Origin: a virus
Lineage: Duplodnaviria > Caudoviricetes
Direction: 5' to 3' (one strand)
DNA: 64,000 nucleotides
Virus record (IMG/VR): IMGVR_UViG_3300012971_001434
Location: 3,013-67,012 of that record
The notes beneath the pieces were generated by a model, which had not been told where the DNA came from, made no database searches, and saw only the letters and a program-made list of their open reading frames with translations. How positions within the stretch are numbered: the stretch's first letter is position 1; every line of letters starts with the position of its first letter. A program made the position numbers and the translations under genes. Shown one piece after another: positions 1 through 64,000 of this stretch.

Positions 1-84
1 GGAATTTCTGGTGTGCTACCCTGAAGCAAAAGGCAGAGAGGTACCAAAACATCCCTGCACCATCGTTGTCAGGGAAGGGGGGCC

Positions 85-324
85 ATGGCTACGCCCGCAG
101 ACCCGTTTCTGGAGGAAATGGGCCGCCGGATGCGCACCAGGCGGGAGGCACTGCATTTGTTGTCCTATGAGGTTGCCAGGCGCATTGGGATGCCAGCGCC
201 GACCTATTCCAAGCTGGAAAGAGGGAGCAAGAAACTGATTCAGCCGCAGCAGTTGGCCCGACTGGCCTGCGTGTTAGAGACGACCGTCGATGCGCTCCTG
301 CCGCCCATGGCCGAGTGTCCGTAG
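85..324 (+). CDS. XRE-family HTH transcriptional regulator
   Basis: 79 aa; RMRTRREALHLLSYEVARRIGMPAPTYSKLERG...LARLACVLETTVDALL fits the Cro/CI HTH pattern; GGGGG SD upstream. Confidence 0.85.
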   Translation: MATPADPFLEEMGRRMRTRREALHLLSYEVARRIGMPAPTYSKLERGSKKLIQPQQLARLACVLETTVDALLPPMAECP

Positions 325-398
325 CCAGAGAGCGGGGCACGGCGTGAGGCAGGCCCCGCTCCCATCGTGCTGACCCGTGGACGGTGATCAGCCCTGCT

Positions 399-429
399 AG
401 TATAGCGCAGACCTGCGCTGAGGTGTCAA
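399..429 (-). promoter_or_regulatory. sigma70-like promoter with 19-bp spacer containing a dyad
   Basis: Minus strand TTGACA (429-424), 19 nt, TATACT (404-399); dyad AGCGCAG-AC-CTGCGCT at 404-419. Confidence 0.5.
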
Positions 430-433
430 GCTC

Positions 434-637
434 ATGCCCTGGTCCTTGGAGTTTACCGCGACCCATCTACGGGATTGTGTCGAACTCAGTGACGAGCCGG
501 ACCACCCCTTGCGCCTGCGCGTCGACGTCACCGATACCCAGTTAGAGGCGTTGCAGGCAGCCATCGACGCGGTCAGGCGCCAGCGCCAGCAGACGCATGA
601 TATCGCCTATGCGCGCAGGCAGAGGCGGACACTATGA
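434..637 (+). CDS. hypothetical protein
   Basis: 67 aa; stop overlaps traF start (ATGA). Confidence 0.6.
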   Translation: MPWSLEFTATHLRDCVELSDEPDHPLRLRVDVTDTQLEALQAAIDAVRRQRQQTHDIAYARRQRRTL

Positions 638-1116
638 CGCTGCCGCGCCCCAACCTGAGTAGCCTCGTGCTTGCTGGCCTCGTCCTCGCCGCGCTGGTGA
701 GCACGCGCTGGATCCGCCTCAATATGTCGCAGTCAGCCCCTGGAGGCTTCTACTGGCTTCAGCCGGTCGAGGTGCCCCTGATGCGGGACACCCTCGTGGT
801 GCTGCCAGTGCCCGCGAGCGTGCAGCCCTGGCTCAGCCGCTGGACCAAGCTCTTGAAGCCGGTAGCGGGAGTGCCTGGGGATAGCGTGTGCATCGCCGAG
901 CATCACCTGTTTGTCAATGGCTGGTGGCATGGACAAGTGCTGGAGGAAGCGCACGGGAAAGCGTTGCCCCAGTTGCCGGAGGGCTGTCAGACGGTGCCGG
1001 AGGGCCATGTCTTCCTGGCGACGCCGTTTTCACGCAGCGTAGACGGGAGATACTTCGGGATGACCCCCGTTGCCGATCTCACGGCGGAAGCGAAACCCTT
1101 ACTGATTTGGAGGTGA
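634..1116 (+). CDS. traF: S26-family conjugative pilin-processing peptidase (TraF)
   Basis: N-terminal TM; NMSQSAPGGFY, LLKPVAGVPGDSVC and SVDGRYFG motifs. Confidence 0.9.
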   Translation: MTLPRPNLSSLVLAGLVLAALVSTRWIRLNMSQSAPGGFYWLQPVEVPLMRDTLVVLPVPASVQPWLSRWTKLLKPVAGVPGDSVCIAEHHLFVNGWWHGQVLEEAHGKALPQLPEGCQTVPEGHVFLATPFSRSVDGRYFGMTPVADLTAEAKPLLIWR

Positions 1117-1119
1117 TCC

Positions 1120-1458
1120 GTGGCGAGCGTCGACAGGTTTACCCGGTTCAAAATCCTCAGAGCCCTGTGGGCGCGGGCCAAGAACCTCCTCGCCTGGATC
1201 TATGGCCCCCGCGAGCGTGACGAACGCCTGCGCATGCAGCGCTGGATCACCATCAACGTGGCCGAGCGCCACCTCCGCGACGGCATGATCCGGGGCACGG
1301 GTGATCCCGATAGCTCCCTCCCACCGCTGGCGCCCACGCCACGCCAGCAGCAGAGTGACGCCGCCTGGCGGGCGCAGTGGGAGGCGCAGCGCGCCTGGTT
1401 TGAGGCGCACCAGCGCCAGAACCAGAGCCGAGGAGGGCAGCCATGGCCGAGGACGTAA
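1120..1458 (+). CDS. hypothetical protein
   Basis: 112 aa, GTG start after GGAGG, in operon orientation. Confidence 0.6.
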   Translation: MASVDRFTRFKILRALWARAKNLLAWIYGPRERDERLRMQRWITINVAERHLRDGMIRGTGDPDSSLPPLAPTPRQQQSDAAWRAQWEAQRAWFEAHQRQNQSRGGQPWPRT

Positions 1459-1730
1459 TCCGCGAGATGCTGGCCCTGCATGGGCGCCTGGACGCCCTCA
1501 GACACGAGCAGCAGCACCATATCCAGTTCGAGGCGGCGTATGCGGGTAGGAATCCGGCGGTGCTGGACCGGTACGAGGACTTCTATACGGGCCTCGACGA
1601 TATGCAGGATGATCGCAGCGAGTTTGCCGGGGCTATCGAGCTGGCCGAGTTGCATGACCGGATGAACGAGCTTGCGCAGGCACGGGTGGAGGAGCAGCAG
1701 CGGGACCATGAGCAAGGCATGGGCTATTAG
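1443..1730 (+). CDS. hypothetical acidic helical protein
   Basis: 95 aa; GGAGG SD; C-terminus EQQRDHEQGMGY resembles relaxase-type tails. Confidence 0.65.
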   Translation: MAEDVIREMLALHGRLDALRHEQQHHIQFEAAYAGRNPAVLDRYEDFYTGLDDMQDDRSEFAGAIELAELHDRMNELAQARVEEQQRDHEQGMGY

Positions 1731-1761
1731 GGTGGCAGAAGAGCGCGAGGACAAAGGCGCG

Positions 1762-2019
1762 ATGGCGTTTACGATCATTCTCCAGAAGCTGGTCATCCTG
1801 GAGCGGGCCATGCAGGCGATCCCGCCATTGCTGAAGAAGATCGTCGATCACCTGGAAGCCCAAGGGCAGCAGCCGGGCGTGGACGTGGCGCGTTATGAGG
1901 TCCTCTATCCCGCGATCACGGCAGATGAGACACCGACGCCGCCAGACGTGCGGGCCGCCGATCCGTTGCCCACGCGGCCACCCCGGCGCTGGTGGCGCTG
2001 GTTTGTGAAGGAAGGCTAA
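1762..2019 (+). CDS. hypothetical protein
   Basis: Likely start MAFTIILQK at 1762 after GAGGA. Confidence 0.55.
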   Translation: MAFTIILQKLVILERAMQAIPPLLKKIVDHLEAQGQQPGVDVARYEVLYPAITADETPTPPDVRAADPLPTRPPRRWWRWFVKEG

Positions 2020-2024
2020 CCGGC

Positions 2025-2168
2025 ATGGTGTACTGGCAGTTTCTGCTCGCCGTGGGGCAGTGGGCGCAGGAGCATTCCGCCCTGATGCTCGCCTGCTGGG
2101 GCACCGTCGTCGTGGTGCTGGGGGGACGAGAGGTGCTCCGCATGATCGCGCGAAGGGGACGGTCGTGA
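2025..2168 (+). CDS. small membrane protein (47 aa)
   Basis: Translated by hand: MVYWQFLLAVGQWAQEHSALMLACWGTVVVVLGGREVLRMIARRGRS; stop overlaps virD4 GTG. Confidence 0.5.
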   Translation: MVYWQFLLAVGQWAQEHSALMLACWGTVVVVLGGREVLRMIARRGRS

Positions 2169-3658
2169 CGCTGTTCGAGGGTCTCGTAGCCTTAGGCCAC
2201 TGGGGCCAGCAGCATCCCCGCCTGATCTGGGGGACGCTGGCCGGTGGCTTCCTCCTGGGGGGAGGGCTGCGCCTGGTGACGGGGGGCCATCGGCGCCGTC
2301 GCACGATGCATGGATCGGCGAGGTGGGCAACCTACGGCGAGGTCAAGCGCAGTGGTCTGTCACGGACGCATGGTGTGGTGGTGGGGGAGATGCAGATGCA
2401 GACCTTCTACGATAATGGCGCGAAGCATGTCTTTCTGTGCGGCCCTACGCGGTCAACGAAAGGTGTCTGCCATATCCAGCCCACCCTCCGGACGGGATGG
2501 CGCCAGAGTGCGCTCATCCTCGATCCCAAGCGCGGCGAAAACTACGACCTGACGCACGAGGCCAGAAGGCAGGGGGGGCGTGTCGAGGCCTTCACCCCGT
2601 ATCAGTTGCCCCAGGCGCGGCTCAATGTGATGGACACCATCCGTCTCAAGACGCTTGATGAACACGGCGATGCCCTGACGATTGCCCAGAGCCTGGTGGC
2701 CCCCTATAAGATGATCGCCGAGAACGCCACCAGCCTGCACTTCCGGGAACTGGCGTCCCTGCTCCTCACCGCCGCGCTGCTGCATGTGAGCTACACGGCC
2801 CCGCGTCGCTCGCTGGCCGCCGTCTGGCACTTCCTCACGCAACAGCACCGCACCCTGGGCGAGTGCCTGAAGACGATGCGCACAACGCCGCAGACCCCGC
2901 ATGGGGTGCATCCGACGATTGCCCAGTTCACCGCCGCCATCCAGAACATCACGGGCGATCGGGAACTGAGCAGTGTCTGGAGCACGGTCGTGCGCCCACT
3001 CTCGCTGTACGCAGACCCGCTCATTGCCGCCAGCACGGACACCTCGACGCTGGCCTTGGGCGATCTCCAGCATGGCACGGAGCCGCTGTCCCTGTACCTG
3101 CTGGCGCCCTCGCCCCGTGCGCTGGAGCGCCTGCACCCGGTCTACCGCGTCATCGTCGATGTGGCCATGGCCCGGCTCACCGATCGCCCGGTCAGCGCCA
3201 GCGCGAGGCGGTTGCTGGTCTGTGCCGAGGAGTTACCGGCGTACGGGTATATGCACAGCCTGAACAAGGGGGCGAGTGATATGGCCGGGTACGGCATCAA
3301 GGGGTTCTACGTGGTGCAGGACCTTGATCAGTTCGAAGATGTCTACGGCAAGCAAAATAGCATCTGGGGCAATACGGAGACGAAGATCTTCCATGCCCCC
3401 GATAACGAACGCACGGCCGAGCGCGTCAGCCGCTACATCCTAGGGGCGGCGACGGTGGAGAATCCTGTCGCCTCGCGGCAGGGGTTCCTCAGGGATGGCT
3501 CGGTGTCCTATCAGCATGTGGAGCGCCCGCTCCTGACCACGGACGAGGTCCAGGCGCTCGACCCGGCCCAGATGATCGTACGGCGCACTGGAGCCAAGCC
3601 GATGTTGTTGTACAAGGTGGGATATGACCCGAAGAAGCGAAAGGAGGCGGCGGCGTAA
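2165..3658 (+). CDS. virD4: type IV coupling protein VirD4/TraG with variant Walker motifs
   Basis: HGSARWAT, GPTRSTKGV, LILDPKRGENY, YGIKGFYVVQDLDQFEDVYG, RPLLTTDEV; likely GTG start at 2165. Confidence 0.92.
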   Translation: MTLFEGLVALGHWGQQHPRLIWGTLAGGFLLGGGLRLVTGGHRRRRTMHGSARWATYGEVKRSGLSRTHGVVVGEMQMQTFYDNGAKHVFLCGPTRSTKGVCHIQPTLRTGWRQSALILDPKRGENYDLTHEARRQGGRVEAFTPYQLPQARLNVMDTIRLKTLDEHGDALTIAQSLVAPYKMIAENATSLHFRELASLLLTAALLHVSYTAPRRSLAAVWHFLTQQHRTLGECLKTMRTTPQTPHGVHPTIAQFTAAIQNITGDRELSSVWSTVVRPLSLYADPLIAASTDTSTLALGDLQHGTEPLSLYLLAPSPRALERLHPVYRVIVDVAMARLTDRPVSASARRLLVCAEELPAYGYMHSLNKGASDMAGYGIKGFYVVQDLDQFEDVYGKQNSIWGNTETKIFHAPDNERTAERVSRYILGAATVENPVASRQGFLRDGSVSYQHVERPLLTTDEVQALDPAQMIVRRTGAKPMLLYKVGYDPKKRKEAAA

Positions 3659-3874
3659 ATGTGGGACTTGATCTATATCGACATTGGCGTACTCGTCGTG
3701 CCAGTGCTGCTGGCGCTCCCGATATTCGCCCTCGTCCTGCTCGGGCGTGGGGCCTGGGAACTCTGGCAGTATGGGCGGCGGCGCGGACACATGCAGCACG
3801 CGAGGAAACAGCGATGCGGAACATACTGCGGAAAGCAACAACAGCGGGCATACCCCTGGCAGGCTATGCCCTGA
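3659..3874 (+). CDS. possible small membrane protein
   Basis: 71 aa with one hydrophobic segment; overlaps the pilin start by about 60 nt. Confidence 0.35.
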   Translation: MWDLIYIDIGVLVVPVLLALPIFALVLLGRGAWELWQYGRRRGHMQHARKQRCGTYCGKQQQRAYPWQAMP

Positions 3875-4140
3875 TCTACGGCGTGAGGTCGGCGGCAGCG
3901 GGCGGCTTCGGCATTGCCGGCCTGGATGCCTTTCTCACGACATTTGCGACTGGCGTGACCGGGATGGGGATCCTCATTGGCGGGGTGGGCCTGGCCGGGT
4001 ACATTGGGTCGCAGATGGACAACCCGTTCAGTACAATACTTGCTGGCTCCATAAATTTTTTTACTAAGGCAGGTATTTTGGGCGGTGGGACGGCCATGCT
4101 CGGGACGCTCGGCCTGGTGGCAGGAGGGACGCTCTATTGA
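3814..4140 (+). CDS. trbC: TrbC/VirB2 pilin precursor
   Basis: ATG 3814 after GAGGA; signal peptide ending SAAA; two Gly/Ala-rich hydrophobic helices; directly upstream of trbD. Confidence 0.8.
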   Translation: MRNILRKATTAGIPLAGYALIYGVRSAAAGGFGIAGLDAFLTTFATGVTGMGILIGGVGLAGYIGSQMDNPFSTILAGSINFFTKAGILGGGTAMLGTLGLVAGGTLY

Positions 4141-4590
4141 CGTCCTCCGCCAGCCAAGGCAGGCGGATTCCCTAGGTTGGCCCTCAACGCCCTGAGGGGG
4201 GTCCTGTGCTGTGACCCTTACTTACTCTTGGCCCAGGACGCGAACGTCCCTACCAAGGGCGACAACGGCAGCGTCAGCCGTTGCAAGAGGCATCTGATGT
4301 GTGTCGTATAGAGGATAGCCAGCGATATGCTGAAACAACTACCCCACGACGCAGTACCTCGTATGATGCGAGCTTTGCGGTACAACTTTTACGCTGATCC
4401 CTACGATCAGCAACCCCGCGAAGTCGTATTAGAAAGAGCAGACATACTGCACAAAATTATATCAAATGAGTGTAGTTTTGTCTATACACACTGCGTTAGA
4501 GAAATGACGCTGCGCGTTAGGGAATTGCTGCGATGCAGCAACCTTTCATTCCCCTGTCAGCTCAAGCAGACAGCCCCCTGAAAGGAGACG
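4137..4590 (+). ncRNA. structured element, copy 1 (unknown cis-regulatory RNA or ssDNA element)
   Basis: Homologous to 4920-5360 with compensatory changes in at least 5 hairpins. Confidence 0.65.
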
Positions 4591-4593
4591 AAA

Positions 4594-4893
4594 TTGGCGG
4601 AACAGGGGTCGCTCATCCACGGCTTCCAGGTGCCCATCTTGCGCGGCGTCTGGGAGCGCATTATCACGTTCGGTGCCCCGCGCATCTACGCCCGTACCTG
4701 GGCCTGTCTGTGGCTGTTCATCGGGCTGATTCTGCTGACGTACTGGGGGTTTAGGTGGTTAGCCGTGCCGTTCCTGGGATGGCTCCTCGGGCAGGGCGTG
4801 CTCGTGCTGCTCACGCAGTGGAACCCTAGATGGGACGACATGATGTATGCACAGATGAATCAGCGCTATAAGGCGCGTTACTCGGCGGGATAA
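4594..4893 (+). CDS. trbD: TrbD/VirB3
   Basis: TTG start after AAGGAG; GFQVPILRGVWERIITFGAPR, two TMs, WNPRWDD. Confidence 0.85.
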   Translation: MAEQGSLIHGFQVPILRGVWERIITFGAPRIYARTWACLWLFIGLILLTYWGFRWLAVPFLGWLLGQGVLVLLTQWNPRWDDMMYAQMNQRYKARYSAG

Positions 4894-4919
4894 AGCGTGC
4901 GCTTGGACACACTGGATAC

Positions 4920-5360
4920 TTGACGTCCTCTGCCCCGTAAACGAGGCAGATTCCCTACGTTGGCCCTCAACGTCCTGAGGGGAGACCTATGCAGTGTCTC
5001 TTACTTACTCGCGCTTCTCATCGCACGAGCGACCGTGCCTGCATCAAGCACGGGAAGAAGTCTCTTGGTGCATCCGTATGGGGCAGCCAGCACCAGGCTG
5101 TAGGTCAACTGCCGCGCGATGCAGACTTCATGTACGCGCTACGTTACGGTAGAGCTTTTACGGCTGTCCCTGTGACAGCCAACCGCCTAACTCTATTAGA
5201 AAGAGCAAGTACAACAGCATGAGTATATCAAACAAGTACAGTTTTGTCTATACGCAGTGTGTCAGGGAAATGACGCTCCGCGTTACGGAATTGCCGCGTT
5301 GCGGCAACCTTGCTTTCCCCTGTCTCCTTGAGGAGACAGGGGAAAGCAAGGAACTTTTGT
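4920..5360 (+). ncRNA. structured element, copy 2
   Basis: Homologous to 4137-4590; ends in a perfect 20-bp hairpin. Confidence 0.65.
5308..5360 (+). terminator. possible intrinsic terminator or attenuator
   Basis: CCTTGCTTTCCCCTGTCTCC-TTGA-GGAGACAGGGGAAAGCAAGG followed by AACTTTTGT. Confidence 0.5.
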
Positions 5361-5471
5361 GGAGAGGGGAGCGCTGGCCTTTCGGGGTGCAACTGCCCTC
5401 GGTGCAGCAGGAACGAGCACGATTGAGCACAAGGATCACGTGTGCACACAATCTAGAAAGCAGGCCGTGCC

Positions 5472-5948
5472 GTGGCTGAGGTCGAGCAGGTCATCCTCCG
5501 CTGTCAGCAGTGCCACGAGCCCGTCCGCGTCCCCCTCTTTCCCCTGATCAATCACGGGGAACGGGCCTGCGCCTGTACCTTCGTCGGCGGCACGGATCCC
5601 TGGCCCGACTGGTGGCAGGCGGAACGCGTGCAGGACGAAGGCGCCGGGGGCGAGGCGGCGCCAAGGAGAGAAGCCGTGGAAACGATTTGGAAATATCCGG
5701 TCCCCATCGCCGACACGTTCACGCTGGAGTTAGCGCCGGGGGCCCGACCGCTCAGTGTGCAGTGTCAGGACGGCGCCCCCTTTCTCTGGGTGCTCCTTGA
5801 TCCCAGTCTGGGGCCTGAGCCCCGACATTTTCACCTGCTCGGCACGGGCCACCCCCGTGGCGCACGCTCCCTGGGGACGTTTCTGGGGACGTTCCAGCTT
5901 GCTGGCGGCACCCTCGTGTTTCACCTCTTTGCTGAGGATGCGTCCTGA
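5472..5948 (+). CDS. phage-type hypothetical protein inserted in the trb operon
   Basis: CxxC..CxC N-terminus; C-terminal TIWKYP..GTGH..GTFQL.GG.LVFHLF motif seen in uncharacterised phage proteins; stop overlaps trbE ATG. Confidence 0.7.
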   Translation: MAEVEQVILRCQQCHEPVRVPLFPLINHGERACACTFVGGTDPWPDWWQAERVQDEGAGGEAAPRREAVETIWKYPVPIADTFTLELAPGARPLSVQCQDGAPFLWVLLDPSLGPEPRHFHLLGTGHPRGARSLGTFLGTFQLAGGTLVFHLFAEDAS

Positions 5949-8503
5949 TGCCGGTCTTCGCTGAGTACGTCCGCCCCAAGCCTGCGCCGGATCGTGTCAG
6001 TGACAAAATGCCCTGGCGAGCCGTGATTGCGCCCGGCGTGGTGCTCCAGAAGGACCGCTGGCAGACGCTGCAACGCACCTATGCCGTGCGCGGCCCCGAT
6101 GTCATGGGGCTGGCGCGCGAGGTGCAGGGGGCCCTCATCATGCAGGCCAACACGGTGCTCAAGAAGTTTGGGGGCAAGTGGATGCTCCACTCCGAAGCCC
6201 AGCGCGTGCGCGTCACCGACCTGCCGCCGCTGCCCGAGGAGACCCCGCTGCTCGTGCGGCTCCTCGACGCCGACCACCGCGCCCGGCTGCTGGCCCATCC
6301 CGGTATCCGCGAGACGACGTACTATCTGACGCTTTCCTGGACGCCGCCGCCGCCGAGCATGCAGCGCTGGGGGGGCTGGTTCGTGCGCGGGCCAGGGAGC
6401 CCGGCGCGACCGACCCACGGCCTGGGCACCGTGGTGCGGGATTTTCTGGACCAGGCCGATTACTTCATGGACTTGCTCAAAGGCGTGCTGGCGGAATGCC
6501 GCCCCACCACCACACCGGAGACGCTGACGTATCTCCATAGCTGCGTGTCAGATCGCTGGTATAAGATCGGGCTGCTGGCGTCCCTCATGGATATCGATCA
6601 CCAGCTCTGTGACACCGCCCTCGACCCGGCCGGCTGGTATCCGCAACTGGGGCGCTGGCATATCCGCGTCTGTTCGGTCAATGGCTACCCGCGTCAGTCC
6701 GTCGTCGGCATCATGCGCGACCTGGAAGCGTTACCGCTGGACTTTCGCTGGTGCACCCGCTGGCTGGGGCTCGAGCGCCATGTCCAGGACGGCATCTTGC
6801 GCAAAGCCCAGGGCGCCTGGGTGCACGAGGAAAAAGGTCTCAGTGATCGCCTGAGTGAGAACTTGAGCCATGAAGCCACTCGCGTGCTCAACCGCGACGC
6901 GACCAACAAAGCGGAGGATGTGGACATCGCCCGGCAGGAGATCGGCGCGGACCTGCTCGCCTATGGGCAGTTCACCAGTACCGTGACCGTCTGGGACGAA
7001 GACCCGGAGCGGGCCGATGAGAAGCGCCGCCTGGTGATGCAGGCCTTTGCCACGCGGGAAATTGCCACGGTGGAAGAAGGCGCCCACCTCGTGGCGGCCT
7101 GGTTTTCGAGCCATCCCGGCAACCGCGTCGACAACGTCAACCAGACCCACCAATCGTCGCTGACGCTGGCGCACTTCTGCCCCGGCCTGACGGCCGCCTG
7201 GCGCGGACCCGAGCGGGACACCTACCTCCAGGGGGGCCCCTGGTGCTATGTGCAGACGGAAGGCCACACGCTCTTTCGCATCGTCAATCATCTCAGAGAC
7301 TTAGGGCATTTTCTCGTGCTCGGGGCCACCGGGGCCGGCAAGAGCACGCTGGGGAACTGGCTGCGCGCCATGTGGCTGCAATACCCCTCCTCCCAGGCCA
7401 AACTGTTTGACATTGATGGGCATGGCCGGCTGCTCACCCTCCTGCTCGGCGGGAGTTGGTTTGACCTGGGGGGCCCGACGGCTCGCTTTCAGCCCTTGCG
7501 CCACATCGACGACCCGCTCCGGCGTGGCATCGCCATCCAGTGGCTCCTCGACCTGATGGAGGAGTACCACGTGCCGGTGACGGCCACCGTGCAGGCGCAC
7601 ATTGGCGGCAACATCCTCAAGCTGCTGCGCTATCCCCACGGAGGACGCACGCTCAGTACCCTGCTCACGCTGATGGCCGACGGGGCCCGGGAGACGGAAC
7701 TCAAAGCCAAGGCTGGTCGCATCGATGCCCAGGGGATCAGTCACCCCGATACGGACCTGCGTGCCCTCGTGAAGGAGTGGCAGGAGGTGCGCTGGGTCCT
7801 GCAACGCTTTGCGGATGGCGGGGAGTATGACGGGCTCTTTGACGGCACGGAGGATGATTTTGACGACAACCCGATCCAGACCTTTGAGCTGCGCGACCTG
7901 CTGCAGCGCCCCCGCCTACTCGGCCCGATCCTGCGCTACGTGTTCCCGCAGATTGAGCTGCAGATGACGACGGACCACCCCATGCTGTTCCTGTTTGACG
8001 ATGTGGCTATTCCGTGGGAAATCCCGAAGATCCGGCAAGACTCGAAGGACTGGCTGCGCACCACGCGCAAGAAATCGGTGAGCCTGGGCTTCATGACCCA
8101 TAGCCTCGCGGACATCTTTGGGGCGGAGGAGGGACGGATGAGCGACATGGGACCGATGCTGGTTGAGTCGTGCCCTGTCAGGTTCTATTTGGCCAATCCT
8201 GAAGCAGCCAAGCCGACCATCCGGGCCATCTACCGGCGCATTGGCCTGGAAGATACCGCCATTGACCAGGTGGCGATCATGCGGCCCCAGCGTGACGCCT
8301 ATTACGAGCTGCGGGAAGTGGGGCAGCGGCCCTTCTCGCTGGCGTTCAGCCGCTTCATCCTGGATTGCATTGCTAGGAATACCGCGGAAGACCATCGGCT
8401 CATGGATGAGATACTGGGGAAGGAGGGCCGGGAAGGCTTTGCCGCCGCCTGGCTGCGTCATCATAACTATGAGGACATCCTGCATGCACACCAGATCTTC
8501 TGA
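5948..8503 (+). CDS. trbE: TrbE/VirB4 ATPase
   Basis: 851 aa; GHFLVLGATGAGKST Walker A; LFLFDD Walker B; RKKSVSLGFMTHSL; ESCPVRFYLANPEA. Confidence 0.95.
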   Translation: MPVFAEYVRPKPAPDRVSDKMPWRAVIAPGVVLQKDRWQTLQRTYAVRGPDVMGLAREVQGALIMQANTVLKKFGGKWMLHSEAQRVRVTDLPPLPEETPLLVRLLDADHRARLLAHPGIRETTYYLTLSWTPPPPSMQRWGGWFVRGPGSPARPTHGLGTVVRDFLDQADYFMDLLKGVLAECRPTTTPETLTYLHSCVSDRWYKIGLLASLMDIDHQLCDTALDPAGWYPQLGRWHIRVCSVNGYPRQSVVGIMRDLEALPLDFRWCTRWLGLERHVQDGILRKAQGAWVHEEKGLSDRLSENLSHEATRVLNRDATNKAEDVDIARQEIGADLLAYGQFTSTVTVWDEDPERADEKRRLVMQAFATREIATVEEGAHLVAAWFSSHPGNRVDNVNQTHQSSLTLAHFCPGLTAAWRGPERDTYLQGGPWCYVQTEGHTLFRIVNHLRDLGHFLVLGATGAGKSTLGNWLRAMWLQYPSSQAKLFDIDGHGRLLTLLLGGSWFDLGGPTARFQPLRHIDDPLRRGIAIQWLLDLMEEYHVPVTATVQAHIGGNILKLLRYPHGGRTLSTLLTLMADGARETELKAKAGRIDAQGISHPDTDLRALVKEWQEVRWVLQRFADGGEYDGLFDGTEDDFDDNPIQTFELRDLLQRPRLLGPILRYVFPQIELQMTTDHPMLFLFDDVAIPWEIPKIRQDSKDWLRTTRKKSVSLGFMTHSLADIFGAEEGRMSDMGPMLVESCPVRFYLANPEAAKPTIRAIYRRIGLEDTAIDQVAIMRPQRDAYYELREVGQRPFSLAFSRFILDCIARNTAEDHRLMDEILGKEGREGFAAAWLRHHNYEDILHAHQIF

Positions 8504-8747
8504 TCCCCTCGTCGCTCTGTGGCACGATACCACCCGAGCGCTGCACTGGCGCTCGTGGTGTCCTCTGCCCTCCCACGAGCAGGCGGTCATGCGCCTGATC
8601 CTTTGCCGGGAGTTGCAGGAGTTGGATCATGATCCGGCATGGTCGAAATCGCCGTGGGCATGGAGACATACACATTGGCAACTGCTTGAATTGAAAGCCT
8701 GTGCGGGGCACAGCGTGTGGGAGGGCGCGCGTGGAGACGAAGCATGA
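8484..8747 (+). CDS. hypothetical protein (87 aa)
   Basis: ATG 8484 after GAGGA; fills the trbE-trbF gap. Confidence 0.5.
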   Translation: MHTRSSDPLVALWHDTTRALHWRSWCPLPSHEQAVMRLILCRELQELDHDPAWSKSPWAWRHTHWQLLELKACAGHSVWEGARGDEA

Positions 8748-9483
8748 GACCCCAGGCATGCTGCACGCCACCGGCTACGTCGACCAGCTGCGGCGCATCG
8801 AGGATGCCTCAGCGGCGGAAGTCGAGCGCATCCAGCACGTCTACCGTGAGATCGAGCGCCGCGATGGGGCGGCCCAGTGGCACGCCGCCCTCTGGTTTCG
8901 CTTCGCCTGCCTGCTCGCCGTGGTGCTCATCGTGGCGGTGAGTGCGGTGGTGTATTTCGCCATGCAGGCCAGCCGGGTGCAGGCGTTCGTGCAGCCGGTG
9001 CAGGTGACGGAGGAGGGGAAGATGGTCCTGGTGGGGGTGCCCAAGGACCTGCTCGACTACCAGCCCGACGATAGCCAGGTCATGGATATGTTGGCGCAGT
9101 ACGTGACCAAGCGGCGCTGGCGCGGGGACGAGGAGGGCTATAAGCGCACGCGTAACGACTGGGCGTGGCTTTACAGACACAGTTGCGGCTTTGGCTCTAA
9201 GCTGCTCGCCAACGACGAAATCAAGGAACTCCCCTTCAAGCCGAGCAAGATGCGGGCCTCCATCGAGATTAAGAGCATCACCAAGACGGCGACGCCCGAG
9301 AGCTGGCAGGTGGTCTGGCATGAGGTCAGTGTCGATAAGCTGGCTTCAACGCTGAAGGAGCAGGACTACGTGGGCACATTTACGGTCGGGAGGATGCGAC
9401 CCAAAACCATGGTCGAAGCGATGGACAACCGCTTAGGTCTCTGCGTCAATGGTGTCGACGTCGCACCGAGGGCCGGGTCATGA
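8731..9483 (+). CDS. trbF: TrbF/VirB8
   Basis: ERRDGAAQWHAALWFRFACL followed by a TM and an NTF2-like periplasmic part; ends DNRLGLCV; GTG 8731 after GGAGG. Confidence 0.85.
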   Translation: METKHETPGMLHATGYVDQLRRIEDASAAEVERIQHVYREIERRDGAAQWHAALWFRFACLLAVVLIVAVSAVVYFAMQASRVQAFVQPVQVTEEGKMVLVGVPKDLLDYQPDDSQVMDMLAQYVTKRRWRGDEEGYKRTRNDWAWLYRHSCGFGSKLLANDEIKELPFKPSKMRASIEIKSITKTATPESWQVVWHEVSVDKLASTLKEQDYVGTFTVGRMRPKTMVEAMDNRLGLCVNGVDVAPRAGS

Positions 9484-10616
9484 TGGCAACGATGATCCCG
9501 ACAGTATGCATGCTGGTCCTGCTCCTTATGGGCTGTGCGAAGGAAGCGCCACCGCTGCCACCCGTGCCCCCAGCGCCCGAGGACCTGAGTACGTGGAGTC
9601 TTCCTGAGCTGGTGCAGCCGCCACCGCCTGAGACACCACAGGCCCAGTCCGCACCACCGGAAAAGCCGACCCCAGCCGAGCAAGTGCTCGACTTTGCCCC
9701 TGGCACCACGTTTAGCCTGACGGTCCCCGTAGGCGCCCCGCTCGACATCGTCATGCAGCGGGGCGAGGAAGTCCGCAACGTGATCGGGGGGGACCGTGCA
9801 CCGGTCGAGGCGAACCAGACCACGCGCTGGGAACTGAAGGAAGGGGCACACGGCGTGGGCGACACCCTCCAGCACCATCTCTTTCTCAGTGCCACCCTGC
9901 CGGGCTTGACCACGGGACTGATCGTCACCACGACGAAACGCACGTATTACATCACGTGTAAAAGTGTCAAGACGTCGCTCATTCGCACGGTGCGCTGGCG
10001 CTACCCAGTGGAGACGACCACCCCCACCCTCACGCTCAAGGTGCCGCCGCTGCTGCCCGATCCGGCGCAGCCGAAGCACTATCATGTGGGGTATGCGTTG
10101 ACCTCCGCCCAGAAGCATGCCCCCGACTGGCTGCCACGCGGGGTGTTTGATGACGGCCGCAAGATGTATGTGGTGTTCCCCGAGATCACGCTGTTTGAAG
10201 TGGCCCCGATGGTGCGGATGGTGGGACCGAATGGCCCGGCCCTGATCAATGCCCGCACCTTTCTCAACGTGCTGATTCTCGACCAGCTCGCCCCGCGCCT
10301 CGAACTCCGGGTCGGGCTCGGCGAGACGGCGGAGGTGGTCAGTATTGCCCGTGGGGCCTTGCGCACGATTGCGTGTCCAGGGGACGAGGCGTGCCCCGTA
10401 TGGCCAGTCGCCGCGCCGGCCCTCGCGCAGCGTTCGCCCCCCGCGCAGCCACTCCCCGGTGCCGTGGGCACCGGAACGGTGTCGCATACCGACAGTCTCA
10501 GCGCCCCCGCCACGTATGCGCAGCCGCCGCAGCTCTACACGCATAGGCCAGCGCCTGGGTCATCACCCGTGCCGCCGCCGCCAGCGACCCCCGCGCCACA
10601 AGGAGCCCAGCCATGA
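9480..10616 (+). CDS. trbG: TrbG/VirB9 with lipoprotein signal
   Basis: LLMGC lipobox; LIVTTTKRTY, VRWRYP, VFDDGRKMYVVFP motifs. Confidence 0.9.
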   Translation: MMATMIPTVCMLVLLLMGCAKEAPPLPPVPPAPEDLSTWSLPELVQPPPPETPQAQSAPPEKPTPAEQVLDFAPGTTFSLTVPVGAPLDIVMQRGEEVRNVIGGDRAPVEANQTTRWELKEGAHGVGDTLQHHLFLSATLPGLTTGLIVTTTKRTYYITCKSVKTSLIRTVRWRYPVETTTPTLTLKVPPLLPDPAQPKHYHVGYALTSAQKHAPDWLPRGVFDDGRKMYVVFPEITLFEVAPMVRMVGPNGPALINARTFLNVLILDQLAPRLELRVGLGETAEVVSIARGALRTIACPGDEACPVWPVAAPALAQRSPPAQPLPGAVGTGTVSHTDSLSAPATYAQPPQLYTHRPAPGSSPVPPPPATPAPQGAQP

Positions 10617-10915
10617 ATACAGAGACGCGTCGCGTCACGCTGCGCTATGGGCTCTGCACCATCCCCGCGGGTCGCACCCTCGACCGGTATCTGTTCAGCG
10701 ATCTGGCGCATGCCAGACGGTGGCTGACGCAGCCCTGCGTGACGGAGTCGGACTATGAGGTCGCCATCGTGCGGGTGGCCAGGAGTACGCGGCGCTGTCC
10801 CGACTGTGGCTATCGGCGGGACATCTGGTTGCACCCGTTTCAACGCCTGACCATCGCGCAGTTCCTCGCGCAGAGCACCGCCTCGCCGGCGCCGCCAGAC
10901 GGAGGCCAGCCATGA
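10613..10915 (+). CDS. hypothetical protein with CxxC
   Basis: 100 aa; ATGA overlaps at both ends. Confidence 0.65.
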   Translation: MNTETRRVTLRYGLCTIPAGRTLDRYLFSDLAHARRWLTQPCVTESDYEVAIVRVARSTRRCPDCGYRRDIWLHPFQRLTIAQFLAQSTASPAPPDGGQP

Positions 10916-11928
10916 CGCGCACCCCGGCCCCCTTTGGCACCCCAGCGACGCGCCTGCATGCGGGCCGTATCCTGCTGGTGCTGTTCCTGCTCGTGGGCGG
11001 CGCCTTCGCCACCTGGGCCTGGATCTTCCACCGCGGTGGTGGGGCCAGGACGACCGAGGCTGAGAAGGGCACCTCGCCGGGTTGGACGGCGGCGCAGATG
11101 CACTACGAGAAGCCAGAGGTCGTCGAGAAAGCGCCCCCACCCCCACCCGTCGACATGACGGCGGCTGAACTGGCGCGGATCAAGGCCATGCTGGCGCAAC
11201 TGGCCGCCGAGCTGGAGGCCCTGAAGAACCGCAAGCCGCCCACGACGACGCCCGTGGTGCAGCAACAGCCGAAGCCCGAGCCACCGAAGAAGGTGCCAGG
11301 CAGCATGCTGTTCGTCAGCCACGAACCGAAGGAAGGGCCAGGAATGCCCAAAGTGGACGAGTATGTGCTGGCACCGGGCGCCACGAAAATTCCGTGCGTG
11401 ATCGAAACGAGCATCAACAGCGATGTGGAGGGCTTTTTTACGGCCCGCGTCTCCAGCAATGTCTACGACACGGCGACAGGCCGACATCTCCTCGTGCCCC
11501 AGGGCTCGACCATTCTGGCGCGGGATCACTCGTTAGACCTGCTCTACGGCAACGAACGCCTGCCCACCACGAGTCTCACGCTGGCCCTGCCGGATGGCCG
11601 CTCGGTCGATCTGGGCAAGGCCCCGGTCACGGACCAGCAAGGTATATCAGGACTAACAGGAAGGGTCAATAACCACTACTGGCGCCTGTTTGGGGCGATC
11701 TTTATTGGCGGGGCGTTGCGGGGCGGCGTCCAGGCGATGCAGACCGGGCTGGCGCAAGCGGCCGGCGTGGGGCAGATCGCGGCAGGGTACGGGAGCGTGG
11801 TCAACCAGGCGCTGAGCCCTCGACTTGGGCGCGCCTTGGACACCAGACCCACGATTGAAGTGGACGCAGGACAAATCTGCAACGTCTTGCTGACCAAGGA
11901 GTTACGACTGCCTGCCATGTGGCAATAG
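10912..11928 (+). CDS. trbI: TrbI/VirB10
   Basis: TM plus Pro-rich linker; LAPGATKIPCVIETSINSD, DQQGISGLTGRVNNHYWRLFG, PTIEVDAG. Confidence 0.93.
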   Translation: MTRTPAPFGTPATRLHAGRILLVLFLLVGGAFATWAWIFHRGGGARTTEAEKGTSPGWTAAQMHYEKPEVVEKAPPPPPVDMTAAELARIKAMLAQLAAELEALKNRKPPTTTPVVQQQPKPEPPKKVPGSMLFVSHEPKEGPGMPKVDEYVLAPGATKIPCVIETSINSDVEGFFTARVSSNVYDTATGRHLLVPQGSTILARDHSLDLLYGNERLPTTSLTLALPDGRSVDLGKAPVTDQQGISGLTGRVNNHYWRLFGAIFIGGALRGGVQAMQTGLAQAAGVGQIAAGYGSVVNQALSPRLGRALDTRPTIEVDAGQICNVLLTKELRLPAMWQ

Positions 11929-11938
11929 GAGCTGGAGT

Positions 11939-12211
11939 ATGTCCCAACGGTGTTGCGCGACCTGCCGCTGGCATGATGTCGAGGGGTTCTATGCCTTCTA
12001 CGGCCAGAACGCGGATGGCATGGGCAATATGGGGTTTTGTCGCAAGGCACCGCCCTTGCCCGATTTCACCCGCTTGATGGGGCCGGTAGTCCAGGACGCC
12101 GACCGCATCGATCTCTTTGTCTTTGCCCTCTGGCCCGAAACAGACGACACCGACTGGTGTGGCGCGTGGGAGGTCCACGCGGAGGAAGCACCGCAAGGAG
12201 ACACGCCATGA
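11939..12211 (+). CDS. Cys-rich phage-type hypothetical protein
   Basis: CCATCRW..GFCRKAPP..WPET..DWCG pattern; GGAG SD. Confidence 0.7.
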   Translation: MSQRCCATCRWHDVEGFYAFYGQNADGMGNMGFCRKAPPLPDFTRLMGPVVQDADRIDLFVFALWPETDDTDWCGAWEVHAEEAPQGDTP

Positions 12212-12564
12212 AGCATCGACCTTCCCCCTATGAGGCCCGCAGCGAGGGCGAACGCCAACGCAACAACGCCCGGCTCGGTACCCGCTGGCAGGAGCGCCCA
12301 CTGACGCACGAGGAACGCCTCGCCCTGGTCCTGGAGCCGCGCCTGAAGCGGGAGTGGTGGGCCGGGTTCTGGTGGGGCTGGCTCTGGGGCGCCCGCTGGG
12401 TCGTGCTGCTGACATGCGGGCTGGCCCTCAGCGGCTGCATGGATGTGGCGCAGTGGCAGCTACGGACCTTCTACGGGCTGGATTGCCGGCAGGAAAAGCT
12501 GGTGGATGGGAAGTGCGTCCCGGTGAAGAAGGGAGGGTCGGATGTCCAAACTGCTCATCCGTAG
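12208..12564 (+). CDS. small putative lipoprotein (entry-exclusion or VirB7 candidate)
   Basis: ATG 12208 after AAGGAG; hydrophobic segment then LSGC and a short mature part with 2 more Cys; directly upstream of trbJ. Confidence 0.55.
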   Translation: MKHRPSPYEARSEGERQRNNARLGTRWQERPLTHEERLALVLEPRLKREWWAGFWWGWLWGARWVVLLTCGLALSGCMDVAQWQLRTFYGLDCRQEKLVDGKCVPVKKGGSDVQTAHP

Positions 12565-13225
12565 TGTGCCTCTTGCCTGTTTTTTTCTGCTTCTTAAGAG
12601 CCAGTTAGCTATAAGTCAATTAGTTGTAATAGATCCGGGGGATATTGCTCAAAATACCATAACAGCAGCACAATCAGTGCTCATAACTATCGAAGAGACG
12701 ATCCAGACGGCACAAGGTGTACTCAATCTGACCCTCCTGGAAAGCATCATCAGCACAGGAGGTATCCTGGAGGATATCGCCCTGCTAGGCCAGCTCATGG
12801 AAGAAGCCTCGCAGATTTCCACCGACTTGAACTCCCTGCAGGCCCAGATCGACACGCTCATGCACTGGCAGACCGCGCCCGACACACGCGATGGGCTGGC
12901 GACCCTCATCGCCCAGTATAAACAACTGAAGCAAGAACTCTACACCTACGCCGCCCGCGTGCAGACGCTGATGCGCACCGCCATCACGACGGTGCGGCAC
13001 ATGCAGATGCTGCTGGAGACGCTGGCGCAACTGGTGGGCAATCTGCAAGGCCAGCAAGTCGTGGCGCAACATGCCGCAGCGATGCACAAGCATCTGGCCA
13101 ACCTCTCCGTGCAGCACGGGGCCTACTATCAGGCGAAGTCCCTGGACCAATTGATGGAGGGGGTGACCATCGAGAGCATCAGGAAGATTCAACAGCGGCG
13201 CATTGAAGACTGGCCCAGCTTCTGA
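12542..13225 (+). CDS. trbJ: TrbJ/VirB5
   Basis: Signal peptide; VVIDPGDIAQNTITAAQS; Gln-rich helical body. Confidence 0.85.
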   Translation: MSKLLIRSVPLACFFLLLKSQLAISQLVVIDPGDIAQNTITAAQSVLITIEETIQTAQGVLNLTLLESIISTGGILEDIALLGQLMEEASQISTDLNSLQAQIDTLMHWQTAPDTRDGLATLIAQYKQLKQELYTYAARVQTLMRTAITTVRHMQMLLETLAQLVGNLQGQQVVAQHAAAMHKHLANLSVQHGAYYQAKSLDQLMEGVTIESIRKIQQRRIEDWPSF

Positions 13226-13233
13226 GGTGAGAC

Positions 13234-14163
13234 GTGCTGACGCTTATTGACGACATCACCGGCGCCTTTATCGCTGCCCTCGCGAACGGCTGGGCCACCC
13301 TCGCCACCTTCACCCTGCCCATCCTGGGCGTGTGTGCGGTCATTAGCTTCTATCGCGAGTACAGCACCACGGTTATGTCGAGCGGGGCCGGGATGGGCGA
13401 TGCCATGGCCCACGGCATCCTGCTCATCTTCGCCTCAGGGTGCTACCTGTTTCTGCTCACCAACCTCTTTCCCATCGCCCAGGCGGCGCTCAACACGGTG
13501 TTCTACTGGGGCCTGCTGGGGGCCGGGGGCGGTGCGACCACCGCCCAACTCCAAGCCCCGTCGTTTATCTTTGAGACCGGTCTCAAGGCCGCCAAAACCA
13601 TTGCCGATTTTGACACGGTGATGCGCTCCGCCGCCACCATGTTTCACCTCGCCAATCACCCTGGGGATCTCCTCGCCTACTGGGCCATCATCCTGGCCTT
13701 TCTCGGGGTCACGCTGCACGTCTCCATGATGCTCATCGAGTTTTACTTAGCTGTCATGCTCTCGTCGGTGCTGATCCCGTGGGGCATCTGGCGTCTGACC
13801 TCGGGCATCGCGGAATTTAGCCTGGGGTGGCTCATGGGGAGTCTCATCCGCGCCCTCGTCACCAGTGCGCTCATTGGCGTGGCGACGCCGACGTTTACCT
13901 TGCTCAATCAGCCCACGGACGCTGGCGGATTCTTTACCTTACCCCAGACGTTTCGCCTCGTAGCGGGCTCCATGCTCTACCTCGTCCTGTGCTGGGTCAT
14001 TCCCGTGCGGGCCGCGACGCTCGCCGGGCAGGCGTCGCTCGGGCTGACCGGGTCGACCTTGCTGAGCGCGGCCATGTCGGGACAGCGCTTTGCGACGATG
14101 GCGTCGAGCGTCACGAGTAGTGCGCGGCGTGTCATTTCACCGCTGGTGAACCGGACCTATTAA
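13234..14163 (+). CDS. trbL: TrbL/VirB6
   Basis: Polytopic membrane protein; LIEFYLAVMLSSVLIPWG; follows trbJ. Confidence 0.88.
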   Translation: MLTLIDDITGAFIAALANGWATLATFTLPILGVCAVISFYREYSTTVMSSGAGMGDAMAHGILLIFASGCYLFLLTNLFPIAQAALNTVFYWGLLGAGGGATTAQLQAPSFIFETGLKAAKTIADFDTVMRSAATMFHLANHPGDLLAYWAIILAFLGVTLHVSMMLIEFYLAVMLSSVLIPWGIWRLTSGIAEFSLGWLMGSLIRALVTSALIGVATPTFTLLNQPTDAGGFFTLPQTFRLVAGSMLYLVLCWVIPVRAATLAGQASLGLTGSTLLSAAMSGQRFATMASSVTSSARRVISPLVNRTY

Positions 14164-14177
14164 CCCAAGGAGACCCC

Positions 14178-14354
14178 ATGATTCCTGCGACGGTCCCTCT
14201 CGTGATTGTCGTCTGTGCGCTCGTCGGCAATGTGCTCGGGAATTATCTCTGGCAGTGGTGGACGGATCGTGACTTCGCGCGGGCCAGCGAGCGGAGTTTT
14301 TATCAGGCCGTGCTGGCACTGACCATTATTCTCGGCCTCTGGTTCGCCCACTAG
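14178..14354 (+). CDS. small 2-TM protein (58 aa)
   Basis: Translated by hand, MIPATVPLVIVV...LWFAH; AAGGAG SD. Confidence 0.6.
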   Translation: MIPATVPLVIVVCALVGNVLGNYLWQWWTDRDFARASERSFYQAVLALTIILGLWFAH

Positions 14355-14365
14355 GAGGAGCCCTC

Positions 14366-14749
14366 ATGACCCGTGAAGAACGTATCGCGTTACGCGAACA
14401 GCGGCTGCAAGAAGCCCTGGCGAAGACCCGCCGCCAGCGTGCCCAACTGGAGTCCCAGCAGCGCACGGCCGAGCGCGCGGCGAGGGCCAAACGCCGCCAG
14501 CGCGTCGGCACCCTGGCCGATGAGGCCGGGCTGCTGGCGTGGGACGACGCGACCCTGGCGCTGCTCTTCCAGGTGCTGGTGGGGCTGCGCTCGACCCCCA
14601 ACCCCATCGCCGTGCTGGAGGCCCTCCTCAGCGATCCGCCCGAGGTGCTGGCGGAGACTGCCGCTGCCGCTGGCCCCTTCCTCCTCGCTTCCTTCCAGTC
14701 AGACTCGTCAGAAGTCTCTGGGGAGGAGAGGGGGCATTTGCTCTCCTGA
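14366..14749 (+). CDS. relaxosome accessory protein (TraC/TraD/MobS-like)
   Basis: Basic coiled coil then RVGTLADEAGLLAWDDATL, like Ti-type TraD; directly upstream of the relaxase. Confidence 0.7.
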   Translation: MTREERIALREQRLQEALAKTRRQRAQLESQQRTAERAARAKRRQRVGTLADEAGLLAWDDATLALLFQVLVGLRSTPNPIAVLEALLSDPPEVLAETAAAAGPFLLASFQSDSSEVSGEERGHLLS

Positions 14750-14810
14750 TCGTGGGAAACAACCTGTGCATTAGGGTTTTCTCGGTGAGGAAGCTCTGAG
14801 GGAGCGCGAG

Positions 14811-16058
14811 GTGGCCCAGCTTTACTTCCACAGAAGCGTCTACAAGAGTGGGAACAAACAGGCCACAGCGAAGGTGCGCTATCTCACCAGGAAGCCTGGC
14901 CATACCCTGAGCCGTGCGGATCAATACGAGCGGTTCATCGCCGAGGGACGCGAAGACCTGTACTATACCCAGACACGCAATCTGCCCGACTGGGCGAGGG
15001 GAAGTCCCCATGTGTACTTTCGAGAGGCCGCCGAGTATGAACGGGCCAATGGGAATGCGTTCGAGGAGTGGAAAATCATGCTACCCCAGGACCTCAGCCC
15101 ACGGCAGAACATGGCGCTCATGCGCGACCTCGTCGACACCATTGCCGGAGACCGGCTGCCCATGACGTATGCCTTCCATTGCCCGACCACCATGGCAGGG
15201 ACCAAGGCGCAGCCGCATCTGCATCTCATCCTCTCGGCCCGACAAAACGATGGGATTGCGCGCACACCCCAGCAATACTTCAAACGCTATAATCGCACGC
15301 ACCCCGAGCGCGGCGGTGCCCCGAAAGACCCGGCCCTGTATCACCTGAAGGCGGTGAAGCAGTGGCGCATCACGATCACCGATGTCGTCAATCTGCACCT
15401 AGAGCGGGCGGGCTGTGAGGGACGAGTCCATCCTGACACGCTGGAAGCCCAAGGGATCGAGCGCACGCCCGAGCCGAAACTCCTGCCCTCCGAGAGCCGC
15501 GCCTATCGGGAGCAGGGCATCGTCAGTCCGCGCATGCAGGAGGTGCTCACCATCCGGGCGAATCGCGAGCGCACCCGTGCCGATGAGCAGGCGAGCGCGG
15601 TAGAGTACTGGGACAGCAGGAAGGCCGAGCTGGGGCTCACCGATACCATGGATCTGCCAGCGCAGCTCACGGTCATTGGTGAGGCGCGAGCCCTGGTGCG
15701 GGACCAAACCCCGGCGCAGCGGCAGGAGCAGGAGGCGCAGCGGCTGCACGAGCGCGGGCAGGAGGCGGCAGACGATGCGTGGCTGGATGCGGTGCTGCTG
15801 TGGGCGGAAGAGACCGGGGCACGGGCGCTGCGTGACATGGGGTGGGAGGCAGTGCAGGAAGCGCGCGAGGTCGGGCAGGAGGGCCTAGAGGCGGGGTTGC
15901 GCCGCGAGCGGGTCGTGGCTCAAGAGTGGGAGGGCGTGGAGCAGGACCTGGCGGCACTGGCCAGGCAGCTCGACGCGCTGGACACGGGGGCTGGACGGAG
16001 CGGGCGCGTGCCGGTCAGGCTGTGGGACAAGGAGCGTGAACAGGGGTGGGGCATTTGA
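14811..16058 (+). CDS. mobA: MobA/MobL (MOBQ) relaxase
   Basis: Tyr24 in AKVRYLTR; ERANG, LPQDL, AFH..QPHLH HUH, DGIART..FKRYNR.HPERGGAPK. Confidence 0.92.
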   Translation: MAQLYFHRSVYKSGNKQATAKVRYLTRKPGHTLSRADQYERFIAEGREDLYYTQTRNLPDWARGSPHVYFREAAEYERANGNAFEEWKIMLPQDLSPRQNMALMRDLVDTIAGDRLPMTYAFHCPTTMAGTKAQPHLHLILSARQNDGIARTPQQYFKRYNRTHPERGGAPKDPALYHLKAVKQWRITITDVVNLHLERAGCEGRVHPDTLEAQGIERTPEPKLLPSESRAYREQGIVSPRMQEVLTIRANRERTRADEQASAVEYWDSRKAELGLTDTMDLPAQLTVIGEARALVRDQTPAQRQEQEAQRLHERGQEAADDAWLDAVLLWAEETGARALRDMGWEAVQEAREVGQEGLEAGLRRERVVAQEWEGVEQDLAALARQLDALDTGAGRSGRVPVRLWDKEREQGWGI

Positions 16059-16073
16059 CAGAAAGGAATCTTT

Positions 16074-16298
16074 ATGATCACGCGACCGTGGCGTCTGCTC
16101 ACCATCGCCGGGCATGAGGTGCTCTTGTGCCTGCTGTGTGATCGCTATAGCGCCAATCCCAATGACATCAAGGCCCTTTTCTGTGGGTATTGTGGCGTAT
16201 GGCTGGCCACGGTCGTCGACGACTACCAGCGCCCGGATGAAGACCTCTTGCCGCCACGCCACGCGGCAGGGCCACCGCCAGAAGGAGGCCGGCCATGA
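16074..16298 (+). CDS. small CxxC/CxxC hypothetical protein
   Basis: 74 aa; AAGGA SD. Confidence 0.65.
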   Translation: MITRPWRLLTIAGHEVLLCLLCDRYSANPNDIKALFCGYCGVWLATVVDDYQRPDEDLLPPRHAAGPPPEGGRP

Positions 16299-16612
16299 CG
16301 TGGCTGATCGCGGCGTGCAGTCTCTGCGTGCTCGCCATGGCGTGCTTTCTCGTCTGGGGTATCACCACGGAATACGCCGCAGCGCTGCCCCAGCCGGGCG
16401 AATACTGGTGTCTCAAGGTGTTGTGGGGGGTAGACGACCCCTTTGAGCCGGCGGAACTCTATAGCCCCGTCCGTATCGTCGAGGTGCGCGCGGGGTGGAT
16501 CCGGTGCACCGATGTGCTCGGCATGGAAGACCGCATGCCCATCGCGGACTTGACGTACGTCCGAGCCCGCTGTCCGATCCAAGACGCGGTACGGCAACCT
16601 CGCGTCCGGTAA
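16295..16612 (+). CDS. membrane-anchored hypothetical protein
   Basis: N-terminal TM; ATGA overlap. Confidence 0.6.
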   Translation: MTWLIAACSLCVLAMACFLVWGITTEYAAALPQPGEYWCLKVLWGVDDPFEPAELYSPVRIVEVRAGWIRCTDVLGMEDRMPIADLTYVRARCPIQDAVRQPRVR

Positions 16613-16693
16613 GTGTGCTATGATGAGCGGGCACGCCAGAGGAGTTGGTCCCCTGGCGCACCCTGACCACACGATCTCGCTGGAGGACATCGC

Positions 16694-16969
16694 ATGGCTA
16701 TTTCAGATCATACCCCGTCCGTCTATGCCTCGCAGGGGCTCTGGCGCTATCAGGGCCGCAATCGCGCCATCACCATCGCCGTGCTGAATGGCGTCTCACC
16801 AGCCAACGTCAGTTCCATCCACAAGCTCCCCGTGCGGCGGATTATGCTGATCGTGCGCAAAGTGCTCGCGGAGGCGAGGCCGGACCTGGTGGACGCGGGC
16901 GGATTCGCCGTGGCGTGGAGCTTGACGCTCACGGAACTGCGGGCACAGCGGGGGCAGTTCGGGCTCTAA
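16694..16969 (+). CDS. hypothetical protein
   Basis: 91 aa; GGAGG SD; upstream extended -10 TGCTATGAT at about 16616. Confidence 0.65.
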   Translation: MAISDHTPSVYASQGLWRYQGRNRAITIAVLNGVSPANVSSIHKLPVRRIMLIVRKVLAEARPDLVDAGGFAVAWSLTLTELRAQRGQFGL

Positions 16970-16983
16970 AACTTCTGTTTGTG

Positions 16984-17013
16984 TTGCAGATATACATCTA
17001 TCTGATGTATACT
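16984..17013 (+). promoter_or_regulatory. promoter with overlapping operator
   Basis: TTGCAG-18-TATACT; inverted repeat TATACATC-N5-GATGTATA; ATG 5 nt after the -10 (leaderless). Confidence 0.6.
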
Positions 17014-17018
17014 AAGCC

Positions 17019-17171
17019 ATGGAACGCATCACCGTTTTTCTCACTGCACAACAAAAGCGCCGTCTTGAGCGTCTTGCAGAGTCATTGGGGCTCAAGTTTG
17101 CGGAATTACTACGCCGACTCCTTGACGAAGCGCTTGACGCCCGCGAAGCGCGCAACCACGCGCGAGAGTAA
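17019..17171 (+). CDS. CopG/RHH repressor (50 aa)
   Basis: Translated by hand: MERITVFLTAQQKRRLERLAESLGLKFAELLRRLLDEAL, a ribbon-helix-helix pattern. Confidence 0.8.
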   Translation: MERITVFLTAQQKRRLERLAESLGLKFAELLRRLLDEALDAREARNHARE

Positions 17172-17177
17172 CCAACT

Positions 17178-17396
17178 ATGGGACGGTTTCTTCGGAGTAA
17201 ACGCCAGCGAGCATTCTTATTCTTTACGGCTAACGGCACATGCCAACTGTGTGGAGAGCCTCTCACGCCAGATTGGCAGGCAGATCATAGACAAGAGTGG
17301 TATATCACGCACCGTACAAACATCTTCGAACTTCAAGCCGTCCATCCCTCGTGTAATCAGGAGAAAGAACGCCAACGAAGGAGAAGGCATCTATGA
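17178..17396 (+). CDS. mini HNH endonuclease
   Basis: CQLC..ADH..N..HPSCN. Confidence 0.8.
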   Translation: MGRFLRSKRQRAFLFFTANGTCQLCGEPLTPDWQADHRQEWYITHRTNIFELQAVHPSCNQEKERQRRRRHL

Positions 17397-19306
17397 CGCC
17401 TTTCATGAATTTTGCCGCCTATAGGCCGGGGCAATACGCAGGGCATTTAGTTATTTATGAACGAGTAAGCTCCGGGGAAGAATTTACCACCATCGTTCTG
17501 CCGACGCGGTATGGAAAAACGGATCTGATGCGCGGTAGTGCCTTACATTTGTATCATGACCAGTTTATCAGTGGCGCTCTGGTCCTGAGTCCGGGCGTCG
17601 TCTTGCGGGATCAAGTGGTTGATCGCGAGAAATGGGCGAAATTCCTCCAACGTTATCAGGTGACCATACCGAATATTCGCTATAGCAGTTTGTCAGCCAA
17701 GCATTATCTGCCCCATGTCGATTTCGCGCAGAATGGTGAAATGCTCACATCGGTCAGTATGCAGTTAGTGGATAACAATGTGGCGTTTTTTCAACAATGG
17801 GTCGACCATCGGCGCCATACGACAGGGCTTCCTGTGCTGGTTTATATTGATGAGGCGCATACAGGCAGCGAAGACAATAGTTGGGGGGACACGGTCTTTA
17901 AACTCGTCCAAGCAGGAGCCCGTGCGGTGTTATTAACCGCCACCCCTATACGAAGCGATAAGAAACGTATTCCTGGTTTTCCCTGCCAAGAAATCGACCG
18001 TCAAGAGGCCCGACATTATGCAACACGGCCTCATGAAAATCCTAGTTGGGTCTATGTCGATGAATCTGCTGCTACGGATTATATATGGCGTCTTGTCCCG
18101 CATCACATGACCTCGTTTCGAGAAGCGTGGGATGAAGATCTGCTGGCAATGATTTCCAAGTTTCCCTTTGACGTGAATCTAGAGGAAATTCATCTTGATG
18201 GGGAGAGCGAAACAGGATTGCTCTCAATGTTAAGTGAGACCAAAGCGCGGAAGTATATGGATCGGTTGTGTCGCGATCCCAAAGTCATGCGGGAAGGCAT
18301 CAGACTCTTTGTGAACAATCTGCACGCCTTGCGCAAACTTGACCCCGCGATAGCTGGAATCATTTTTTGTGGCAACGACACGATCAAGGGCGATGAGCAT
18401 GCGACGAATGCTCATGCACGCAGCCTCGCAACGATGATCGCTGAGCTTGATCCATCGTTACAGAGCGTTATCGCCACGTCGGCGCATCCTGAGGATGAAG
18501 CAGAGACCCGCATTAAAAGGTTTGCCTCCGAACACGACCCCGTCGGTGATGTGCTTATTGTGAAGCAGATGGCAGGTCGTGGGATTGACATTGAACGGCT
18601 CAAAGTCATTCTTGACTTATCGCCTATTCGTGCAGAAGCCGCCTGGATTCAACGCATTATGCGAGCGGCAACCCTCTATAAACACCTGCCAGCCATTTAT
18701 ATCACGCCTGACGATGTGCGCAGCCGGACATTGTTTGATCGCTTGGTCGCGAACCAAGGAGGCGAGATCAGTACACGAGAAGTCGGGGAATTGTTGCGCA
18801 GTTATGAAGCACAACGGCAGGCACGCACGTATACAGGGGTGTATGTGGAAGGCACGGCAGCAACGGATTTTCAGGATACCGAAGGTCGAGAGGGACAACC
18901 GCCAGTCTATGACCTCGTACAGTTACTCATTAAGACCTATCCAGGATTCCTGAATGGCAATACCCATGCAGGCCTGGCCGAAGTTATTACGAACGGAGGG
19001 TTTACGATTCGTCCCCCGCAAGGAGCGTCTATGGATATGACCATGCTCTTGCAGCAAGAACGTGAGGTCGCCACGACGTTGGCCAAACTCATTACGGCAC
19101 TACGGCGGCAAGGTCGCACGTATGTACAGGCCGATTATAAGGTGGCTATTCAGCAAGTGTGGATCGAGGCCTATCAAGCTGCCGGCGTCCCTGTAGGCAT
19201 GGCATTAGCGAAAATTCCCGATCTTGAGTGTCTCAAGCGACTCAATCGCATTTTGACACAGATGGAGGCGAGGGAAAGGGGTATTAATGGTACTTACAGA
19301 GCGTGA
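17393..19306 (+). CDS. SF2 (Res/DEAH-like) helicase
   Basis: PTRYGKT, YIDEAH, LTATP, MAGRGID, IQRIMRA; visibly lower GC. Confidence 0.85.
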   Translation: MTPFMNFAAYRPGQYAGHLVIYERVSSGEEFTTIVLPTRYGKTDLMRGSALHLYHDQFISGALVLSPGVVLRDQVVDREKWAKFLQRYQVTIPNIRYSSLSAKHYLPHVDFAQNGEMLTSVSMQLVDNNVAFFQQWVDHRRHTTGLPVLVYIDEAHTGSEDNSWGDTVFKLVQAGARAVLLTATPIRSDKKRIPGFPCQEIDRQEARHYATRPHENPSWVYVDESAATDYIWRLVPHHMTSFREAWDEDLLAMISKFPFDVNLEEIHLDGESETGLLSMLSETKARKYMDRLCRDPKVMREGIRLFVNNLHALRKLDPAIAGIIFCGNDTIKGDEHATNAHARSLATMIAELDPSLQSVIATSAHPEDEAETRIKRFASEHDPVGDVLIVKQMAGRGIDIERLKVILDLSPIRAEAAWIQRIMRAATLYKHLPAIYITPDDVRSRTLFDRLVANQGGEISTREVGELLRSYEAQRQARTYTGVYVEGTAATDFQDTEGREGQPPVYDLVQLLIKTYPGFLNGNTHAGLAEVITNGGFTIRPPQGASMDMTMLLQQEREVATTLAKLITALRRQGRTYVQADYKVAIQQVWIEAYQAAGVPVGMALAKIPDLECLKRLNRILTQMEARERGINGTYRA

Positions 19307-19907
19307 TCTTGCCTGTCGTGGGCCACGGAGCGAGAAACCTGTAGGAAGTATCGCGTGGTGCTGGCAGACGATTGACTTGCTGCAAAACCGCTGGAACCGC
19401 AAGGATTTTACAGATCAGCAATGGGCAGAAACCCTTGCGGAACTGCGCCAACATGAAGTCTGGAATGTGGTTCCCCCAGAGCAGCCGTATGGTGATCTTA
19501 ACACCTTGCTGCAAGCGGAAATTGGTCGCAGTTTGCCTGAGGCAACCGCGACTGTCAAGGCCTATATGGACCATGGGGGAGATCGACGCTCACAGCAGTT
19601 TCAAGATAACAATTGTAATCTTGAAAAGCCAACACAAGGCAATTCTCCTCGCTATCTTCGTCAACGTCTGAAGAAGGAGTATCCTGACATCTATGCTGCG
19701 CTCGAACGCAAAGAGTATCGCAGTCCATATGCTGCGGCCAAAGCGGCGGGTTTCGTGCGCGATGCGACTGCGCTGCAACTGCTTAAACGCGCGTGGGATA
19801 AGGCCAGCCCTGAGGAACGGCGGCGCTTTGCGCGTGAAGTCGTCACCAGTGAGGAAGACAGGGAGATGCTCATGGAGGAATTGGCTTGTATGAAAGGGGC
19901 TGACTAA
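19287..19907 (+). CDS. phage-type hypothetical protein
   Basis: HGGDRRS..GNS..YL..RL....P.I..SPYAAAKAAG motif; function unknown. Confidence 0.75.
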   Translation: MVLTERDLACRGPRSEKPVGSIAWCWQTIDLLQNRWNRKDFTDQQWAETLAELRQHEVWNVVPPEQPYGDLNTLLQAEIGRSLPEATATVKAYMDHGGDRRSQQFQDNNCNLEKPTQGNSPRYLRQRLKKEYPDIYAALERKEYRSPYAAAKAAGFVRDATALQLLKRAWDKASPEERRRFAREVVTSEEDREMLMEELACMKGAD

Positions 19908-20174
19908 ATGCGCCCACTGCCCCCCTGGCCCCGCCGCTGGATGCAGGCCCTGCCGCCCATTTCCGACCGCGCCTGGGTGCTCGGCTTCATGGTGATGCTC
20001 TTCCTGCTGGGCGTGGCCTGTGGCATGATGCTCTCGCTGCGGGACCCCGTCCATCGGGCACAGACCCAGCTCTACTGCGTGAGCGAGCACCTCGCAATCC
20101 TGGAGCGCCTGCGCAGCGTGGAAGACCGCCTCAAGGCCCTGGAGGAGCGGATGGCGCAGGAGGTACGGCCATGA
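19908..20174 (+). CDS. small TM plus coiled-coil protein
   Basis: 88 aa, in operon. Confidence 0.6.
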   Translation: MRPLPPWPRRWMQALPPISDRAWVLGFMVMLFLLGVACGMMLSLRDPVHRAQTQLYCVSEHLAILERLRSVEDRLKALEERMAQEVRP

Positions 20175-20644
20175 CTGTCCCCAAGCGACAGTTTCTGTCT
20201 TTTCCGTCGGCCCTGGAGCGCGAGGCCGTGCAGGCCCTGGATGCCGTCGTGGCCCATCCGACGCACCGCGACAGCGCCATGCGCATCTATGCCACGGCGG
20301 TGGCGAAGGAGCGCTACCGAGCATTTATGGCGCGCTATGGCGTCCACCCTCGCACGGATGGCCATGTCTGCCTGTATCGCCTCCTAGGCAGTCAGCGCTG
20401 CCCAGAACGTGGGTCATTTCACTGTGATTCGCCGTATATCCTGCCTGGCACGGATCATACGTCGGAGTGGATGAAGGAGCGCCGCACCTATTGCCTCGTC
20501 TCACAACCGTATGACTGGTCCTGGCGCACGATGTGTGCGACGGTCGATCTGGGGCGGAAGATGGGGTTTGAGGTCACCGTGGAGGCGCAGCAGAGTTGGC
20601 ATTTTCCGGGCTGGACGACGCTGGTCATGTATACCAAGGCCTAG
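20171..20644 (+). CDS. hypothetical protein
   Basis: 157 aa; ATGA overlap. Confidence 0.65.
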   Translation: MTVPKRQFLSFPSALEREAVQALDAVVAHPTHRDSAMRIYATAVAKERYRAFMARYGVHPRTDGHVCLYRLLGSQRCPERGSFHCDSPYILPGTDHTSEWMKERRTYCLVSQPYDWSWRTMCATVDLGRKMGFEVTVEAQQSWHFPGWTTLVMYTKA

Positions 20645-20657
20645 AGGAGCACCAGCC

Positions 20658-20813
20658 ATGAGCACCGCCGACCCCCTCGTGAGTCTGCCCAGTCTCGGGC
20701 GCAGTGTGGTCATCGCCATTGCGCTGGCCGATGGCCTCCTTGGCACAGGTGTCCTCGCCGCTGCCACCATGCTCCTGCATCTGCTGGTGTGGCGAGAGGA
20801 GCGCCAGCCATGA
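20658..20813 (+). CDS. small hydrophobic protein
   Basis: GAGGAG SD; MSTADPLV... Confidence 0.5.
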   Translation: MSTADPLVSLPSLGRSVVIAIALADGLLGTGVLAAATMLLHLLVWREERQP

Positions 20814-21049
20814 GCACCACCGACAGCCCGTGGGACGATACCGCTGATCTGCCTAGCTGGCATTATGCGTCCATCTATGGCCCGGAGGCAGAGTTCGCGC
20901 GGTTTCGTGCCCGCACCCAGGCGCTGGCGCGGAAGTATGAGGCAGAGCGGGTGGACTGGGCGCTGCTGGAGGCGCGTTCTGACCAGATCCTGGAGACGCT
21001 CAAAACCCTCAGAGCACGGTACCATCCACCAGCCCCACCAGCGCCCTAA
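20810..21049 (+). CDS. hypothetical protein
   Basis: GAGGAG SD; MSTTDSPW... Confidence 0.55.
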   Translation: MSTTDSPWDDTADLPSWHYASIYGPEAEFARFRARTQALARKYEAERVDWALLEARSDQILETLKTLRARYHPPAPPAP

Positions 21050-21082
21050 CCGGCACCAAGACGCAGCTCCGCCCTCTCCATA

Positions 21083-21119
21083 CCCCTTATATATATAATA
21101 TATATAGATATATAAGGGG
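21083..21119. repeat. AT-rich palindrome
   Basis: CCCCTTATATAT-N13-ATATATAAGGGG, perfect 12-bp arms, intergenic. Confidence 0.85.
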
Positions 21120-21302
21120 AATAGTACAGCAGGTTTTATGTATAGTTTTATACCTGATAAAGTCTACGCCAGACCCATCGCACGCGCAAGTCTTTTTTTT
21201 GTTTGTTAGGTGCAACTCTCGCCTTTACGCCGCCTCAAAAAGGTTTACAATCACCACACACTGCCGGTGCGGCAGATCATTGCTCGCAAGAAAGGGAACG
21301 TT

Positions 21303-21542
21303 ATGGTGTTGCACCTGCGGGCTGTGCGCCAGGCCCAGGGCAAAACGTTGGAAGATATTGCGACGCCACTGGGGTGCTCGATTGCCCGGATCTCCCTCCA
21401 GGAGCGCCAACTCTATGCGCTCCGGCTGACGGATTTTGTGGCGTGGGCGCTGGTGCTGGAGACGCACCCGCATGCCCTCGTCTCGTATGAGGAATTCCCC
21501 CTGCTGGCGTGTCCCTGCGGGGCACCGGAGGCAGAGCCATGA
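21303..21542 (+). CDS. XRE/Cro-like HTH protein
   Basis: LRAVRQAQGKTLEDIATPLGCSIARISLQER. Confidence 0.75.
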   Translation: MVLHLRAVRQAQGKTLEDIATPLGCSIARISLQERQLYALRLTDFVAWALVLETHPHALVSYEEFPLLACPCGAPEAEP

Positions 21543-21754
21543 TGACCTTGCAGAGCGTTGAGGAGCTGTGGATGTGCCTCATGCTCGTGGCGACCCTACT
21601 GGCGCAGGCCCACACCGCCGTCCTCACGCCGGACCAGATGGACCTGCTGCACCAGCTCCGCACCCGACTGCACGCCTCTGGGGTGACGAAAGCATCGGCA
21701 CGCCAGGCGACGGCGGATATCGACGCGTTCCTGGCCACGCTGGACGAGGGCTAG
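21539..21754 (+). CDS. hypothetical protein
   Basis: 71 aa; ATGA overlap. Confidence 0.55.
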   Translation: MMTLQSVEELWMCLMLVATLLAQAHTAVLTPDQMDLLHQLRTRLHASGVTKASARQATADIDAFLATLDEG

Positions 21755-21757
21755 GCG

Positions 21758-22033
21758 ATGCCCGGATCTTCGACCTATCACCGCTATCGGTCCACCGGAC
21801 GGTGTGGCTATTGTGGCGCCCCCAACGATCAACCGCGGTATTGTGCCTGTTCCCAGTGCTATATACCCAGACCGCGGCGGCGGCAGGCGCAGGAGTATGC
21901 CCTCGTGCTCTATACCCGCCGCACGCAGGGCCATGCCCCTATGGAGATCGCGTGTTGTGGCGCGTGGCAACCGATCGAGAGTTTTCCCGTGCGCATGCAT
22001 TGCTGTGGTCGCGTCTTTGCCGCCACGCCCTAG
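21758..22033 (+). CDS. Cys-rich zinc-binding protein
   Basis: CGYC..CACSQC..CCG..CCG. Confidence 0.65.
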   Translation: MPGSSTYHRYRSTGRCGYCGAPNDQPRYCACSQCYIPRPRRRQAQEYALVLYTRRTQGHAPMEIACCGAWQPIESFPVRMHCCGRVFAATP

Positions 22034-22042
22034 GAGACAGCC

Positions 22043-22261
22043 GTGCAACACCTCATCCTACGCTGCTGGTCCTGTGACGCTACCTTCGTCACGCAGAACG
22101 CCCTCTCGACGCATCACCTCGACACGCACGAACGCCCACTGCCCGCGAGCGCCGGCGCCCGTGAGGTGACGCCACGCCAGGGGCGCTTTGTGCCCCCGAA
22201 CTGGCGGGCACAGAGCCGCGACGAATGGTATAGGAACGGCCTCCACCCCCCACAAGCCTAG
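22043..22261 (+). CDS. C2H2 zinc-finger protein
   Basis: C-x2-C-x3-F-x5-L-x2-H-x4-H (CWSCDATFVTQNALSTHHLDTH); GGAGA SD. Confidence 0.65.
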   Translation: MQHLILRCWSCDATFVTQNALSTHHLDTHERPLPASAGAREVTPRQGRFVPPNWRAQSRDEWYRNGLHPPQA

Positions 22262-22274
22262 AAGGAGATCCCGC

Positions 22275-22712
22275 GTGGACCGTATGCCCCAGAGCACCGC
22301 GCAGCTCAAAGCCTGGCTGGCCGCTCGGCCCCAGGTGCAGGTCGTGGAGGAGTCGGGAGCGCGTCGGCCCGTCTCCATGCCGACACGACCGCTCCCGGCC
22401 AGCGATGCGGAAGAGGCACTGCTCAGCGAGGTACGCACCCTCGCCACGCAGTACGGCTGGGTGGGTGAGCACAGTGTGCATCCCCAGGATGGCATACGCT
22501 GTACGCTGGTGCGGGGGACGGATGTGCTGGTGGTGCAACTGCTCAGGCGGGGGCAGAAACTGACGATGGTGCAGCAGACGTGGCTGCACGTGCTGGCCCA
22601 TACCGGAAAAATTGAGACCTATACCTGGCGCAGTGGCCATGCGGCCGATCGCGCCGCCATGCAGGCGCGGCTATCACGCCGGGACGCACGCGATGCCACC
22701 GACGAAACATGA
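22275..22712 (+). CDS. VRR-NUC-like protein, probably nuclease-dead
   Basis: E.ALLSEVRTLATQYGW..H..LVRG..Q..WL..L..YTWR scaffold, lacking PD and ELK. Confidence 0.6.
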   Translation: MDRMPQSTAQLKAWLAARPQVQVVEESGARRPVSMPTRPLPASDAEEALLSEVRTLATQYGWVGEHSVHPQDGIRCTLVRGTDVLVVQLLRRGQKLTMVQQTWLHVLAHTGKIETYTWRSGHAADRAAMQARLSRRDARDATDET

Positions 22713-22892
22713 CGATCCGCGTCGGCGCCAGGACGGCCAGGCACCTCTGGTGCTGCCCCCGCAGGGCTATTACCTCGCCAGGGGGCAGGATGGTGTGTGG
22801 CGGGCGACGACGCTGGGGCTACTGCGACGGCTGCGGCAGGCGACACCGCAACCGCTTGAGGTGAGGCGTAACTAGAGATTGAGGATAAGTGA

Positions 22893-22963
22893 TTGAATTA
22901 TCGCATGTTATGTGATATAATAACGGGAGGGAGGGGAACGTTTCGCCCGTTCCCCTCCCTCCC
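22893..22963 (+). promoter_or_regulatory. sigma70 promoter plus 5' hairpin leader
   Basis: TTGAAT-17-TATAAT with extended TG; perfect 16-bp stem 22925-22963. Confidence 0.7.
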
Positions 22964-22992
22964 AATAACCCTGTAGCTGATCGGAGCTAGCA

Positions 22993-25002
22993 GTGGCTGC
23001 ACACGAGTCTACCATATCTGCACCCATCGTGGACGCCTGGGAACAGTGCTATAGTACAGGTTGGTCCGACATTGTACCAGAGGCCTTCTCGCATCCCGCA
23101 AAATTTTCTTGTCGCTTGATCCAGCGCATCTATGCCCATGCCACCGCGGAAGGCTGGCTGGCTGACGGCAGCGTCTGCCTGGACCCCTTTGCCGGAGTCG
23201 CCTTGGGGGCACGCTATGCTCTGCCCTACGGTGTGCACTGGATCGGGATCGAACTCGAACAACCTTTCTGTGATATCGGGGCGGGCTGTGACTGCACCGG
23301 CATCACCCCGGCGGACTGGCGCCGCTTCGCAGGTCGCTGGACGAAAGCCCGCTACTTGGACGGTCGGCACTGGTGCCCGGCCTGTATGCAGGCGGTGAGT
23401 CAGGTGACCGGCGAGCGTCCAGCCACGCGGCGCACCTTTCGCACCGCCTCTGGCAGCACGACGCGCACCGTGCCGTACAGCCCGCTCCCGCTGCCAGATC
23501 GCCACGATGGGGTCAGGCCGCACCGGCCGGCACAGGCGCGGAGTCTGTGGGACGTGCCGGTGGTCAGCTACGGGCGTAGCAGCGGGGTGGTGCCGTCGAG
23601 TAGGCCGCATCACTATGAGGGGAACTTGGAGCGCTGGGCCCGGCTGGGAACAGGGACTGGGCGGCTCATCCAAGGTGATAGCAAAGGATTACGCGCGATA
23701 GTGATGGAAGAGGTGGGACTCTGCGCGTCCTCGCCCCCGTATAACCTCCCCATGTCGCAAGACCACAACGGCAGTAAAGGGGGCACACGCGGCACGATAC
23801 CGAGCGAGCGTGGCGCCTTCGTGCAATACGGCACTACGCCTGGGCAGCTCGAAGGCCTTCCCCCCGGCCAGGTGGAGGTCGTGCTGGAGGCGGCGCTGGG
23901 GCCGCAGATGGATCTGGCGGTAGGAAGCCCGCCCTTTGGCGACAGCGATGCCCGCAAGGGTGGCAGTGATCTCTATACCCGCAAAGAACTCCAGCGCGGC
24001 CGCAGCCCGCAGAGCGCGTCGTTCGCCGGCCATGCCGTGACCCAGCCCTACGGCACCGATCCGGCCCAGCTCGCCAACCTGCCAGCCGGGCAGCTTGATG
24101 CGGCGGTGGGGTCGCCGCCGTATGAGGGAAGCAATCAGCGGTATACAGAAACCGATGGATGTATCACGCGCCTCACGCAGGCCGGAAAAGCACGGGCAGA
24201 CCATGGCTTTCTCCGCAACACCCATAGCTATTCACGTGACTACGGCACCCACCCTGACCAGCTCGGCAATACCCAGGGCACGACATTCTGGGAAGCGGCC
24301 AGGGTCATTATCGAACAGGTCTATAGTATCCTGCGTCCCGGGGCCGCGTGTATCTGGGTCGTGAAGAACTATGTAAGAGATGGGAAGGTGGTCCAGTTCA
24401 CTGAGGACTGGGCCAGGTTAAATATGGCGGTGGGCTTCGAGTGGCTGCACCACCACCAGGCCCTGCTCGTCGAGGCGCACGGCACGCAAGAGACGCTGTT
24501 TGGTGGGACCGAGAATATGAGGACAGAGAGGAAAGGTTTCTTTAGGCGTTTGGCCGAGAAAAAGGGCAGCCCGCGCATCGACGCCGAGGACGTGCTCTGC
24601 TTTCGCAAGCCAGCCGGGCCAGCGCCCGAGACAGGGGTGCAGGTCGTGTGCTGTGTAGGGTCGCCGCCTTACTCGTCTCGCACCGTCCACGATGGGAACG
24701 GGATTGACTGGACAAAGGCTGCCAGTCCCACAGGAGGCCGGCTAACCCCAGGACGGGAAATCGGCAGCTATGGCACCACCCCCGGCCAGCTCGGAGCGCT
24801 CCCGGCGGGATCGTTGGGCTGTGCCCTAGGGAGCCCGCCGTATGCCGGGACGACTATCGCGCATTGTGAGGGCACTATGAGCGGCGGGCCTGGTGGTCGC
24901 ACGGCATCAGCCCTGACCAACGTGAGCGGCAACATCAAGCAGGTCGGCTGTGGCAGTACGTGCGGCAATCTCGGCAACCTGCCGGAGGGCCGTCACCCAT
25001 GA
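22993..25002 (+). CDS. N4/N6 DNA methyltransferase with repeated SPP(Y/F) modules
   Basis: HPAKF, LDPFAG motif I, GIELE; five SPPY/F motifs; VVKNYVRDGK. Confidence 0.8.
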   Translation: MAAHESTISAPIVDAWEQCYSTGWSDIVPEAFSHPAKFSCRLIQRIYAHATAEGWLADGSVCLDPFAGVALGARYALPYGVHWIGIELEQPFCDIGAGCDCTGITPADWRRFAGRWTKARYLDGRHWCPACMQAVSQVTGERPATRRTFRTASGSTTRTVPYSPLPLPDRHDGVRPHRPAQARSLWDVPVVSYGRSSGVVPSSRPHHYEGNLERWARLGTGTGRLIQGDSKGLRAIVMEEVGLCASSPPYNLPMSQDHNGSKGGTRGTIPSERGAFVQYGTTPGQLEGLPPGQVEVVLEAALGPQMDLAVGSPPFGDSDARKGGSDLYTRKELQRGRSPQSASFAGHAVTQPYGTDPAQLANLPAGQLDAAVGSPPYEGSNQRYTETDGCITRLTQAGKARADHGFLRNTHSYSRDYGTHPDQLGNTQGTTFWEAARVIIEQVYSILRPGAACIWVVKNYVRDGKVVQFTEDWARLNMAVGFEWLHHHQALLVEAHGTQETLFGGTENMRTERKGFFRRLAEKKGSPRIDAEDVLCFRKPAGPAPETGVQVVCCVGSPPYSSRTVHDGNGIDWTKAASPTGGRLTPGREIGSYGTTPGQLGALPAGSLGCALGSPPYAGTTIAHCEGTMSGGPGGRTASALTNVSGNIKQVGCGSTCGNLGNLPEGRHP

Positions 25003-25018
25003 GCGAAGGAGGTGCCCC

Positions 25019-25183
25019 ATGCCCGCACCCAGCCCCGCCAACGACGAGACCGACGGCCGCCGGGTCCTGGTGATTGTGGAAGCGCCGCCCCCACCGCCGT
25101 CGCTGGTGGCCGTGGCATTCTGGATGGGCCTGCTCGTGGGGCTGCTCCTGGGCGCGGTAAGTATGTGGCTGTACGTACGTTGA
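25019..25183 (+). CDS. small single-TM protein
   Basis: AAGGAGG SD. Confidence 0.55.
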   Translation: MPAPSPANDETDGRRVLVIVEAPPPPPSLVAVAFWMGLLVGLLLGAVSMWLYVR

Positions 25184-25198
25184 GAAAGGAAGCATCGC

Positions 25199-25483
25199 AT
25201 GTCCCTGACACACCGCGAGCGCGCCGCCATCGACAAGAGTGCGCTGTTTATCGTCTTTGTCACGCCGGAGTGGCTCCGTGATGACAACTTCCAGGCTCAG
25301 GCCCAGGCGCGCTATGCCCAGCGCCAGGGCAAGCCCTTTCGCGTGCTGGTCTATCCCGGCGCGCGACTGCCCGAGGACTCCTTCACAGGGGTGGTGGATC
25401 TCCAGGTTGCGCACCTGCCCTCCCGCGAGCCTGACGCCACCGTTCGCCAGATACGCACGTGGGTCGAGGAGATGCGGCCATGA
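25199..25483 (+). CDS. truncated TIR-like protein
   Basis: AAIDKSALFIVFVTPEWLRD..QAQ..YA..GKP resembles the TIR betaC-alphaC-betaD region. Confidence 0.5.
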   Translation: MSLTHRERAAIDKSALFIVFVTPEWLRDDNFQAQAQARYAQRQGKPFRVLVYPGARLPEDSFTGVVDLQVAHLPSREPDATVRQIRTWVEEMRP

Positions 25484-25911
25484 CGTACGTCTACTCGACT
25501 GGGCCCCGACGGCGCCTCGTCCTGGGCGATAGGCAGACCCGCCACCAACTCTGTCTGCCGGTGAGCCCGGAGGTGTACGCCGTGCTCGCCGCCATGGACG
25601 AGGCGGAGCTGGGCCGGGTGCTCCCGCTGCTGAAACTGGCGCTGGGGGAGGCGCTGACGACGTGGCAGGACGAGACCCCGCTCACTCTGCGCACCATCGC
25701 CCTGCGGTATGCCCACGGCCAGCGCGTGCATCTTCCCGAGGCCCAGGGGATGGGGACGGTCGTCCAGCAACGGGTCACCTGGCGCGATGTGCTGGGGCCG
25801 GTCGTGGAGTATCTCGTGCACTGCGAGGGCACCGGGGCACTGGTGGGCTGGCACGCGTGGTATGCCGAGCCGGACCTGGAGCCGGTGCCAGAGACAGGAG
25901 ATGACGCATGA
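25480..25911 (+). CDS. hypothetical protein
   Basis: 143 aa; ATGA overlap. Confidence 0.6.
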   Translation: MTYVYSTGPRRRLVLGDRQTRHQLCLPVSPEVYAVLAAMDEAELGRVLPLLKLALGEALTTWQDETPLTLRTIALRYAHGQRVHLPEAQGMGTVVQQRVTWRDVLGPVVEYLVHCEGTGALVGWHAWYAEPDLEPVPETGDDA

Positions 25912-26081
25912 GGGATGCCGAGCAACGGGAAATGCTGGAGACCGAACTGCGGCACGTGCGGCAGGCGCGGACGCGGTTGATGGCCGAGGTGGACGCCCTC
26001 CTCGCGCGTGAAGAAGCGCTGCTGGATCAGCTCGTGGCGCTAGCCGCCGTACCGCCGGACGCGGCGGTGCCCCATGGCTGA
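25908..26081 (+). CDS. small coiled-coil protein
   Basis: Translated by hand: MRDAEQREMLETELRHVRQARTRLMAEVDALLAREEALLDQL. Confidence 0.55.
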   Translation: MRDAEQREMLETELRHVRQARTRLMAEVDALLAREEALLDQLVALAAVPPDAAVPHG

Positions 26082-26313
26082 CGAGAGCGGCTACGCGCCC
26101 CTGCGCTGTACCTGTACCGCCATCATGATCTGTGAGGCGTGTAACGCCTGGAACGGGCGCAGTCGGGCCACGGAGCGGAAGCCCCGCCGCAAAGCGCCGC
26201 GGGCGACGTGTCTGGCACATCGGCATTACCAGCAGGGGTGTGTGCGCTGCCTGGGGGCCAATCGGGCGTACCAGCGCTGGCGGGCGCGGGTCGCACCCGA
26301 GGCGCAGCTCTAG
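26074..26313 (+). CDS. Cys-rich small protein
   Basis: CTC..CEAC..C..H..CVRC. Confidence 0.6.
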   Translation: MADESGYAPLRCTCTAIMICEACNAWNGRSRATERKPRRKAPRATCLAHRHYQQGCVRCLGANRAYQRWRARVAPEAQL

Positions 26314-26690
26314 TCCCCGCGCAGGGGCAGGAAACTCAGTTGCCCGAGCGCCTCCTTGCCCAGCCGTCGGGTTTCCGCCGCATGGCGTTGGTGCAGGACG
26401 ATATCGGTGCGGCAATGACACCGGTTGCACATGGCCAGCACATGCGCCGGGATGATGCAAGGGGGATCACACGCACAGACATGCGCCACGGTGAGCACGA
26501 CCACGCCCCGCGCCCAGCGAGCCGAGGTGTGGTCGACCTCGACACAGCGGCGCGGACCGGGATGGGTGCAGTGCAAGCCGCACAGCCCGAGGCCCGTGCA
26601 CTCGCAGCGGCCCTGGGCGCGTTCGTAACGAATGTGCCGCGAGAAGGCCGGCCACTCTGGTGGGTAGACAGGGCGCGGGCGTCGGGCCAT
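26310..26690 (-). CDS. HNH-like protein
   Basis: YPPEWPAFSRHIRYERAQGRCE..VVLTVAH..AMCNRCH. Confidence 0.75.
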   Translation of the reverse strand: MARRPRPVYPPEWPAFSRHIRYERAQGRCECTGLGLCGLHCTHPGPRRCVEVDHTSARWARGVVVLTVAHVCACDPPCIIPAHVLAMCNRCHCRTDIVLHQRHAAETRRLGKEALGQLSFLPLRGD

Positions 26691-26699
26691 AGCTCTCTC

Positions 26700-27140
26700 C
26701 TAGGGCGTCGCCGCATCGCCACGACGCGGGCGCTGCCGGCGCTTTGGCTTCTCCGCCAGCAGCGTCTCCAGCATGCGCCTCAGGCCAGCCAGCGTGGGGG
26801 CAGAGCCGCGCAGGGTCGGGATGGTGCGGTTGTTGAACTCGACCCGCCAGGCATACCCGGCTCGGGCACGGTCCTCGTCATGGGTAATGGTAATGACCAT
26901 ATACGGGTGCTCCTGGGGGGCCACGCCTGGTGGTTCTTCGGTGGGCAATCCCATCAGCGTGCGGACATGCCACTCCATGGCGCTCTGGGCCCGGCTGTAG
27001 GCGTCGGGATCGCGGGTCCGCAGCACGGCGCCCTGGAAGTAGAGATAGTGCACGAGCGACGCGGCGGCGGCATGGCGCAGGGTGGGGGTCGGCGCCGCGT
27101 CAAAGGCATCGAGATAGTCGTAGACCGTGGGCATAGGCAC
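26700..27140 (-). CDS. hypothetical protein
   Basis: 146 aa in the inverted four-gene block. Confidence 0.6.
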   Translation of the reverse strand: MPMPTVYDYLDAFDAAPTPTLRHAAAASLVHYLYFQGAVLRTRDPDAYSRAQSAMEWHVRTLMGLPTEEPPGVAPQEHPYMVITITHDEDRARAGYAWRVEFNNRTIPTLRGSAPTLAGLRRMLETLLAEKPKRRQRPRRGDAATP

Positions 27141-27142
27141 CT

Positions 27143-27628
27143 CTACGGCGTCGCCACAGCGGCCCGGCGCGGGCGCTCGGCGGCGAGATAGACCCGAGTT
27201 CTATGGACTATCTCTGCATTGAGACTCCGGTCGTTGTCCTTGGCACTTATGCGTAGAGTATCAAGCATGCCTTGAGGAAAGCGTACCGTGAGGCTCTCAA
27301 TAGCTACATCATCATTCACACGTTTGCGAGTGTGATTGAGCGGCGGGCGAAAGTAATCAATACATGCGGCCTCTAGTGTTGACAACATTTTACCTTCAGG
27401 AAGGACCAGCCATGCGATACGCCCATCTACGATACGAACAAAATCCAAGAGCCGATGATGGGCCTTCCATCGCTTCATTAAAGAAGCAGCTTGGCCAACA
27501 TATTGGACCTGTGTCGCTGCATCGAGAACAAAATAGATCGCAGGGCAAGGTGGTAAAGATGCCGCATCTAACAACGCTACAGAGGGGAGAGCAGAGATGT
27601 TAATCTCTCTCGGAGTATACAAGTTCAT
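27143..27628 (-). CDS. GIY-YIG nuclease fused to an Arc-like RHH domain
   Basis: AIY..YVG..RW..H..E..I..PPLN, then LTVRFPQGMLDTLRISAKDNDRSLNAEIV. Confidence 0.8.
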   Translation of the reverse strand: MNLYTPREINISALPSVALLDAASLPPCPAIYFVLDAATQVQYVGQAASLMKRWKAHHRLLDFVRIVDGRIAWLVLPEGKMLSTLEAACIDYFRPPLNHTRKRVNDDVAIESLTVRFPQGMLDTLRISAKDNDRSLNAEIVHRTRVYLAAERPRRAAVATP

Positions 27629-27800
27629 GGGACGCAGACTCCTTCGTATTGTTCAAACTGTCCTCAATAATACAGAGCAACTGTGCATTCAGGCTACGCC
27701 GCTTCTTGGCTGCTTGGGCTTTGCATGCGACAAGCATCCATTCAGGCAAGCGTAGAACGGTACTCTTGTAGCTCGCAACTTCAGTTTTGGTGCGGGCCAT
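27600..27800 (-). CDS. Arc-family repressor
   Basis: STVLRLPEWMLVACKAQAAKKRRSLNAQLL; AGGAGG SD. Confidence 0.8.
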   Translation of the reverse strand: MARTKTEVASYKSTVLRLPEWMLVACKAQAAKKRRSLNAQLLCIIEDSLNNTKESASHELVYSERD

Positions 27801-27821
27801 GTCCTTTCCTCCTTGCACATT

Positions 27822-27849
27822 ATTATACTAATATGATAGTATTTTTCAA
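27822..27849 (-). promoter_or_regulatory. promoter and operator of the Arc cassette
   Basis: TTGAAA-16-TATAAT with ATACTA-N6-TAGTAT inverted repeat. Confidence 0.65.
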
Positions 27850-27959
27850 CTATTAATTTATGTTTTCAGTTATGCTGTGAGTATGTTATGCAATCATAAC
27901 GCATAGGACATTTTAGCGCTACGTACCTTATTAACCTTCTGCCGCCAGAGGACAAAGCC

Positions 27960-28517
27960 ATGCCCGCCCAGTCGCCTCCCGAACATCGCTGGTATACCCC
28001 CGCCGACTGTGCGGCCCTCCTCATGGGTGTGAAGCATGGCAGCACCTGGCGTGCCCCCTGCCCGGTCCACGGCGGCGACAGCACGACGGCGCTCTCGATC
28101 CGCGAGGTGACCGATCGCTACGGCCATCCCAAGACGTCCCTGCACTGCTTTGCGCACGACTGTGCCATCGAGGATATCTGTGCCGCGATGGGGATTGAGG
28201 TCGCCAATCTGTACAGTATCCAACCCGACTATGCCCACGCCACCCGGTATGCCCCTCGTGCCAGAAGCCCCCGCATCGACAAGCTCAAACATATGGAGGA
28301 TCCGACGCCGGACGACATCGCGCAGATCCTCTTAGAGGAGATGATCGTCTCAGACCCGGCGTTTATCCAGGAATGTGCGCCGGCACGACAGAAGCTGTGG
28401 GAGTTGGCGCAACAGTCTGCCACTGCGCGTGATGCCTTTAACCGTGCACTTCGTACAGCCCATCTTCTTCCCTTTCGCTTTTGGGACCAACTTGGACATG
28501 AGCAGAGAGGGTCATGA
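27960..28517 (+). CDS. primase-type zinc-binding domain protein
   Basis: WRAPCPVHGG..ALSI..LHCFAHDC..ICAAMG; no Toprim domain seen. Confidence 0.75.
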   Translation: MPAQSPPEHRWYTPADCAALLMGVKHGSTWRAPCPVHGGDSTTALSIREVTDRYGHPKTSLHCFAHDCAIEDICAAMGIEVANLYSIQPDYAHATRYAPRARSPRIDKLKHMEDPTPDDIAQILLEEMIVSDPAFIQECAPARQKLWELAQQSATARDAFNRALRTAHLLPFRFWDQLGHEQRGS

Positions 28518-30187
28518 TGGAATACAGTGCGCAACAAGAAGAACTCTTTGGCATTCTCATGAACGGCGCCAGTGATGATTTATGGTGGGATGTGCAAACC
28601 CGCCATGATGTCCGGATCTTTCGCAGCGACGCCAGTCGCTGGGGACAGTTGAAAACCCGTGCCCGCAAACAAGGCATTGCCGTCTGGGAGTGGGAACGGG
28701 CGGTCGATCAGGATGATCAGGATCACGTCGAGCATCTGCGCGCTTCGACACGATTCCCCTTTGTCGATCTGCGACCAAGGATGCCTCCACTCCCAACCGC
28801 CGTGACGTGTGCTTCCCCACAGCTCGAAACCTGGCTCAGTACCTATGTGCAGCATAGTCAGGAATGGGCGCCACGCGCCGCGCCGGGCTACCATGCCGCG
28901 GTTGCCCTATGGGTTCTCTCTACCGTTGCCGCGAGGCGAATCGTGGTACACACGGGGAGTCATGACGTTTATCCCACGCTCTTTCTCGCCCTCATCGGCG
29001 AAAGTACACTATGGACGAAGAGCACGACCGCGGCCATAGGATTACGTATCATTCGCCGGGCCGGGTGTGGCCATTTCCTGAGCCCTGATCGCACCACGCC
29101 CCAGTTTCTCCTGAAACTCATGTCTGGCGTGGTCCCAACCGATTACAGTAAAAAGGCGGAAGACGAGCAAGAGCTGATGCGCAAAGCCTATGGCTTCTCG
29201 GCCCAGCGTGGATGGTTTTATGAGGAATGGGGAGGGATGCTGCATCAGATGCGTCGGGTCGACTCTCCGCAAGCCGAACTCAATAAGTTACTCATCGTGC
29301 TCGAAGGCGGCGCCACGACATTTGAGACCGGGACCATTCAGCGCGGTTTGGAACGCATCGAGCACCCCTATCTCGCACTTCTGGGCAATGCGACGATGCA
29401 TGATCTTCTGCCGTTTATGGGCGAGGGTGATGCGTGGTGGCATGACGGATTCTGGCCCCGCTTTGCGTGTATTACACCGCCGCTCGGCCAGGCGCCTCTC
29501 CGCACGCCTAGGCCCCGCAAGCCCTATAGCATTCCACAGGAACTCCTGATTGGTCTGCATAATTGGGATGAGCGTCTGGGCTATCCACATGTGGCCATTG
29601 AGGAGGTGACCCTGGCCTCCGGCAAGCGGACGGGAGAGTGGGTTGGCACCGTGACGCAGAAGCCTGAGCAGAGCATGGAATTGGCCGGGGACGTCTACGA
29701 TGCGATGGAAGCCTACGATGACGCGCTCTTGGAACTAAGTCATGGCGACGGCGTCCATCCGGATCTGCGACCCTGGTATGCACGGGCCAAGGAAAAAGTC
29801 TTGCGGGTCGCTATGTTGCTGGCCTCTGTGGAAGGGGACGAGTGCATCGAGTTGCCGTACTGGCAGGAGGCTCAGGTATTGGTCGAGGGCTGGCGCCAGA
29901 ATCTGCATGATCTGGTGGGGACTGTCAGCACGGAAGGTGGACAAACGCGCCAGGGTATGCGGATCCATCGCCTCGAACGACGGGTGGAAGAGATGCTGAG
30001 TAAGAGTGGAGGGATGACGGCCCGCGAGATGCAACGTCATCTCAAAGGCGTGACGAGTGCTGAATTGCAGCAGGTGCTCGTCAGCATGGAGAAGATCGAA
30101 CTCATCACGCATCTGGATATGGGGCAGAAGAGAGTGTACCTCATTTTCCAGGAAGCGCCGGAAGAGGGGGAAGGCGATGAAGTGTAA
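28514..30187 (+). CDS. DUF3987-like phage/plasmid replication P-loop protein
   Basis: YPTLFLALIGESTLWTKST, FYEEWGGML, DGFWPRF, C-terminal wHTH-like segment. Confidence 0.75.
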   Translation: MMEYSAQQEELFGILMNGASDDLWWDVQTRHDVRIFRSDASRWGQLKTRARKQGIAVWEWERAVDQDDQDHVEHLRASTRFPFVDLRPRMPPLPTAVTCASPQLETWLSTYVQHSQEWAPRAAPGYHAAVALWVLSTVAARRIVVHTGSHDVYPTLFLALIGESTLWTKSTTAAIGLRIIRRAGCGHFLSPDRTTPQFLLKLMSGVVPTDYSKKAEDEQELMRKAYGFSAQRGWFYEEWGGMLHQMRRVDSPQAELNKLLIVLEGGATTFETGTIQRGLERIEHPYLALLGNATMHDLLPFMGEGDAWWHDGFWPRFACITPPLGQAPLRTPRPRKPYSIPQELLIGLHNWDERLGYPHVAIEEVTLASGKRTGEWVGTVTQKPEQSMELAGDVYDAMEAYDDALLELSHGDGVHPDLRPWYARAKEKVLRVAMLLASVEGDECIELPYWQEAQVLVEGWRQNLHDLVGTVSTEGGQTRQGMRIHRLERRVEEMLSKSGGMTAREMQRHLKGVTSAELQQVLVSMEKIELITHLDMGQKRVYLIFQEAPEEGEGDEV

Positions 30188-30520
30188 CCTACTGCCCGCT
30201 GAAGCAGGCAGCTTTCACTCTGGCGCGACATGCCCCGAAGCGCAGGCATACCTCCGAGTGTTCAGGCCGGGTTACTTCGCGCTGCGTACAGCGCTACTTC
30301 GACCCCAGCCAACGCCGGAGCGTTGGTTTGTACTTGAAGCATTTTACGCAGAGAAAGATTGCTCTCTACAACCGTATACGCTTCGTGTCAAAGAGCAGAG
30401 CTGTTATCTCTCAAGGAGAGTGCCTTGATGCTCAAGGAAGAAGTATACAAGCTGTTCGCCCTTCAGGCGAACCTTTTATTCCTCTGCTCGCTGAAGCAAG
30501 CAGCTTCCTACAAGGAATCA
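30182..30520 (-). mobile_element. non-autonomous IS200/IS605-family mini-element (PATE-like)
   Basis: Paired subterminal hairpins at 30192-30211 and 30484-30503 (GC-TTCA-GC core on the minus strand); TnpB-type right end ...GGGCAGTAGGTTACAC; no ORF. Confidence 0.7.
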
Positions 30521-30529
30521 TATGGTGAG

Positions 30530-30675
30530 GTGTCGACCCTGTCAGCCCGTCAGCGGTGTCAACCGAAGTGTAAATGGTTGACACACGTATAGTTATGACT
30601 ATAATTTTTACCGGGTGTCAGCCGTTTGCAGAAATAAGGGGCCTAGGGTGACAGGTCGACAGGTCGACACACGTA
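30530..30675. repeat. cluster of GTGTC(A/G)(A/G)CC-like repeats in both orientations
   Basis: About 8 copies, including the 9-bp IR GTGTCAACC/GGTTGACAC and a GACACACGTA direct repeat. Confidence 0.65.
30578..30605 (+). promoter_or_regulatory. consensus sigma70 promoter
   Basis: TTGACA-16-TATAAT upstream of the recT operon. Confidence 0.7.
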
Positions 30676-30719
30676 CACTTTTATCTATGATTGCACTGAA
30701 AGAAAGAAGGGAACAAATA

Positions 30720-31130
30720 ATGGACCAGCCCGAGCTCTTCCCCGCCACGCCCGCACGTCGGCGCCAGCGCCGGAAGCGGGCCGAGTCGCTCATACCGCAG
30801 CGCGTGCTGTTCAAGGAGCAGAACGTCCATGAGCAGGCGCTCGCGCACGATGCGGCCGTTCGTGGCACAGGCCGCGAGCGAGAACTGGCCTTCCGTGCTT
30901 CGCTTGAGGCGTTTATTGACGACTACGAAACGTTCATGCCCTGTGGCCTGTCAGCGGCGCTCCTTGATCATCTCACACGCACCGACGCCAGCGGCCTGTC
31001 CTTATGCTTCAACGGTCCGCTACGCCAGGCCCTGCTCGCCGACGTGAGCCGGTGGGTAGGAGAGGCCGCCCCACCCGCGGCCCGCGCCCGCTGGCAGGCC
31101 CTGGTGGCGCACCAGCAGGAGGCCCTATGA
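30720..31130 (+). CDS. hypothetical protein
   Basis: Likely start MDQPELF after GAAGGG. Confidence 0.6.
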   Translation: MDQPELFPATPARRRQRRKRAESLIPQRVLFKEQNVHEQALAHDAAVRGTGRERELAFRASLEAFIDDYETFMPCGLSAALLDHLTRTDASGLSLCFNGPLRQALLADVSRWVGEAAPPAARARWQALVAHQQEAL

Positions 31131-31426
31131 GCACTCGCGTCTGGCGCCAACTCCTCAACAACGCCTACAATCCGTCGGTCCCCGCCGGGCAGAGTGTGCT
31201 GCGCTTCGCCCTCGTCATGCTGGCCATGGACCCGCGCGCTACGCTGACGCCGGCGCAACGCGAGTGGCTGACCGCCCGCCTCCAGCATGCGCCCGACTGG
31301 CACCCCTTCACGGCGCACGAACAGCAGCGCCTCCGGAAACCGCTCATGGCGTATCTCCAGACCCACTATCCACGTGTCGCCACCATGGTGGCCACGTATT
31401 TTGAGGACAGCCCGGATGGAACGTAA
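31127..31426 (+). CDS. hypothetical protein
   Basis: AGGAGG SD; ATGA overlap. Confidence 0.6.
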   Translation: MSTRVWRQLLNNAYNPSVPAGQSVLRFALVMLAMDPRATLTPAQREWLTARLQHAPDWHPFTAHEQQRLRKPLMAYLQTHYPRVATMVATYFEDSPDGT

Positions 31427-31625
31427 GCCGATCCCCTATGACCCGCCAGCGCCGGCCTTCGATACGTGCCCGACCTGTAGTGCCGTGATCGCACACCGCG
31501 TCTGGGTCCACGGCACGAAGGAGGCGCCCGCCATCTGGAAGCCTCTCGACCACGCGGTGAACCCGGTGAGCGGGACACCGCACGCGCAAACGTGTACACT
31601 TATCCCCTGCACACCTGTGCAGTGA
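31416..31625 (+). CDS. small Cys-containing protein
   Basis: CPTC..PHAQTC. Confidence 0.55.
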   Translation: MERKPIPYDPPAPAFDTCPTCSAVIAHRVWVHGTKEAPAIWKPLDHAVNPVSGTPHAQTCTLIPCTPVQ

Positions 31626-31658
31626 GTACAGCCACAAACTTCCCAGAAAGGAATTGTT

Positions 31659-32882
31659 ATGGCTACGACCACGCTCGTCGACGTGTACAAAGGCAAAGCC
31701 GAGCGGCAGTACGCGGCGCTGCCCGCCCGCCTCATCGAGACCATGAGCAGCGTCATGCCCCAGATCCCCGCGTTACTCCCCAGTGATATTCCGGTCGAGC
31801 AGTTTCGCGCCGCCCTCTTTCTCGAACTCTCTAGGCCGACCCCGCCCCAGCGCACCGGCCTGGCGGAATGTTCGCTGGTGTCGTTACGCGACTGTGCCAT
31901 TAAGGCGGCGATGTATGGCCTCTTGCCTGGGCGCGATTGCCACTTCTTGCCCTTTCGCGAGCGCAAAGGTTCACAGGTGCAGGCGACCTTTGTGCCCAAC
32001 TATTTCGGGCTCATTCTCTCCTTGGAGCGCACGGGCAAAGTCGCCAAAGCCTTTGCCCACCCCGTCTATAGTGGCGATGATTTTAGCGTCGACTATCTGA
32101 GCGAGGTCTATCGCCATGTGCCCGCCGTGGTGCGGGGGAAACAGCCCGGCAGCCTGCGCTTCTTCTACGGCTGCGTGCGCATGAAAGACGGTACGGTCCA
32201 TCTGGAAGTGATGGATGAAAGCCAGATTGACGCCGTGCGCCGGCGGGCCCCAGCCCATGAGCAAGGCCCCTGGGTCGACGACTTTCTCATGATGGCCCGC
32301 AAGACCGCGCTCAAACGCACCATGAAGTACGTGCGGCTGACGCCGGGAGCGCAGCAGATGCTGGACGAGGACGACGCCCGCCTGCGCCTGGACATTCCGG
32401 AGGAACGCCACCACGACAACATCGTGGCGCTCTATGGCGACGTGGTCGACCCCACCGCCCCGACCCTCCCTGCCGCCCCACGCCCGGCAGAGGTGACGCC
32501 GCCGGCCACGCCGACCGCGCCTGCGGGCGAAGCCGGGCTGGCGTACATTGCCCAGATTGAGGCGGCCATTTTCGCCTCGGGCCAGGACGTCGAGCACACC
32601 TGGACCTGGGCCGAGCGCCGGCTCAACAAACAACGGCACGTTTTCTCGGTCGAGGATTACACCTTTGTCCTGGAGGCCGTACGCAAGGCAGCGAGTCTGC
32701 GCGAGACACCGCCCCAGGCGCACCAGGAGACCCAGGAAGGGCAGGAGGCTGCCCCCGCCCAGGTCCAGGCTGAGCCAGCAGCGCGCGATGAGGGAGAGCA
32801 GGCCGACCTCTGGACGCAGGAGGAGGAGGCAGAGCGCCGGCAGCAGGGCGAGGAGGCCAGGGCAGAAGAGTATGGCGAGTGA
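31659..32882 (+). CDS. recT: RecT-family single-strand annealing recombinase
   Basis: ECSLVSL..AAMYGLLPG, NYFG, VYSGDDF, EVMDESQI, GPWVDDF..MARKTALKR; acidic C-tail. Confidence 0.9.
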   Translation: MATTTLVDVYKGKAERQYAALPARLIETMSSVMPQIPALLPSDIPVEQFRAALFLELSRPTPPQRTGLAECSLVSLRDCAIKAAMYGLLPGRDCHFLPFRERKGSQVQATFVPNYFGLILSLERTGKVAKAFAHPVYSGDDFSVDYLSEVYRHVPAVVRGKQPGSLRFFYGCVRMKDGTVHLEVMDESQIDAVRRRAPAHEQGPWVDDFLMMARKTALKRTMKYVRLTPGAQQMLDEDDARLRLDIPEERHHDNIVALYGDVVDPTAPTLPAAPRPAEVTPPATPTAPAGEAGLAYIAQIEAAIFASGQDVEHTWTWAERRLNKQRHVFSVEDYTFVLEAVRKAASLRETPPQAHQETQEGQEAAPAQVQAEPAARDEGEQADLWTQEEEAERRQQGEEARAEEYGE

Positions 32883-33002
32883 GTGTCTCCATGCCCCAAA
32901 AACCGCTCAGAATCGATTTTAAGACTGGGGAACAAAATCAGCGTCCGATGCTCTTGTCAAAGACGGTACCCTCCCTGGTGGCCTCAGGAAGGGCATCAAA
33001 GC

Positions 33003-33461
33003 CTACCAAGCGAGGCGTTCTTTGATTTTGCGTTGCAGGGCGATGCCTTGCACCACGGCACTGCGCAGCGTCGGACCTAATTCGCGGAGTTCGTCTTCAT
33101 GCCAGATTGGAAGCCGTAATATCTTTTTGAAGCGCTTACGGAGAGCATGCTTGACAAAGGTTTTTCTCATGCCCAATGTCGGAAATACCCGATCACCAAG
33201 GATGCTATTACACTGCCAACAGGCAGGGACAACAATGAATTTATCCTTGGATGGTTGTGCATTGGTGCTTAGCAAGGATTGTAACGCAATCAGAGGAAGG
33301 GTGTGGTCTTCCGTATTGGCCATGTCTCCACAATAAAAACAGGCGACACTGACAAAGGAGTTTCCCACAGCATCAATATACATGCGAAATGTCGTAAAAC
33401 CGATCTTGTGATATTTGCCACGCAGAAACCGACGATAGGCAGTATCCAGGTATGTCCGCAT
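33003..33461 (-). CDS. HNH endonuclease
   Basis: CFYCG..EDH..P..ACWQCN; low GC; own promoter (TTGATA-18-TATAAT, 33606-33577). Confidence 0.8.
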   Translation of the reverse strand: MRTYLDTAYRRFLRGKYHKIGFTTFRMYIDAVGNSFVSVACFYCGDMANTEDHTLPLIALQSLLSTNAQPSKDKFIVVPACWQCNSILGDRVFPTLGMRKTFVKHALRKRFKKILRLPIWHEDELRELGPTLRSAVVQGIALQRKIKERLAW

Positions 33462-33631
33462 ACACAACCTCCCGATAGGTCGTTGATCCCGAATGTGGTT
33501 GTGTGGCCCACCCGTTCGGGAGCGGGGTTCGGGCTGCAGACCCTAGGGCCACACGAAACAAGTATAACAGAGAGGTATTATATCATGTTTACACTCAATA
33601 TATCAATCATTTATATTCGCATGGAGGCGCC

Positions 33632-33892
33632 ATGACGCGGTCTGCACCGTGCCCGCGCGCCTACCCCCGCGCCCGCCGCCGGTCCCCGCGCGCCCGTCCG
33701 ACGCACGCCCCACCCGCGCCCCGTGCGCAGGAGCGTCAGCCCTGCACCTGCGTGCCCAGTCACCGGCACTATGCGCCCTGCACCGCCTGTGTGGCCTGGG
33801 ACCACGGCGAGGTGCTCCTTGAGGGCGGTGGCAGTATGGCCAAAACGCGCTGGCTGCTCCTCCACGAACCCACGGGGGAGGTTGCACCATGA
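33632..33892 (+). CDS. hypothetical protein
   Basis: GGAGG SD; CTC..CTAC. Confidence 0.5.
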   Translation: MTRSAPCPRAYPRARRRSPRARPTHAPPAPRAQERQPCTCVPSHRHYAPCTACVAWDHGEVLLEGGGSMAKTRWLLLHEPTGEVAP

Positions 33893-34005
33893 TCCCGCAC
33901 GACACGCTTCCCTGGTCCTGGTGGGCGCTCCTCGCGGCGCTCTGTGTACTGCTGGCGCTGCTCGGCGGCTTCGTCTGGGACGTGCTGGCCCTGTACCTCT
34001 TCTGA
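33889..34005 (+). CDS. small TM peptide (38 aa)
   Basis: Translated by hand; GGAGG SD. Confidence 0.45.
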   Translation: MIPHDTLPWSWWALLAALCVLLALLGGFVWDVLALYLF

Positions 34006-34015
34006 AAGGACGCGC

Positions 34016-35902
34016 ATGTGTGGTATTGCTGGCTGGATACGCCCGGACGGGGCCTGGAGCCGGGACGATCTGCAGACGATGACCGAGACGGCAGCGCACC
34101 GCGGCCCAGATGGCGCCGGCCTGTGGTGCTGGGAGGCAGGGCCGGCGCCCACCGCCGTCTGCCTTGGACATCGGCGCCTGGCCATCCTCGACCTGTCACC
34201 AGCCGGGCAGCAGCCCATGGCGTCTGCGGACTTACAGCACTGGCTCACGTTCAATGGCGAAATCTATAATTACCTCGAACTGCGCCAGGAGCTTCGCGGC
34301 CTGGGCTATGCCTTCAGAACCGGCACTGATACCGAGGTCCTCCTCGCCGCCTATGCCCAGTGGGGCACAGACGCCTTCGCCCGCTGCAATGGCATGTGGG
34401 GCCTCGCACTCGTGGATCTGCGCCGGCGCGTCCTCGTGCTCAGCCGCGATAGAGTGGGCATCAAGCCGCTCTATGTCTGGTCCCCGCCCGGGGCTGTGGC
34501 CTTTGCCTCCGAGCTGAAACAACTCCTGACGCTGCCAGGGTGCCCGGCCGTAGCGCACCTGCCGACGCTTAGGCGCTACATCGACACGGGCTACGAGGGA
34601 CCCCGCACGACCTTTTTCCAGGACCTCTGGGCCTTTCCGCCCGGCTGCGTCGCCACCGTGCCGCTCGACGCCCCGGGCGTCCCGGCCCCCCAGGCCTTCT
34701 GGCATCCCGAGCGCCTGGCCACGGTGCCCGTCGACCCCCACGAGGCCGTACTGGAGACGCGCCGCCTGTTCGCCGACGCAGTGCGCCTGTGCCTGCGTGC
34801 CGATGTGCCCGTGGGGGTGTGTCTCTCCGGCGGCCTGGATTCGTCGGCGGTGCTCAGCCAGGTGCAGCAGATAAAGCACGCCGGCTCAAGCCGCGCACCC
34901 ACGTATGCGTTTTCGGCGGTGTTTGACGATCCGGCCGCAGATGAACGTCCCTGGATCACGCGCATGCTCACGTGCACCGCTGCCACCGGCGCGCAGACCA
35001 GTCCCACGCCCGAGGCCTTTCTCCTCGACGCCGACACCTGGCTCTATCACCTGGACGAACCGCCCGGCTCACTCTCCCAGTATGCCGCCTGGGCCGTCAT
35101 GCGCATGATCCGCGCCCACGAGGTGCCGGTGATCCTGAATGGACAAGGGGGCGACGAGCTGTTTAGCGGCTACTGGCATGCCTATTATCTGGTACTGCGG
35201 CACCTGGGTCGTCGCTCTCCCTGGCAGGTCCTCGGCCATCTGGGCGGGGCGCTGCTTCCCGGCGGCAATCCGGCCCTGCTCACACAGATTGTCCCGCATC
35301 TGCGCCAGTACTGGTTTCGCCGCCGCCAGCAGGGACAGGCGCTGCTCCAGGACGGCTTTCTCCTGGCCGAGGCCGGGGAGGCGCTGTGGGCCCGGCAGGC
35401 GCAACAGCTCACGCCGCCGCAGTACCGCCTCGCCGAGCTGCGTCACGTGCACTTGCCGCGCCTGCTCAAGTGGGATGACCGCAACTCCATGGCGTTTGGC
35501 ATCGAGGGGCGCTATCCGTTCCTCGATCACCGCCTGGTGGAATGGGCCTTGACGCTGCCGCCGACGCTCAATCTCCGTCGTGGCTGGACGAAGCACGTCC
35601 TGCGCCAGGCCGTGGGACCGCTCCTGCCGGACGAGGTGCAATGGCGCAGAGACAAGATGGGCTTTGAGACACCGCAGGCGCGCTGGATGACGACCGTCCT
35701 CGCCCCCGCCCTCGCGACGTTCGCAAGGAAGCCGTCGGCGGCGCTCAAAGCGCTGGTCGACCCGGCCCGGCTCCAGGCCCTCGCCACTCTGGTGCTCCAA
35801 GCGCCGTTGTCGCCGCAGGACGAACGCCCGAAACTCCTGATGCGCCTCTTTTTCCTGGAGCGCTGGCTGGCACGCTTCCAGGTCGATCTTGGAGGCGCCT
35901 AA
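34016..35902 (+). CDS. asnB: asparagine synthase (glutamine-hydrolysing)-family amidotransferase
   Basis: MCGIAG start, HRGPD, GHRRLAILDL, FNGEIYNY, LSGGLDSS, GQGGDELF, DRNSMAFGIEGRYPFLD. Confidence 0.95.
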   Translation: MCGIAGWIRPDGAWSRDDLQTMTETAAHRGPDGAGLWCWEAGPAPTAVCLGHRRLAILDLSPAGQQPMASADLQHWLTFNGEIYNYLELRQELRGLGYAFRTGTDTEVLLAAYAQWGTDAFARCNGMWGLALVDLRRRVLVLSRDRVGIKPLYVWSPPGAVAFASELKQLLTLPGCPAVAHLPTLRRYIDTGYEGPRTTFFQDLWAFPPGCVATVPLDAPGVPAPQAFWHPERLATVPVDPHEAVLETRRLFADAVRLCLRADVPVGVCLSGGLDSSAVLSQVQQIKHAGSSRAPTYAFSAVFDDPAADERPWITRMLTCTAATGAQTSPTPEAFLLDADTWLYHLDEPPGSLSQYAAWAVMRMIRAHEVPVILNGQGGDELFSGYWHAYYLVLRHLGRRSPWQVLGHLGGALLPGGNPALLTQIVPHLRQYWFRRRQQGQALLQDGFLLAEAGEALWARQAQQLTPPQYRLAELRHVHLPRLLKWDDRNSMAFGIEGRYPFLDHRLVEWALTLPPTLNLRRGWTKHVLRQAVGPLLPDEVQWRRDKMGFETPQARWMTTVLAPALATFARKPSAALKALVDPARLQALATLVLQAPLSPQDERPKLLMRLFFLERWLARFQVDLGGA

Positions 35903-35914
35903 GAAAGGCCACGT

Positions 35915-36877
35915 ATGCGGTATTCGATTCTGATCCCGTGTCGCAATGAAGTCGGCACCATTGTGCGCGTGCTAGAGTCCCTCCTCATGCAGGTGCGCCG
36001 GGTGGGCGCCGGCGAAATACTCGTGGCCGATGGGGCCTCGACGGACGGCACGCGCGTCCTGCTTGACGCGCTCGCCGCGCAGGCGCCCGAGGTACGCATT
36101 GTCGACAATCCCGGCCAGATCGTTTCCACCGGCCTGAACGCCGCCCTCGCCCTGGCGCAGGGCGACGTCATTGTGCGCTGCGATGCGCATACCCAGTATG
36201 CCCCCGACTACGTGGCGCAGTGTCTCGCCGTGCTGGCGAAGACGGACGCCGACAACGTGGGTGGGCCGTGGGTGGCAGTGGGACAGGGCTGGCTGGGTCG
36301 CGCCATCGCGGCGGCGCATCAGTCGCCGCTTTCCTGTGGCGGCGCCCGCAGTCATGACCCGACGTATGAGGGCTGGGTCGACAGTGTGTATCTCGGCTGC
36401 TGGCGTCGGGAGATCTTTGCGCAGGTCGGCAGGTTTGATGAGACGCTCGTGCGCAATCAGGACGATGAGTGGAACTTCCGCCTGCGCAAAGCCGGGGGGC
36501 GGATCTGGCAATCGCCGCGCATCCAGAGTTGGTACACGCCGCGCGCCTCGCTCCGGGCCCTGTGGCGCCAGTATTTCCAGTATGGCCGCTGGAAGGTCGC
36601 CTCACTGCGCAAGCATAGGCGCCCGGCCGCCCTGCGGCATCTCGTACCCGCCGCGGGCCTGAGCACCGCTTGTGTGCTGGCCCTCCTGGGCCTCGTCTGG
36701 ACACCGGCCTGGTGGGCGATCGACGGGCTAGTGGGGCTCTACGGCATGGGGCTAGGCGCTGCCGCGGTCCTCACGGCCCGGCAGGCCGGGTGGGACCTGC
36801 TGCCGCTGCTGCCCGTCGTCTTTGCCTGCGTCCATCTGGCGTATGGTACCGGCTTTCTCGTTGGCCTGTGGCGCTAG
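35915..36877 (+). CDS. GT2 glycosyltransferase (ExoA-like)
   Basis: LIPCRNE, DGASTDGT, RCDAH, RNQDDEWN.RLRKAGG, QYFQYGRWK, C-terminal TMs. Confidence 0.9.
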   Translation: MRYSILIPCRNEVGTIVRVLESLLMQVRRVGAGEILVADGASTDGTRVLLDALAAQAPEVRIVDNPGQIVSTGLNAALALAQGDVIVRCDAHTQYAPDYVAQCLAVLAKTDADNVGGPWVAVGQGWLGRAIAAAHQSPLSCGGARSHDPTYEGWVDSVYLGCWRREIFAQVGRFDETLVRNQDDEWNFRLRKAGGRIWQSPRIQSWYTPRASLRALWRQYFQYGRWKVASLRKHRRPAALRHLVPAAGLSTACVLALLGLVWTPAWWAIDGLVGLYGMGLGAAAVLTARQAGWDLLPLLPVVFACVHLAYGTGFLVGLWR

Positions 36878-36881
36878 AGCG

Positions 36882-39800
36882 TTATTGACTGGCCACACGA
36901 TGGCGGAATTGCCGCCGGCTCCCCTGCCCAGTATAGGCCTGGAGAATTTCTTGCGCTGCGAGCGCGCGATTCCACACCTGGAGATCATCGATGGTGCCGG
37001 CTTCCGCGAGCCCAGGTCCGGCGCTACAGACGCGGAAGGCCCCGCCTGGGGAGGCCGGTGCCGGGGCCGCCGTATTCACGGACGGTTGCCCATTGAGGTA
37101 CGCCCTGAGCGTGCTGCCGTCATACGTCGCGGCGAGATGCAGCCACGTCTGCGCCGGCAGCGGTGCCGGCGTTTGCGGGTATTGCAGGAGCGTCCAGCCC
37201 TGTGTGGCGTTGTACATGCCCCAGGCCTGCTGGTACGCCAGGGTACTATGGGACCAGAAAAACCCCCAGGCGGTGAGGGACCCCCCGTCGGTGAGGGGGC
37301 TGCGATACGTGCTCGCGGTGGGCGCCATGTCCGCCTTCCACCAGAACATGGCTGTCCACTGCGGCAGGTCAAGGGCCGTGGCATTCTGGGCCATATCCGT
37401 GCCGTTGCAGTGTAGGGCAGAGGGCCCGACGCGCCCCGTCACCCAGGTGAGCCCCGTATTGCTGAAGTCGAGGGGGCGTAGCCCGGCCAGATCCGCGGCG
37501 GTGGTGCCGGTGCCGTCATCAAAGGGCCAGTGCGCGACCTGGCCGCCGGTCGGTTGGGGTCCAGCGGCTTCCCAGGCCCCCACGTCCCAGGCGCCGCCGG
37601 TCGGCTGGGGCCGCTGCGTGCCGCCATAATCGCTCGTGGTGGCGGTGCCCACCGGCGTGCCGGTATCAATCGCCGGGCTTATTGGCGGCCCGCGCCGGAC
37701 TTGGAAATCGGTGGGCACCGCGGGGGGCGCCGTGACAAACAGCGGATCCTGGCCGAGCACATTATGATCGATGGCATTGCCCGTGGAGCCGTTGTTCACC
37801 GTGACCTGATCCGTGTCATTGTGCCAGCACAGGATATTGCGCAGGACATTGCTGTTGGAGGGCTGACTGGTGCCCGGTTTGGACACCTGCACGCAGGTAC
37901 CACGGCCGTTCCAGATGGTCAGATTCGCCACCAGGTTGGTCAGCGACGTCTGCGTGCCACAGGCCCCGCCGAGGATGAGACTATCGGCTTGCGGCGCCGC
38001 CCCAAACGTGCCACTCCCGGCAATAATCGTATTGTAGAGCTGATTGCTCTGGCCGCCACAGGCGAGCAGCACGCCGGCGCCAGTGGTATGGACAAAGCTA
38101 CCCCGCACGATGTTCGAGCCCCCGGCACTGAGTCCCGCCAGCGTCAGTCCTGGGCCTTGCGTCTGCGTGATGTCGAGCGCTTGCAGCGTCGAATCGGAGC
38201 CGCCGAAGGCGACACCCACCCCCGGACAGGTGCCGCCGCTTGAGCCGGTGCCAATGGCGCGCACCGTCAGGTCATTCAGCGTCAGCCCGTACGCCGCCTG
38301 GTCCACCTGCACGGCAACCGAGGGCGTACTGGCGGTGCAGGGCGCATGCTCCGGGAAATCGTGCAACGTGAGATGCTGGAGGCGGATATCATGCGAACCG
38401 CTGCGCGCCCCGCTGGTCCCGGTGGCCCCCACCGCGACGCCGGTCGCCTGGGTGCCGGTGGGGAGCTGCGAGCCATCCAGCTGCAACCCATCGACCGTGA
38501 CAAACGCCACCCCGCCGCTGCGCGTCGTGCCGAGCGGCATCATGGCCGACCCGGCGGCCAGCGTCGTCGGTTGCAGGATGGCATTGCCGCGGTTCGTCGC
38601 CTTGATCGTCGTCACCACCGTACTGCTCGTGCCACTGGGCACCGTATCGGGCAGCGCCTCGTGATAGGTGCCGTCGGCAATCTGGAGGGTATCACCACTG
38701 TGCAGACAAGCGATGCCTTTGGTGATGGTATTGACCGGCGTCGTACTACTGACGGCCGCAGGGCAGGCATTATCCGGTGCTCCGGCCTGTACGTAGTAGG
38801 TGGTGGGTCCCACCTGTCCCACCACACCGTAGGGCTGGCCAAAAAACGGCCAGGCCATGGGATCGGCCTGCGTAGCGCTATTGGTGCTCGTATCGTGCCA
38901 GTATTGTTGCCCGTCTTGTAGGGCGGTGTTATTGGAAAAGACGCGCATGGCCATGTAGGTCGACATATAGGTGTAGAGATCGGGATGGCCGGTGAGCGAC
39001 GACGGACGATAATCGGTCTGGAGGCGGGTTTTGACACCCAGCAGGTAGTTCCCCAGGATTTGCTGGCCGGGAAACCCGCTAAAGACGCCGCTCATGCCAT
39101 TGTGATAGGCCATCATGGCGGACGTCGCCACGCTATTGAACTGAAAATAATGATAGCTGCCGTCGTCTTGTTTGGTGCCAGGGTTATTCTCACAGTTGTA
39201 GCAATTGGTGTACCAGGAGTTGAGATCCCCGGCATAATCAAACCGCTCGCGCCCGTAACTGTCGATATTGGCCCCGGACGGAAAGAGCGTGCGGATAAAC
39301 ATCACGAGATCGTAGCGATTCGTGCCGTCGGGGGGTGCGTTCGAGCCGTCATAGGTGAAGCGGTCATGCGGCCAGCCACTATCGGCCCAGTAATCAATCG
39401 AGGCCTGATCGCCCGACATGATGGCCTGCGGCAAATGATTCCAGATATCGTGGGAATACGAGTTGACGTATTCGCCCACGGTCATCCCTTCATGGGTCGG
39501 GGGGGTCCACCCCTGCGATTGATCGGTTTGGTGATCTTGAAAGTTGCCGTTGTTGGCGCCCGAGGAGTATTTAAACCAGTCCCGCGTCGACTGATGCTCA
39601 CTGGCAGACATCGTGTTGGGGTGATAGGCCAGGAGCAGATCGTACATCAGGGCATTCGGAAAGCCACTAAACCCATACCCGGTGCTCTTGAACCAATCGC
39701 CATCATAGCCCGGATGCGGCCAGCTCGTGGGGAAGGCGAGCAGTGCCGCGCGAATGGCGTCGGCTTTGGCCTGCGTCGGCTCGAGCATGTACGTAATCGC

Positions 39801-40112
39801 CGCCCGCGTATTGGTGCGCCACGGTTCATAGGCATCGGGGTTGTTGACATTCCCGGCCACCGCCAGCACGCCTTGATACAGGCTGGTATAGCGCTGCCAC
39901 AGCCAGTCCGGCGTATGGTAGACGAGCAGTTGCGTGCGCATCTGGTCAATTTCGGCTTGCGTCCAGAACAAGCGGGGATTGGCCCCCGCGGGAATGGGGA
40001 CGACGCGGCCCCAGAGACCTTTGGTGGTATTATCGGCGGGCTGCGCCTCGGCCAGCGTCGTGCTCAGCACGAGCAGGAGTGCCAGCGCGCCCCAGTGCCA
40101 GCGTTGTCGCAT
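36882..40112 (-). CDS. secreted multidomain protein: alpha-helical lyase-like + beta-helix + LamG
   Basis: Signal peptide MRQRWHWGALALLLVLSTTLAEA; RLFWTQAEID; PbH repeats; SPAIDTG..WDVGAWE; LamG WLHLAATYDG. Confidence 0.85.
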   Translation of the reverse strand: MRQRWHWGALALLLVLSTTLAEAQPADNTTKGLWGRVVPIPAGANPRLFWTQAEIDQMRTQLLVYHTPDWLWQRYTSLYQGVLAVAGNVNNPDAYEPWRTNTRAAITYMLEPTQAKADAIRAALLAFPTSWPHPGYDGDWFKSTGYGFSGFPNALMYDLLLAYHPNTMSASEHQSTRDWFKYSSGANNGNFQDHQTDQSQGWTPPTHEGMTVGEYVNSYSHDIWNHLPQAIMSGDQASIDYWADSGWPHDRFTYDGSNAPPDGTNRYDLVMFIRTLFPSGANIDSYGRERFDYAGDLNSWYTNCYNCENNPGTKQDDGSYHYFQFNSVATSAMMAYHNGMSGVFSGFPGQQILGNYLLGVKTRLQTDYRPSSLTGHPDLYTYMSTYMAMRVFSNNTALQDGQQYWHDTSTNSATQADPMAWPFFGQPYGVVGQVGPTTYYVQAGAPDNACPAAVSSTTPVNTITKGIACLHSGDTLQIADGTYHEALPDTVPSGTSSTVVTTIKATNRGNAILQPTTLAAGSAMMPLGTTRSGGVAFVTVDGLQLDGSQLPTGTQATGVAVGATGTSGARSGSHDIRLQHLTLHDFPEHAPCTASTPSVAVQVDQAAYGLTLNDLTVRAIGTGSSGGTCPGVGVAFGGSDSTLQALDITQTQGPGLTLAGLSAGGSNIVRGSFVHTTGAGVLLACGGQSNQLYNTIIAGSGTFGAAPQADSLILGGACGTQTSLTNLVANLTIWNGRGTCVQVSKPGTSQPSNSNVLRNILCWHNDTDQVTVNNGSTGNAIDHNVLGQDPLFVTAPPAVPTDFQVRRGPPISPAIDTGTPVGTATTSDYGGTQRPQPTGGAWDVGAWEAAGPQPTGGQVAHWPFDDGTGTTAADLAGLRPLDFSNTGLTWVTGRVGPSALHCNGTDMAQNATALDLPQWTAMFWWKADMAPTASTYRSPLTDGGSLTAWGFFWSHSTLAYQQAWGMYNATQGWTLLQYPQTPAPLPAQTWLHLAATYDGSTLRAYLNGQPSVNTAAPAPASPGGAFRVCSAGPGLAEAGTIDDLQVWNRALAAQEILQAYTGQGSRRQFRHRVASQ

Positions 40113-40152
40113 CAGTGTCCCCTTCTTGCACGACGACGTGCCAAGACGCGGC

Positions 40153-43100
40153 TCAGTGGCCAATGGCCCGGTGGGCCACGCGGCGCCCCAGCGGGCGTCC
40201 GTTGTACTCCAAGTGCACCTCGTTCGCCGAGAGCGTCCGGTTCCAGAGTTTCAGCTCATCGATCATCCCACTCCACGGATAGGCTCCGGCCGCATTGCCA
40301 CACACGAAGAGTTGATCGGTGGGTGGTATCATCGCGCCCACATTCTGCACCACCGTACTCTGTGCGCCATTGACGTAGAGACGCATGGTGTTGGCGGGGG
40401 ACTCGAACGTCAGCGCCACATGATTCCAGGTGTTGGGGGACAGCAGCGCGCCGGGAATCTGCGCGATGTTGTACACGTTGGAGACATTGTGATGGTAGGC
40501 CGACTGCGTATCGGTGGCTGTGGGGTGATCCCAGACAAACCCAAACGCGTCGCCCGTCCCGGTGGTGTAATTGCCATTAATAAACACGGTGCTGGCGGTC
40601 GCGGTGGTCGGCGTGGCGACACCCTGGATCCACGCCATCCACGTATAGGCCGTGAGGCCGGTAAAGGCGGGCGTCGTGGCTCGCCCGGTGTTGCCCTGAC
40701 ATTTGAGTGCCCCGCTGCCGACCTGTCCTGGCCCCCAGGTGACACCCGACGACAGCGTCAGGGTATGGCCATTCCCCGTGCTATCCGCCGCCGTGGTGCC
40801 CGTGCTCTCCTCGAACTTCCACCAGGCGATCGGCCCGGCCGCTGTGCTGCCAGGCCCCGCCGTTTCCCACGCGCCCACGTCCTGCTGCGTGCCTTGCTTG
40901 CGGGGATTGCCGCCGTAGTCGGTGGTGGACCCGCTCAGGGTCGTGGTGACCCCGGCATCGATCGCGGGGGACGTCGGCGGCCCGACCTGCACCTGAAAAT
41001 CCGGCGCCGTCACCGGCGGACTCGTGACAAAGAGCGGATCGCCGTAGGGCGGCGCCGTCGAGCCGGTGACCAGGTTGTGGTCGATGGTATTGCCCGTGCC
41101 GCTGACCACCGTCACGGCATCGCTTGGTGTCCCCGTGATGTCGTTTTGCCAGCACAGGTTGTTCTGGATGGTGTTGGTGTTCGAGGGGCCGGCCGTGACG
41201 CCCGTCGTCGTCCCCACCTGGATGCAGGTCCCGGCGCCGTGGTAGATGGTATTGTTGACCAACACATTCCCACTGGAGGTCTGACTGGCGCAGGTGCCCC
41301 CGAGCACCAGCGTGCCGGTTTGCGGCGCTACGCCGTAGCGCCCGATCTGACTAAGAATATTATTATAAAACTGGTTATTGGTGCTGCCGCAGGCCAGTGC
41401 GACCGCACCGCCACTGTCGTGAAAAAAACTGTTGCGGAGGATATTATTGCCGCCTGACGCTGACGTGTCGCCGCGGGAGAGAGCCGCGCCCTGACAGTGA
41501 TCGACTTCCACCCCGTCCAGGGTCGAGTTGCTCCCATTGTGCCCGAGGCAAAGGCTGCATACCTGGCCCGCCGTGGCGCCGCTGCCGATATAATCAATAT
41601 GACTCCTGGTGAGCTGTATCCGGGTATCCGCACCGGTCGTGAGGAAGCCCACCGACTCCTGCCCGACGGCACAGGACGCCGTCTGATGATTGGGGAGGGC
41701 GCGAATCTCCATGTTGGTGAAGACCAAGTCACTGGAGCCGCCCCCCGAGGCCGTGCCGGTGGCCACGCCACGCGCCTGCTGTCCCGCCGGCAGGCGGGAG
41801 CCATCCAGCGTCAAACCATCGATCGTGATCCACTGCTTGCCGTTGGCGGTCTGCGGCCCCACATTGACGATGGCCGTACTTCCCGAGGGCAGCGTCTGCG
41901 GTTGCAGTATGACGCTCCCGGTGTTCGTGGTGTGCTGCGTCTGGATCACCGTGGGGCTCCCGAGTTGGCCCGAGGGAATGCCGTCCCCGATTCCCTCCGT
42001 ATAGGTCCCGTCCATGACGATGACCTTTTGTCCGCCCTGGAGGCACGACAGCACGCCAGGGCCGGTACTGTCGTCTTGAAAGGTGTGCTTGGCAAAAGTC
42101 GACTGCTGCGCCGCCGTACAGTTATTCCCATTGAGGCCGTTCGGACTGATGTAGTAGGGCCCCGTCACTTGGGGCTGGCCTTCTGGGATGGAATCAGAAC
42201 AGGTTCCCCTGGCATAACAGTCCTGCAAGATATACATCTTCGAAATGAGGGTGGGATGACTCCAATCAATATATTCGCCCGGCTGGATGCCGATTTTCGA
42301 GCCGAGATCCCCCGCGAGCACATCCGTCCTCCCGGCCACTTGTTGCATCCACCCCATCCAGGGCGCCTGCGTAATGTTGTTGGAGTTCAACCCGTTCAGA
42401 AATGACTCCAGGAGCGGCTGCGTGATCCACGGCGGCCCTGGGCCGCCGGTATCCAGCATAAAGGCCCCCTCCTCATGGAGCGCATAGACAAAGACTTTGA
42501 GTCCTTGCGGAATGACGAGCGGATTGGCGGCCGCAAAGGCATCAATGGCGGCGCGGTCCATATCGAGCCACATGCGCGAACCGACCGGCAGCCCTGGCGT
42601 GCCAGCGGTCGCCTCACAGAGCCCAGCAAAGGTGGCGGGATAGTGCGCCACACAGTCACAGAAACAGGAGGCGTAGACGTGCAGGGCATGCCGATGCTCG
42701 AGTAACTGCGTCACTTCGAGGTAGGTACTCGGGAGCACCGTCATGGCATCGCCGGCATTCAGCGCGCCGTAGTGATTGCCTGGGTCGGTAATCTTGCCCC
42801 AATAGGCCCCGTAGAGGGTATCCTGGCAGAAGGTGCCCCCGGCGACCCCCGGCGACGAGATGACGTCGCCGTCTTGCCAGTCACGGGGCTGTCCCACGTA
42901 GGTGCCCTGCGGCGACGGCGCGGTGAAACAGCCGCCCAGGCCTACCACGTCGCCATTTTGCTGCATGACCTCCATAAACGTGTCGGAGCCGTAGTTCAGT
43001 TCCCCAGACATGCGGGCGTAGGGCGGAATGTGAAAGTAATGCTTGCCATTGGCCGTCCCATCCCCCCCGGACGTCCCGAAATACGTCGCCCACATGCGCG

Positions 43101-43566
43101 AATGCCCATTGAGGGTATCACAGCCATAGTGCACGTGGGAGACCTCGCTGCCGGGCGCGCCGTCATAACAGATGACCGACACGAGCGGATCGGTGTCTTT
43201 GGCGACGTAATAGGGATGATCCTGGGTGATCCCCTGCCCATACTGCGTGGGTTTCTGCGCCTGCGCAAAATAATAATTGCTGCCGTCCGGCTGCGGCCGC
43301 GCGCTCCCACTGCTGACCAAATAATGCTGGCGCAGGATCGTCGTATTCGCCGTATCGATGTTCTGGGGATGCTCGGGCAAGCGCGCCCGCCACGGGAGAT
43401 AGGCATAGGAACAATAGTCCGCTGGCATGCCTGAGCCATTATTGGTGAGATGCGAGTAATTGTTCGGGGTACAGGGGTGGGTGAACTGGGCACGGGCCAC
43501 TCCTAAGGCCAGCCCGACCAGCACCACCGTCATGAGCAGAGGCAGCAGGTAGCGTCGCCTGCTCAT
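40153..43566 (-). CDS. secreted multidomain protein: unknown N-domain + beta-helix + LamG
   Basis: Signal peptide MSRRRYLLPLLMTVVLVGLALGVARA; same beta-helix and LamG modules. Confidence 0.85.
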   Translation of the reverse strand: MSRRRYLLPLLMTVVLVGLALGVARAQFTHPCTPNNYSHLTNNGSGMPADYCSYAYLPWRARLPEHPQNIDTANTTILRQHYLVSSGSARPQPDGSNYYFAQAQKPTQYGQGITQDHPYYVAKDTDPLVSVICYDGAPGSEVSHVHYGCDTLNGHSRMWATYFGTSGGDGTANGKHYFHIPPYARMSGELNYGSDTFMEVMQQNGDVVGLGGCFTAPSPQGTYVGQPRDWQDGDVISSPGVAGGTFCQDTLYGAYWGKITDPGNHYGALNAGDAMTVLPSTYLEVTQLLEHRHALHVYASCFCDCVAHYPATFAGLCEATAGTPGLPVGSRMWLDMDRAAIDAFAAANPLVIPQGLKVFVYALHEEGAFMLDTGGPGPPWITQPLLESFLNGLNSNNITQAPWMGWMQQVAGRTDVLAGDLGSKIGIQPGEYIDWSHPTLISKMYILQDCYARGTCSDSIPEGQPQVTGPYYISPNGLNGNNCTAAQQSTFAKHTFQDDSTGPGVLSCLQGGQKVIVMDGTYTEGIGDGIPSGQLGSPTVIQTQHTTNTGSVILQPQTLPSGSTAIVNVGPQTANGKQWITIDGLTLDGSRLPAGQQARGVATGTASGGGSSDLVFTNMEIRALPNHQTASCAVGQESVGFLTTGADTRIQLTRSHIDYIGSGATAGQVCSLCLGHNGSNSTLDGVEVDHCQGAALSRGDTSASGGNNILRNSFFHDSGGAVALACGSTNNQFYNNILSQIGRYGVAPQTGTLVLGGTCASQTSSGNVLVNNTIYHGAGTCIQVGTTTGVTAGPSNTNTIQNNLCWQNDITGTPSDAVTVVSGTGNTIDHNLVTGSTAPPYGDPLFVTSPPVTAPDFQVQVGPPTSPAIDAGVTTTLSGSTTDYGGNPRKQGTQQDVGAWETAGPGSTAAGPIAWWKFEESTGTTAADSTGNGHTLTLSSGVTWGPGQVGSGALKCQGNTGRATTPAFTGLTAYTWMAWIQGVATPTTATASTVFINGNYTTGTGDAFGFVWDHPTATDTQSAYHHNVSNVYNIAQIPGALLSPNTWNHVALTFESPANTMRLYVNGAQSTVVQNVGAMIPPTDQLFVCGNAAGAYPWSGMIDELKLWNRTLSANEVHLEYNGRPLGRRVAHRAIGH

Positions 43567-43661
43567 CTCTTGCCTGCGCCGCTTGCGTGTCCGTGTCCTT
43601 TTTGCTAGGCTGGTTTGGTGGGTCATGCAGGTGCATCCTTTTCACATCGAAAGGCCTCGTT

Positions 43662-43961
43662 ATGCTCGCGTCTGTGTTCCTTGCCGCCTGGATCCTGTGG
43701 CAGCAACCCTTCACCGTGGAATGTACACGCCAGACCCGCGAGGCGGTCCCCAAGTGTCACTTCCTCCCGCTGACCGAGGCCCCCACGGTGAAAGGCGGCC
43801 CCTTTGCCACGGTGAACGCCTGTGCCCTGGAAATCACGCCCCCTGGTTTCTCGCTGCGCGCGCCAGCGCTCTTCGCCGCGCCCGAGCACCCGATGCGGGT
43901 GACCAAGATGCTCACAGCCTGTCGGCCCGAGGGCGACGTGCCGCAGAGTCTCGTGCAATAA
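43662..43961 (+). CDS. small secreted Cys protein, antisense to the operon
   Basis: Hydrophobic N-terminus, 4 Cys, high GC at third codon positions, AAAGG SD. Confidence 0.5.
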   Translation: MLASVFLAAWILWQQPFTVECTRQTREAVPKCHFLPLTEAPTVKGGPFATVNACALEITPPGFSLRAPALFAAPEHPMRVTKMLTACRPEGDVPQSLVQ

Positions 43962-43985
43962 CATCCTCAACCTGCCGCCGGGGCC

Positions 43986-46118
43986 CTAATGTTCTTCGAC
44001 GCGCCGCACGCGGCCGGCCATGCTGCGGTACAGAGCCTGCACGTCCGTATCCTGGAGATACTGGGTATAGAGGCGCACGTCATCGACCTTGCCGTTGCCA
44101 TTGACGATGTGCGCCGGTTTATTCCAGCGCCCAGCCTCAAAGGGCGTCGTCTGGGCCGTCGTGGGCGCACTAAAACTGCTACTGCTCGTCTGCGGCTGCC
44201 CATTCACCCAGATTTTGGCCTGACCGGGGCTGTTCCCATCCGCCCCGACCGCGACATGCGCCCAGGTGCCGACATAGGACGCAAAATTCAGGTACAGGGA
44301 GCCGCCCCCCGTGTGCGTGGTATCATCCCACGCGCCATACTGCCAGTAGAGATACCCATCGGGGCACGGGGCACAGACGCCGAACAGATTGGGCGTCGGG
44401 CTGGCGGTGCCCAGCGCCATCGCGCCCCCAGTCTGCACCAGCACCCAGAACATGAGGGTGACCGGCTGCTGGCTGCCGGGCCAGACAAAGGGCGTCGCCG
44501 CACTCGTCTCAACATGCTCGCCGCTCCCGGTGACCTGGAGCCCTTGCGGGCCGACCCGTGCTGGGATATGGCCGGGCAGGGGCGTGCCCGTCAGGGTGCC
44601 CGGATGATTATTCGCGGTGGCATCTGCCGCTACCGTGCCACTCGGCTCATCCAGCTTCCAATACAGATAGAGGCCAGGCGGGAGCGTCGTCACCGGCGAG
44701 CCACCCATCTCCCAGGCGCCCAGATCGCAGGTACTCCCGGCGGGTTGAGGACGGGTCTGGCCATCAAAGGCTGTGGCCATACTGGCGACATCACACAGGC
44801 CGGCGCCCAGGGCCGGCGAGGTGGCTTTGAGCTGGAAGTCCGTGGCTTTGATGCCCGCGGCCCGGTAGTCCGTACTGGAAGGCGGCATCGTCGTGACGAA
44901 CTGGGGGTCCTGGGTCATCGCGCAATTCGAGCCACTGGTGCCACACAAATTGTTACTGAGGACATTCGTCGCCGAGCCGTCCGAGAGATTGCTGATCCCT
45001 TCAGAGGAGGATGGCTGCGTCGACACACAGATATTGTTGCGCACGGTGTTGTTGCCGGAATAGACACCGCCTTGCCCAGAGGACAGCGAGAGCGCAATGC
45101 ACCGCAGCTCCCCACTTGCCCCCACATTGACCAGCGTATTGTTATAGATATAGTTATTATTGGGCTGTGCCCCCGAGCAACTGGGGCCGGTAGTAATGCC
45201 GCCGAACTGCCCGCCCGCAGCCGGGGTGACCCCAATGAGCACGCCGGTGCGGGCAATAATATTGTTGTAGACGTAGTTCGGTTGTGGGGAGCCACACATC
45301 ATGAGCGCGGCAGCGCCTATATCATGAAAATAGTTATTCCGTATAATATTATTATAGAAATGGCTCCCGGTGGAATACCCATGAATCGCAAAGCCGCAGC
45401 CGTGGTCAAATTCATTGTTTTCAATAATGTTGTTCCAGCCTGAAATATACATGGCGTAGGACACGCAGCCTTGCTCACCGGCGTTCACGGTGTTATGGTT
45501 ACGGTGCACGCCGTAATCGTGGAAATAAATGTTGCGATAGATGAAGTCATGGCCATTGCCCGCCTGCCCGGTCATGGTACAAAAGTTGGAAATACTCCCG
45601 GTATCCTGACAGCCCGACGCTTCCAGATCCAGAAACCAGATGTCATGCGCCCCGTCCGTATCCGAGGGATAGAGGCCCCCCTGCGCGCTAAAGGCGGTGA
45701 GGACATAGTCGGGATTGACGCTGATTTTCAGGCCCTGCAGCGTAATATAGCTTTTGGCGCTCCCCTGGGTCCCGTTACAGCAGCCGAGGAGAATCGCGAC
45801 CCCGCCGCCGCAGGTGGACGGCGGGGTAAACACGGCCTTGCGCTGATTCTCGGCTTTCACCGTCGTGTGCTGGGACGCCGTGCCGGACGGAATCACATCC
45901 GTCATACACTCATTATAGGTGCCATCCAGGAGCACGAGGGTATCCCCCGCGTGCAGGCAGGCGGCCCCCGCATTCGCCGTCGCAATCGCGGTGGTGGCGT
46001 TTTGCGCCGCCGCACATGACGTATTCGAGCCGCCAGGCTGCGCATAATAGGTCGTGGCGCCACAGACAGACGCGTGCAGGAGTAGTAGGGAGGCAAGGAG
46101 CCACAAACGTCGCCACAT
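43986..46118 (-). CDS. secreted beta-helix + LamG protein
   Basis: Signal peptide MWRRLWLLASLLLLHASVCGA; YYAQPGG..LHAGDTLVLLDGTY; LamG C-terminus. Confidence 0.88.
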   Translation of the reverse strand: MWRRLWLLASLLLLHASVCGATTYYAQPGGSNTSCAAAQNATTAIATANAGAACLHAGDTLVLLDGTYNECMTDVIPSGTASQHTTVKAENQRKAVFTPPSTCGGGVAILLGCCNGTQGSAKSYITLQGLKISVNPDYVLTAFSAQGGLYPSDTDGAHDIWFLDLEASGCQDTGSISNFCTMTGQAGNGHDFIYRNIYFHDYGVHRNHNTVNAGEQGCVSYAMYISGWNNIIENNEFDHGCGFAIHGYSTGSHFYNNIIRNNYFHDIGAAALMMCGSPQPNYVYNNIIARTGVLIGVTPAAGGQFGGITTGPSCSGAQPNNNYIYNNTLVNVGASGELRCIALSLSSGQGGVYSGNNTVRNNICVSTQPSSSEGISNLSDGSATNVLSNNLCGTSGSNCAMTQDPQFVTTMPPSSTDYRAAGIKATDFQLKATSPALGAGLCDVASMATAFDGQTRPQPAGSTCDLGAWEMGGSPVTTLPPGLYLYWKLDEPSGTVAADATANNHPGTLTGTPLPGHIPARVGPQGLQVTGSGEHVETSAATPFVWPGSQQPVTLMFWVLVQTGGAMALGTASPTPNLFGVCAPCPDGYLYWQYGAWDDTTHTGGGSLYLNFASYVGTWAHVAVGADGNSPGQAKIWVNGQPQTSSSSFSAPTTAQTTPFEAGRWNKPAHIVNGNGKVDDVRLYTQYLQDTDVQALYRSMAGRVRRVEEH

Positions 46119-46132
46119 GATTGTTCCCTTTC

Positions 46133-47644
46133 TTATTGCAAAATCGCCTCGATATTGCCGATAAGCACCCGCGACGTGCCGTCCGTGGTATTAATATTGA
46201 AATCCAGGGAGCAGGCCTGCCCTGCACTGACGCTACAGGTGGATCCCGCATTGGTGGCCGGCGAAATCACGGGCTGGCCATTGAGCGTACAGGGCGTCCC
46301 AAAGGCGCCAACGCCACAGGTACAGGCGGTGGTCAGGATACTGGTGAGACTTTGCCCGGTGAGAATGGGCAGGATGCTGAGGGTGCCGGCATCCACTTTG
46401 CACGACATGGCGAGGAGTTTGAGCGGACGATGATACAGGTTCGTCCAGACCGTAGGACTGTCATTGCCGGCGACGAGGAACGGCGAGGACTGATCCGGGT
46501 CGCCCACGAACAAGGAGAAGGGTCGCTGCTTCAAGTAGTCTTCGGGCGTGCCATCCCACAGGCGCCATTTCGTGGCCGGGCCATCATACCACACCGGCTT
46601 ACAGAGCTTCGGCGCAATCGTCACATCATCGCTGAGGTCCATCTGATTGGCGGGGGCTGAGCCGCTATCGAGGGCGCCCAACACCAGGAAATTGGCGGTG
46701 CCCACATTACAGAGGTTTTTGATCGTGCCCGCCGAGAGCCCCCCTGAGGCCAACCCGGTAATGCGGCAACTGGTGACCGCGCAGGTAATGCTCACAATCG
46801 TCGCCGTTCCAAAGCCGGTCGGATTCCAGTCGTTGGTCGTTGCGCTGGAGAGCGTCGGCGCGATCTGTCCGGGAAAGGCGAACTGGCCGCCCGCTTTGAT
46901 CACGCTCGGATTCGGGAAGGTGCCACTGAGATCGCCTCCCGCCGTGCCACTGACCGGGATGGAGAGTCCCGTGAGATCGCTGGAGGTGAGCAGCCGGCAA
47001 CTCCACGCGGCGGGTCCCCCGCTCACTGGCCCCGCCAGCACACAGTTGTTGGCCACATTGGCTTTCCCCACTTGAAACACGCCGCTGGTGGTAATGGCGG
47101 TCGCCGGCGTCACGGTAAACTCCGCCGGCATGGTCACCTGGATGCTCGTCACCGTGCCACTGCCGGCGCCGGGTGGGGCGGAGTACTGGGTATTACTGAA
47201 GTCCACCAAACTCGTTTGACCATTGGTGGTGCTGTCGTCGTTGAGCGTGCCGATGACAAAGCCCGGTGACGGTGCGGTATCGGTCTGATGACAACGTCCT
47301 CCCGTGCCCACCACCACCAAGGAGCCGCCTTTCCCCGTCGTCGTATTATCAAACACGCAGGGCGCCTCGCCAGAGAGCACATAGACGGCTGAGCCGGTAA
47401 TGCCGGCGTTGGCATTGATGACAAACAGGGGGATATTCGTATCCGTGGCCGTGGCAACAACCAGCTTGGCTTTGCCCCCGGCACCACCCGCCACTTTTTT
47501 ACTAAGAAAATTGAGAGTAGTACCAGTTGTCGTATCGTTGGGCAAAGTGCTAAATGAGGTATTACTCTTTTGCGCCGAGCAGACTGGAGCCATAGACACC
47601 AAGGCCATAAGCAACGTAAGGAGAATCCAGCGTGGCTTATTCAT
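46133..47644 (-). CDS. secreted fibre-like protein
   Basis: Signal peptide MNKPRWILLTLLMALVSMAPVCSA; GTVTSI..FTV and AGGDLSGTFPNPSV motifs typical of tail fibres. Confidence 0.8.
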   Translation of the reverse strand: MNKPRWILLTLLMALVSMAPVCSAQKSNTSFSTLPNDTTTGTTLNFLSKKVAGGAGGKAKLVVATATDTNIPLFVINANAGITGSAVYVLSGEAPCVFDNTTTGKGGSLVVVGTGGRCHQTDTAPSPGFVIGTLNDDSTTNGQTSLVDFSNTQYSAPPGAGSGTVTSIQVTMPAEFTVTPATAITTSGVFQVGKANVANNCVLAGPVSGGPAAWSCRLLTSSDLTGLSIPVSGTAGGDLSGTFPNPSVIKAGGQFAFPGQIAPTLSSATTNDWNPTGFGTATIVSITCAVTSCRITGLASGGLSAGTIKNLCNVGTANFLVLGALDSGSAPANQMDLSDDVTIAPKLCKPVWYDGPATKWRLWDGTPEDYLKQRPFSLFVGDPDQSSPFLVAGNDSPTVWTNLYHRPLKLLAMSCKVDAGTLSILPILTGQSLTSILTTACTCGVGAFGTPCTLNGQPVISPATNAGSTCSVSAGQACSLDFNINTTDGTSRVLIGNIEAILQ

Positions 47645-47778
47645 AGTTTACTATTCCTTTAACTTGCTGAAAGTGCTATGCTTGTGCCTATGTCGGGCAG
47701 GTCGGCCGGCCTCGTAAGTTTCAGTGGCCTTACCCACTGAGAACCCGACATAAACCGCTTCGCCTGTAAGGAGGCATC

Positions 47779-48420
47779 ATGCCCGCATTTCGTGATCTTC
47801 GTGGATTTCCCCCTTTTGGACGATTGACCGTTGATGAACGTGGGCCAAATGGTCCCCACGGCCATGCACAATGGTGGTGTGACTGCGCCTGCGGTGCACG
47901 GATTTTGCTTCCCGGTGTCAGTCTGTATTCTGGACGCACACAAAGTTGTGGGTGCTTGCACACAGAAATCATGCAGGCGCGCAATACAACGCATGGCTTG
48001 GCACATCTGCCTGAATACAGCATCTGGCAGGCTATGAAACGCCGCTGTAATAACCCCAAGCATCCTGACTACCGCAATTATGGCGGACGAGGGATAACTG
48101 TTTGCGATGCATGGCAAAACTCGTTTCTTGTGTTCTTGGCTGAGATGGGACCACGCCCCGCCTCTGGGCTTACCATAGAGCGTGCTTCCACACTCACCAT
48201 AGAACGTGTCGATAATGATGGCCCATACAGCAAGACCAATTGTGTTTGGACGTCCTATGTCGTCCAAGGAAACAATCGCCGTGTGAATCGCCGCGTCACC
48301 TATGAAGGCAAGAGCTATACCGTAGCCCAACTGGCCCGTCATTTGGATATGTCTTATAGTAAGGCTTATGATAGGTTTGTCAGGCCCTTTAATCGGACCG
48401 GAACCTCTGATAGCCCGTAA
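47779..48420 (+). CDS. free-standing HNH homing endonuclease
   Basis: FGRLTV..WCDCACG..SCGC..YGGRGITVC..IERVDNDGPY..NC; own promoter and hairpin leader. Confidence 0.88.
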   Translation: MPAFRDLRGFPPFGRLTVDERGPNGPHGHAQWWCDCACGARILLPGVSLYSGRTQSCGCLHTEIMQARNTTHGLAHLPEYSIWQAMKRRCNNPKHPDYRNYGGRGITVCDAWQNSFLVFLAEMGPRPASGLTIERASTLTIERVDNDGPYSKTNCVWTSYVVQGNNRRVNRRVTYEGKSYTVAQLARHLDMSYSKAYDRFVRPFNRTGTSDSP

Positions 48421-48433
48421 CCTCGACATGCTT

Positions 48434-49351
48434 CTACCTTCCGAAAAACGGGAAAAATTGCGCAGGGTTCCCCGCCGCCGGCGCATTCATCACGCTCGGC
48501 AGCGGATTGGTAAAGAAGGCCACGGATCCCGTCTGCGTCGTCTCATACACCCGGCGCACCTCCAGGGCCGACAGCGCCCGGCTCCATACCAGAACTTCAT
48601 CGACGGCGCCGTTGAAGTACCAGCCAGGCGTCGCGCAGCACCCCGCGCCGATATTCCATGGGGTCACGGGATACGGGTAGAAAAAGGCCGCATTGAGCAG
48701 ACTCGTCACGCTCTGGCCGTCGCCGTTGTAGTACATCGCCATGCCCGGCGTCCCGGCACCGGTATGCACGACACACCAATGCTCCCACAACCCCGGCGTA
48801 TAGGGCCAGGACCCTCCCGACCACCGTATGGTTTGAGCGTCGGCATTCGTATCCCCAATCGTAAAGACGGGGTTGGAGCCCCCCACAGCATAGAAGAACC
48901 CGATGCCGATTTGATAGTTAGAGCCATCGATCGCTCCGACGACCAGTTGGGTCCCGGTCTGAATATTGGCCGCTTTGAGCCACACGCACATGCTGAGGGG
49001 TTGCGTGTCCGTCGTGAAGGTATTCTGGGTGCCCCCCGTGGCGTAGTCATTGGTGCCATCGAACGTGAGCTGCGCCAGCGAGGTACGCCGCGTCGCCCCA
49101 TTCCAGCCACTCGCGGCACTATAGCCCATGTTCGTGAGCGTGAGATGCGTGAGGGTGCCGGGCACAAGGTCATAGAAGGTATTGCCCCCGATGAGTCCTG
49201 GTACGGGCCGCCACCAGTGCAGGAGATTCTTGAGCAGCGGATGGGTCAGATCCGCCGTCACCGGACTCCAGCCGACCCCCGGCCATTGGGGCAGGGCCGG
49301 GAGCGGCAGGAGCAACCACAGGATGAGTGTGAGGATGATATACCGTTTCAT
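48434..49351 (-). CDS. secreted LamG-domain protein
   Basis: Signal peptide MKRYIILTLILWLLLPLPALP; FDGTNDY; WEHWCVVH; VDEVLVWSRALS; FFPFF tail. Confidence 0.85.
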   Translation of the reverse strand: MKRYIILTLILWLLLPLPALPQWPGVGWSPVTADLTHPLLKNLLHWWRPVPGLIGGNTFYDLVPGTLTHLTLTNMGYSAASGWNGATRRTSLAQLTFDGTNDYATGGTQNTFTTDTQPLSMCVWLKAANIQTGTQLVVGAIDGSNYQIGIGFFYAVGGSNPVFTIGDTNADAQTIRWSGGSWPYTPGLWEHWCVVHTGAGTPGMAMYYNGDGQSVTSLLNAAFFYPYPVTPWNIGAGCCATPGWYFNGAVDEVLVWSRALSALEVRRVYETTQTGSVAFFTNPLPSVMNAPAAGNPAQFFPFFGR

Positions 49352-49352
49352 A

Positions 49353-49916
49353 CTATTGTTGCTCAGGAGGAATAGGAGTAAACGCACAAGAACTAGTATT
49401 GGCCACGTTTTGCAGAGACAACGTCGTGCCATTCCACACCGCAGGACTAAAATACCTCGTCGGAATCCACGCCATGCCGGACGCCGTCATGGTCGTATTC
49501 GAGGTCGTCTGATCGACCACCACCGTCCCCACCAATTTCAAGTCGCGGCGCTTATCAGCGGTCGTAAGGCTGCCGTTGCTCGTGCCCAGGGCGCCATCCG
49601 CGTAGGTGCCGTCGCTCCAACTCACATAGATCTCGATCTGCGCGCCGACGATGTTCGTCCCTGACAGGGTAAAGGAGCAGGCCCACATCCACTGGCCGGG
49701 CTGCGACCCTGCGCCTTTATCATGCCGTGCTCCGTAGACGCCGGTGAGGGTGGCAAGGTTTTGCAGGGCCATGACATGCGTACTGCCTGAATCGCTGTAG
49801 GTAACAGGAGTACCTGGACTAACATATTGTTTACTAGGAGCACCTATACTTACAGAAGATAGGGAATCAATGCCAAGTACCAGGCATATCGCAAGCAGAA
49901 GCAATCTGTATCTCAT
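49353..49916 (-). CDS. secreted phage-structural-like protein
   Basis: Signal peptide MRYRLLLLAICLVLG...; beta-rich mature part. Confidence 0.75.
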   Translation of the reverse strand: MRYRLLLLAICLVLGIDSLSSVSIGAPSKQYVSPGTPVTYSDSGSTHVMALQNLATLTGVYGARHDKGAGSQPGQWMWACSFTLSGTNIVGAQIEIYVSWSDGTYADGALGTSNGSLTTADKRRDLKLVGTVVVDQTTSNTTMTASGMAWIPTRYFSPAVWNGTTLSLQNVANTSSCAFTPIPPEQQ

Positions 49917-49927
49917 TGATTTTCCTA

Positions 49928-50623
49928 TCATCTTGGTCTATTACCTGTTAGAGCGTAATACACGTCCATTGATGTCAGGCTGCCCACATAGGTCATCGTC
50001 GCCGGTGTGGCCTGTTGGCCATTGCCCGCGCTCGTATCCGCAAACAGGGCCTCCCCGCGCAGCGCTTGGCGCTTGGAAATCGCATAGAGATAACTGCGCT
50101 GCGTCGCTGAGGCCCCCGTGCCACTGAAAATCTTGTCGTAGGCGCTCCTGGTCTGCGGCAGCGAAGGATTGATCTGGCCTGAACGGTTCATGACCTCCCA
50201 GCCGTCACGTTCCTGCACCGACTGCCCGATATAGGTGGTCCAGTTCCAGGTTGATCCGTCATAGGCAGTTGCCTCATAGATCTCTTTTTCACCGAGCTGG
50301 ACCCTCCACACCCAGAAGGCCGACTGCACGACGTTGTAGGCATCGGCGATGGCGGCATGGTGCGCCTCGGCTACCAGGGTGGCGAATTCAGCCTGATTGG
50401 TAATAGTAATATCAGTATTAAGCTGGATATACTGGGCATCGGTAAGACCTTGGGAGCATGCGAAAGATGCCCCCAAGAGGAGAAAAACTAGGCAGAGTGC
50501 TGGCGTTGTGATGCTGCAAGAAAAAATGCCTCGATGCGACGGAGGATCGCGGCGGCTTTCCGTGGACCAAACTTTTGCTTGAGCCAGGGCTCTGGCATGC
50601 GGCGACTTTTGCTTTGATTGCAT
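49928..50623 (-). CDS. phage-type hypothetical protein with signal-like segment; start uncertain
   Basis: LCLVFLLLGASFACSQ, then AFWVWR..W.WT..ERDGW..NPSL..IFSG; nearest in-frame ATG lies inside the HNH gene. Confidence 0.7.
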   Translation of the reverse strand: MQSKQKSPHARALAQAKVWSTESRRDPPSHRGIFSCSITTPALCLVFLLLGASFACSQGLTDAQYIQLNTDITITNQAEFATLVAEAHHAAIADAYNVVQSAFWVWRVQLGEKEIYEATAYDGSTWNWTTYIGQSVQERDGWEVMNRSGQINPSLPQTRSAYDKIFSGTGASATQRSYLYAISKRQALRGEALFADTSAGNGQQATPATMTYVGSLTSMDVYYALTGNRPR

Positions 50624-51435
50624 CCGGTTAATCCCCCACATAAGGGCACCATGTTCGTTGGAACTGTGCCGGGACAGTCTGGATGTGAGAGGGGAATCCA
50701 GTGGTCCATCTGTAATTTCCACCAAAAACCTTCTTCGGTACCACAGACAGCACACCTCTGCTGCCAATAGGTCCGTGCAAACTGTGCATCATCAACAGTA
50801 AATGTGTGTGGTTTCGCATATTTGCGGGTGCGGCGCCGATGGATATTGACCATGTTTTGGTCTCTCGACACTTTTCTCTTTGCTTTCGACCGCCTTCTCT
50901 TTGGTTGTCGAGCTTGTTTACATGGCCGGCACTGTCGTTGCAGGCCGCATAGAGACTCTGGACGTGGGGGGAAAAACTCCCGCGTTTCTGGTAAAAGGGC
51001 ATGACATGCACTGCATTCACGCAATCCATCATGGCGAAGTTTTGGAAGATGAAAATTCTTTGTGCGTTTTCGTTGGTCCTTGGCTTGCAGACACTCCTGG
51101 CATTGGCGTGTGAGGGAAGACCGTTCAGCGTCTGTTTTTCGATAAAAAAACTCCGTTGTGGCAGCCAGGAGGCGATGACATATGGAGCATTCCCGCAATC
51201 CATCTGAGCGCTTATCTCGGCGAAAACGGCGTCCAGGGATTGGCTGTCCTGCTTCGTGTGCCCGCTGTTCCAACGCCTGTCTTTGAGCCGCCTGCGTGCA
51301 CGTCTTACAGTGTGCACGCAGGGGCGTATAGAGATTGCCCGTTTTAGAGAAGTATTCGGAGGTTGCTGGGAAGCTTTCTCCGCATGTTTTACACGTTTTT
51401 GTGCAGATTTCTGGACTATACTCGTCAGTAGCCAT
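50488..51435 (-). CDS. HNH endonuclease with three tandem Zn-finger repeats
   Basis: 3x CxxC..F..CxxC, then CAVC..MDHWIP..N..PLC..CNQSK; low GC. Confidence 0.88.
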   Translation of the reverse strand: MATDEYSPEICTKTCKTCGESFPATSEYFSKTGNLYTPLRAHCKTCTQAAQRQALEQRAHEAGQPIPGRRFRRDKRSDGLRECSICHRLLAATTEFFYRKTDAERSSLTRQCQECLQAKDQRKRTKNFHLPKLRHDGLRECSACHALLPETREFFPPRPESLCGLQRQCRPCKQARQPKRRRSKAKRKVSRDQNMVNIHRRRTRKYAKPHTFTVDDAQFARTYWQQRCAVCGTEEGFWWKLQMDHWIPLSHPDCPGTVPTNMVPLCGGLTGCNQSKSRRMPEPWLKQKFGPRKAAAILRRIEAFFLAASQRQHSA

Positions 51436-51529
51436 TGCGCCTCCCGATAGGTGCAAAGGTTAGGGGTTATGCTGGTGTTCAGAGCACCAGCAGACCCCGA
51501 TATTATATAACATTTTGATTTATAATGCA

Positions 51530-54500
51530 TTAGTTTGTACTCGCAATTACCTGCAAAGAGGCCGTGTCACTACTGTACAATAGCCCCACCATGAGTTCCT
51601 TGGTGGCATCAAGCGGACAAACAGTAGGCGCACTCACAGCCGCGCTATTAATCACATTTCCTGCTACGGCAATAGTCTGCGCGGCTACGGTACACCGCAG
51701 CCGGAGCAGGAAGCGATCACCGTCCACGAGCGTGCCCGAGGTGCCGAGCGTCACGGTGCCCGCGGCGCCCGACATACTCATCTTGCAGTGATTCATCACG
51801 CCATTGCGCGCACAGTTATAGGTCGTACTGGAGGCGATGGTCTGCACGCCGGTGTCAGCGAGATACGCGGTAGTGTCGACGCTCAGCGCGCCGGTGCCGC
51901 CGCTCGTTTTCACAAAGCCATTCGTGGTGAGGTTCGCCAGGGCCGCAATCGTCGGGGTCGTGAGGGTGGCCGAGGTTGCTTTCACATAGGCGCCGCTCCC
52001 CGTCGAGCCGCTGGTATCGACACCCAGCGTCCCGACGCCTCCTGAGGTCGTCACCAGACCATTTGTCGTGAGGTTGGCCAGGGCCGCAATCGTGGGGGTC
52101 GTCAGCGTGGGTGAAGTCGCCTTCACATAATTCCCTGTTCCCGTCACCGCCACGCCCTGAATCGTCGTGGCGCTGGTCCACTCGGCCGCTTGCCCGGCGG
52201 TCGGCGTGCCACTATTGGAGACATTGCCTCCCGTTGCCGGCGTGCCCCACGTGCCATCCCCGCGCCAAAACGTCGTCGCGGAGGCCCCGGTCCCTCCATT
52301 CAAGTTCCCCGTCGGCAGATTGCCCGTGACCCCCGTACTCAGCGGGAGCCCGGTCGCATTGGTGAGCACCGCCGCAGACGGCGTCCCAAGGTTGGGGGTC
52401 GTGAGCGTGGGACTGGTCGCCTTCACATAGATGCCCGTCCCAGTCACCGCGACGCCCTGGATGGTCGTCGCACTCGTCCATTCTGCCGCTTGGCCATTCG
52501 TTGGCGTCGCCACATTGGAGACATTGCCCTTGCTATTAAACGTGCTCCAATCCGTCGCCGTGACATAGCCCTTGGTGGTCGCGGAGGCGCTTTGGCCGTT
52601 CGCATAGTCCAGCGCAATGAGCCCGTTGCCATCATCATTAAAGTCGGCGGCCGTAAACGCCGCCGCGCCTTTGGTTGTGCCATTGGCCGCGGCGTTGGCA
52701 ATGCTGAGCGTGCGGTCCGCACTGAGATCACCGCCTCCCGCCAGCGGGCTGGTCGTCGTCAGCGTCCGGCCCGTGCCGACGACGGCCGTACTGGCGCTCG
52801 GACTTTGGGCCAGGGTGACCTCGGTGCGATTCTGGGCGGCATTGTCGGCGGCCGTGATGGCCGCCCCGATAAAATTGAGCGTGCCACGCTGGGTGAGCGG
52901 GGTACTCTCCTCCTCCACCGTACTGTAGGCCTGGCCACTCCCCGAAATGGTGCAATCGGTGCGGGTAGCGCCGGCATTATCGACGCAGGTCACCCCGGCC
53001 CCCGTAAAGTTCAGGACGCTCCGAGCGGTGAGGCCCGTCCCCTCATCTTGCACCGTGGCATAGCCGCCCGCCCCCGCGGAGGCGTTGAGCGTCGTGCCGC
53101 TCATGGAGAGATTCGTGCCGAGCGTGAGTTCTTGCCAATCCCCCGTCGTCGTCCCACGTCCGAGGAGGAGCGAGGTGGTCGAGGGCGCTAGCAGATTCGC
53201 ATAGGGCAGGCGCCCGGTGACCCCGGTCGTGAGTGGCAGGCCCGTGGCGTTCGTGAGCACCAGCGTCGCGGGCGTGCCCAGGTTCGGGGTGGTGAGCGTC
53301 GGTGAGGTCGCCTTCACGTAGTTGCCGGTCCCCGTCACTGCCACCCCTTGAATCGTGGTGGCACTGGTCCACTCTGCCGTCTGCCCGGCGGTCGGCGTCC
53401 CGGAATTCGAGACATTGCCGCCTCCTCCTGGGGTGGCCCACGTGTTGTCGCCGCGCAAGAAGGTCGTACTGGACGCACCGGTACCCCCGGCTAAGTTGGC
53501 GATCGGGAGGTTACCCGTCACGCCTGTCGCCAGGGGGAGTGCGGTGGCATTGGTCAGCACGGCCGCACTGGGGGTGCCCAGATTGGGCGTCGTGAGGGTG
53601 GGGCTCGTGGCTTTCACATAGCTCCCAGTGCCGGTCACCGCCACGCCTTGAATGACGGTGGAGCTGATCCATTCCGCCGCCTGGTTCGCCGTCGGCGTGC
53701 CCGTATTGGAGACATTGCCGCCCCCGGCCGGGGTGGCCCAGATCCCATCGCCACGCCAGAAGGTGCTCGACGAGGCCGCAGTGCCTCCGGCTAAGTTGGC
53801 CACGGACAGATTCCCCGTGACGCCCGTACTGAGCGGCAACCCTGTCGCATTGGTGAGCACCGCCGCGCTCGGCGTCCCCAGGTTCGGGGTCACCAGGATG
53901 GCCGAGGTCGCTTTGACATAACTCCCAGTGCCGGTCACCGCGATCCCTTGAATGGTCGTGGCGGTGACCCATTCCGCCGCCTGGCCGGCGCTGGGTGTGC
54001 CGCTATTGGAGACATTGCCACCGCCGGTGAGGCCGCTAAAACACGACCCGCCCTTGACACACAGCTCCCCGGCTTCTGCGGGCAGGAAATGCGCCCAGTT
54101 GGTGGCCATACGATCGGGGGGCAGGAGATAGCCCTTATTCCCCTGGCGGTCCTGCCAGGCCAGATAATTGCCCAGATACGCCGCCTGGAGGTTCGCGGCG
54201 ATCAGGGTATGGCCCGTGGGGTCGATCAGCACATTGCCACTGTCCGCCCCCAGCACGCCGGCCCGGTTGTACTGGATATCCCCCGTCACCCCTGCCGGGG
54301 CCCCGCCTCCACCACCCGTGCCCGTGCCACATGGGGCGCCCGTATCGACCAGATTGAGGTTCGTATCCAGTTGCACACAGTGGCCTGGGGTAAAGGGCCC
54401 AAGGCCGGTCATGAGCGCGTGCGCGGTGCCGACCAGCGTCGTGTCCGGCGGCAGGACGATATGCGGCGACTGTTGCGAGTTGTACGTCAGGACGGCCGCG

Positions 54501-57500
54501 CCCAACCGCGCGGAATATTCATAGAGCCAGACATCTTCGGTCGGGCCCCCGGTCGTCGCCGTGGGCAGCGCAATCCCGGTATTCGCCGTCCAGAAGGCTC
54601 CCCACGTAATAGCGCGGCTGACGGTGGAATGCACCCGAAAGCGCAGCGGCTGGCTGGGACGCACCGAGCCACTCGGGATGTCAATGAGCGTGGCCTGCTG
54701 GAGGTCGCTGAGCACGAACACGTCACAGGCGTCGAGATTGAGCACCAGCGGCGTGATCGTGGTGGGCTGCGAGCACTGGCGGGGGGTGACGCGCGTCTGC
54801 GTCACTTCCTGCACATCGGTGGTGCCCAGCAGTTGCCCACTCGGCGCGGCTTTGCTGCTGATGGTGGCGACGCCCGCAGTGACGGTCGAGAGCAGGAGTC
54901 CGGTGGGGAGCGCCGCCAGATTTATACCCGCCGGCATATCGCTTGAGGGTGTGACCAGGAGGGCTTTGGCGGTACTGGAGCCCCCCGCGCTCGGCGGCGC
55001 GGCACACACCAGCGCCCCCGTCCCCTGGATGCCGGTGGCAAACGTCCCGGCCGTCGGGCACGTGAAACCCACAAAACCGGCCAGATCCCCCGTGCCCGTG
55101 GCCGCCTGGAGCGTCCCCGCAGGGCCGACCGGATTGACCAGGAACCCCGAATGCAGCGTCGGAGTGGGCGCGTTATCGACGTACTGCAACTGGCCGCTGG
55201 CGAAGGTCTGCATGGTGCCAGCCTGCCCGACCCCACTCACCAGATTCGCCGTGCCGCCCGCCAGGAAGCCCGGCTTGGTCGACGCCGTCGCCACGGTCGT
55301 GCCGGTGAGCGTCAGCCCGGCGCCCGCCAGCAGCGCGGCCTGGTAGCCGGTACACACGGTCGTCGTCGTACACACGGTCGTCGTGCCACTGAGGTTGCTG
55401 AAGTCCAACTGACTCACCGTCAGCGGGCCGCCGGCGGTGGCCTGTCGCACGACCTGATTCGCCCCGCCCGTCGCGGAGAAATCCGTCGTCCCCGCTGGCA
55501 ACGTCAGGGTGCCACTGCCCGCCACGGCGGCAGCCTGGACGGTCAGGCTCCCGGAGGTCGCGCCGAGGAGCAGGAGGCGCAGCATGGACTGGCCGGCCGG
55601 ATGCGCAAAGCTGTTGGCCTTGGTGAGGTCGGCGGCATTACTCACCATGGCCGCGGTGTAGTCGCCCGCGGTGGCGACAACGGCTCCCGTGCGCCCAAAG
55701 ACACTGCTGACCGCGCCCCCGCCGCCCCCGGCGCCGCCCCCGATATCTGAGGCACAGACAATCTCCCCCGCCACATCCATCGTCAGCTTGCCGCCGTTGG
55801 TGTCGCCCGTACAGGCCGCCGGCGTCACGTTCCATTTCAAATTGCTCTGCGTGAGATAGCCGGTATGCAGGAGGGACACGGACGCCCCATCCGTGTACTG
55901 GAGGCGGCCATCGGCCAAGACTTGCATCTTGCCCTGGTTGTACGCTCCACTCGCCAGATCCGGCACGGCGGCGACGAGAAAGCCGGGGGAGGACGACAGC
56001 GTACTGGCGACACCGCTGCTGAATTGCAGACCATTGCCCCACGTAAACGCCGGTTGCAGGCCGGTGACGGCCGTATCCACATACGTTTTCACCGCCGCTT
56101 GCGTCGGGTACAACGTGTTGCTCGTCCCCAGGCTGGTACTGGTGGCCTTATTCGCGACATTTTCTGGCGTAAAGCCGAGCGTGATGCCCTGCACCGCCGT
56201 ATCCACATAGGTTTTGACGGCGAGTTGCGTGGGATAGAGCAGGTTGCTGCCCCCCAACGTCGTACTATTCGACTTGTTCGCCACGTTTTCGGCCGTAAAG
56301 CCGAGCGCCGCCTGATAGCCCGGACACACCGTTGTCGTCGTGCAGACGGTCCCGGCACCGCCCACATCGCTGAGCGTGAGCTGACTCACCGTAAACGGTC
56401 CCCCCGAGCTGGATTGCCGCAGCACCTGGCTCGGGCCGCCGGTGCCGGAGAAATCCGTCGTGCCGGCCGGGAAGATGAGCAGCGACGTCCCGGCTTGGGG
56501 CGCCGCTTGCAGCGCCAGTTGCCCCGACGTCGCGCCGGGGAGGACGAGGCGCGACATCGTCTGGCCCGCGAAGTGCGTAAAGATATTGGCCGCCGTGCGA
56601 TCGACCGCGTTGGGAATCTGCGCGACCGTATAATCCCCCGTCTGGGCGGTGATGGCGCCGGTCCGTCCAAACACGCTCGTCACCGGCACCGGCGTGACAT
56701 CCACACTCGACGCCACGACATTGCCGTTGGCGTCATACTGGAGTTGTTTGCCCACGAGCAGGGGCCCCGTGGCGGTGAGCACCTCGAGCGTCGTGCCCGT
56801 GCGCGTGCCAGTTACGGGCGCCTGGCCGGGACCGCCGCCAAACAGCGGGGCTTGCAGGGGCAGCGCCGGCGAGGAGGCCATCGTGCTCGCGCTGGGAAAG
56901 TACAGGAGTCCCCCGCCCGTGCCGCTCGTGAGCCCGGTGCCGCCCTGGGATACCGTGACCGGCACCGTGAGGCCGGCAGCCCCGCCAATGTCCGCCGTCG
57001 AGGCCACGACGTTGCCGTTGGCATCGAACGCTAATTGTTTGTTGGGGGTGATGGTGCCAAGGACGGTCGCCAGCTCCCGCGTGGTCCCCGACAGCGTGCC
57101 GGTCACGGGCGCCTGACCCGGTCCCCCGCCCAGTAACGGGGCATTGAGCGGCAGCGTCGCGGTCGCCAGCATGGTCGTCGGCGTGCTGAAGTACAGGAGG
57201 CCTCCGGTCGAACCGCTCGTGAGTCCGGTACCGCCCTGGGGCACGGGGACGGGCAGCGCCAGGCCTCCGGTGCCGCCACCAATATCGGTGGCGCTGGCAA
57301 TGACGTTGCCGTTGGCATCAAAGGCCAATTGTTTGTTGGGGGTCAGAGCGCCCAGGACACTCGCCACCTCGAGCGTCGTGCCCGTGCGCGTGCCGGTGAG
57401 AGGCGCGTTGCCGGGGCCGCCCCCAAAGAGGGGGGCATTGAGCGGTAAGGCGCCGGTTGAGGCAAGCGTGGTCGGACTGCTAAAGTACGGCAGGCCGCCG

Positions 57501-57823
57501 GTGGTGCCCAGCGTCAGGCCGGTGCCGCCTTGTGCGACGGGCAGGGGGGCCGCCAGATGGGTGGCGGTCACCTGGCCGGCCGCTGACACATCCACGCCGC
57601 TGGGGACGAGGCCCTGCACCATGTTTGCGGTGACCGGCGCGCAGACGAGGAGTCCCGTCGTGGCAATGCCGATGCCGACCTCGTTCACACACTGACTGGC
57701 CGGAAAGGTGGGAGGGGCGCCGCCCCCACCACCCCCCGGCGGTAGGGTCTGCGCCGGCCCGTGGGCCGGCCCGAGCAGAAGCGTTCCAACTAGCAGCCAG
57801 CAGAGCAGGAGAGCACGGCGCAT
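51530..57823 (-). CDS. 2097-aa repetitive tail-fibre-like protein with signal peptide
   Basis: [24 protein letters not shown]; [47 protein letters not shown] repeats. Confidence 0.88.
52080..53990 (-). repeat. about 95-aa repeat, 5 copies (2 partial)
   Basis: [43 protein letters not shown] unit. Confidence 0.9.
56700..57550 (-). repeat. about 97-aa repeat, 3 copies
   Basis: PV.QGGTGLT.G..GGL.YF...LP..APL.GGGPG.AP.TGT unit. Confidence 0.9.
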
Positions 57824-57838
57824 GCAGGCGCTCCAGGG

Positions 57839-58216
57839 TCAAGGATTATTGCGATAATAGGTGACATACAGCGCGGCATCGGCGGTCTGGCGAATGGCCT
57901 GAAACGCGCGAATCGAATCAATCCCGCAAATGATGAACGTCTGGGGCGGCGTGCCGAAGACCGGATGGCCGACGGTCGCGGTGGGCGTGCCGCTGACGGT
58001 ATAGCGCAGATCGCCACTGTTGACACTCACCACGGCGAGGGTGGGCGTAATCCCGGTGGGTTGATAGATCGCGGCGGTGAGGCCGGTGACCGTCGTGGAA
58101 ATGGTCAGCGTTTCGGTGGCGAACGGCGCTTGCTTGACCGTGACGCCAGGACACTGCGCTTGGCTCAGCAGCGGTACGCACAGCAAGGCAAGAGCGAGCA
58201 GCCAGCGACGCAGCAT
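57839..58216 (-). CDS. small secreted protein
   Basis: Signal peptide MLRRWLLALALLCVPLLSQA; GAGG SD. Confidence 0.75.
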   Translation of the reverse strand: MLRRWLLALALLCVPLLSQAQCPGVTVKQAPFATETLTISTTVTGLTAAIYQPTGITPTLAVVSVNSGDLRYTVSGTPTATVGHPVFGTPPQTFIICGIDSIRAFQAIRQTADAALYVTYYRNNP

Positions 58217-58343
58217 CGGATACCTCGGAAATCGCCTGAGCCTGAGAAACGCAGTCGCGCGTATCGCCCGGCCAGGGTGTGGGCCTAGCCGGGGGCGCGT
58301 TTTGGAAGACGTGCTGTGGCAGAGAGACAGGCAAGCCGGGCAC

Positions 58344-58390
58344 AAAAAAAGCGTGCTTGAGCGAGACCTGGATCTCTCCCAAAACACGCT
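58344..58390 (-). terminator. intrinsic terminator
   Basis: Minus strand AGCGTG...GAGA-N8-TCTC...CACGCT followed by a T run. Confidence 0.65.
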
Positions 58391-58396
58391 AGCATC

Positions 58397-58426
58397 ATTG
58401 TAAACGTGACACTTGAACTATGTCAA
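58397..58426 (-). promoter_or_regulatory. sigma70 promoter
   Basis: TTGACA-18-TACAAT with TGACA-N9-TGTCA dyad. Confidence 0.65.
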
Positions 58427-58450
58427 TTCCTTTGCCGAAAATTCATCGTG

Positions 58451-58717
58451 CTAGCCAGGCGTGTAGGGCGCCTCAGCATCATTGCCGGTCTCCTCATAGA
58501 CGAGCGCCCCGTGCTCCGCGTCAAACTGGCAGGCCGTCAGCGACACGGGGAGGCTGATCTGGGCCGCGGCGAGGAGGCGCAGGAGCGTGGCGTGATGGCG
58601 GTGCTCCATGTCTTGCGCCAGCAGCCGGGCCTGCATCTGCGCGAGGTCATGCTCCAGCATGGCGATCTGCATGCGTAAGGCCGTCTCCAAGGGCAGCAGG
58701 ATCTGTTTACGAGCCAT
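58451..58717 (-). CDS. small coiled-coil protein (possible tail-fibre chaperone)
   Basis: 88 aa, directly after the S74 fibre gene. Confidence 0.6.
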   Translation of the reverse strand: MARKQILLPLETALRMQIAMLEHDLAQMQARLLAQDMEHRHHATLLRLLAAAQISLPVSLTACQFDAEHGALVYEETGNDAEAPYTPG

Positions 58718-58729
58718 CGCGCAGCGCTC

Positions 58730-59776
58730 CTAGGGGATACGCTTGCGCCGAGCTGGGGCATGGCCCTCGGCACTGTCCACCCCGGTCACTCCTTCCAAGT
58801 GTTCCAGACGCTCGGCCAATTCCTTGACGGCATTCACCAGCATATAGGTCACCGGCGTCATGTCCAGGGCGTGCACCATGGCGGTCTGGCGGGCCTCTTC
58901 AGGCCCCCATTCCGCCTGATAGGGATGCAGCATATACGGGGCAACCGGCTCGACTTCCTCCGCAATGAGGCCCAGACAGCGCTGGCCTGTGGGCAGGTTC
59001 ATCTCGCCGGTAAACTCATACCAGCGCGGCAGGAGCTGGCGCACCTGGGCCAGGCCATCCGGGAAGGCCACGATGTCTTTCTTGAAGCGCGCATTGGAGC
59101 CCGAGGCCAGCCAGCCCCCCGCGGTGGGTTTCGCGACATCATCGCCCGCCGCCTGGATCAAATGCTGCGGGCTCACATTGGAACCCACCATCAGCCCGGT
59201 ATTGTTGATCACGATCTGAGCGCCGGCGCCCGGACGGGTAAATTGCAAATCCCCATTGTTGATGGTGATGAACTGCCAGCACGAGTTGGCATTGCTTTTA
59301 TTGCGGGAGATCTGGATCCCCGTGGTGTTGTTCAGGCCGACAAACATATCGATGCCGGTGTTGTCCGCGGGCGCGGCATTGAGTTCCCAGGCAAAGCCCC
59401 CGCCACTATTGGACTGCACAAACGTGGTACAGACCAGATTCGTAATTTCCATGGGCGTCGCAACCGTGCTTTTGGTGATGACACCCGGCCCCGTTTTCCA
59501 ATTATTTTGCCAGGCCATGACCAGGCCCACCGCCAGCGCCGCGCCCGACGCGACATTCACCGTCACCCCCTGCGGAATAAGCCAGATGACATTGCTCGGC
59601 ACGCTCAGATTGCTCGTGATGCTCCACACCCCCGTGCCGGTATAGGTGAGGACGAGGACCGCGGGCGTACTGCCAATGGCCGTATGTGCGGCCTGAATGG
59701 TGGCTTGCGTGAGCGCCGTGCCGTAGCGCAGCGCATCGACATAGGACATATGCTCCTGAGCGAGCATGTGCGGCAT
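58730..59776 (-). CDS. tail fibre/spike with C-terminal peptidase S74 chaperone
   Basis: SNARFKKDI..LAQVRQL.P..Y..GLIAEEV..LVNAVKEL; no signal peptide. Confidence 0.88.
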   Translation of the reverse strand: MPHMLAQEHMSYVDALRYGTALTQATIQAAHTAIGSTPAVLVLTYTGTGVWSITSNLSVPSNVIWLIPQGVTVNVASGAALAVGLVMAWQNNWKTGPGVITKSTVATPMEITNLVCTTFVQSNSGGGFAWELNAAPADNTGIDMFVGLNNTTGIQISRNKSNANSCWQFITINNGDLQFTRPGAGAQIVINNTGLMVGSNVSPQHLIQAAGDDVAKPTAGGWLASGSNARFKKDIVAFPDGLAQVRQLLPRWYEFTGEMNLPTGQRCLGLIAEEVEPVAPYMLHPYQAEWGPEEARQTAMVHALDMTPVTYMLVNAVKELAERLEHLEGVTGVDSAEGHAPARRKRIP

Positions 59777-59798
59777 ATGGTGTTTCCTTTCTCGTGTG

Positions 59799-62700
59799 CT
59801 AACTGACGACGATGGACAGCAAACTGCCCGCCGCCTGGATATGCGTGAAGGCATCGACGGCTTCATGCAGATTGAGCGCCGGGGTGAGCCCCGGAATTTG
59901 CTCACTGCTCGGCACGAGCTGCACGCTAATACGCCAGGTCGCTGCGAGCGGGATGCCGCCGCCGTCGCCGGGTCCACCCGCGCCCGGCCCCACATTGCTC
60001 ACCAGCGCCTGCCCCGTATTGTAGGCCGTGAGATTCCACATGGTGCCGGCCGCATCGGTGAGGACGGCCGGTTGATAGGTGCCCAGGCCGCTGGGAATGG
60101 TGGTCTGGAGAAAGAAGGTGTCCCCATGCACTGTCACGTACCACGTGGTATTCACCTCATCCACGACCGTAAACCACACGACCGGCGTGCCGCCAGGGGT
60201 GTGGTCCGAGCCGCCGCTGATGGTGGTCGTCAGGCTCGGGACTTCAGCATCCATGTAGAAGGCATAGAGGACGCCGGCACTGTCCCGCATGCGCCAGTAA
60301 TCCGCTGAGCCGGGCACGGGGGGATCAGGCCCTGCCCCCGGCCCCGGCCCGCCGCCCACCGGAGGCGTCGCCACCAGCGCTTCCTCCGGTGCGTCCATCG
60401 TCAGCGTCCACACCGCGCCCGTGCTATCGGCGAGGTGGGCGGCCTGGTAGGTGCCGGTACCGCTCGACGCCGTGAGCGCGGCCTGGAGCGTGTCCCCCTG
60501 CACCGAGACATACCACGTCGTATTGTTTTGATCGGCGGCGACAAACCAGGGCAGTGGGGCCCCGCCGGGCGTCGTCTCATGGCCCCCCGTGATGCTCGTG
60601 GTCAGTGTCGGCACCTCAGCCTCCATAAACAGGGCATAGGTAGTGCCCTGATCGTCTACGAGGCGCCAGTAGTCGGCGTTGGTGGGAATAGTGGGGGGCG
60701 GTGTGGTGGGCGGCGTACTGGTCGACGTACTGGTCAGCAGGGCCTCCTCACCGCTCGACACCGTGACGTACCAGACCTGTCCACTGGCGTCATGCAGGGT
60801 GAGCGCCGTACTCGTGCCCGCCCCGCTCGGCGCCGCCCCGCTGACGGTCAGCGTGTCCCCGGAGGTAGCGAGATACCACGTGGCGCCGGTCTCGTCCTGG
60901 AGGCTCACCCAGGTGAGGGGCGAGAGGCTCGGCGTCTGATTCGAGCCGCCACTATAATCGTAGGTCAGTGTCAGCACCTCGCCCTCAATCCACAGGGCCG
61001 CGCCCGTCCCCGTGCTGTCATAGAGCACCCAGTAGTCGGCGTTGGTGGGGATGGTGGTGGACGGCGGGGTAGACGGCGGCGGCGTGGTAACGGTCGTGGG
61101 GCTACTGAGCAGCGCTTCCTCACCGCTCGACACCGTGACAGCCCAGGCTTGGCCATCCGCGTCATGCAGGATCAGTGCCGTACTTGTCCCTGCCCCACTC
61201 GGTGCCGTAGTCGTGACGCTCAGCGTATCCCCGGAGGTAGCGAGATACCACGTGGCGCCGGTGTCGTCCTGGAGGCTCACCCAGGTGAGGGGCGAGGTGC
61301 TCGGCGTGGTATTCACGCCGCCACTAAAATCATAGGTCAGCGTGACGACCTCGCCCTCAATCCACAGCGCCGCACCCACGCCCGCGCTGTCATAGAGCAC
61401 CCAGTACTCCGCCGCCGACGGCAGGGTCGTGGTCAGTGGCGTCACCTCCGGCAGCTGCGTGGTGACGACGGGGGCGATCGCCCCCGTTTCCAGGTACGGA
61501 GCGCTGAAGAGTCCTGTCGTGATGCCGGTCTGCGAGGTCTGCGTTGCCACCAGCGCCTGCTCGGTCAGGCTCACGGTCAGCGTCCAGAGGATGGGCTGCG
61601 TATCGGCCAGGATGGCCGGCGTGTCCGCGCCAATGCCGGGCGGAACTGTGAGGGAGACAACCAGGGTATCGCCGGCAATGCTCACAAACCAGCGCTGATG
61701 TCGTGCATCAAAGGCCAGGAACCAGGACAGCGGATCGTCGCTCGGCGTGTAGTCCACGCCTCCCGGCGGCGGCGACAGGCCGATGGTCGGGATCTCCGGC
61801 TCCATCCAGACATAGTAGGGCGTGCCGACATTGTCGATCATGCGCCAGTAGTCCGGGTGCCCGGCACTAAGCTGGGTGGCGGTGAGTTGCCAGCGCTGGT
61901 CCAGTTCGTCGAGGAAAAAGACCGGTTCGCGCCAGCCCCACGGGGACCCAATCGGCGGCGCAATGTCGCCCATCGGGGCGCCCGTGGGCGAGGGATAGGC
62001 ATAAATGGCGCCGTTGGGGATGGGGATACGCACCCAGCCAATCTCGCCCCACGGGCTCTGATCGATACTGTTCGGCCAGAGGTGCGCGCTCCATTGCAGG
62101 AGTCCCCGATGCACGCGCCAGAACCAGCGGGCGCCCGTCCCATCATTGAGGCACATCGTCGTGGCATGGCCCTGGGTCGTGACGGCAGGGGCACTGCTGA
62201 CCCCCAGCGTCCCGGTCGGCGTAATCCCGTAGTGCCAGAGGACACCTTGCTGATCACCGAGGGCTTGCGGTGTCGCCGTGCCACGCCCGCCTGGCGAGGT
62301 CTGCGAGACCTGGAGCACGCCCCCAGTCGAGGGGTAGGCATACCACAGCGCTTGCTCCTGGTCGTAGAGCCGCAGCCACTGATAGGGACCGCCCGCAGGG
62401 GTGGCGTTGAGCGAGTCGGCGGGTTGCGTCGAGGTCATCGTGACATGCTGGCTCTGGATCCACAGCCACCAGAGATGGCCCATCCTATCGACCAAGTTGA
62501 GCGCCTGGAAGGGATAGCCTGGGGAGAGCAGGGTCAGGATGGGATTGCCCGTACTCACGGCGACGGGCATGAGGGCTTCTTCCTGAGACGCCACAGTGAG
62601 CTGCCAGCGCACCCCGGCGCCGTCCTGCACCTCGAACACGGTCGTCGTGCCAGGGCTCAGCGGCTGCGTCTGACTGATCGTGAGCGTATCGCCCGCAATG

Positions 62701-63299
62701 GTCACATACCACGTCTGGCTGAGGTCATCCAGCACGGTGAACCAGTGCAGCTTGTGGGGTCCAGGAGCCACGTCGATCCCAGGCGGAGGCATCTGGGAAA
62801 TCATTGGGAGGCCGCTCTCGACGGTCACCGCGTACCATAGGGCATCAGCACTCACCATGCCCCAGTAGCTGTAGGGCGACGTCACCGGCTGCGTATCAGC
62901 CACAAAGACATGCTGTTCACTGCGGCCCGTCCGCAGCGTCAGGTGCGTCTGATCGAAGAGCAGATCAGCCAGAATACGGATGCAGTCGAGCGTGCCCTTG
63001 GGATGCCAGAGAATGTGCATGCCGACTTGCCGGGCGTAGGCATCGGGGCGCTGGAGGTAGCGACGTAACCCGTAATCTTCAAGTAAGACATCAAGGTCCA
63101 CGCCCTGCGCCTGAAGCAGGAGGGTCATCGTGGACGCGATGGATCGATTCTCTATGAAAATGGCCATCTGCGCGGCAAAGGCCCGATAGAGGTCGCGCTG
63201 CAAGGTCTCGGACTGGGGATCGGTGTCCCACAGACTGGGCGGCAGCCTTTTGAGCATTCTCTCAAGAATCTCGGCCGTCGAAGTCGTCAGGCTAGGCAT
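59799..63299 (-). CDS. baseplate wedge/tail protein I-like protein with 8 tandem beta-rich repeats
   Basis: N-terminal RLPPSLW..LLLQAQG.DLD..YGLRRY..PDAYAR..KGT; repeat YW.L.D..G..W....GDTL..D..G..W.LT. Confidence 0.7.
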   Translation of the reverse strand: MPSLTTSTAEILERMLKRLPPSLWDTDPQSETLQRDLYRAFAAQMAIFIENRSIASTMTLLLQAQGVDLDVLLEDYGLRRYLQRPDAYARQVGMHILWHPKGTLDCIRILADLLFDQTHLTLRTGRSEQHVFVADTQPVTSPYSYWGMVSADALWYAVTVESGLPMISQMPPPGIDVAPGPHKLHWFTVLDDLSQTWYVTIAGDTLTISQTQPLSPGTTTVFEVQDGAGVRWQLTVASQEEALMPVAVSTGNPILTLLSPGYPFQALNLVDRMGHLWWLWIQSQHVTMTSTQPADSLNATPAGGPYQWLRLYDQEQALWYAYPSTGGVLQVSQTSPGGRGTATPQALGDQQGVLWHYGITPTGTLGVSSAPAVTTQGHATTMCLNDGTGARWFWRVHRGLLQWSAHLWPNSIDQSPWGEIGWVRIPIPNGAIYAYPSPTGAPMGDIAPPIGSPWGWREPVFFLDELDQRWQLTATQLSAGHPDYWRMIDNVGTPYYVWMEPEIPTIGLSPPPGGVDYTPSDDPLSWFLAFDARHQRWFVSIAGDTLVVSLTVPPGIGADTPAILADTQPILWTLTVSLTEQALVATQTSQTGITTGLFSAPYLETGAIAPVVTTQLPEVTPLTTTLPSAAEYWVLYDSAGVGAALWIEGEVVTLTYDFSGGVNTTPSTSPLTWVSLQDDTGATWYLATSGDTLSVTTTAPSGAGTSTALILHDADGQAWAVTVSSGEEALLSSPTTVTTPPPSTPPSTTIPTNADYWVLYDSTGTGAALWIEGEVLTLTYDYSGGSNQTPSLSPLTWVSLQDETGATWYLATSGDTLTVSGAAPSGAGTSTALTLHDASGQVWYVTVSSGEEALLTSTSTSTPPTTPPPTIPTNADYWRLVDDQGTTYALFMEAEVPTLTTSITGGHETTPGGAPLPWFVAADQNNTTWYVSVQGDTLQAALTASSGTGTYQAAHLADSTGAVWTLTMDAPEEALVATPPVGGGPGPGAGPDPPVPGSADYWRMRDSAGVLYAFYMDAEVPSLTTTISGGSDHTPGGTPVVWFTVVDEVNTTWYVTVHGDTFFLQTTIPSGLGTYQPAVLTDAAGTMWNLTAYNTGQALVSNVGPGAGGPGDGGGIPLAATWRISVQLVPSSEQIPGLTPALNLHEAVDAFTHIQAAGSLLSIVVS

Positions 63300-63498
63300 C
63301 GCGTTCTCCGCGCACCTCCTGTGCGGTGTCTGCCTCCACGCGTGTCTGAAAGACGTACAGGGCCGCGTCAAGGAAGTCCTGAGCTGCGCCCTGCGTCTCG
63401 GGCGTAGGATCCTCGACGCCATAGAGGAGGGCGTCGTCGTCAGCCTGGAGCAATGCTTTGACCTGGGGATAGCGATCAATCCAGTCAGCAAGTGGCAT
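63292..63498 (-). CDS. hypothetical protein
   Basis: 68 aa between baseplate genes. Confidence 0.55.
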   Translation of the reverse strand: MPLADWIDRYPQVKALLQADDDALLYGVEDPTPETQGAAQDFLDAALYVFQTRVEADTAQEVRGERDA

Positions 63499-63501
63499 AG
63501 C

Positions 63502-63744
63502 TCAGGTCCTCTCGTGGTTAGCCCAAGCGGGCGGGCATTCCATATCACCCACACACGCTCCGACATAATGGCGGCACGCGGCATTGACACACCAGACATA
63601 ATAATCCGTGTGCATCTCCTCGGAGGGATCAGGGGCATGACTGGAATCCGTGGCATACGTTGGTGCGCCACACGCTAAGCATGTCCCATCGCGCCAGACG
63701 ATGTCGCCGTCACGCGGGGCCTGACGAATATCGGAGGGTGGCAT
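63502..63744 (-). CDS. small Cys-rich protein
   Basis: CLACG..WCVNAAC. Confidence 0.55.
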   Translation of the reverse strand: MPPSDIRQAPRDGDIVWRDGTCLACGAPTYATDSSHAPDPSEEMHTDYYVWCVNAACRHYVGACVGDMECPPAWANHERT

Positions 63745-63747
63745 AGC

Positions 63748-64000
63748 TTATACCTTATAGACGTTGACAGTAATGCGTCCAGGCATGGGTTTGACCCCGA
63801 TGCCACCGCCGACGGTACCGGCGGGTGTCGTGCTGAACGCCGTGGGGAGACGGTAGATGATATTGAAGACCTCGACCACCGTAGAGTCAATCACGCCATC
63901 CGTCTGCATCAGCGTCACCACCTGCCCCACGCTGGACTGATACAGGAACGTATAGAGCGCATTGGCAATAGCGCTTTGACTGCGGGTGGGGTCCGGCGTA
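63748..64000 (-). CDS. C-terminal end of probable baseplate J-like protein (runs off the window)
   Basis: Open frame ...IANALYTFLYQSSVGQVV..GVID..PGRITVNV; position upstream of the gpI-like gene. Confidence 0.5.
   Translation of the reverse strand, partial: TPDPTRSQSAIANALYTFLYQSSVGQVVTLMQTDGVIDSTVVEVFNIIYRLPTAFSTTPAGTVGGGIGVKPMPGRITVNVYKV

Follow-up and report, generated by a model that had tools for sequence, protein, structure and literature searches.

Phage infection and conjugation are usually treated as alternative strategies of mobile DNA. Phage-plasmids of the P1, N15, and SSU5 groups are hybrids of phage and plasmid type (Pfeifer et al. [quoted passage not shown] Phage and conjugation genes do share one DNA molecule in the Escherichia coli "conjugative phage-plasmid" p1002-1, which is a cointegrate (bioRxiv 10.1101/2025.03.14.643293), in Streptococcus phage-ICE tandems (PMC13651849), and in conjugative megaplasmids with prophages (PMC12934698). 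These are recent joins of two recognizable, separable elements. Among transfer systems, the likest to the one described here are the Trb/VirB (MPF-T) plasmid systems (RP4/Ti-type TrbE, TrbJ, TrbL, and TraF) with MOBQ relaxases (RSF1010 MobA, Ti TraA).

The window analyzed here, the whole stretch of DNA under study, comprises 64,000 nt (positions 3,013 to 67,012 of IMG/VR record IMGVR_UViG_3300012971_001434, a 67-kb contig). Its gene content and linkage, both observed directly, place a near-complete bacterial mating apparatus inside the gene arms of a tailed phage, which the 2025 review lists as previously not found (PMC12282955); DNA transfer by this apparatus is a prediction from its genes. 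The contig is a fragment that is extended by overlapping contigs with identical proteins, and the window probably represents the middle, about half, of an uncultivated myovirus-like soil phage genome of approximately 125 to 135 kb.

Between 2.0 and 16.1 kb, the plus strand carries the genes for a type IV secretion system of the Trb/VirB type, together with those for a coupling protein and a MOBQ relaxase (Pfam, NCBIfam). A reading of the sequence alone had described this operon as running in the same orientation into phage early genes. Family searches agree, as the cassette continues on the same strand into methylase, DUF3987 primase-helicase, RecT, AsnB, and GT2 genes, up to 36.88 kb. The features of the cassette and the region upstream of it are as follows.

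85-324, plus strand: small HTH (Cro/cI-type) predicted regulator upstream of the transfer genes (HTH_31/HTH_3, precomputed for an identical 79-aa sibling-contig gene)
634-1116, plus strand: S26 signal-peptidase homologue, candidate pilin-maturation protease (Pfam Peptidase_S26, E 1.4e-15), presumably TraF-like in role as in the RP4 system
2060-3658, plus strand: VirD4/TraG type IV coupling protein (T4SS-DNA_transf, E 9e-56; TraG-D_C; TrwB_AAD_bind)
3814-4140, plus strand: candidate VirB2/TrbC-type pilin, Gly/Ala-rich and hydrophobic on sequence inspection, called as a 108-aa gene in sibling contigs; no family match
4594-4893, plus strand: VirB3/TrbD-like protein with two membrane helices (two hydrophobic segments; G001 has a homologue, 40% identical, immediately before VirB4)
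5472-5948, plus strand: DUF7352 protein ending where VirB4 starts (Pfam, E 6.7e-22)
5948-8503, plus strand: TrbE/VirB4 ATPase (NCBIfam TrbE, E 2.3e-172; Walker A GATGAGKS)
8701-11928, plus strand: envelope-spanning core of VirB8, VirB9, a 100-aa Cys-rich ORF, and VirB10
8701-9483, plus strand: VirB8 (Pfam VirB8, 6e-13)
9480-10616, plus strand: VirB9 (Pfam CagX, 1.7e-31)
10912-11928, plus strand: VirB10 (Pfam TrbI, 9.8e-41)
12208-14163, plus strand, first gene of this block: lipoprotein candidate (lipobox-like LSGC motif; homologue in G001)
12542-13225, plus strand: TrbJ/VirB5-like protein (weak, TrbJ E 3e-6; homologue in G001)
13234-14163, plus strand: TrbL/VirB6 (E 5e-5, just under the curated cutoff; homologue in G001)
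14811-16058, plus strand: MOBQ relaxase (MobA/MobL) (MobA_MobL, E 3.7e-13; MobQ, E 3.8e-12)

The genes that define an MPF-T system in a CONJscan-type classification are thus present: VirB4, the coupling protein (with a Gly-to-Thr change in Walker A), and a relaxase with its catalytic Tyr and His motif. Among the channel genes, VirB8, VirB9, and VirB10 are clear, VirB5 and VirB6 are weak but syntenic and conserved in the distant viral contig G001, and VirB3 is assigned by topology and position. The relaxase has an N-terminal Tyr and a PHLHLIL histidine motif, leaving its catalytic motifs intact. In the coupling protein, Walker A reads PTRSTKG, a change found in none of 28 compared relatives, all of which keep Gly. 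Small ORFs are coupled to trb genes by four-base start/stop overlaps at four sites (9480/9483, 10613/10616, 10912/10915, and 12208/12211), which confirms the translational coupling noted earlier from the sequence. The label "phage-style" given to these ORFs fits some of them, which are Cys-rich, zinc ribbon-like, and absent from the distant relative, whereas others are conserved components of the transfer apparatus.

Like the MPF-T plasmids, the cassette draws VirB4, VirB6, VirB8, VirB9, VirB10, the coupling protein, and the relaxase from the same families, and it shares with them a TraF-like S26 peptidase, a pilin-like gene, and an operon with coupled reading frames. Unlike them, it lacks VirB11/TrbB, follows another gene order, holds small Cys-rich ORFs inside the operon, and is located in a phage genome rather than in a plasmid or ICE; the best plasmid TrbE is only 35% identical to its VirB4/TrbE. 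No PF00437 match marking VirB11/TrbB was obtained in the 67-kb contig, although controls matched, and the interval from the relaxase to VirB4 in G001 contains none either. A search for the transfer origin showed no enrichment of the RSF1010/Ti-type nick core and no convincing hairpin near the relaxase. Synonymous and nonsynonymous differences to a sibling strain number 4 and 0 in VirB4, 64 and 41 in VirB8, and 26 and 11 in VirB9, respectively; this mostly synonymous pattern suggests selection on the secretion-system genes and counts in their favor.

Beyond the relaxase, the plus-strand arm carries mainly replication, recombination, and auxiliary genes.

17200-22000, plus strand: low-GC, strain-variable cargo island (GC ~0.51-0.56)
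17393-19306, plus strand: SF2 helicase in the cargo island (ResIII/Helicase_C)
22993-25002, plus strand: N6/N4 DNA methylase (Pfam, E 3e-7; 36-37% identical homologues in a matching place in G001 and G005)
27143-27628: GIY-YIG/Arc candidate, weak match
28514-30187, plus strand: DUF3987 primase-helicase, replication (Pfam, E 1.2e-11; PHROG DNA primase, E 4e-15; 68% identical to G001)
31659-32882, plus strand: RecT single-strand annealing recombinase (Pfam RecT, E 1.4e-27)
33003-33467, minus strand: HNH_5 candidate, weak (E 0.015)
33944-35902, plus strand: asparagine synthase AsnB, auxiliary gene beside the fibers (Pfam, E 1.7e-69)
35915-36877, plus strand: GT2 glycosyltransferase, auxiliary gene beside the fibers (Pfam, E 4.1e-24)

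The HNH genes reported among the early genes fared less well: the minus-strand HNH_5 match is weak, and so is the GIY-YIG/Arc match. The segment at 17.2 to 22.0 kb has no cover in runs X1 and X3, where it is missing or exchanged for other sequence, and is continuous in X2; the loose ends that X1 and X3 both show at 17165 are the reason for regarding it as a variable island.

At 36.88 kb, the plus-strand arm meets a 27-kb tail-fiber operon in which all large genes, including giant Laminin_G_3/beta-helix proteins, are on the minus strand.

36882-64000, minus strand for all large genes: tail-fiber operon
36882-47644, minus strand: distal tail-fiber/receptor-binding genes of 1093, 1157, 710, and 503 aa (Laminin_G_3, Beta_helix; 30-44% identical to G002 fibers)
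48434-59776, minus strand: Laminin_G_3 protein, three small ORFs, 2097-aa protein, and S74-type fiber (37-62% identical to and collinear with G002 and L005)
58730-59776, minus strand: S74-type tail fiber (PHROG tail fiber, E 1.3e-14)
59799-63299, minus strand: 1166-aa protein with a weak baseplate wedge-like N terminus, following baseplate genes (phrog_6 baseplate wedge, E 1e-3)

Sibling contigs place the 1166-aa protein 2.96 kb downstream of Baseplate_J, and in L004 it follows Baseplate_J immediately. Convergence on a baseplate and fiber operon, as proposed from the sequence alone, therefore stands for the fibers and one wedge-like protein, whereas Baseplate_J itself lies just beyond the window end.

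Contigs that overlap the 67-kb contig through identical proteins or DNA at least 99.6% identical extend the map to approximately 95 kb. On the left, bases 1 to 7082 of the contig agree at 99.9% with JGI contig Ga0126383_10000316, which reaches 17 kb further, and a 42-kb ENA contig with identical 313-aa and 103-aa proteins runs on to a methylase, Terminase_6C, and Portal_Mu (gene lists). The left flank thereby contains early genes, a 1649-aa helicase, the methylase, and, in the ENA contig linked via the JGI contig, the large terminase (Terminase_6C, 574 aa) and a Mu-type portal (Portal_Mu, 539 aa). According to the gene lists of this one ENA contig, the latter two lie approximately 23 to 27 kb left of the secretion system. 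On the right, a 64-kb ENA contig whose 2097-aa and GT2 proteins are identical to those of the window extends into genes for Baseplate_J, a 916-aa protein, an SLT protein, and a tube-like protein, and JGI contig L003 confirms this linkage at the DNA level. With terminase and portal on the left and baseplate and tube on the right, the secretion system therefore lies inside a phage genome of approximately 125 to 135 kb.

Extending the contig, a check proposed with the sequence-only reading, thus added terminase, portal, baseplate, and tube genes. The contractile tail is represented by Baseplate_J, SLT tape measure-like, and tube-like proteins just right of the window and by fibers inside it, with the sheath only in L014 and G002. 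The capsid is seen in relatives only (GpE-like in G002, Atlas TM 0.88-0.92; GP7 in G001), the reading of the 42-kb ENA contig having covered all but approximately 20 kb. The long minus-strand arm would accordingly be ordered terminase, portal, head, sheath, tube, tape measure, baseplate, and fibers, with the window covering its last 27 kb; the opposite arm would hold the early genes, primase-helicase, RecT, and methylase plus the Trb/VirB-type (MPF-T-like) secretion system, coupling protein, and MOBQ relaxase. In this arrangement, the transfer genes are embedded among the phage genes rather than attached at one end. We consider this reading as a whole reasonably likely, and we are highly confident that the genome is that of a real tailed phage. 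A tailocin or eCIS was rejected on the terminase and portal linked to the window. An ICE carrying a tail-like machine, the second possibility raised from the sequence alone, was rejected on the same genes and on the lack of any integrase or att site in view.

Misassembly is unlikely. An assembler chimera, in which a plasmid or ICE fragment was joined to a phage fragment, would be conceivable given that strain microdiversity breaks assemblies at 4.8 to 5.5 kb, 17.2 to 22 kb, and 63.7 kb. However, the same joins come from at least three assemblers (JGI, ENA, and Logan), with one or both junctions spanned by a 59-kb JGI contig, 23.7-kb and 64-kb ENA contigs, and a 23-kb Logan contig, and one Logan contig matches 14570 to 26000 without a difference. 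Coverage agrees, as within each of three runs the secretion system shows the same depth as the phage early genes. The association also recurs in G001, whose VirB4 is only 47% identical, and a chimera is thus barely credible. The contigs probably go back to a single soil sampling campaign of 2017 or to a handful of them, and their independence is more a matter of assembly than of environment.

Two relatives, recovered only by profile scans of IMG/VR, help to delimit the cassette. G002, which is 122.7 kb long and comes from the same soil sample, has a complete myovirus set (methylase-terminase, GpE-like capsid, connector, sheath, tube, baseplate, fibers, and large helicase) without VirB4 or a secretion system. 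Since it shares the phage genes but has no VirB4, both flanks of the secretion system belong to the phage backbone. G001, the distant relative, is a 41-kb viral contig that combines the secretion system, relaxase, primase, and RecT (identities of 47% for VirB4, 51% for the relaxase, 68% for the primase, and 44% for RecT) with genes for a portal (DUF4055), a capsid (GP7), and a Mu_F protein. Recurring at only 47% VirB4 identity, the association does not stem from a recent fusion. The secretion system thus sits between a helicase arm common to G002 and a primase-RecT arm common to G001 and G005. Homologues of VirB4 and the portal each occur on single contigs of 105,655 bp (JGI) and 50,619 bp (Logan), a circumstantial link matched by shared size. 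An 11,972-bp contig considered as a joint carrier of a 91% VirB4 homologue and a portal was rejected, as it lacks VirB4.

These comparisons bear on whether the locus is a conjugative plasmid or ICE that acquired a prophage, or a chromosomal phage-ICE tandem, with separable parts. Precedents exist in p1002-1 (bioRxiv 10.1101/2025.03.14.643293) and the phage-ICE tandems (PMC13651849), and G005, a relative of G001, is labeled "provirus" in IMG/VR, its record ending approximately 1.2 kb before the start of the G001 relaxase region. Against this, no integrase, ParA, ParB, tRNA, or chromosomal gene was seen in the approximately 95 kb of map, the secretion system sits between two phage-shared blocks, GC content is alike in all parts (0.627-0.635), and no relative was found in species genomes. 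The check for integrase and ParA was negative throughout the 67-kb contig, which also lacks serine recombinase, ParB, and tRNA genes, the integrase searched for being of the tyrosine type; the precomputed Pfam lists of the flanking contigs contain no ParA or ParB, and no att site was seen. No integrase and attachment sites bound the conjugative part, which has phage genes on both sides. Tetranucleotide comparison gave no discrimination. A plasmid, ICE, or tandem made up of separable units is accordingly improbable, and phage part and transfer part very probably form one replicon.

The differences from the described hybrids follow the same lines. Like phage-plasmids, the element combines phage and plasmid-type genes and is apparently not integrated, because no integrase was seen. 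Unlike them, it has a mating-pair-formation system and a relaxase, and the plasmid partition and replication-control genes, including replication initiators, that accompany phage genes in phage-plasmids were not found here. It resembles p1002-1, the phage-ICE tandems, and the megaplasmids in having phage and conjugation genes on one molecule; in contrast to those joins, its transfer genes are interspersed with genes for phage replication, the cassette lacks a close relative among plasmids, and it reappears in phages whose VirB4 proteins have diverged to 47% identity. At the lineage level, cultured myoviruses share the order of sheath, tube, SLT tape measure, Baseplate_J, and fibers and a Terminase_6-type large terminase. 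The closest cultured sheath match is that of Bordetella phage vB_BbrM_PHB04 (94 kb; 27% identity over 75% of the query), and among 50,697 phage records, none matches Baseplate_J at E 1e-10.

Among the bacterial genomes and cultured phages searched, none has a close relative. VirB4 has no close relative in 185,579 species genomes (best, 32 to 34%); the nearest genomic homologues, at 32%, are alphaproteobacterial and too distant for the host to be named from them. In GenBank phages, only four unannotated fecal fragments match VirB4, at 32% or less, and no cultured phage has a comparable VirB4. Megablast of both window halves against plasmids and phages gave no match, IMG/VR single-protein scans with the 1166-aa protein and VirB4 returned nothing, and a primase profile scan recovered G001 again and nothing new.

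The most likely role of the cassette would be a second, contact-dependent route for phage DNA between cells. After nicking by the relaxase at a transfer origin, itself not found by sequence search, the DNA would be passed by the coupling protein into the channel, and a neighboring cell would receive a single strand without a phage receptor being required, while virions would serve as the long-range route. The tailed phage that also conjugates, as first suggested from the sequence, is upheld as one replicon with phage genes and a conjugation system; that this system transfers the phage DNA is predicted from its genes, and we rate it as plausible but just short of an even chance. The fuller picture is tentative: a non-integrating soil phage clade may use a virus-encoded conjugation machine to pass its genome, single-stranded and independently of receptors, from an infected or carrier cell to neighbors, with the cassette as a mobile module. 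Secretion system, relaxase, primase, and RecT may move together between unrelated backbones, since they accompany a myovirus with a Mu-type portal here and, in G001, a phage with a DUF4055 portal and a GP7 capsid. No plasmid maintenance genes or integrase were found that would support a carrier state in which conjugation pays off.

The secretion system could also be phage borne without moving the phage genome, serving in protein or DNA secretion, as an adhesion or contact pilus, in mobilizing other elements, or drifting towards loss. The absence of VirB11 from the 67-kb contig, the lineage-unique Walker A change in the coupling protein, the lack of a transfer origin among the search results, and the success of its close structural relative G002 without the cassette are consistent with this. 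However, relaxase and coupling protein share an operon with the channel genes and are kept together down to 47 to 51% identity (G001), strain differences are mostly synonymous, and the relaxase motifs are intact, which makes a role other than self-transfer rather unlikely.

Several features were counted against the preferred reading as a whole, namely, the missing VirB11, the Walker A Thr, the unrecognized origin, the lack of plasmid maintenance genes and integrase, the unclosed genome, the capsid and sheath known from relatives only, the terminase and portal known from the gene lists of one ENA contig, and the common sampling background of the contigs.

A conserved large-phage lineage with relaxase, coupling protein, and channel would blur the divide between phage and conjugation. 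If self-transfer is true, the virus would have two infection routes, one of them free of both receptor and double-stranded DNA restriction. Virus and plasmid classifiers would be affected as well, in where contigs get cut: CheckV rated this half-genome 100% complete, and the "provirus" record of a relative ends approximately 1.2 kb short of the relaxase region.

Profile searches (Pfam, NCBIfam) bore out that secretion and relaxase genes run on the same strand into phage genes, followed by a tail operon. The secretion genes are listed below.

Secretion gene set (window coordinates, strand, product; Pfam/NCBIfam matches unless marked as found by inspection)
634-1116, +, S26 peptidase
2060-3658, +, VirD4 coupling protein
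3814-4140, +, pilin candidate, Gly/Ala-rich (inspection)
4594-4893, +, VirB3-like protein, two helices (inspection)
5472-5948, +, DUF7352
5948-8503, +, TrbE/VirB4
8701-11928, +, VirB8, VirB9 and VirB10
12208-12564, +, lipoprotein candidate (inspection)
12542-13225, +, TrbJ/VirB5-like
13234-14163, +, TrbL/VirB6
14811-16058, +, MOBQ relaxase

The trb genes are overlapped by 4 bases by small ORFs, matching the translational coupling to phage-style ORFs described in the sequence-only reading. Twin repeated elements at 4137-5360 fall where the assembly of the JGI sample breaks, one contig stopping at approximately 5483 and the other beginning at 4829. The remaining genes form a plus-strand early arm and, from 36882 to the window end, an arm whose large genes all read from the minus strand.

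Remaining genes of the window (coordinates, strand, product)
17393-19306, +, SF2 helicase (637 aa), in a low-GC stretch
22993-25002, +, methylase
28514-30187, +, DUF3987 primase-helicase
31659-32882, +, RecT
33944-36877, +, AsnB and GT2, at the end of the plus-strand arm, adjoining the fibre genes
36882 to end, -, Laminin_G_3/beta-helix giant proteins and S74-type fibre
36882 to end, -, 1166-aa protein with a weak baseplate-wedge N-terminus

The minus-strand arm had been read as a baseplate and tail-fibre operon; the fibres are indeed in the window, and the baseplate proper lies outside it. The HNH genes placed among the early genes give weak matches. The asparagine synthase and GT2 glycosyltransferase may modify the fibres or the host surface. 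There are several regulators of the Cro/cI and Arc types. A 161-aa protein (27143-27628, minus strand) combines an Arc-like ribbon-helix-helix domain (E 5e-7) with weak GIY-YIG matches, and the 1166-aa tail gene contains two internal repeats of approximately 440 bp (60596-61406), which overlap at an offset of approximately 370 bp and are 80% identical.

The source contig is a single virus record of 67,012 bp with a GC content of approximately 63%, and the window corresponds to its bases 3013-67012. Its gene order recurs in a 59,416-bp JGI contig, which holds both the VirB4-to-relaxase and the RecT-to-GT2-to-fibres segments and is identical to the window over 25915-46877 (100%) and 96.8 to 99.6% identical over 4829-17711. 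An ENA contig of 23.7 kb covers the contig start to approximately 20.7 kb, and the 36.9-kb junction is crossed by a 64-kb ENA contig and two Logan contigs. In addition, Logan contigs of three soil sequencing runs from 2017 (X1, X2 and X3) were aligned to window 9000-26000; two of the runs may be the source sample. The assemblies are independent, the environments not necessarily so. One of these contigs (23,072 bp) matches 14570-26000 with zero differences. The coverage check proposed in the sequence-only reading found equal depth for secretion-system and early-gene pieces within each run (10.8 and 10.8; approximately 8 to 10 and 8 to 9; approximately 5.5 to 6.5 and 5 to 5.6, respectively). Both gene sets very probably belong to one replicon.

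Extending the contig in search of a terminase and other structural genes, as also proposed, linked Terminase_6C and Portal_Mu leftward and Baseplate_J rightward. On the left, JGI contig Ga0126383_10000316 corresponds to contig bases 1-7082 at 99.9%, and the contig start is therefore merely an assembly break. This JGI contig extends approximately 17 kb with plus-strand genes, comprising small ORFs, HTH regulators and a 1649-aa WH_1/DUF8437/ResIII helicase. The same gene series, with identical 313-aa and 103-aa proteins, is found on a 42,274-bp ENA contig, whose gene content is known except for approximately 21 kb. On the right, a 64,162-bp ENA contig encodes identical 2097-aa and GT2 proteins and then runs beyond the window end, taking the map to approximately +77.8 kb.

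Genes beyond the window, in order (window coordinates)
Left, 42,274-bp ENA contig, divergent cluster, -: HTH, N6/N4 methylase (460 aa), 218-aa protein, then large terminase (574 aa, Terminase_6C) and Portal_Mu (539 aa); cluster at approximately -19 to -27.5 kb
Right, 64,162-bp ENA contig: two small opposite-strand genes, Baseplate_J (502 aa), 916-aa and 295-aa proteins
Right, next: 742-aa SLT protein (tape-measure or tail-lysin type), 107-aa, 149-aa and 812-aa proteins
Right, last: 144-aa tube-like protein, HNH gene

The right join agrees with JGI locus L003 (99.6% DNA identity), which includes the Baseplate_J C-terminus. The last 256 bases of the window (63745-64000) are matched by neither L003 nor the 64-kb ENA contig; sibling contigs instead have two small opposite-strand genes there, and the contig end is a strain-variable spot. 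Together, three contigs of one ENA sample total 124.3 kb plus a gap of approximately 4.7 kb, consistent with the 134,008-bp contig of a relative. CheckV rates the 67-kb contig as 100% complete. This rating is wrong, since overlapping contigs extend the map past both contig ends; the contig is a half-genome. It contains no terminal repeat and no tRNA.

The phage character of the flanks is seen in G002, a 122,663-bp IMG/VR record from the same JGI sample, which has the whole structural arm in common with the element: sheath, tube, SLT protein, Baseplate_J (65% identical) and fibres (30 to 62%). In G002 (above the Pfam cut-off) and in the relative L014, the sheath is encoded just upstream of the tube. 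G002 further carries the methylase-terminase pair, a GpE-like capsid, a head-completion protein and the large helicase (44%), and it is without VirB4, relaxase, DUF3987 primase and RecT. Both flanks of the secretion system are therefore phage backbone, and the element is in all likelihood a real phage.

A distant IMG/VR relative, G001 (40,992 bp), shares VirB4 (47% identity), VirB9 (52%), relaxase (51%), primase (68%) and RecT (44%), and encodes on the same contig a DUF4055 portal, a Mu_F protein, a GP7 capsid and a probable terminase. Its close kin G005, recorded as a provirus, has the same gene order across head, terminase, methylase and RecT and stops approximately 1.2 kb short of the relaxase region of G001, possibly at a cut made by the classifier. 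Because this record stops there and a half-genome was rated 100% complete, hybrids of this kind may systematically be cut short or wrongly assessed by virus classifiers. Two more contigs, one from JGI (105,655 bp) and one from Logan (50,619 bp), appear in the records with both a VirB4 and a portal homologue, circumstantial evidence for further joint carriers. Another proposed carrier, of 11,972 bp, was false, the contig being without VirB4.

In metagenomes the VirB4 clade is well represented: at least 120 homologues of 47% identity or higher are listed, and contigs of 80 to 105 kb carry many of them. No close relative was found in 185,579 species genomes (best, 32 to 34%), the closest plasmid match is 35%, and the 50,697 phage records yielded just four matching sequences, all unannotated faecal fragments with an identity of 32% or less. 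For Baseplate_J, neither those phage records (at E 1e-10) nor a second collection gave a match, and the nearest cultured sheath is 27% identical. According to a 2025 review (PMC12282955), neither a phage-plasmid nor a prophage that is conjugative had been found. Reported exceptions combining phage and conjugation consist of separable elements recently joined as cointegrates or tandems (bioRxiv 10.1101/2025.03.14.643293; PMC13651849). In contrast, the cassette described here lies intermixed with phage genes, is without a close relative in plasmids and reappears in deeply diverged relatives.

The contig contains no tyrosine integrase, ParA or ParB, and neither an integrase nor ParB was found in the four or five related records searched (G001-G005), of which only G002 and G003 have small serine recombinases. 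The element was rejected as a phage-plasmid because partition genes were not found, and as an ICE because neither an integrase nor an att site was found. It is grouped here with hybrid mobile elements.

Whether the element transfers itself by conjugation is finely balanced, and we regard it as a tentative possibility. The relaxase keeps both the N-terminal tyrosine and the histidine motif, the Walker A motif of VirB4 is normal, and the secretion-system components are all full length in G001. Codon differences between strains are 4 synonymous and 0 non-synonymous in VirB4, 64 and 41 in VirB8, and 26 and 11 in VirB9. Judged from sequence, three features would argue against full function of the cassette: VirB11 has no match in the 67-kb contig, no transfer origin was recognised in the searched sequence, and the coupling protein Walker A reads PTRSTKG (2444-2464, VirD4 residues 129-135). 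Thr takes the place of Gly in this protein alone of 29 aligned homologues, the other 28 all having Gly; the Walker B Asp is replaced by Glu at a position that varies among relatives.

Parts of the genome differ between strains. The island at 17200-22000 (GC approximately 0.51 to 0.56), with the 637-aa SF2 helicase and a HEAT-like 206-aa protein, is unbroken in run X2 and absent or replaced in X1 and X3, where loose ends occur at 17165 in each. It resembles a cargo slot that varies by strain, possibly one that serves defence or counter-defence. Within the tail-fibre operon, a 213-aa ORF without a Pfam match lies on the opposite strand (47779-48420, plus). Sibling strains have a copy inserted between VirB8 and VirB9 (L002:4770-5456, 36% identical), G002 has another (73310-73849, 40%), and the ORF behaves like a mobile selfish gene of homing-endonuclease-like type. 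The early-arm 157-aa ORF (20171-20644) is 60% identical to an ORF directly downstream of Baseplate_J on an NCBI metagenome contig (L005:11745-12230) and is another position-changing gene in these phages. The G002 terminase ORF (119120-122137) has an intein/LAGLIDADG_3 domain, and a VirB4 homologue of the clade, P0071 (1221 aa; ENA contig of 100,012 bp), carries Hom_end and LAGLIDADG_3 domains of the homing-endonuclease/intein type.

What the first reader, a model, noticed from the sequence alone, without database searches (positions are those of the whole stretch)
4137..5360. Two ~450-nt structured elements with multiple compensatory base changes flanking trbD
Seen: copies at 4137-4590 and 4920-5360 both begin TTGACGTCCT and keep their helices despite divergence. 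Paired helices are: TCCGCC/GGCGGA vs TCTGCC/GGCAGA (inner GC-CAAG-GC vs CG-TAAA-CG); GGGTC/GACCC vs GAGAC/GTCTC; GCTGATC/GATCAGC vs GGCTGTC/GACAGCC (both flanked by TTTTAC and AACC); GCGTTA/TGACGC vs GTGTCA/TGACGC (G-U wobbles); and TTGCTGC/GCAGCAA vs TTGCCGC/GCGGCAA. A conserved CCCTCA/TGAGGG pairing could form a pseudoknot or alternative fold. I recognise no known riboswitch, intron or ribozyme consensus. Inference: an undescribed large cis-regulatory RNA controlling pilus genes, or an Frpo/ssi-like ssDNA structure.
Basis: partly seen in the sequence, partly recalled or inferred. Interest (0 to 1): 0.88.

Follow-up and report, generated by a model that had tools for sequence, protein, structure and literature searches.

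The report
Gene-less mini-transposons carrying a guide-like RNA
The two structured ~450-base repeats are not switches for the pilus genes. They are protein-less IS200/IS605-type mini-transposons, inserted backwards between the genes, that carry their own promoter and a ~300-base structured RNA resembling a TnpB guide RNA: a known kind of element, here in a new family found in soil phage and plasmid-like contigs.

Summary
Copies A (4137-4592) and B (4920-5357) are real. With six homologues, 43 of 86 predicted base pairs show two-sided compensatory changes, and nothing in Rfam matches.

- The RNA is on the minus strand, antisense to the trb genes: 68 G-U cells against 3 A-C cells. Each copy has a strong minus-strand sigma-70 promoter.
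- The shared start, TTGACGTCC plus a hairpin, is the reverse complement of the right end of IS200/IS605-type transposons. In about 40 other loci that motif lies just 3' of a tnpB gene.
- The hairpin is followed by 10 nt ending in TCAA, as in IS608. The other end has a matching left-end hairpin.
- Close relatives of this T4SS operon have overlapping trbC stop and trbD start codons (TAATG), with no element between them.
- Related copies sit next to unrelated phage genes.

My reading is protein-less PATE-like elements, or standalone omega-RNAs, that depend on a host TnpA and TnpB. This kind is described in the literature, and this scan has noted it on other DNA.

Two points are unresolved. The 5' two-thirds of the RNA occurs only in the gene-less elements. 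No TnpB, host or transcript was found.

The parts
4137..4592 (-). Element A: complete protein-less IS200/IS605-type mini-element (456 nt), inserted between trbC-like and trbD-like genes
   Evidence: Homology to the other copies stops exactly at 4137. The relative L071 reads ...GACGCTCTA-ATGGCAGAG... where the window reads ...GACGCTCTA[element]ATTGGCGGAA.... A soil contig joins 4135 to 4595.
4137..4171 (-). Right end (RE) of A. On the minus strand it reads GGAATCCGCC-loop-GGCGG followed by AGGACGTCAA, that is 10 nt ending in TCAA
   Evidence: The same motif lies just 3' of tnpB genes in about 40 loci. Three of these genes were confirmed by Pfam. The 10-nt/TCAA geometry matches IS608 (PMC3201880).
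4137..4449 (-). Predicted RNA body of A (about 313 nt), from the inferred transcription start to the transposon boundary
   Evidence: Consensus fold and pair counts. Helices in window coordinates and strand asymmetry.
4456..4484 (-). Sigma-70 promoter of A: TAGACA, 17 nt, TG-n-TATAAT
   Evidence: 11 of 12 matches, with an extended -10. A promoter sits at the same alignment position in all 8 homologues.
4493..4585 (.). Left-end region of A: hairpins 4493-4510, 4525-4541, and the left-end hairpin 4542-4585 (core CTGTC-loop-GACAG)
   Evidence: The left-end hairpin and its loop resemble the left-end hairpin of a tnpB-bearing IS: CTGCC-TGCTTTAGCT-GGCAG in L009. The outer stem covaries: CCTTTCA/TGAAAGG, CCTCCTA/TAGGAGG, CCTTTCT/AGAAAGG.
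4117..4136 (-). Predicted guide of A: the flank 3' of the RE, antisense to the last codons of trbC
   Evidence: Inferred from the TnpB reRNA rule that the guide is about 16 nt of flank beyond the RE (PMC8612924). Not shown here.
4593..4597 (-). Target motif (TAM-like) of A: CCAAT on the element strand, ATTGG on the plus strand. It contains the TTG start of trbD
   Evidence: Empty-site comparison. Other copies have TGTGG or GGTGG at this place.
4920..5357 (-). Element B: second complete copy (438 nt)
   Evidence: B and the stretch up to 5947 are absent between trbD and virB4 in the relatives.
4920..5215 (-). Predicted RNA body of B (about 296 nt), including the RE at 4920-4954
5222..5250 (-). 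Sigma-70 promoter of B: TAGACA, 17 nt, TATACT
   Evidence: 10 of 12 matches, with an extended -10.
5291..5351 (.). Left-end hairpins of B: 5291-5307, and the 20-bp left-end hairpin 5308-5351
4900..4919 (-). Predicted guide of B (flank beyond the RE)
   Evidence: Inferred, as for A.
5358..5362 (-). Target motif of B: CCACA on the element strand, TGTGG on the plus strand, with GTG 5359 opening a 62-aa ORF
30182..30520 (-). Element C: a third, related gene-less element with the same left-end layout and 5' RNA module but a different right end (..GGCAGTAGGTTACAC)
   Evidence: Sequence read. The covariance model R1 scores 55 bits. A near-twin lies in L070.
3661..4140 (+). trbC-like gene, whose TGA stop is now supplied by the first bases of element A
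4594..4893 (+). trbD-like gene, now starting at TTG with a GGAG supplied by the left end of A

Best explanation
A and B, and a third relative at 30182-30520, are non-autonomous, protein-less IS200/IS605-family elements. They are PATE-like, or 'standalone omega-RNA' elements, and lie antisense to the T4SS genes.

Each element has four parts:
- a left-end hairpin region;
- a sigma-70 promoter;
- a structured RNA of about 300 nt;
- a right end (hairpin plus 10 nt ending in TCAA) of the same type that closes tnpB-bearing IS elements.

Inferred mechanism:
1. A Y1 transposase (TnpA) encoded elsewhere, presumably in the host, moves the element as single-stranded DNA and pastes it 3' of a CCA[AC]N motif without a scar.
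2. The internal promoter makes an RNA that runs through the right end into the flank, so its 3' end is a guide equal to the neighbouring DNA.
3. A compatible TnpB supplied in trans would use this RNA to cut element-free copies of the site. That would restore or spread the element by recombination.

Shown here: the structure, the strand, the ends, the insertion, and the lack of any gene. Inferred: transcription, TnpB binding, and cleavage.
For: 1. Right end. TTGACRTCCTCYGCC-N-GGCRGATTCC recurs in 23 viral and 28 genomic stretches. In most of them a 350-500-aa ORF with a TnpB C-terminus ends next to it on the other strand. Pfam finds OrfB_IS605 and the Cas12f1-like TNB domain in all three tested. 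Flanks differ right up to TTGAC, which marks the boundary.
2. Geometry. The RE hairpin foot is followed by 10 nt ending in TCAA. The left-end hairpin lies 15-19 nt from the flank. IS608 has 10 nt/TCAA and 19 nt.
3. Left end. The left-end hairpin resembles the RE hairpin and the left-end hairpin of a tnpB-bearing IS.
4. Insertion. L071 (VirB4 88% identical) and L072 have trbC and trbD abutting with no element. Soil contigs join across A with TGATG, TAATG or TAGTG junctions. There is no target duplication.
5. RNA. 43 of 86 pairs are compensatory. G-U against A-C cells are 68 to 3 in favour of the minus strand. The only two promoter-like sites in 3900-5600 are the two minus-strand ones.
6. Link to TnpB-type RNA. 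The order long stem, then hairpin 2, then RE hairpin in the last ~110 nt is the order found at the 3' end of tnpB-bearing relatives. There the long stem encloses tnpB coding sequence.
7. No coding. There is no Pfam hit, no TnpB remnant and no conserved ORF.
8. Literature. PATEs that encode omega-RNAs, and standalone omega-RNAs that act in trans, are described (PMC10055086; PMC10691335).
Against: - No tnpB or tnpA was found in this 67-kb record, nor a TnpB domain in two other carrier contigs. The host is unknown.
- The 5' two-thirds of the RNA was found in none of about 40 tnpB-bearing loci, and in none of five genomes that hold such IS elements. This includes the invariant module UGCUCUUU...GGUUG-hairpin-CGUAAAA. 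No parent IS is known, so homology of the whole RNA to a TnpB omega-RNA is unproven.
- At about 300 nt, the RNA is twice the length of the ISDra2 reRNA, which is about 150 nt.
- The target motif is only loosely defined (CCAAT, CCACA, CCACC, ACACA).
Confidence: 0.7

Rival explanations
1. The IS200/IS605 ends serve only for mobility. The 300-nt RNA is a cargo with its own job in phages and plasmids, not a TnpB guide. It could be an antisense or protein-binding regulatory RNA, or a guide for an unknown effector.
For: The 5' module occurs only in gene-less elements and goes with at least three different right ends. It has its own strong promoter. No TnpB domain was found in any of the three carrier contigs searched for it (G000, G001, G002). 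The RNA is transcribed antisense to the neighbouring gene.
Against: The 3' third shares its sequence and helix order with the 3' ends of tnpB-bearing IS elements and runs to the exact transposon boundary, as guide RNAs do. The flank is plain neighbouring DNA, not a conserved spacer. No shared candidate effector was found between G000, G001 and G002.
Confidence: 0.17
2. Plus-strand cis-regulatory leader RNA, such as a riboswitch or attenuator, that controls trbD and virB4.
For: The elements sit just upstream of trbD and of the virB4-proximal genes. On the plus strand there are terminator-like hairpins, and a stem that covers part of the Shine-Dalgarno sequence, at 4525-4585 and 5291-5351.
Against: The helices favour the minus strand by 68 to 3. 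The element is absent from the closest T4SS operons. It is present beside unrelated genes. It has transposon ends.
Confidence: 0.04
3. Single-stranded-DNA promoter or priming signal (Frpo/ssi-like) for conjugative transfer.
For: The record carries a T4SS, and the ends are hairpins that act in ssDNA.
Against: The same elements occur in a 54-kb terminal-repeat phage in which my searches found no T4SS gene, and in other phage contigs. The -35 and -10 boxes lie in ordinary duplex spacing, not across a stem. The elements are absent from related T4SS operons.
Confidence: 0.03
4. Dead relics of transposons with no present function.
For: There is no transposase or nuclease nearby. Truncated scars exist (G001:2919 and L068).
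Against: Copies 70-80% identical keep nearly all pairs through compensatory changes, and all keep a promoter. The same family is polymorphic in soil metagenomes.
Confidence: 0.06

Closest known systems
Standalone omega-RNAs, and PATEs of IS200/IS605 (OMEGA) systems. Sources: Altae-Tran 2021 as summarised in PMC10691335; Meers 2023, PMC10055086
   Same: Protein-less. Bounded by IS200/IS605 left and right ends. Carries only a guide-RNA-type scaffold that abuts the flank. Dispersed copies. Presumed to depend on TnpA and TnpB in trans.
   Different: Found here on phage and phage-plasmid contigs with no effector in the replicon. The RNA is about 300 nt with its own sigma-70 promoter. Its 5' module was not found in any tnpB-bearing IS. 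The parent IS is not identified.
ISDra2 and IS608 (tnpA-tnpB IS with reRNA/omega-RNA; PMC8612924, PMC3201880)
   Same: Subterminal hairpins. RE hairpin plus 10 nt ending in TCAA. Scarless insertion 3' of a short motif. The RNA ends at the RE and the guide is the flank. Burkholderia IS copies with the same RE hairpin insert at TTGAT, the ISDra2 motif.
   Different: No tnpA or tnpB. The target motif is CCA[AC]N rather than TTGAT or TTAC. The RNA is twice as long.
Phage-encoded TldR guide RNAs (PMC10705468)
   Same: A TnpB-type guide RNA carried by a phage.
   Different: TldR loci encode the protein next to the RNA and have a fixed guide against a host gene. Here there is no protein, the guide is simply the neighbouring DNA, and the elements still look mobile.
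IStrons (group I intron fused to IS605; PMC10690162)
   Same: A structured RNA inside an IS605-type element that lessens harm to the host gene.
   Different: No group I intron signal at E up to 10. The elements lie antisense to the host genes and between them, so splicing plays no part.

Membership tests
IS200/IS605 non-autonomous (PATE-like) element | Subterminal hairpins at both ends, alike, on one strand; no inverted terminal repeats | tested here: met
   RE: CCGCC-UGCCUUGGCU-GGCGG. Left end: CUGUC-UGCUUGAGCU-GACAG. Both are on the minus strand. The left-end hairpin resembles that of the tnpB IS in L009.
IS200/IS605 non-autonomous (PATE-like) element | Cleavage motif inside the element about 10 nt 3' of the RE hairpin; left-end hairpin about 19 nt from the target motif | tested here: met
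   AGGACGTCAA is 10 nt and ends in TCAA. The left-end spacing is 15-19 nt in six copies. IS608 values are from PMC3201880.
IS200/IS605 non-autonomous (PATE-like) element | Scarless insertion without target duplication; empty sites exist | tested here: met
   L071 and L072, and soil contigs, have trbC and trbD abutting. The flanks CTCTA and ATTGG are not repeats. The empty sites are in relatives, not in isogenic DNA.
IS200/IS605 non-autonomous (PATE-like) element | Conserved short target motif 5' of the left end | tested here: inconclusive
   CCACA in 4 copies, and CCAAT, CCACC and ACACA in one each. There are too few copies and the spacing varies.
IS200/IS605 non-autonomous (PATE-like) element | No protein gene inside | tested here: met
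   No Pfam hit. No TnpB remnant by blastx. No ORF conserved among 8 copies.
IS200/IS605 non-autonomous (PATE-like) element | Mobilised by a Y1 TnpA in trans | not testable with these tools
   No Y1_Tnp match in the record. The host genome is unknown.
TnpB omega-RNA (reRNA), standalone form | The RNA ends at the RE boundary of an IS whose relatives carry tnpB, so the flank is the guide | tested here: met
   The RE motif lies just 3' of confirmed tnpB genes. Conservation stops at GTCAA.
TnpB omega-RNA (reRNA), standalone form | Scaffold homologous to the omega-RNA of a tnpB-bearing element | tested here: inconclusive
   The last 35-68 nt match by nhmmer, and the stem, hairpin 2, RE-hairpin order is shared. 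The 5' ~200 nt was found in no tnpB locus.
TnpB omega-RNA (reRNA), standalone form | A compatible TnpB in the same cell | tested here: inconclusive
   None in G000, G001 or G002. The host is not identified.
TnpB omega-RNA (reRNA), standalone form | Transcribed, bound by TnpB, and guides DNA cleavage | not testable with these tools
   There is only a promoter prediction.
Cis-regulatory leader RNA / riboswitch | Sense-strand structure in the leader of the controlled gene, kept with that gene in relatives | tested here: not met
   The structure is on the minus strand. It is absent from operons with 77-91% identical VirB4.
Frpo/ssi single-strand signals of conjugative plasmids | Tied to conjugative leading regions; the promoter is formed by the folded single strand | tested here: not met
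   Present in a terminal-repeat phage in which my searches found no T4SS gene, and in other phage contigs. The promoter is an ordinary duplex site.
IStron / group I intron | Group I core; same orientation as the interrupted gene | tested here: not met
   No Intron_gpI match at E up to 10. The elements are antisense and intergenic.

The most novel reading that the evidence does not exclude
The family is an RNA-only selfish element adapted to phages and plasmids, with two adaptations.

First, it borrows the host's TnpA and TnpB. Its promoter-driven guide marks element-free alleles of co-infecting relatives for cutting, so it homes like a homing-endonuclease gene but without encoding a nuclease.

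Second, it inserts harmlessly at gene junctions. Its target motif, CCA[AC]N, is the complement of a GTG or TTG start codon. Its left end supplies the GGAG ribosome-binding site, and its right end can supply a stop codon.

On this reading the conserved 5' module, which is absent from tnpB-bearing IS elements, would be an added RNA domain that stands in for a missing protein or mRNA context.
Probability: 0.2. Interest if true: 0.65.

Novelty: new member of a known kind. Interest (0 to 1): 0.35.

Why it matters
This removes a false lead: there is no new riboswitch-like controller of conjugation genes here.

It adds a well-defined RNA family of about 300 nt that is absent from Rfam. The family has a clear consensus structure and more than a dozen members in soil and other phage contigs.

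It also adds phage and phage-plasmid examples of effector-less guide-RNA transposons. If a cognate TnpB is found, the RNA gives a new scaffold and TAM pair. It would also allow a test of whether such elements act as RNA-only homing elements between competing phages.

The insertion changes how trbC ends and how trbD is translated. A supplied stop and Shine-Dalgarno sequence now replace TAATG coupling. Anyone annotating or expressing this T4SS should take this into account.

Tried and rejected
- Rfam at gathering and at E up to 10 on the window, and at gathering on 8 related loci: only chance hairpin matches.
- blastn of copy A against the plasmid and phage collections: no match.
- The search for related loci with VirB4 in viral contigs: nothing. 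Relatives were reached through the protein search instead.
- Public runs: no RNA holder listed, so there is no evidence on expression either way.
- blastx of seven copies against three TnpB proteins: best E 0.07, so no coding remnant.
- Conserved ORF ('leader peptide') across copies: none. Open frames differ between copies.
- Parent IS carrying the 5' module next to tnpB: not found. This covers a pattern scan of viral contigs, nhmmer and the R1 model over about 50 held loci, and R1 in five genomes.
- Host search with VirB4 in 301 Chloroflexota genomes: one 29%-identical hit, so the host is still unknown.
- Shared effector candidate among G000, G001 and G002: only tail genes, a methyltransferase and small ORFs are shared.
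- A closing helix between the invariant 5' UGCUCUUUC and the bases around the RE hairpin is predicted. It never varies, so it is neither supported nor refuted.

Full report
**Observation.** The window is most of a 67-kb IMG/VR record. Positions 4137-4592 (A) and 4920-5357 (B) are two copies of one sequence. Both begin with TTGACGTCCT, and BLAST identity is about 70%. No Rfam family matches at gathering score anywhere in the window. At E up to 10 only chance hairpin hits appear. The plasmid and phage collections hold nothing similar.

**What the shared start is.** The pattern TTGACRTCCTCYGCC-N(7-12)-GGCRGATTCC occurs twice in the window, against zero expected. It also occurs in 23 stretches of viral contigs and 28 of bacterial genomes. 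The genomes include Burkholderia, Azospirillum, Streptomyces, Micromonospora and Ottowia, and MAGs labelled Chloroflexota, Gloeobacterales, Holophaga and Lentisphaeria.
- In most of these stretches, a 350-500-aa ORF on the opposite strand ends at or inside the motif. Its C-terminus reads ...HDRDxNAAxNIL....
- Three such ORFs were checked and all carry OrfB_IS605 plus the Cas12f1-like TNB domain. They are therefore TnpB.
- Flanks of independent copies differ right up to TTGAC.

On the tnpB strand the motif reads GGAATCCGCC-loop-GGCGG-AGGAYGTCAA followed by the flank. This is the right end (RE) of an IS200/IS605-type element: a hairpin, then 10 nt ending in TCAA. That is the IS608 arrangement (PMC3201880). 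Burkholderia anthina copies with this RE insert 3' of TTGAT, the ISDra2 motif (PMC8612924).

**Gene-less relatives.** A pattern specific to the window's version found further copies with no ORF:
- two full copies, one truncated copy, a 17-nt scar and one unexamined RE motif in a 54-kb phage with direct terminal repeats (G001);
- one copy each in G002 and G003 (the contigs of L024 and L005);
- one copy each in four soil contigs, L067, L069, L070 and L077.

None of G000, G001 or G002 gave a match to the TnpB Zn-ribbon domain (Pfam PF07282) that means anything. G000 gave only a 12.8-bit hit in a 122-aa ORF. G000 also has no OrfB_IS605 and no Y1 transposase.

**Strand, promoter and structure.** Eight copies align from a promoter to the RE, and conservation stops exactly at GTCAA (alignment A2).
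- The consensus fold is better in the minus sense: -192 against -174 kcal/mol.
- Of 86 pairs, 97.4% of cells pair and 43 pairs have changes on both sides. None of 500 shuffles reached this, and sliding the partners drops pairing to about 40%.
- The same helices contain 68 G-U cells and 3 A-C cells. Read on the plus strand they would be 88% paired. The RNA is therefore minus-strand, antisense to the trb genes.
- The only two sigma-70-like sites in 3900-5600 are on the minus strand at equivalent places: TAGACA-17-TATAAT at 4484-4456 and TAGACA-17-TATACT at 5250-5222. Both have TG extensions. Every homologue has a promoter-like site there, although the DNA upstream comes in several types.

The predicted transcripts start near 4449 and 5215 and run through the RE into the flank.

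**Left end.** Beyond the promoter lie one or two small hairpins and then a long hairpin at 4542-4585 in A and 5308-5351 in B.
- Its core, CTGTC-TGCTTGAGCT-GACAG, resembles both the element's own RE hairpin and the left-end hairpin of a tnpB IS, CTGCC-TGCTTTAGCT-GGCAG.
- Its outer stem covaries among copies.
- It lies 15-19 nt from the flank.

**Insertion.** VirB4 of the window has relatives at 74-91% identity. In their contigs the order is T4CP, trbC, trbD, virB4, with no 450-nt gaps.
- L071 reads ...GACGCTCTAATGGCAGAG..., with TAA and ATG overlapping. The window reads ...GACGCTCTA[456 nt]ATTGGCGGAA....
- Contigs of other soil runs join across A with TGATG, TAATG or TAGTG junctions. They also show further family members in other contexts.
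- There is no target duplication.
- Element A now supplies the TGA stop of trbC and a GGAG 6 nt before the TTG start of trbD.
- B lies inside a larger insertion at 4894-5947, which also holds a 62-aa ORF and a DUF7352 gene.

On the gene strand, the flanks at the left end read ATTGG, TGTGG (four times) and GGTGG. This is CCA[AC]N on the element strand, and it contains the neighbour's start codon.

**Relation to TnpB guide RNA.** The last ~110 nt share a helix order with the 3' ends of tnpB-bearing relatives. The order is GUAAG, a stem, hairpin 2, six to ten bases, the RE hairpin, then AGGAYGUCAA.
- In the tnpB-bearing relatives the stem encloses about 55 nt of tnpB coding sequence. In the gene-less elements it closes a 6-8-nt loop.
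- nhmmer matches only the last 35-68 nt.
- The 5' two-thirds is different. Its invariant module, UGCUCUUU...GGUUG-hairpin-CGUAAAA, has two covarying stems.
- Model R1 finds that module in A, B, the third element at 30182-30520, G001 and L067. It finds it in none of the roughly 40 tnpB-bearing loci and in none of five genomes with such IS elements.
- A pattern scan found the module in lower-GC phage contigs with other right ends (L075, L078, L079, L080), again with no tnpB upstream.
- There is no coding remnant and no conserved ORF.

**Interpretation.** The ends, the geometry, the scarless insertion, the dispersed copies and the lack of genes place A and B among non-autonomous IS200/IS605 elements. 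The literature describes PATEs that 'often encode omega-RNAs' used in trans (PMC10055086). It also describes mobilised standalone omega-RNAs that work with compatible effectors (PMC10691335). Notes from this scan report the same kind on other DNA, including phages and a case with an SD-like end in front of start codons. I did not test those notes.

The guide function here is inferred. No TnpB, host or transcript is in hand, and the 5' domain has no counterpart in known tnpB elements. The main rival is that the RNA is a cargo with another role.

**Verdict.** The cis-regulatory and Frpo/ssi readings are rejected. This is a new family within a known kind of element.

Noticed in passing
window 30182-30520 (minus strand): A third gene-less element. 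It has the same left-end layout (CTGCT-TGCTTCAGCG-AGCAG, then TTCGCC-TGAAG-GGCGAA) and the same 5' RNA module (R1, 55 bits), but a different right end (..GGCAGTAGGTTACAC). A near-twin lies in L070 at about 100-400.
   Followed up: partly
window 4894-5947: In relatives, the trbD stop and virB4 start are 12-24 nt apart. Here the window carries 26 nt, element B, a 62-aa ORF (5359-5547) and a DUF7352 gene (5472-5948) whose TGA overlaps the virB4 ATG. This looks like a moron-like insertion.
   Followed up: partly
window 4593-4597 and 5358-5362; the same place in L003, L024, L030, L067: Every copy whose flanking genes I read (window A and B, both G001 copies, L005, L024, L067) lies antisense to them and directly 5' of a start codon. 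The target motif's complement (NKTGG) contains the GTG or TTG start, and the left end supplies GGAG 5-8 nt upstream. This may be an insertion style that spares operons.
   Followed up: partly
G001 (L030) 2919-2935: A 17-nt scar, TTGACGTCCTCCGCCAG, of a right end with nothing behind it. L068 holds a copy cut off after the second hairpin.
   Followed up: no
L003 2487-2560, L070 2660-2715, L077 1930-2000: An alternative left-end region with three or four TTGTTCA(A/C) repeats upstream of the RNA promoter. This could be an operator for an unknown regulator.
   Followed up: no
window 36882-57823 against G001 7489-19888: The tail module is shared with a 54-kb terminal-repeat phage (40-86% amino-acid identity). 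My searches found no T4SS gene in that phage. This fits the view that the record is a phage fused with a conjugation module.
   Followed up: partly
L072 1-120: A 98-kb relative (VirB4 77% identical) carries a tnpB gene 0.6 kb upstream of its T4SS module, with a different right end (..GATGGAGTAGTCAC).
   Followed up: no
L036, L037, L038, L051, L052: Five Burkholderia anthina copies of a 411-aa-TnpB IS share the RE hairpin of this family. All of them insert 3' of TTGAT, the ISDra2 target.
   Followed up: yes

Follow-up and report, generated by a model that had tools for sequence, protein, structure and literature searches.

A putative portable cassette of signal-peptide-bearing fibre-, lectin- and beta-helix-type proteins in a soil phage-like element

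Nine minus-strand ORFs forming a 21-kb block (58216–36882) of a soil phage-like element were analyzed, the window being the whole 64,000-nt stretch, and all nine were found where the initial annotation had placed them. The block encodes a tail-fibre-repeat protein, a TNF/C1q-like jellyroll, LamG lectins, a protein with a capsid-cement-like N-terminal domain and three beta-helix/LamG proteins (Table 1). The chances seem evenly balanced that it is a portable cassette of phage gear for host-surface recognition and degradation, the members of which are made as Sec precursors. In the textbook view, tailed-phage assembly is wholly cytoplasmic, and we found no published description of export signals on tail fibres in the literature. 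Our proposal, a tentative one, is that particle completion takes place outside the cytoplasm in some tailed phages, the whole recognition apparatus being Sec-exported, oxidised in the periplasm and docked at lysis, and that one cassette is shared by unrelated phages and phage–T4SS hybrids. Of the earlier suggestion of an exported fibre or adhesin system, the export-like leaders, the fibre-, lectin- and beta-helix-type proteins and the lack of a paper describing it stand, while the link to T4SS does not.

Table 1. Cassette genes and neighbouring features (positions in the window; gene starts used: 58216, 57823, about 50545 (unsure), 49916, 49351, 47644, 46118, 43566 and 40112)
Position	Strand	Feature	Details
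58730..59776	-	S74-type tail fibre gene (context)	directly upstream of cassette; no leader
58397..58426	-	sigma-70-like promoter match	TTGACA, 18 nt, TACAAT; about 180 nt upstream of first cassette gene
57839..58216	-	125-aa small protein, predicted exported	two conserved Cys; leader and A|Q site
51530..57823	-	2097-aa fibre-like repeat protein	leader; 22 mature Cys; conserved 4-Cys C-terminal domain
50488..51456	-	HNH endonuclease-like ORF	inserted between fibre gene and 198-aa-family gene; outside the kit
49928..50545	-	198-aa-family protein	start uncertain; hydrophobic core present
49353..49916	-	187-aa TNF/C1q/CBM-type jellyroll, predicted exported	one Cys pair; model pLDDT 92
48434..49351	-	305-aa LamG lectin-like protein, predicted exported	conserved aromatic C-terminal motif QFFPFF
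47779..48420	+	213-aa Cys-rich ORF, probably homing-endonuclease-like insertion	opposite strand; outside the kit; ORF and translation only
46133..47644	-	503-aa three-domain protein, predicted exported	14 mature Cys; model pLDDT 75
43986..46118	-	710-aa beta-helix, choice-of-anchor-Q and LamG protein, predicted exported	PF13385, NF041518
40153..43566	-	1137-aa protein, predicted exported	N-terminal domain without known family, beta-helix, choice-of-anchor-Q, LamG; 24 mature Cys
36882..40112	-	1076-aa protein, predicted exported	N-terminal domain, beta-helix-like region, choice-of-anchor-Q, LamG; 12 mature Cys
33944..36877	+	asparagine-synthase-type amidotransferase and membrane GT2 glycosyltransferase	convergent with cassette end; Pfam, NCBIfam TIGR01536

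Eight of the nine genes start with an ATG located 5–12 nt downstream of an AGGA/GGAG-like (Shine–Dalgarno-like) site. Their leaders comprise one to three Arg/Lys, a hydrophobic core of 10–15 residues (10-residue mean Kyte–Doolittle hydropathy 2.6–3.6) and small residues at –3/–1, often followed by Gln, and thus have the charged n-region, the h-region of 7–15 residues and the small –3/–1 residues expected for Sec and signal peptidase I, as scored by our own heuristic and inspection by eye rather than a trained predictor. The –3/–1 site of the 305-aa LamG protein, with A-L-P ahead of Gln, is weak. The signal-like N-termini reported for all nine genes in the initial annotation are therefore canonical in eight, while the ninth (49928–50545) retains the hydrophobic core with no ATG, GTG or TTG near it; as the HNH gene overlaps its 5′ end, including the n-region and the start codon, we attribute the missing start to this insertion. 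The leaders of its orthologues in the elements G002, L002 and L026 are complete. Arg-Arg, a part of the Tat motif S/T-R-R-x-F-L-K, is present in several n-regions; Tat signals have a long h-region of weak hydrophobicity, but the leaders are short (20–26 residues) and strongly hydrophobic, and only the LamG orthologue from L002 has a Tat-like appearance. In the rest of the 67-kb record, apart from the T4SS membrane proteins, the heuristic flags almost nothing.

In orthologues from G001, G002, L001, L002 and L026 the leader is retained and its sequence diverged, while the mature part is conserved, so the leaders look functional, that is, like real, selected export signals. An annotation artefact, with true starts downstream and the hydrophobic stretches untranslated, is extremely improbable: public gene calls in this contig and in G002 do start the 187-aa gene at an internal Met, yielding 139 aa, and the ninth gene lacks a canonical start here, but the 139-aa calls remove conserved mature sequence alignable with leaderless relatives, and the extended, leader-containing frames are conserved in every orthologue, with Shine–Dalgarno-like sites before the upstream ATG.

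When the 187-aa family, whose model yields jellyroll matches at Z 8–10 in the structure search, was compared with leaderless homologues, as the initial annotation had suggested, homology was seen to begin right at the predicted cleavage site: 101 leaderless relatives of about 162 aa start exactly there. This position, together with the unconserved leader sequence, as for a removed part, and the good A-x-A-type sites that most members have a few residues past a short (10–15 residue) core, speaks against uncleaved signal-anchors that would keep the proteins attached to the inner membrane on its outer side, as a platform for assembly or a barrier. We regard such anchoring as improbable, despite the poor site of the LamG protein and a 156-aa protein with a single N-terminal membrane helix that opens the cassette in G001 and G002.

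Counted over the mature part, Cys residues are even in number in 34 of the 37 module proteins from six elements, compared to 35 even and 30 odd counts among other proteins (35/65). The counts vary between orthologues, e.g., from 10 to 22 in the fibre. Within the 187-aa family, the Cys pair is found in 31 of the 36 members with a leader and in none without it, an association that corresponds to about three changes of state on the tree and hence carries no statistical weight. From the leaders and cysteines we infer export, cleavage and disulfide formation of the cassette proteins, which would probably fold outside the cytoplasm, the compartment where tailed-phage particles are built.

Several members resemble virion proteins. 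Orthologues of the 2097-aa protein from five elements (552–1344 aa) all bear a leader, with mature Cys even in number, and its fibre repeats are 66% identical to a leaderless 551-aa protein of the cultured Bradyrhizobium phage ppBjS10J-1. The 125-aa protein, for which family searches (Pfam, PHROG, NCBIfam) yielded no match, retains the leader and both Cys in L001 and L002. The 198-aa-family protein is 84% identical to its G002 orthologue, which bears the full leader, and the alignment of the 305-aa LamG protein (PF13385, E 1.8e-17) takes in a leaderless homologue from L029.

The 503-aa protein is modelled as a cement/decoration-like jellyroll (residues 27–155), a tailspike XD-like domain (257–370) and a jellyroll tip (372–503), and 16 of its 17 aligned homologues have a leader. 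In this model the N-terminal domain has the capsid cement/decoration jellyroll fold, aligning over 113–127 residues with proteins of HFTV1, Sf11, T1, TW1 and phi29 gp8.5 at Z 10.7–12.5 (12.5 for the HFTV1 capsid protein, 10.7 for the gp8.5 base); the middle domain matches tailspike XD-type domains, and among the matches of the protein are also the Solidus tailspike (Z 9.6) and the phage 7-7-1 fibre (Z 8.4). The succession of a jellyroll and further domains is like that in the phi29 head fibre gp8.5. On the contrary, the 503-aa gene, unlike those of cement and decoration proteins, bears a leader and sits in the fibre slot, away from the coat gene; hhalign against the 146-aa protein beside the coat gene of G001 was negative, with no sequence similarity.

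The domains earlier assigned to the mature parts are partly upheld: fibre-type repeats are present and LamG (PF13385) scores above the gathering cut-off in five cassette proteins (38–76 bits, cut-off 27.6), but Beta_helix (PF13229) does so only in the 1137-aa protein (29.8 bits, cut-off 25.9), being weak in others and sub-threshold in the 710- and 1076-aa proteins, although homologues of the 710-aa protein carry it. The choice-of-anchor Q domain (NF041518, cut-off 25 bits), typical of bacterial surface proteins, is found in the 710-, 1137- and 1076-aa proteins (27.2, 34.2 and 28.9 bits), all three also having PF13385. The 1076-aa leader has an A|Q site, and the 1137-aa protein is 50% identical to a G002 protein. 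In every homologue of the 710-aa protein, distant bacterial ones among them, TTYYA comes immediately after a leader. A classical tailspike of the P22 gp9 type was considered for this family and rejected, as the mature part begins with a helix cap and has no particle-binding N-terminal domain. The three large beta-helix proteins appear to be of the ordinary bacterial secreted type, probably with no particle-binding domain, rather than classical tailspikes.

Just upstream of the cassette lies the best sigma-70-like match (11/12) in the 43–60.5 kb region, a putative promoter by consensus only. The S74 fibre gene, described earlier as leaderless, indeed bears no leader; it has the C-terminal intramolecular chaperone domain PF13884 at residues 228–281 (E 1.6e-6, 28.8 bits, cut-off 22) and matches tail-fibre PHROGs with E as low as 7.7e-15, while the “baseplate” label of the 1290-aa ORF comes only from a weak PHROG match (E about 1e-3). 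Pfam searches gave no match for the 213-aa ORF or the HNH-like ORF; an HNH-type motif is visible in the translation of the latter, and L001 has an HNH ORF at the same junction. The neighbouring amidotransferase and GT2 genes may be functionally linked to the cassette.

The cassette is 70–86% identical in G001 and G002, complete terminally redundant (DTR) 54-kb podophages with a P22-type coat, and occupies 12–21 kb of 54–67-kb genomes with unrelated backbones. In all elements it lies 3′ of phage virion genes; in G001 it comes after an SLT-domain internal virion protein, the place taken by fibre genes of the T7 type. This distribution indicates that the cassette moves between unrelated backbones as host-range modules do. 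A role in support of this replicon's T4SS, as a cell-surface appendage or as mating adhesins, was suggested earlier and could be considered, since this record and the 92-kb contig L026/L034 combine the cassette with TraF, VirD4 and VirB4-type genes. This reading is disfavoured and very unlikely, because G001 and G002, which have the same cassette, gave no hit for TrbI and none, by BLASTP, for the T4SS ORFs of the window, and because of the constant position after virion genes.

The following course of events may be suggested. Synthesis of the proteins as precursors with cleavable signal peptides would occur late in infection or be driven by the cassette's own promoter; they would then be transferred by SecYEG across the inner membrane, trimmed by signal peptidase I, often exposing Gln, and folded with disulfide formation in the oxidising periplasm; the features needed for these steps, i.e., leaders, cleavage-type sites and paired cysteines, are present as judged from sequence and comparison only. 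As the host appears to be diderm, given VirB9/CagX in this record and a spanin-like lipoprotein ORF in G001, the proteins would be retained in the periplasm until holin, endolysin and spanin breach the envelope, and then released together with cytoplasmic particles. The fibre-type core, comprising the 2097-aa fibre, the 187-aa jellyroll, the LamG protein and the 503-aa cement/XD/tip protein, would most likely dock on particles at this stage, whereas the three beta-helix/LamG enzymes would most likely be free glycan-binding or glycan-cutting proteins. Docking itself we hold to be somewhat less than an even prospect, and a permanent absence from the virion to be only slightly less likely than docking. 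The usual fibre pattern is a backbone-specific attachment domain, and docking is disfavoured by the conservation of whole proteins, including N-termini, across backbones with different tail genes. We know of no tailed phage that adds fibres after export.

Alternatively, the cassette might be an exported, moron-like accessory kit that never joins the particle and acts on the envelope and matrix of the infected or carrier cell, a possible though rather doubtful reading. Working from the periplasm, such proteins might shorten or cover polysaccharide receptors at the cell surface (superinfection exclusion, no re-adsorption to debris). They might also ease release by loosening exopolysaccharide or, once lysis has occurred, act as soluble lectins and depolymerases. 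The bacterial secreted type of the beta-helix/LamG proteins and their choice-of-anchor-Q domain agree with this, as do the pectate-lyase-like leader protein in the same slot of L026, the promoter-like site placed as in morons, the adjoining membrane GT2 and EPS-type amidotransferase, and the transfer of the cassette as a whole between unrelated backbones. Exported genes are known in phage tail regions, e.g., lom and bor of lambda, llp of T5, and cor. But accessories outside the virion would be a heavy burden at one third of a 54-kb phage genome. The folds and repeats of the core members are of virion type, and these members occupy the fibre slot of a structural operon. Lysis alone, moreover, frees soluble enzymes, so that the leader would need a reason, e.g., disulfide formation. 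A precedent for an accessory role is WceF of Pantoea stewartii, a tailspike-fold beta-helix that bears an export signal, lacks a capsid adaptor and targets exopolysaccharide (PMC7949094), although WceF is a single chromosomal gene in an EPS synthesis cluster and has a Tat signal.

Among known systems, podovirus fibre and branched tailspike modules (the T7 gp17 slot; CBA120 TSP4/T4 gp10-type XD docking domains) resemble the cassette in the position after the SLT-domain internal virion protein, the fibre repeats common with a real phage protein, the XD-like domain in the 503-aa protein and the host-range-module-like exchange. They differ from it in that each cassette member combines a secretion signal with paired cysteines, none shows a backbone-specific attachment domain, and the beta-helix members begin directly with the helix. 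In the cultured podovirus Cellulophaga phage phi18:3 (NC_021794), gp085–087 are three consecutive leader-bearing proteins annotated in the record as structural or tail by MS/MS, the other structural proteins being leaderless. The host phylum is different and cysteines are few (0, 1 and 3), and the MS/MS detection could reflect co-purified secreted protein. The closest paper found describes signal-peptide genes without known function in Porphyromonas gingivalis phages, with predicted use of the host Sec and Gln at +1, suggested to modify the host outer membrane (Matrishin et al., 2023; PMC10367356); no link to fibres or tail modules, no cassette and no cysteine pattern are present there.

If the proposal is correct, a recognition kit folded in the periplasm would be a new assembly step and would explain how disulfides might be present in fibres. 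Prediction of receptor-binding proteins would be affected, as annotation pipelines trim or mis-start such genes (the 187-aa protein called as 139 aa), virion proteomes would be read differently, and in phage engineering such proteins would call for periplasmic rather than cytoplasmic expression. If, on the contrary, the proteins at no stage become part of the particle, the cassette would represent a phage-borne collection, of unusual size, of secreted proteins that modify envelope and matrix in soil, relevant to the turnover of biofilms and exopolysaccharides.

Nine minus-strand ORFs have been confirmed in the cassette, eight of them starting at ATG behind an AGGA/GGAG-like site. The signal-peptide-like leaders described in the initial annotation are borne out in eight genes, with 1–3 basic residues, a strongly hydrophobic core of 10–15 residues and small residues at –3/–1, often followed by Gln at +1 of the predicted cut. 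For the ninth gene, from the 198-aa family, the claim stands in part: the hydrophobic core is kept, but a usable start is absent, the 5′ end being overlapped by an HNH gene. The S74 fibre upstream indeed has no leader, and a crude leader scan across the ORFs of the whole record flagged few beyond the cassette and T4SS membrane proteins.

Homologues of the 710-aa protein (37–57% identical) all have a leader, which varies in sequence and runs into the conserved TTYYA at the start of the mature part, and in the 503-aa family a leader precedes the conserved mature N-terminus in 16 of 17 aligned members. Cassette orthologues from two complete podophage-type IMG/VR records (G001 and G002) and three further elements (L001, L002, and L026) also carry leaders, the only exception being an HNH-damaged copy in L001. 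The leaders look to be under selection rather than accidental, and export of the cassette proteins is a reading well supported by these sequence comparisons. Rare A/T-ending codons in the leader-coding parts were considered and dropped, as GC3 there (mean 0.70 vs. 0.75) is no lower than at 5′ ends of control genes (0.68 vs. 0.77). HNH endonuclease ORFs occupy the same junction, directly upstream of the 198-aa-family gene, in two distant elements, the window and L001; the leader is removed or damaged in both, the L001 orthologue having none, and the junction looks like a homing hot spot.

The clearest case is the large 187-aa family, which comprises 949 representative clusters (E up to 1e-3): most members are of ~162 aa, and their start (MANKIY...) coincides exactly with the predicted cleavage site of the leader-bearing ones. 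A conserved Cys pair (C80, C177) is present in 31 of the 36 members with a leader and in none of the 101 that lack one, a descriptive, non-statistical association resting on approximately three state changes on the tree; an independent-contrast test had only two or three contrasts, making statistics impossible. Throughout the cassettes of six elements, the Cys count after the predicted cut is even in 34 of 37 proteins, while other proteins of three genomes have 35 even and 30 odd counts. The counts vary among orthologues (22, 12, 12, 20, 14, and 10 in the fibre), so that cysteines seem to be gained and lost in pairs; this points to disulfides, and hence to folding outside the cytoplasm.

A signal-less member of the family gave no tblastn matches in GenBank phages, and the signal-less pair of a 162-aa jellyroll and LamG is present in uncultured phages L028 and L029. 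In L028, unrelated and with GC content of 53%, the pair is followed on the 3′ side by three Cys-rich proteins that bear leaders (14, 19, and 6 Cys); one of them has a Pel9A-like beta-helix.

VirB9 in the window and a spanin-like lipoprotein ORF in G001 indicate a diderm setting. From what is established on Sec, LepB and Dsb, the cassette proteins would be exported via Sec, have the leader cleaved by LepB, gain disulfides in the periplasm through Dsb, and be retained there until lysis.

[quoted passage not shown] No matches were found for fibre residues 1–400 in GenBank phages (tblastn) or for the fibre among PDB sequences (phmmer). The 187-aa protein is modeled (pLDDT 92) as a TNF/C1q/CBM-type jellyroll. 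XepA, its top fold match (Z 10.0), was rejected as a specific relative, being indistinct from other jellyrolls; XepA is reportedly listed under non-classical secretion. The 305-aa protein is LamG lectin-like with a conserved aromatic C-terminus. In the 503-aa model (pLDDT 75) three domains are predicted: an N-domain folded like capsid cement/decoration proteins and like the base of the phi29 head fibre (Z 10.7–12.5), a middle domain resembling tailspike docking (XD-type) domains (Z 7–9.6), and a jellyroll tip that matches the fibre of phage 7-7-1 at Z 8.4. Comparison of this family by hhalign with the 146-aa protein adjoining the G001 coat gene was negative, and ESM Atlas yielded weak viral leads, none giving function. 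Family and ESM Atlas searches gave no recognizable relatives for the 125-aa and 198-aa families, the latter matching unnamed viral clusters (scores 0.90–0.92), none giving function.

The 710-, 1137-, and 1076-aa proteins combine beta-helix or beta-helix-like, choice-of-anchor-Q (of bacterial surface proteins) and LamG domains. Ordinary secreted beta-helix proteins of bacteria are distantly related to them and likewise begin with a leader and TTYYV; the beta-helix/LamG proteins probably kept an ancestral leader, and the fibre-type members appear to have gained theirs. Virion-type folds among the members favor docking of the core cassette proteins on particles, to which we give slightly less than an even chance, although an adaptor domain is absent from the beta-helix members. 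Conserved C-terminal tails are observed in the LamG-305 family (QFFPFF plus one residue) and, basic and Arg-x-Arg-His-like, in the three beta-helix/LamG proteins and their homologues; these tails may be docking or sorting signals.

The podovirus-like genomes G001 (54,684 bp) and G002 (54,145 bp) carry direct terminal repeats and are rated complete. They encode portal, head-closure Hc3 and an internal virion protein that contains a transglycosylase domain; their coat is of P22 type, with 39% identity to the coat of Xanthomonas phage PBR31. Apart from the cassette, whose core genes are 70–86% identical, these genomes have almost nothing in common with the window, and they match neither TrbI nor the T4SS ORFs of the window. 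The G001 cassette is located after the internal virion proteins, the position of fibre genes in T7-type phages, and the L002 cassette after the terminase. Thus the cassette is portable and phage-associated rather than T4SS-dependent, and the proposed T4SS-associated mating adhesins are not supported. Occupation of the fibre slot, the large investment (12–21 kb of 54–67 kb genomes) and behavior like a host-range module agree with docking, but whole proteins, including their N-termini, are common to backbones with different tails.

Two more features of these phages were observed. The terminase ORF is of 1123 aa in G001 and 477 aa in G002 with an identical N-terminus, which suggests an intein or other insertion in G001, and an early region of G001 contains a 130-aa ORF whose leader resembles the twin-arginine type (T-R-R-A-F-L).

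The source record is a single virus record of 67,012 bp without terminal repeats (the window being its bases 3013–67012), and carries both virion-type genes and a complete-looking T4SS with TraF-like S26, VirD4, VirB4/8/9/10, TrbL, and relaxase. An independent JGI contig of 92 kb (L026/L034) likewise joins the two, as it carries internal proteins of podovirus type along with the cassette and TraF/VirD4/VirB4; the combination may represent a recurrent phage-conjugative hybrid. The baseplate-wedge PHROG match of the 1290-aa repeat protein is weak (E about 1e-3).

Features of the window and related elements (window coordinates unless stated)
Feature	Position	Strand	Remarks
P-type T4SS and relaxase	2–16 kb	+	VirD4, VirB8, VirB9/CagX, TrbI, MobA/MobL; VirB4, TrbL matches weak
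Complete-looking P-type T4SS	634–16058
Helicase, methylase, DUF3987, RecT, asparagine-synthase-type amidotransferase, GT2	17–37 kb
Asparagine-synthase-type amidotransferase and GT2	33944–36877	+	convergent with cassette end
Virion-type genes	36882–63671
Convergent run	63.7 to 36.9 kb	–	1290-aa repeat protein, S74-type tail fibre, cassette
Cassette proteins with basic C-terminal tails	43986–46118, 40153–43566, 36882–40112
124-aa ORF	43587–43961	+	GC3 0.78; hydrophobic N-terminal stretch, several Cys
213-aa Cys-rich ORF	47779–48420	+	between LamG and 503-aa genes; no Pfam matches
LamG-305 C-terminal tail	48434–48460
HNH ORF	50488–51456; L001:5950–6450
Sigma-70-like promoter match, 11/12	58397–58426	–	in 234-nt gap before first cassette gene; consensus match only
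88-aa ORF	58451–58717	–	GC3 0.85; helical-looking, leaderless; between S74 fibre gene and cassette
Signal-less 162-aa and LamG pair with three downstream leader-bearing proteins	L028:11070–16161
Terminase ORF	G001:44564–47935; G002:44657–46090
130-aa ORF	G001:411–803

Megablast matched the window to no plasmid or phage, and a scan of genome contigs with the 710-aa family matched only distant beta-helix/LamG proteins, revealing neither prophage nor host. VirD4 is best matched by alphaproteobacterial TraG proteins (36% identical), and the repeat match to the Bradyrhizobium phage gives no more than a hint at the host. The stretch is listed in three runs, all of soil metagenome DNA, and in no RNA runs.

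The 124-aa ORF, which lies in a gap of 419 nt separating the 710-aa from the 1137-aa gene, has no match in G001 or G002, and the 213-aa opposite-strand ORF is probably a further homing-endonuclease-like insertion. The amidotransferase partially resembles the XrtA/PEP-CTERM EPS amidotransferase, the GT2 protein has C-terminal membrane helices, and the two may modify surface polysaccharide. These polysaccharide-modification genes adjoining the cassette speak against docking, as does the position ahead of it of the region's best sigma-70-like site, after which comes a leader of ~180 nt. That the proteins are purely free or envelope-directed seems to us only slightly less probable than docking, and anchors, T4SS use or artefact jointly take the remaining share.

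An exported tailspike-fold enzyme able to act on exopolysaccharide is known in WceF (PMC7949094). A literature search found no paper on secretion signals of tail-fibre modules in tailed phages, the nearest being that on Sec signals of unknown-function genes in Porphyromonas phages, for which outer-membrane modification is proposed (Matrishin et al., 2023; PMC10367356). Docking, by which tailed-phage particles would be completed after export, agrees with data on Cellulophaga phage phi18:3, where gp085–087, annotated as structural or tail by MS/MS, have leader-like N-termini, unlike its other structural proteins.
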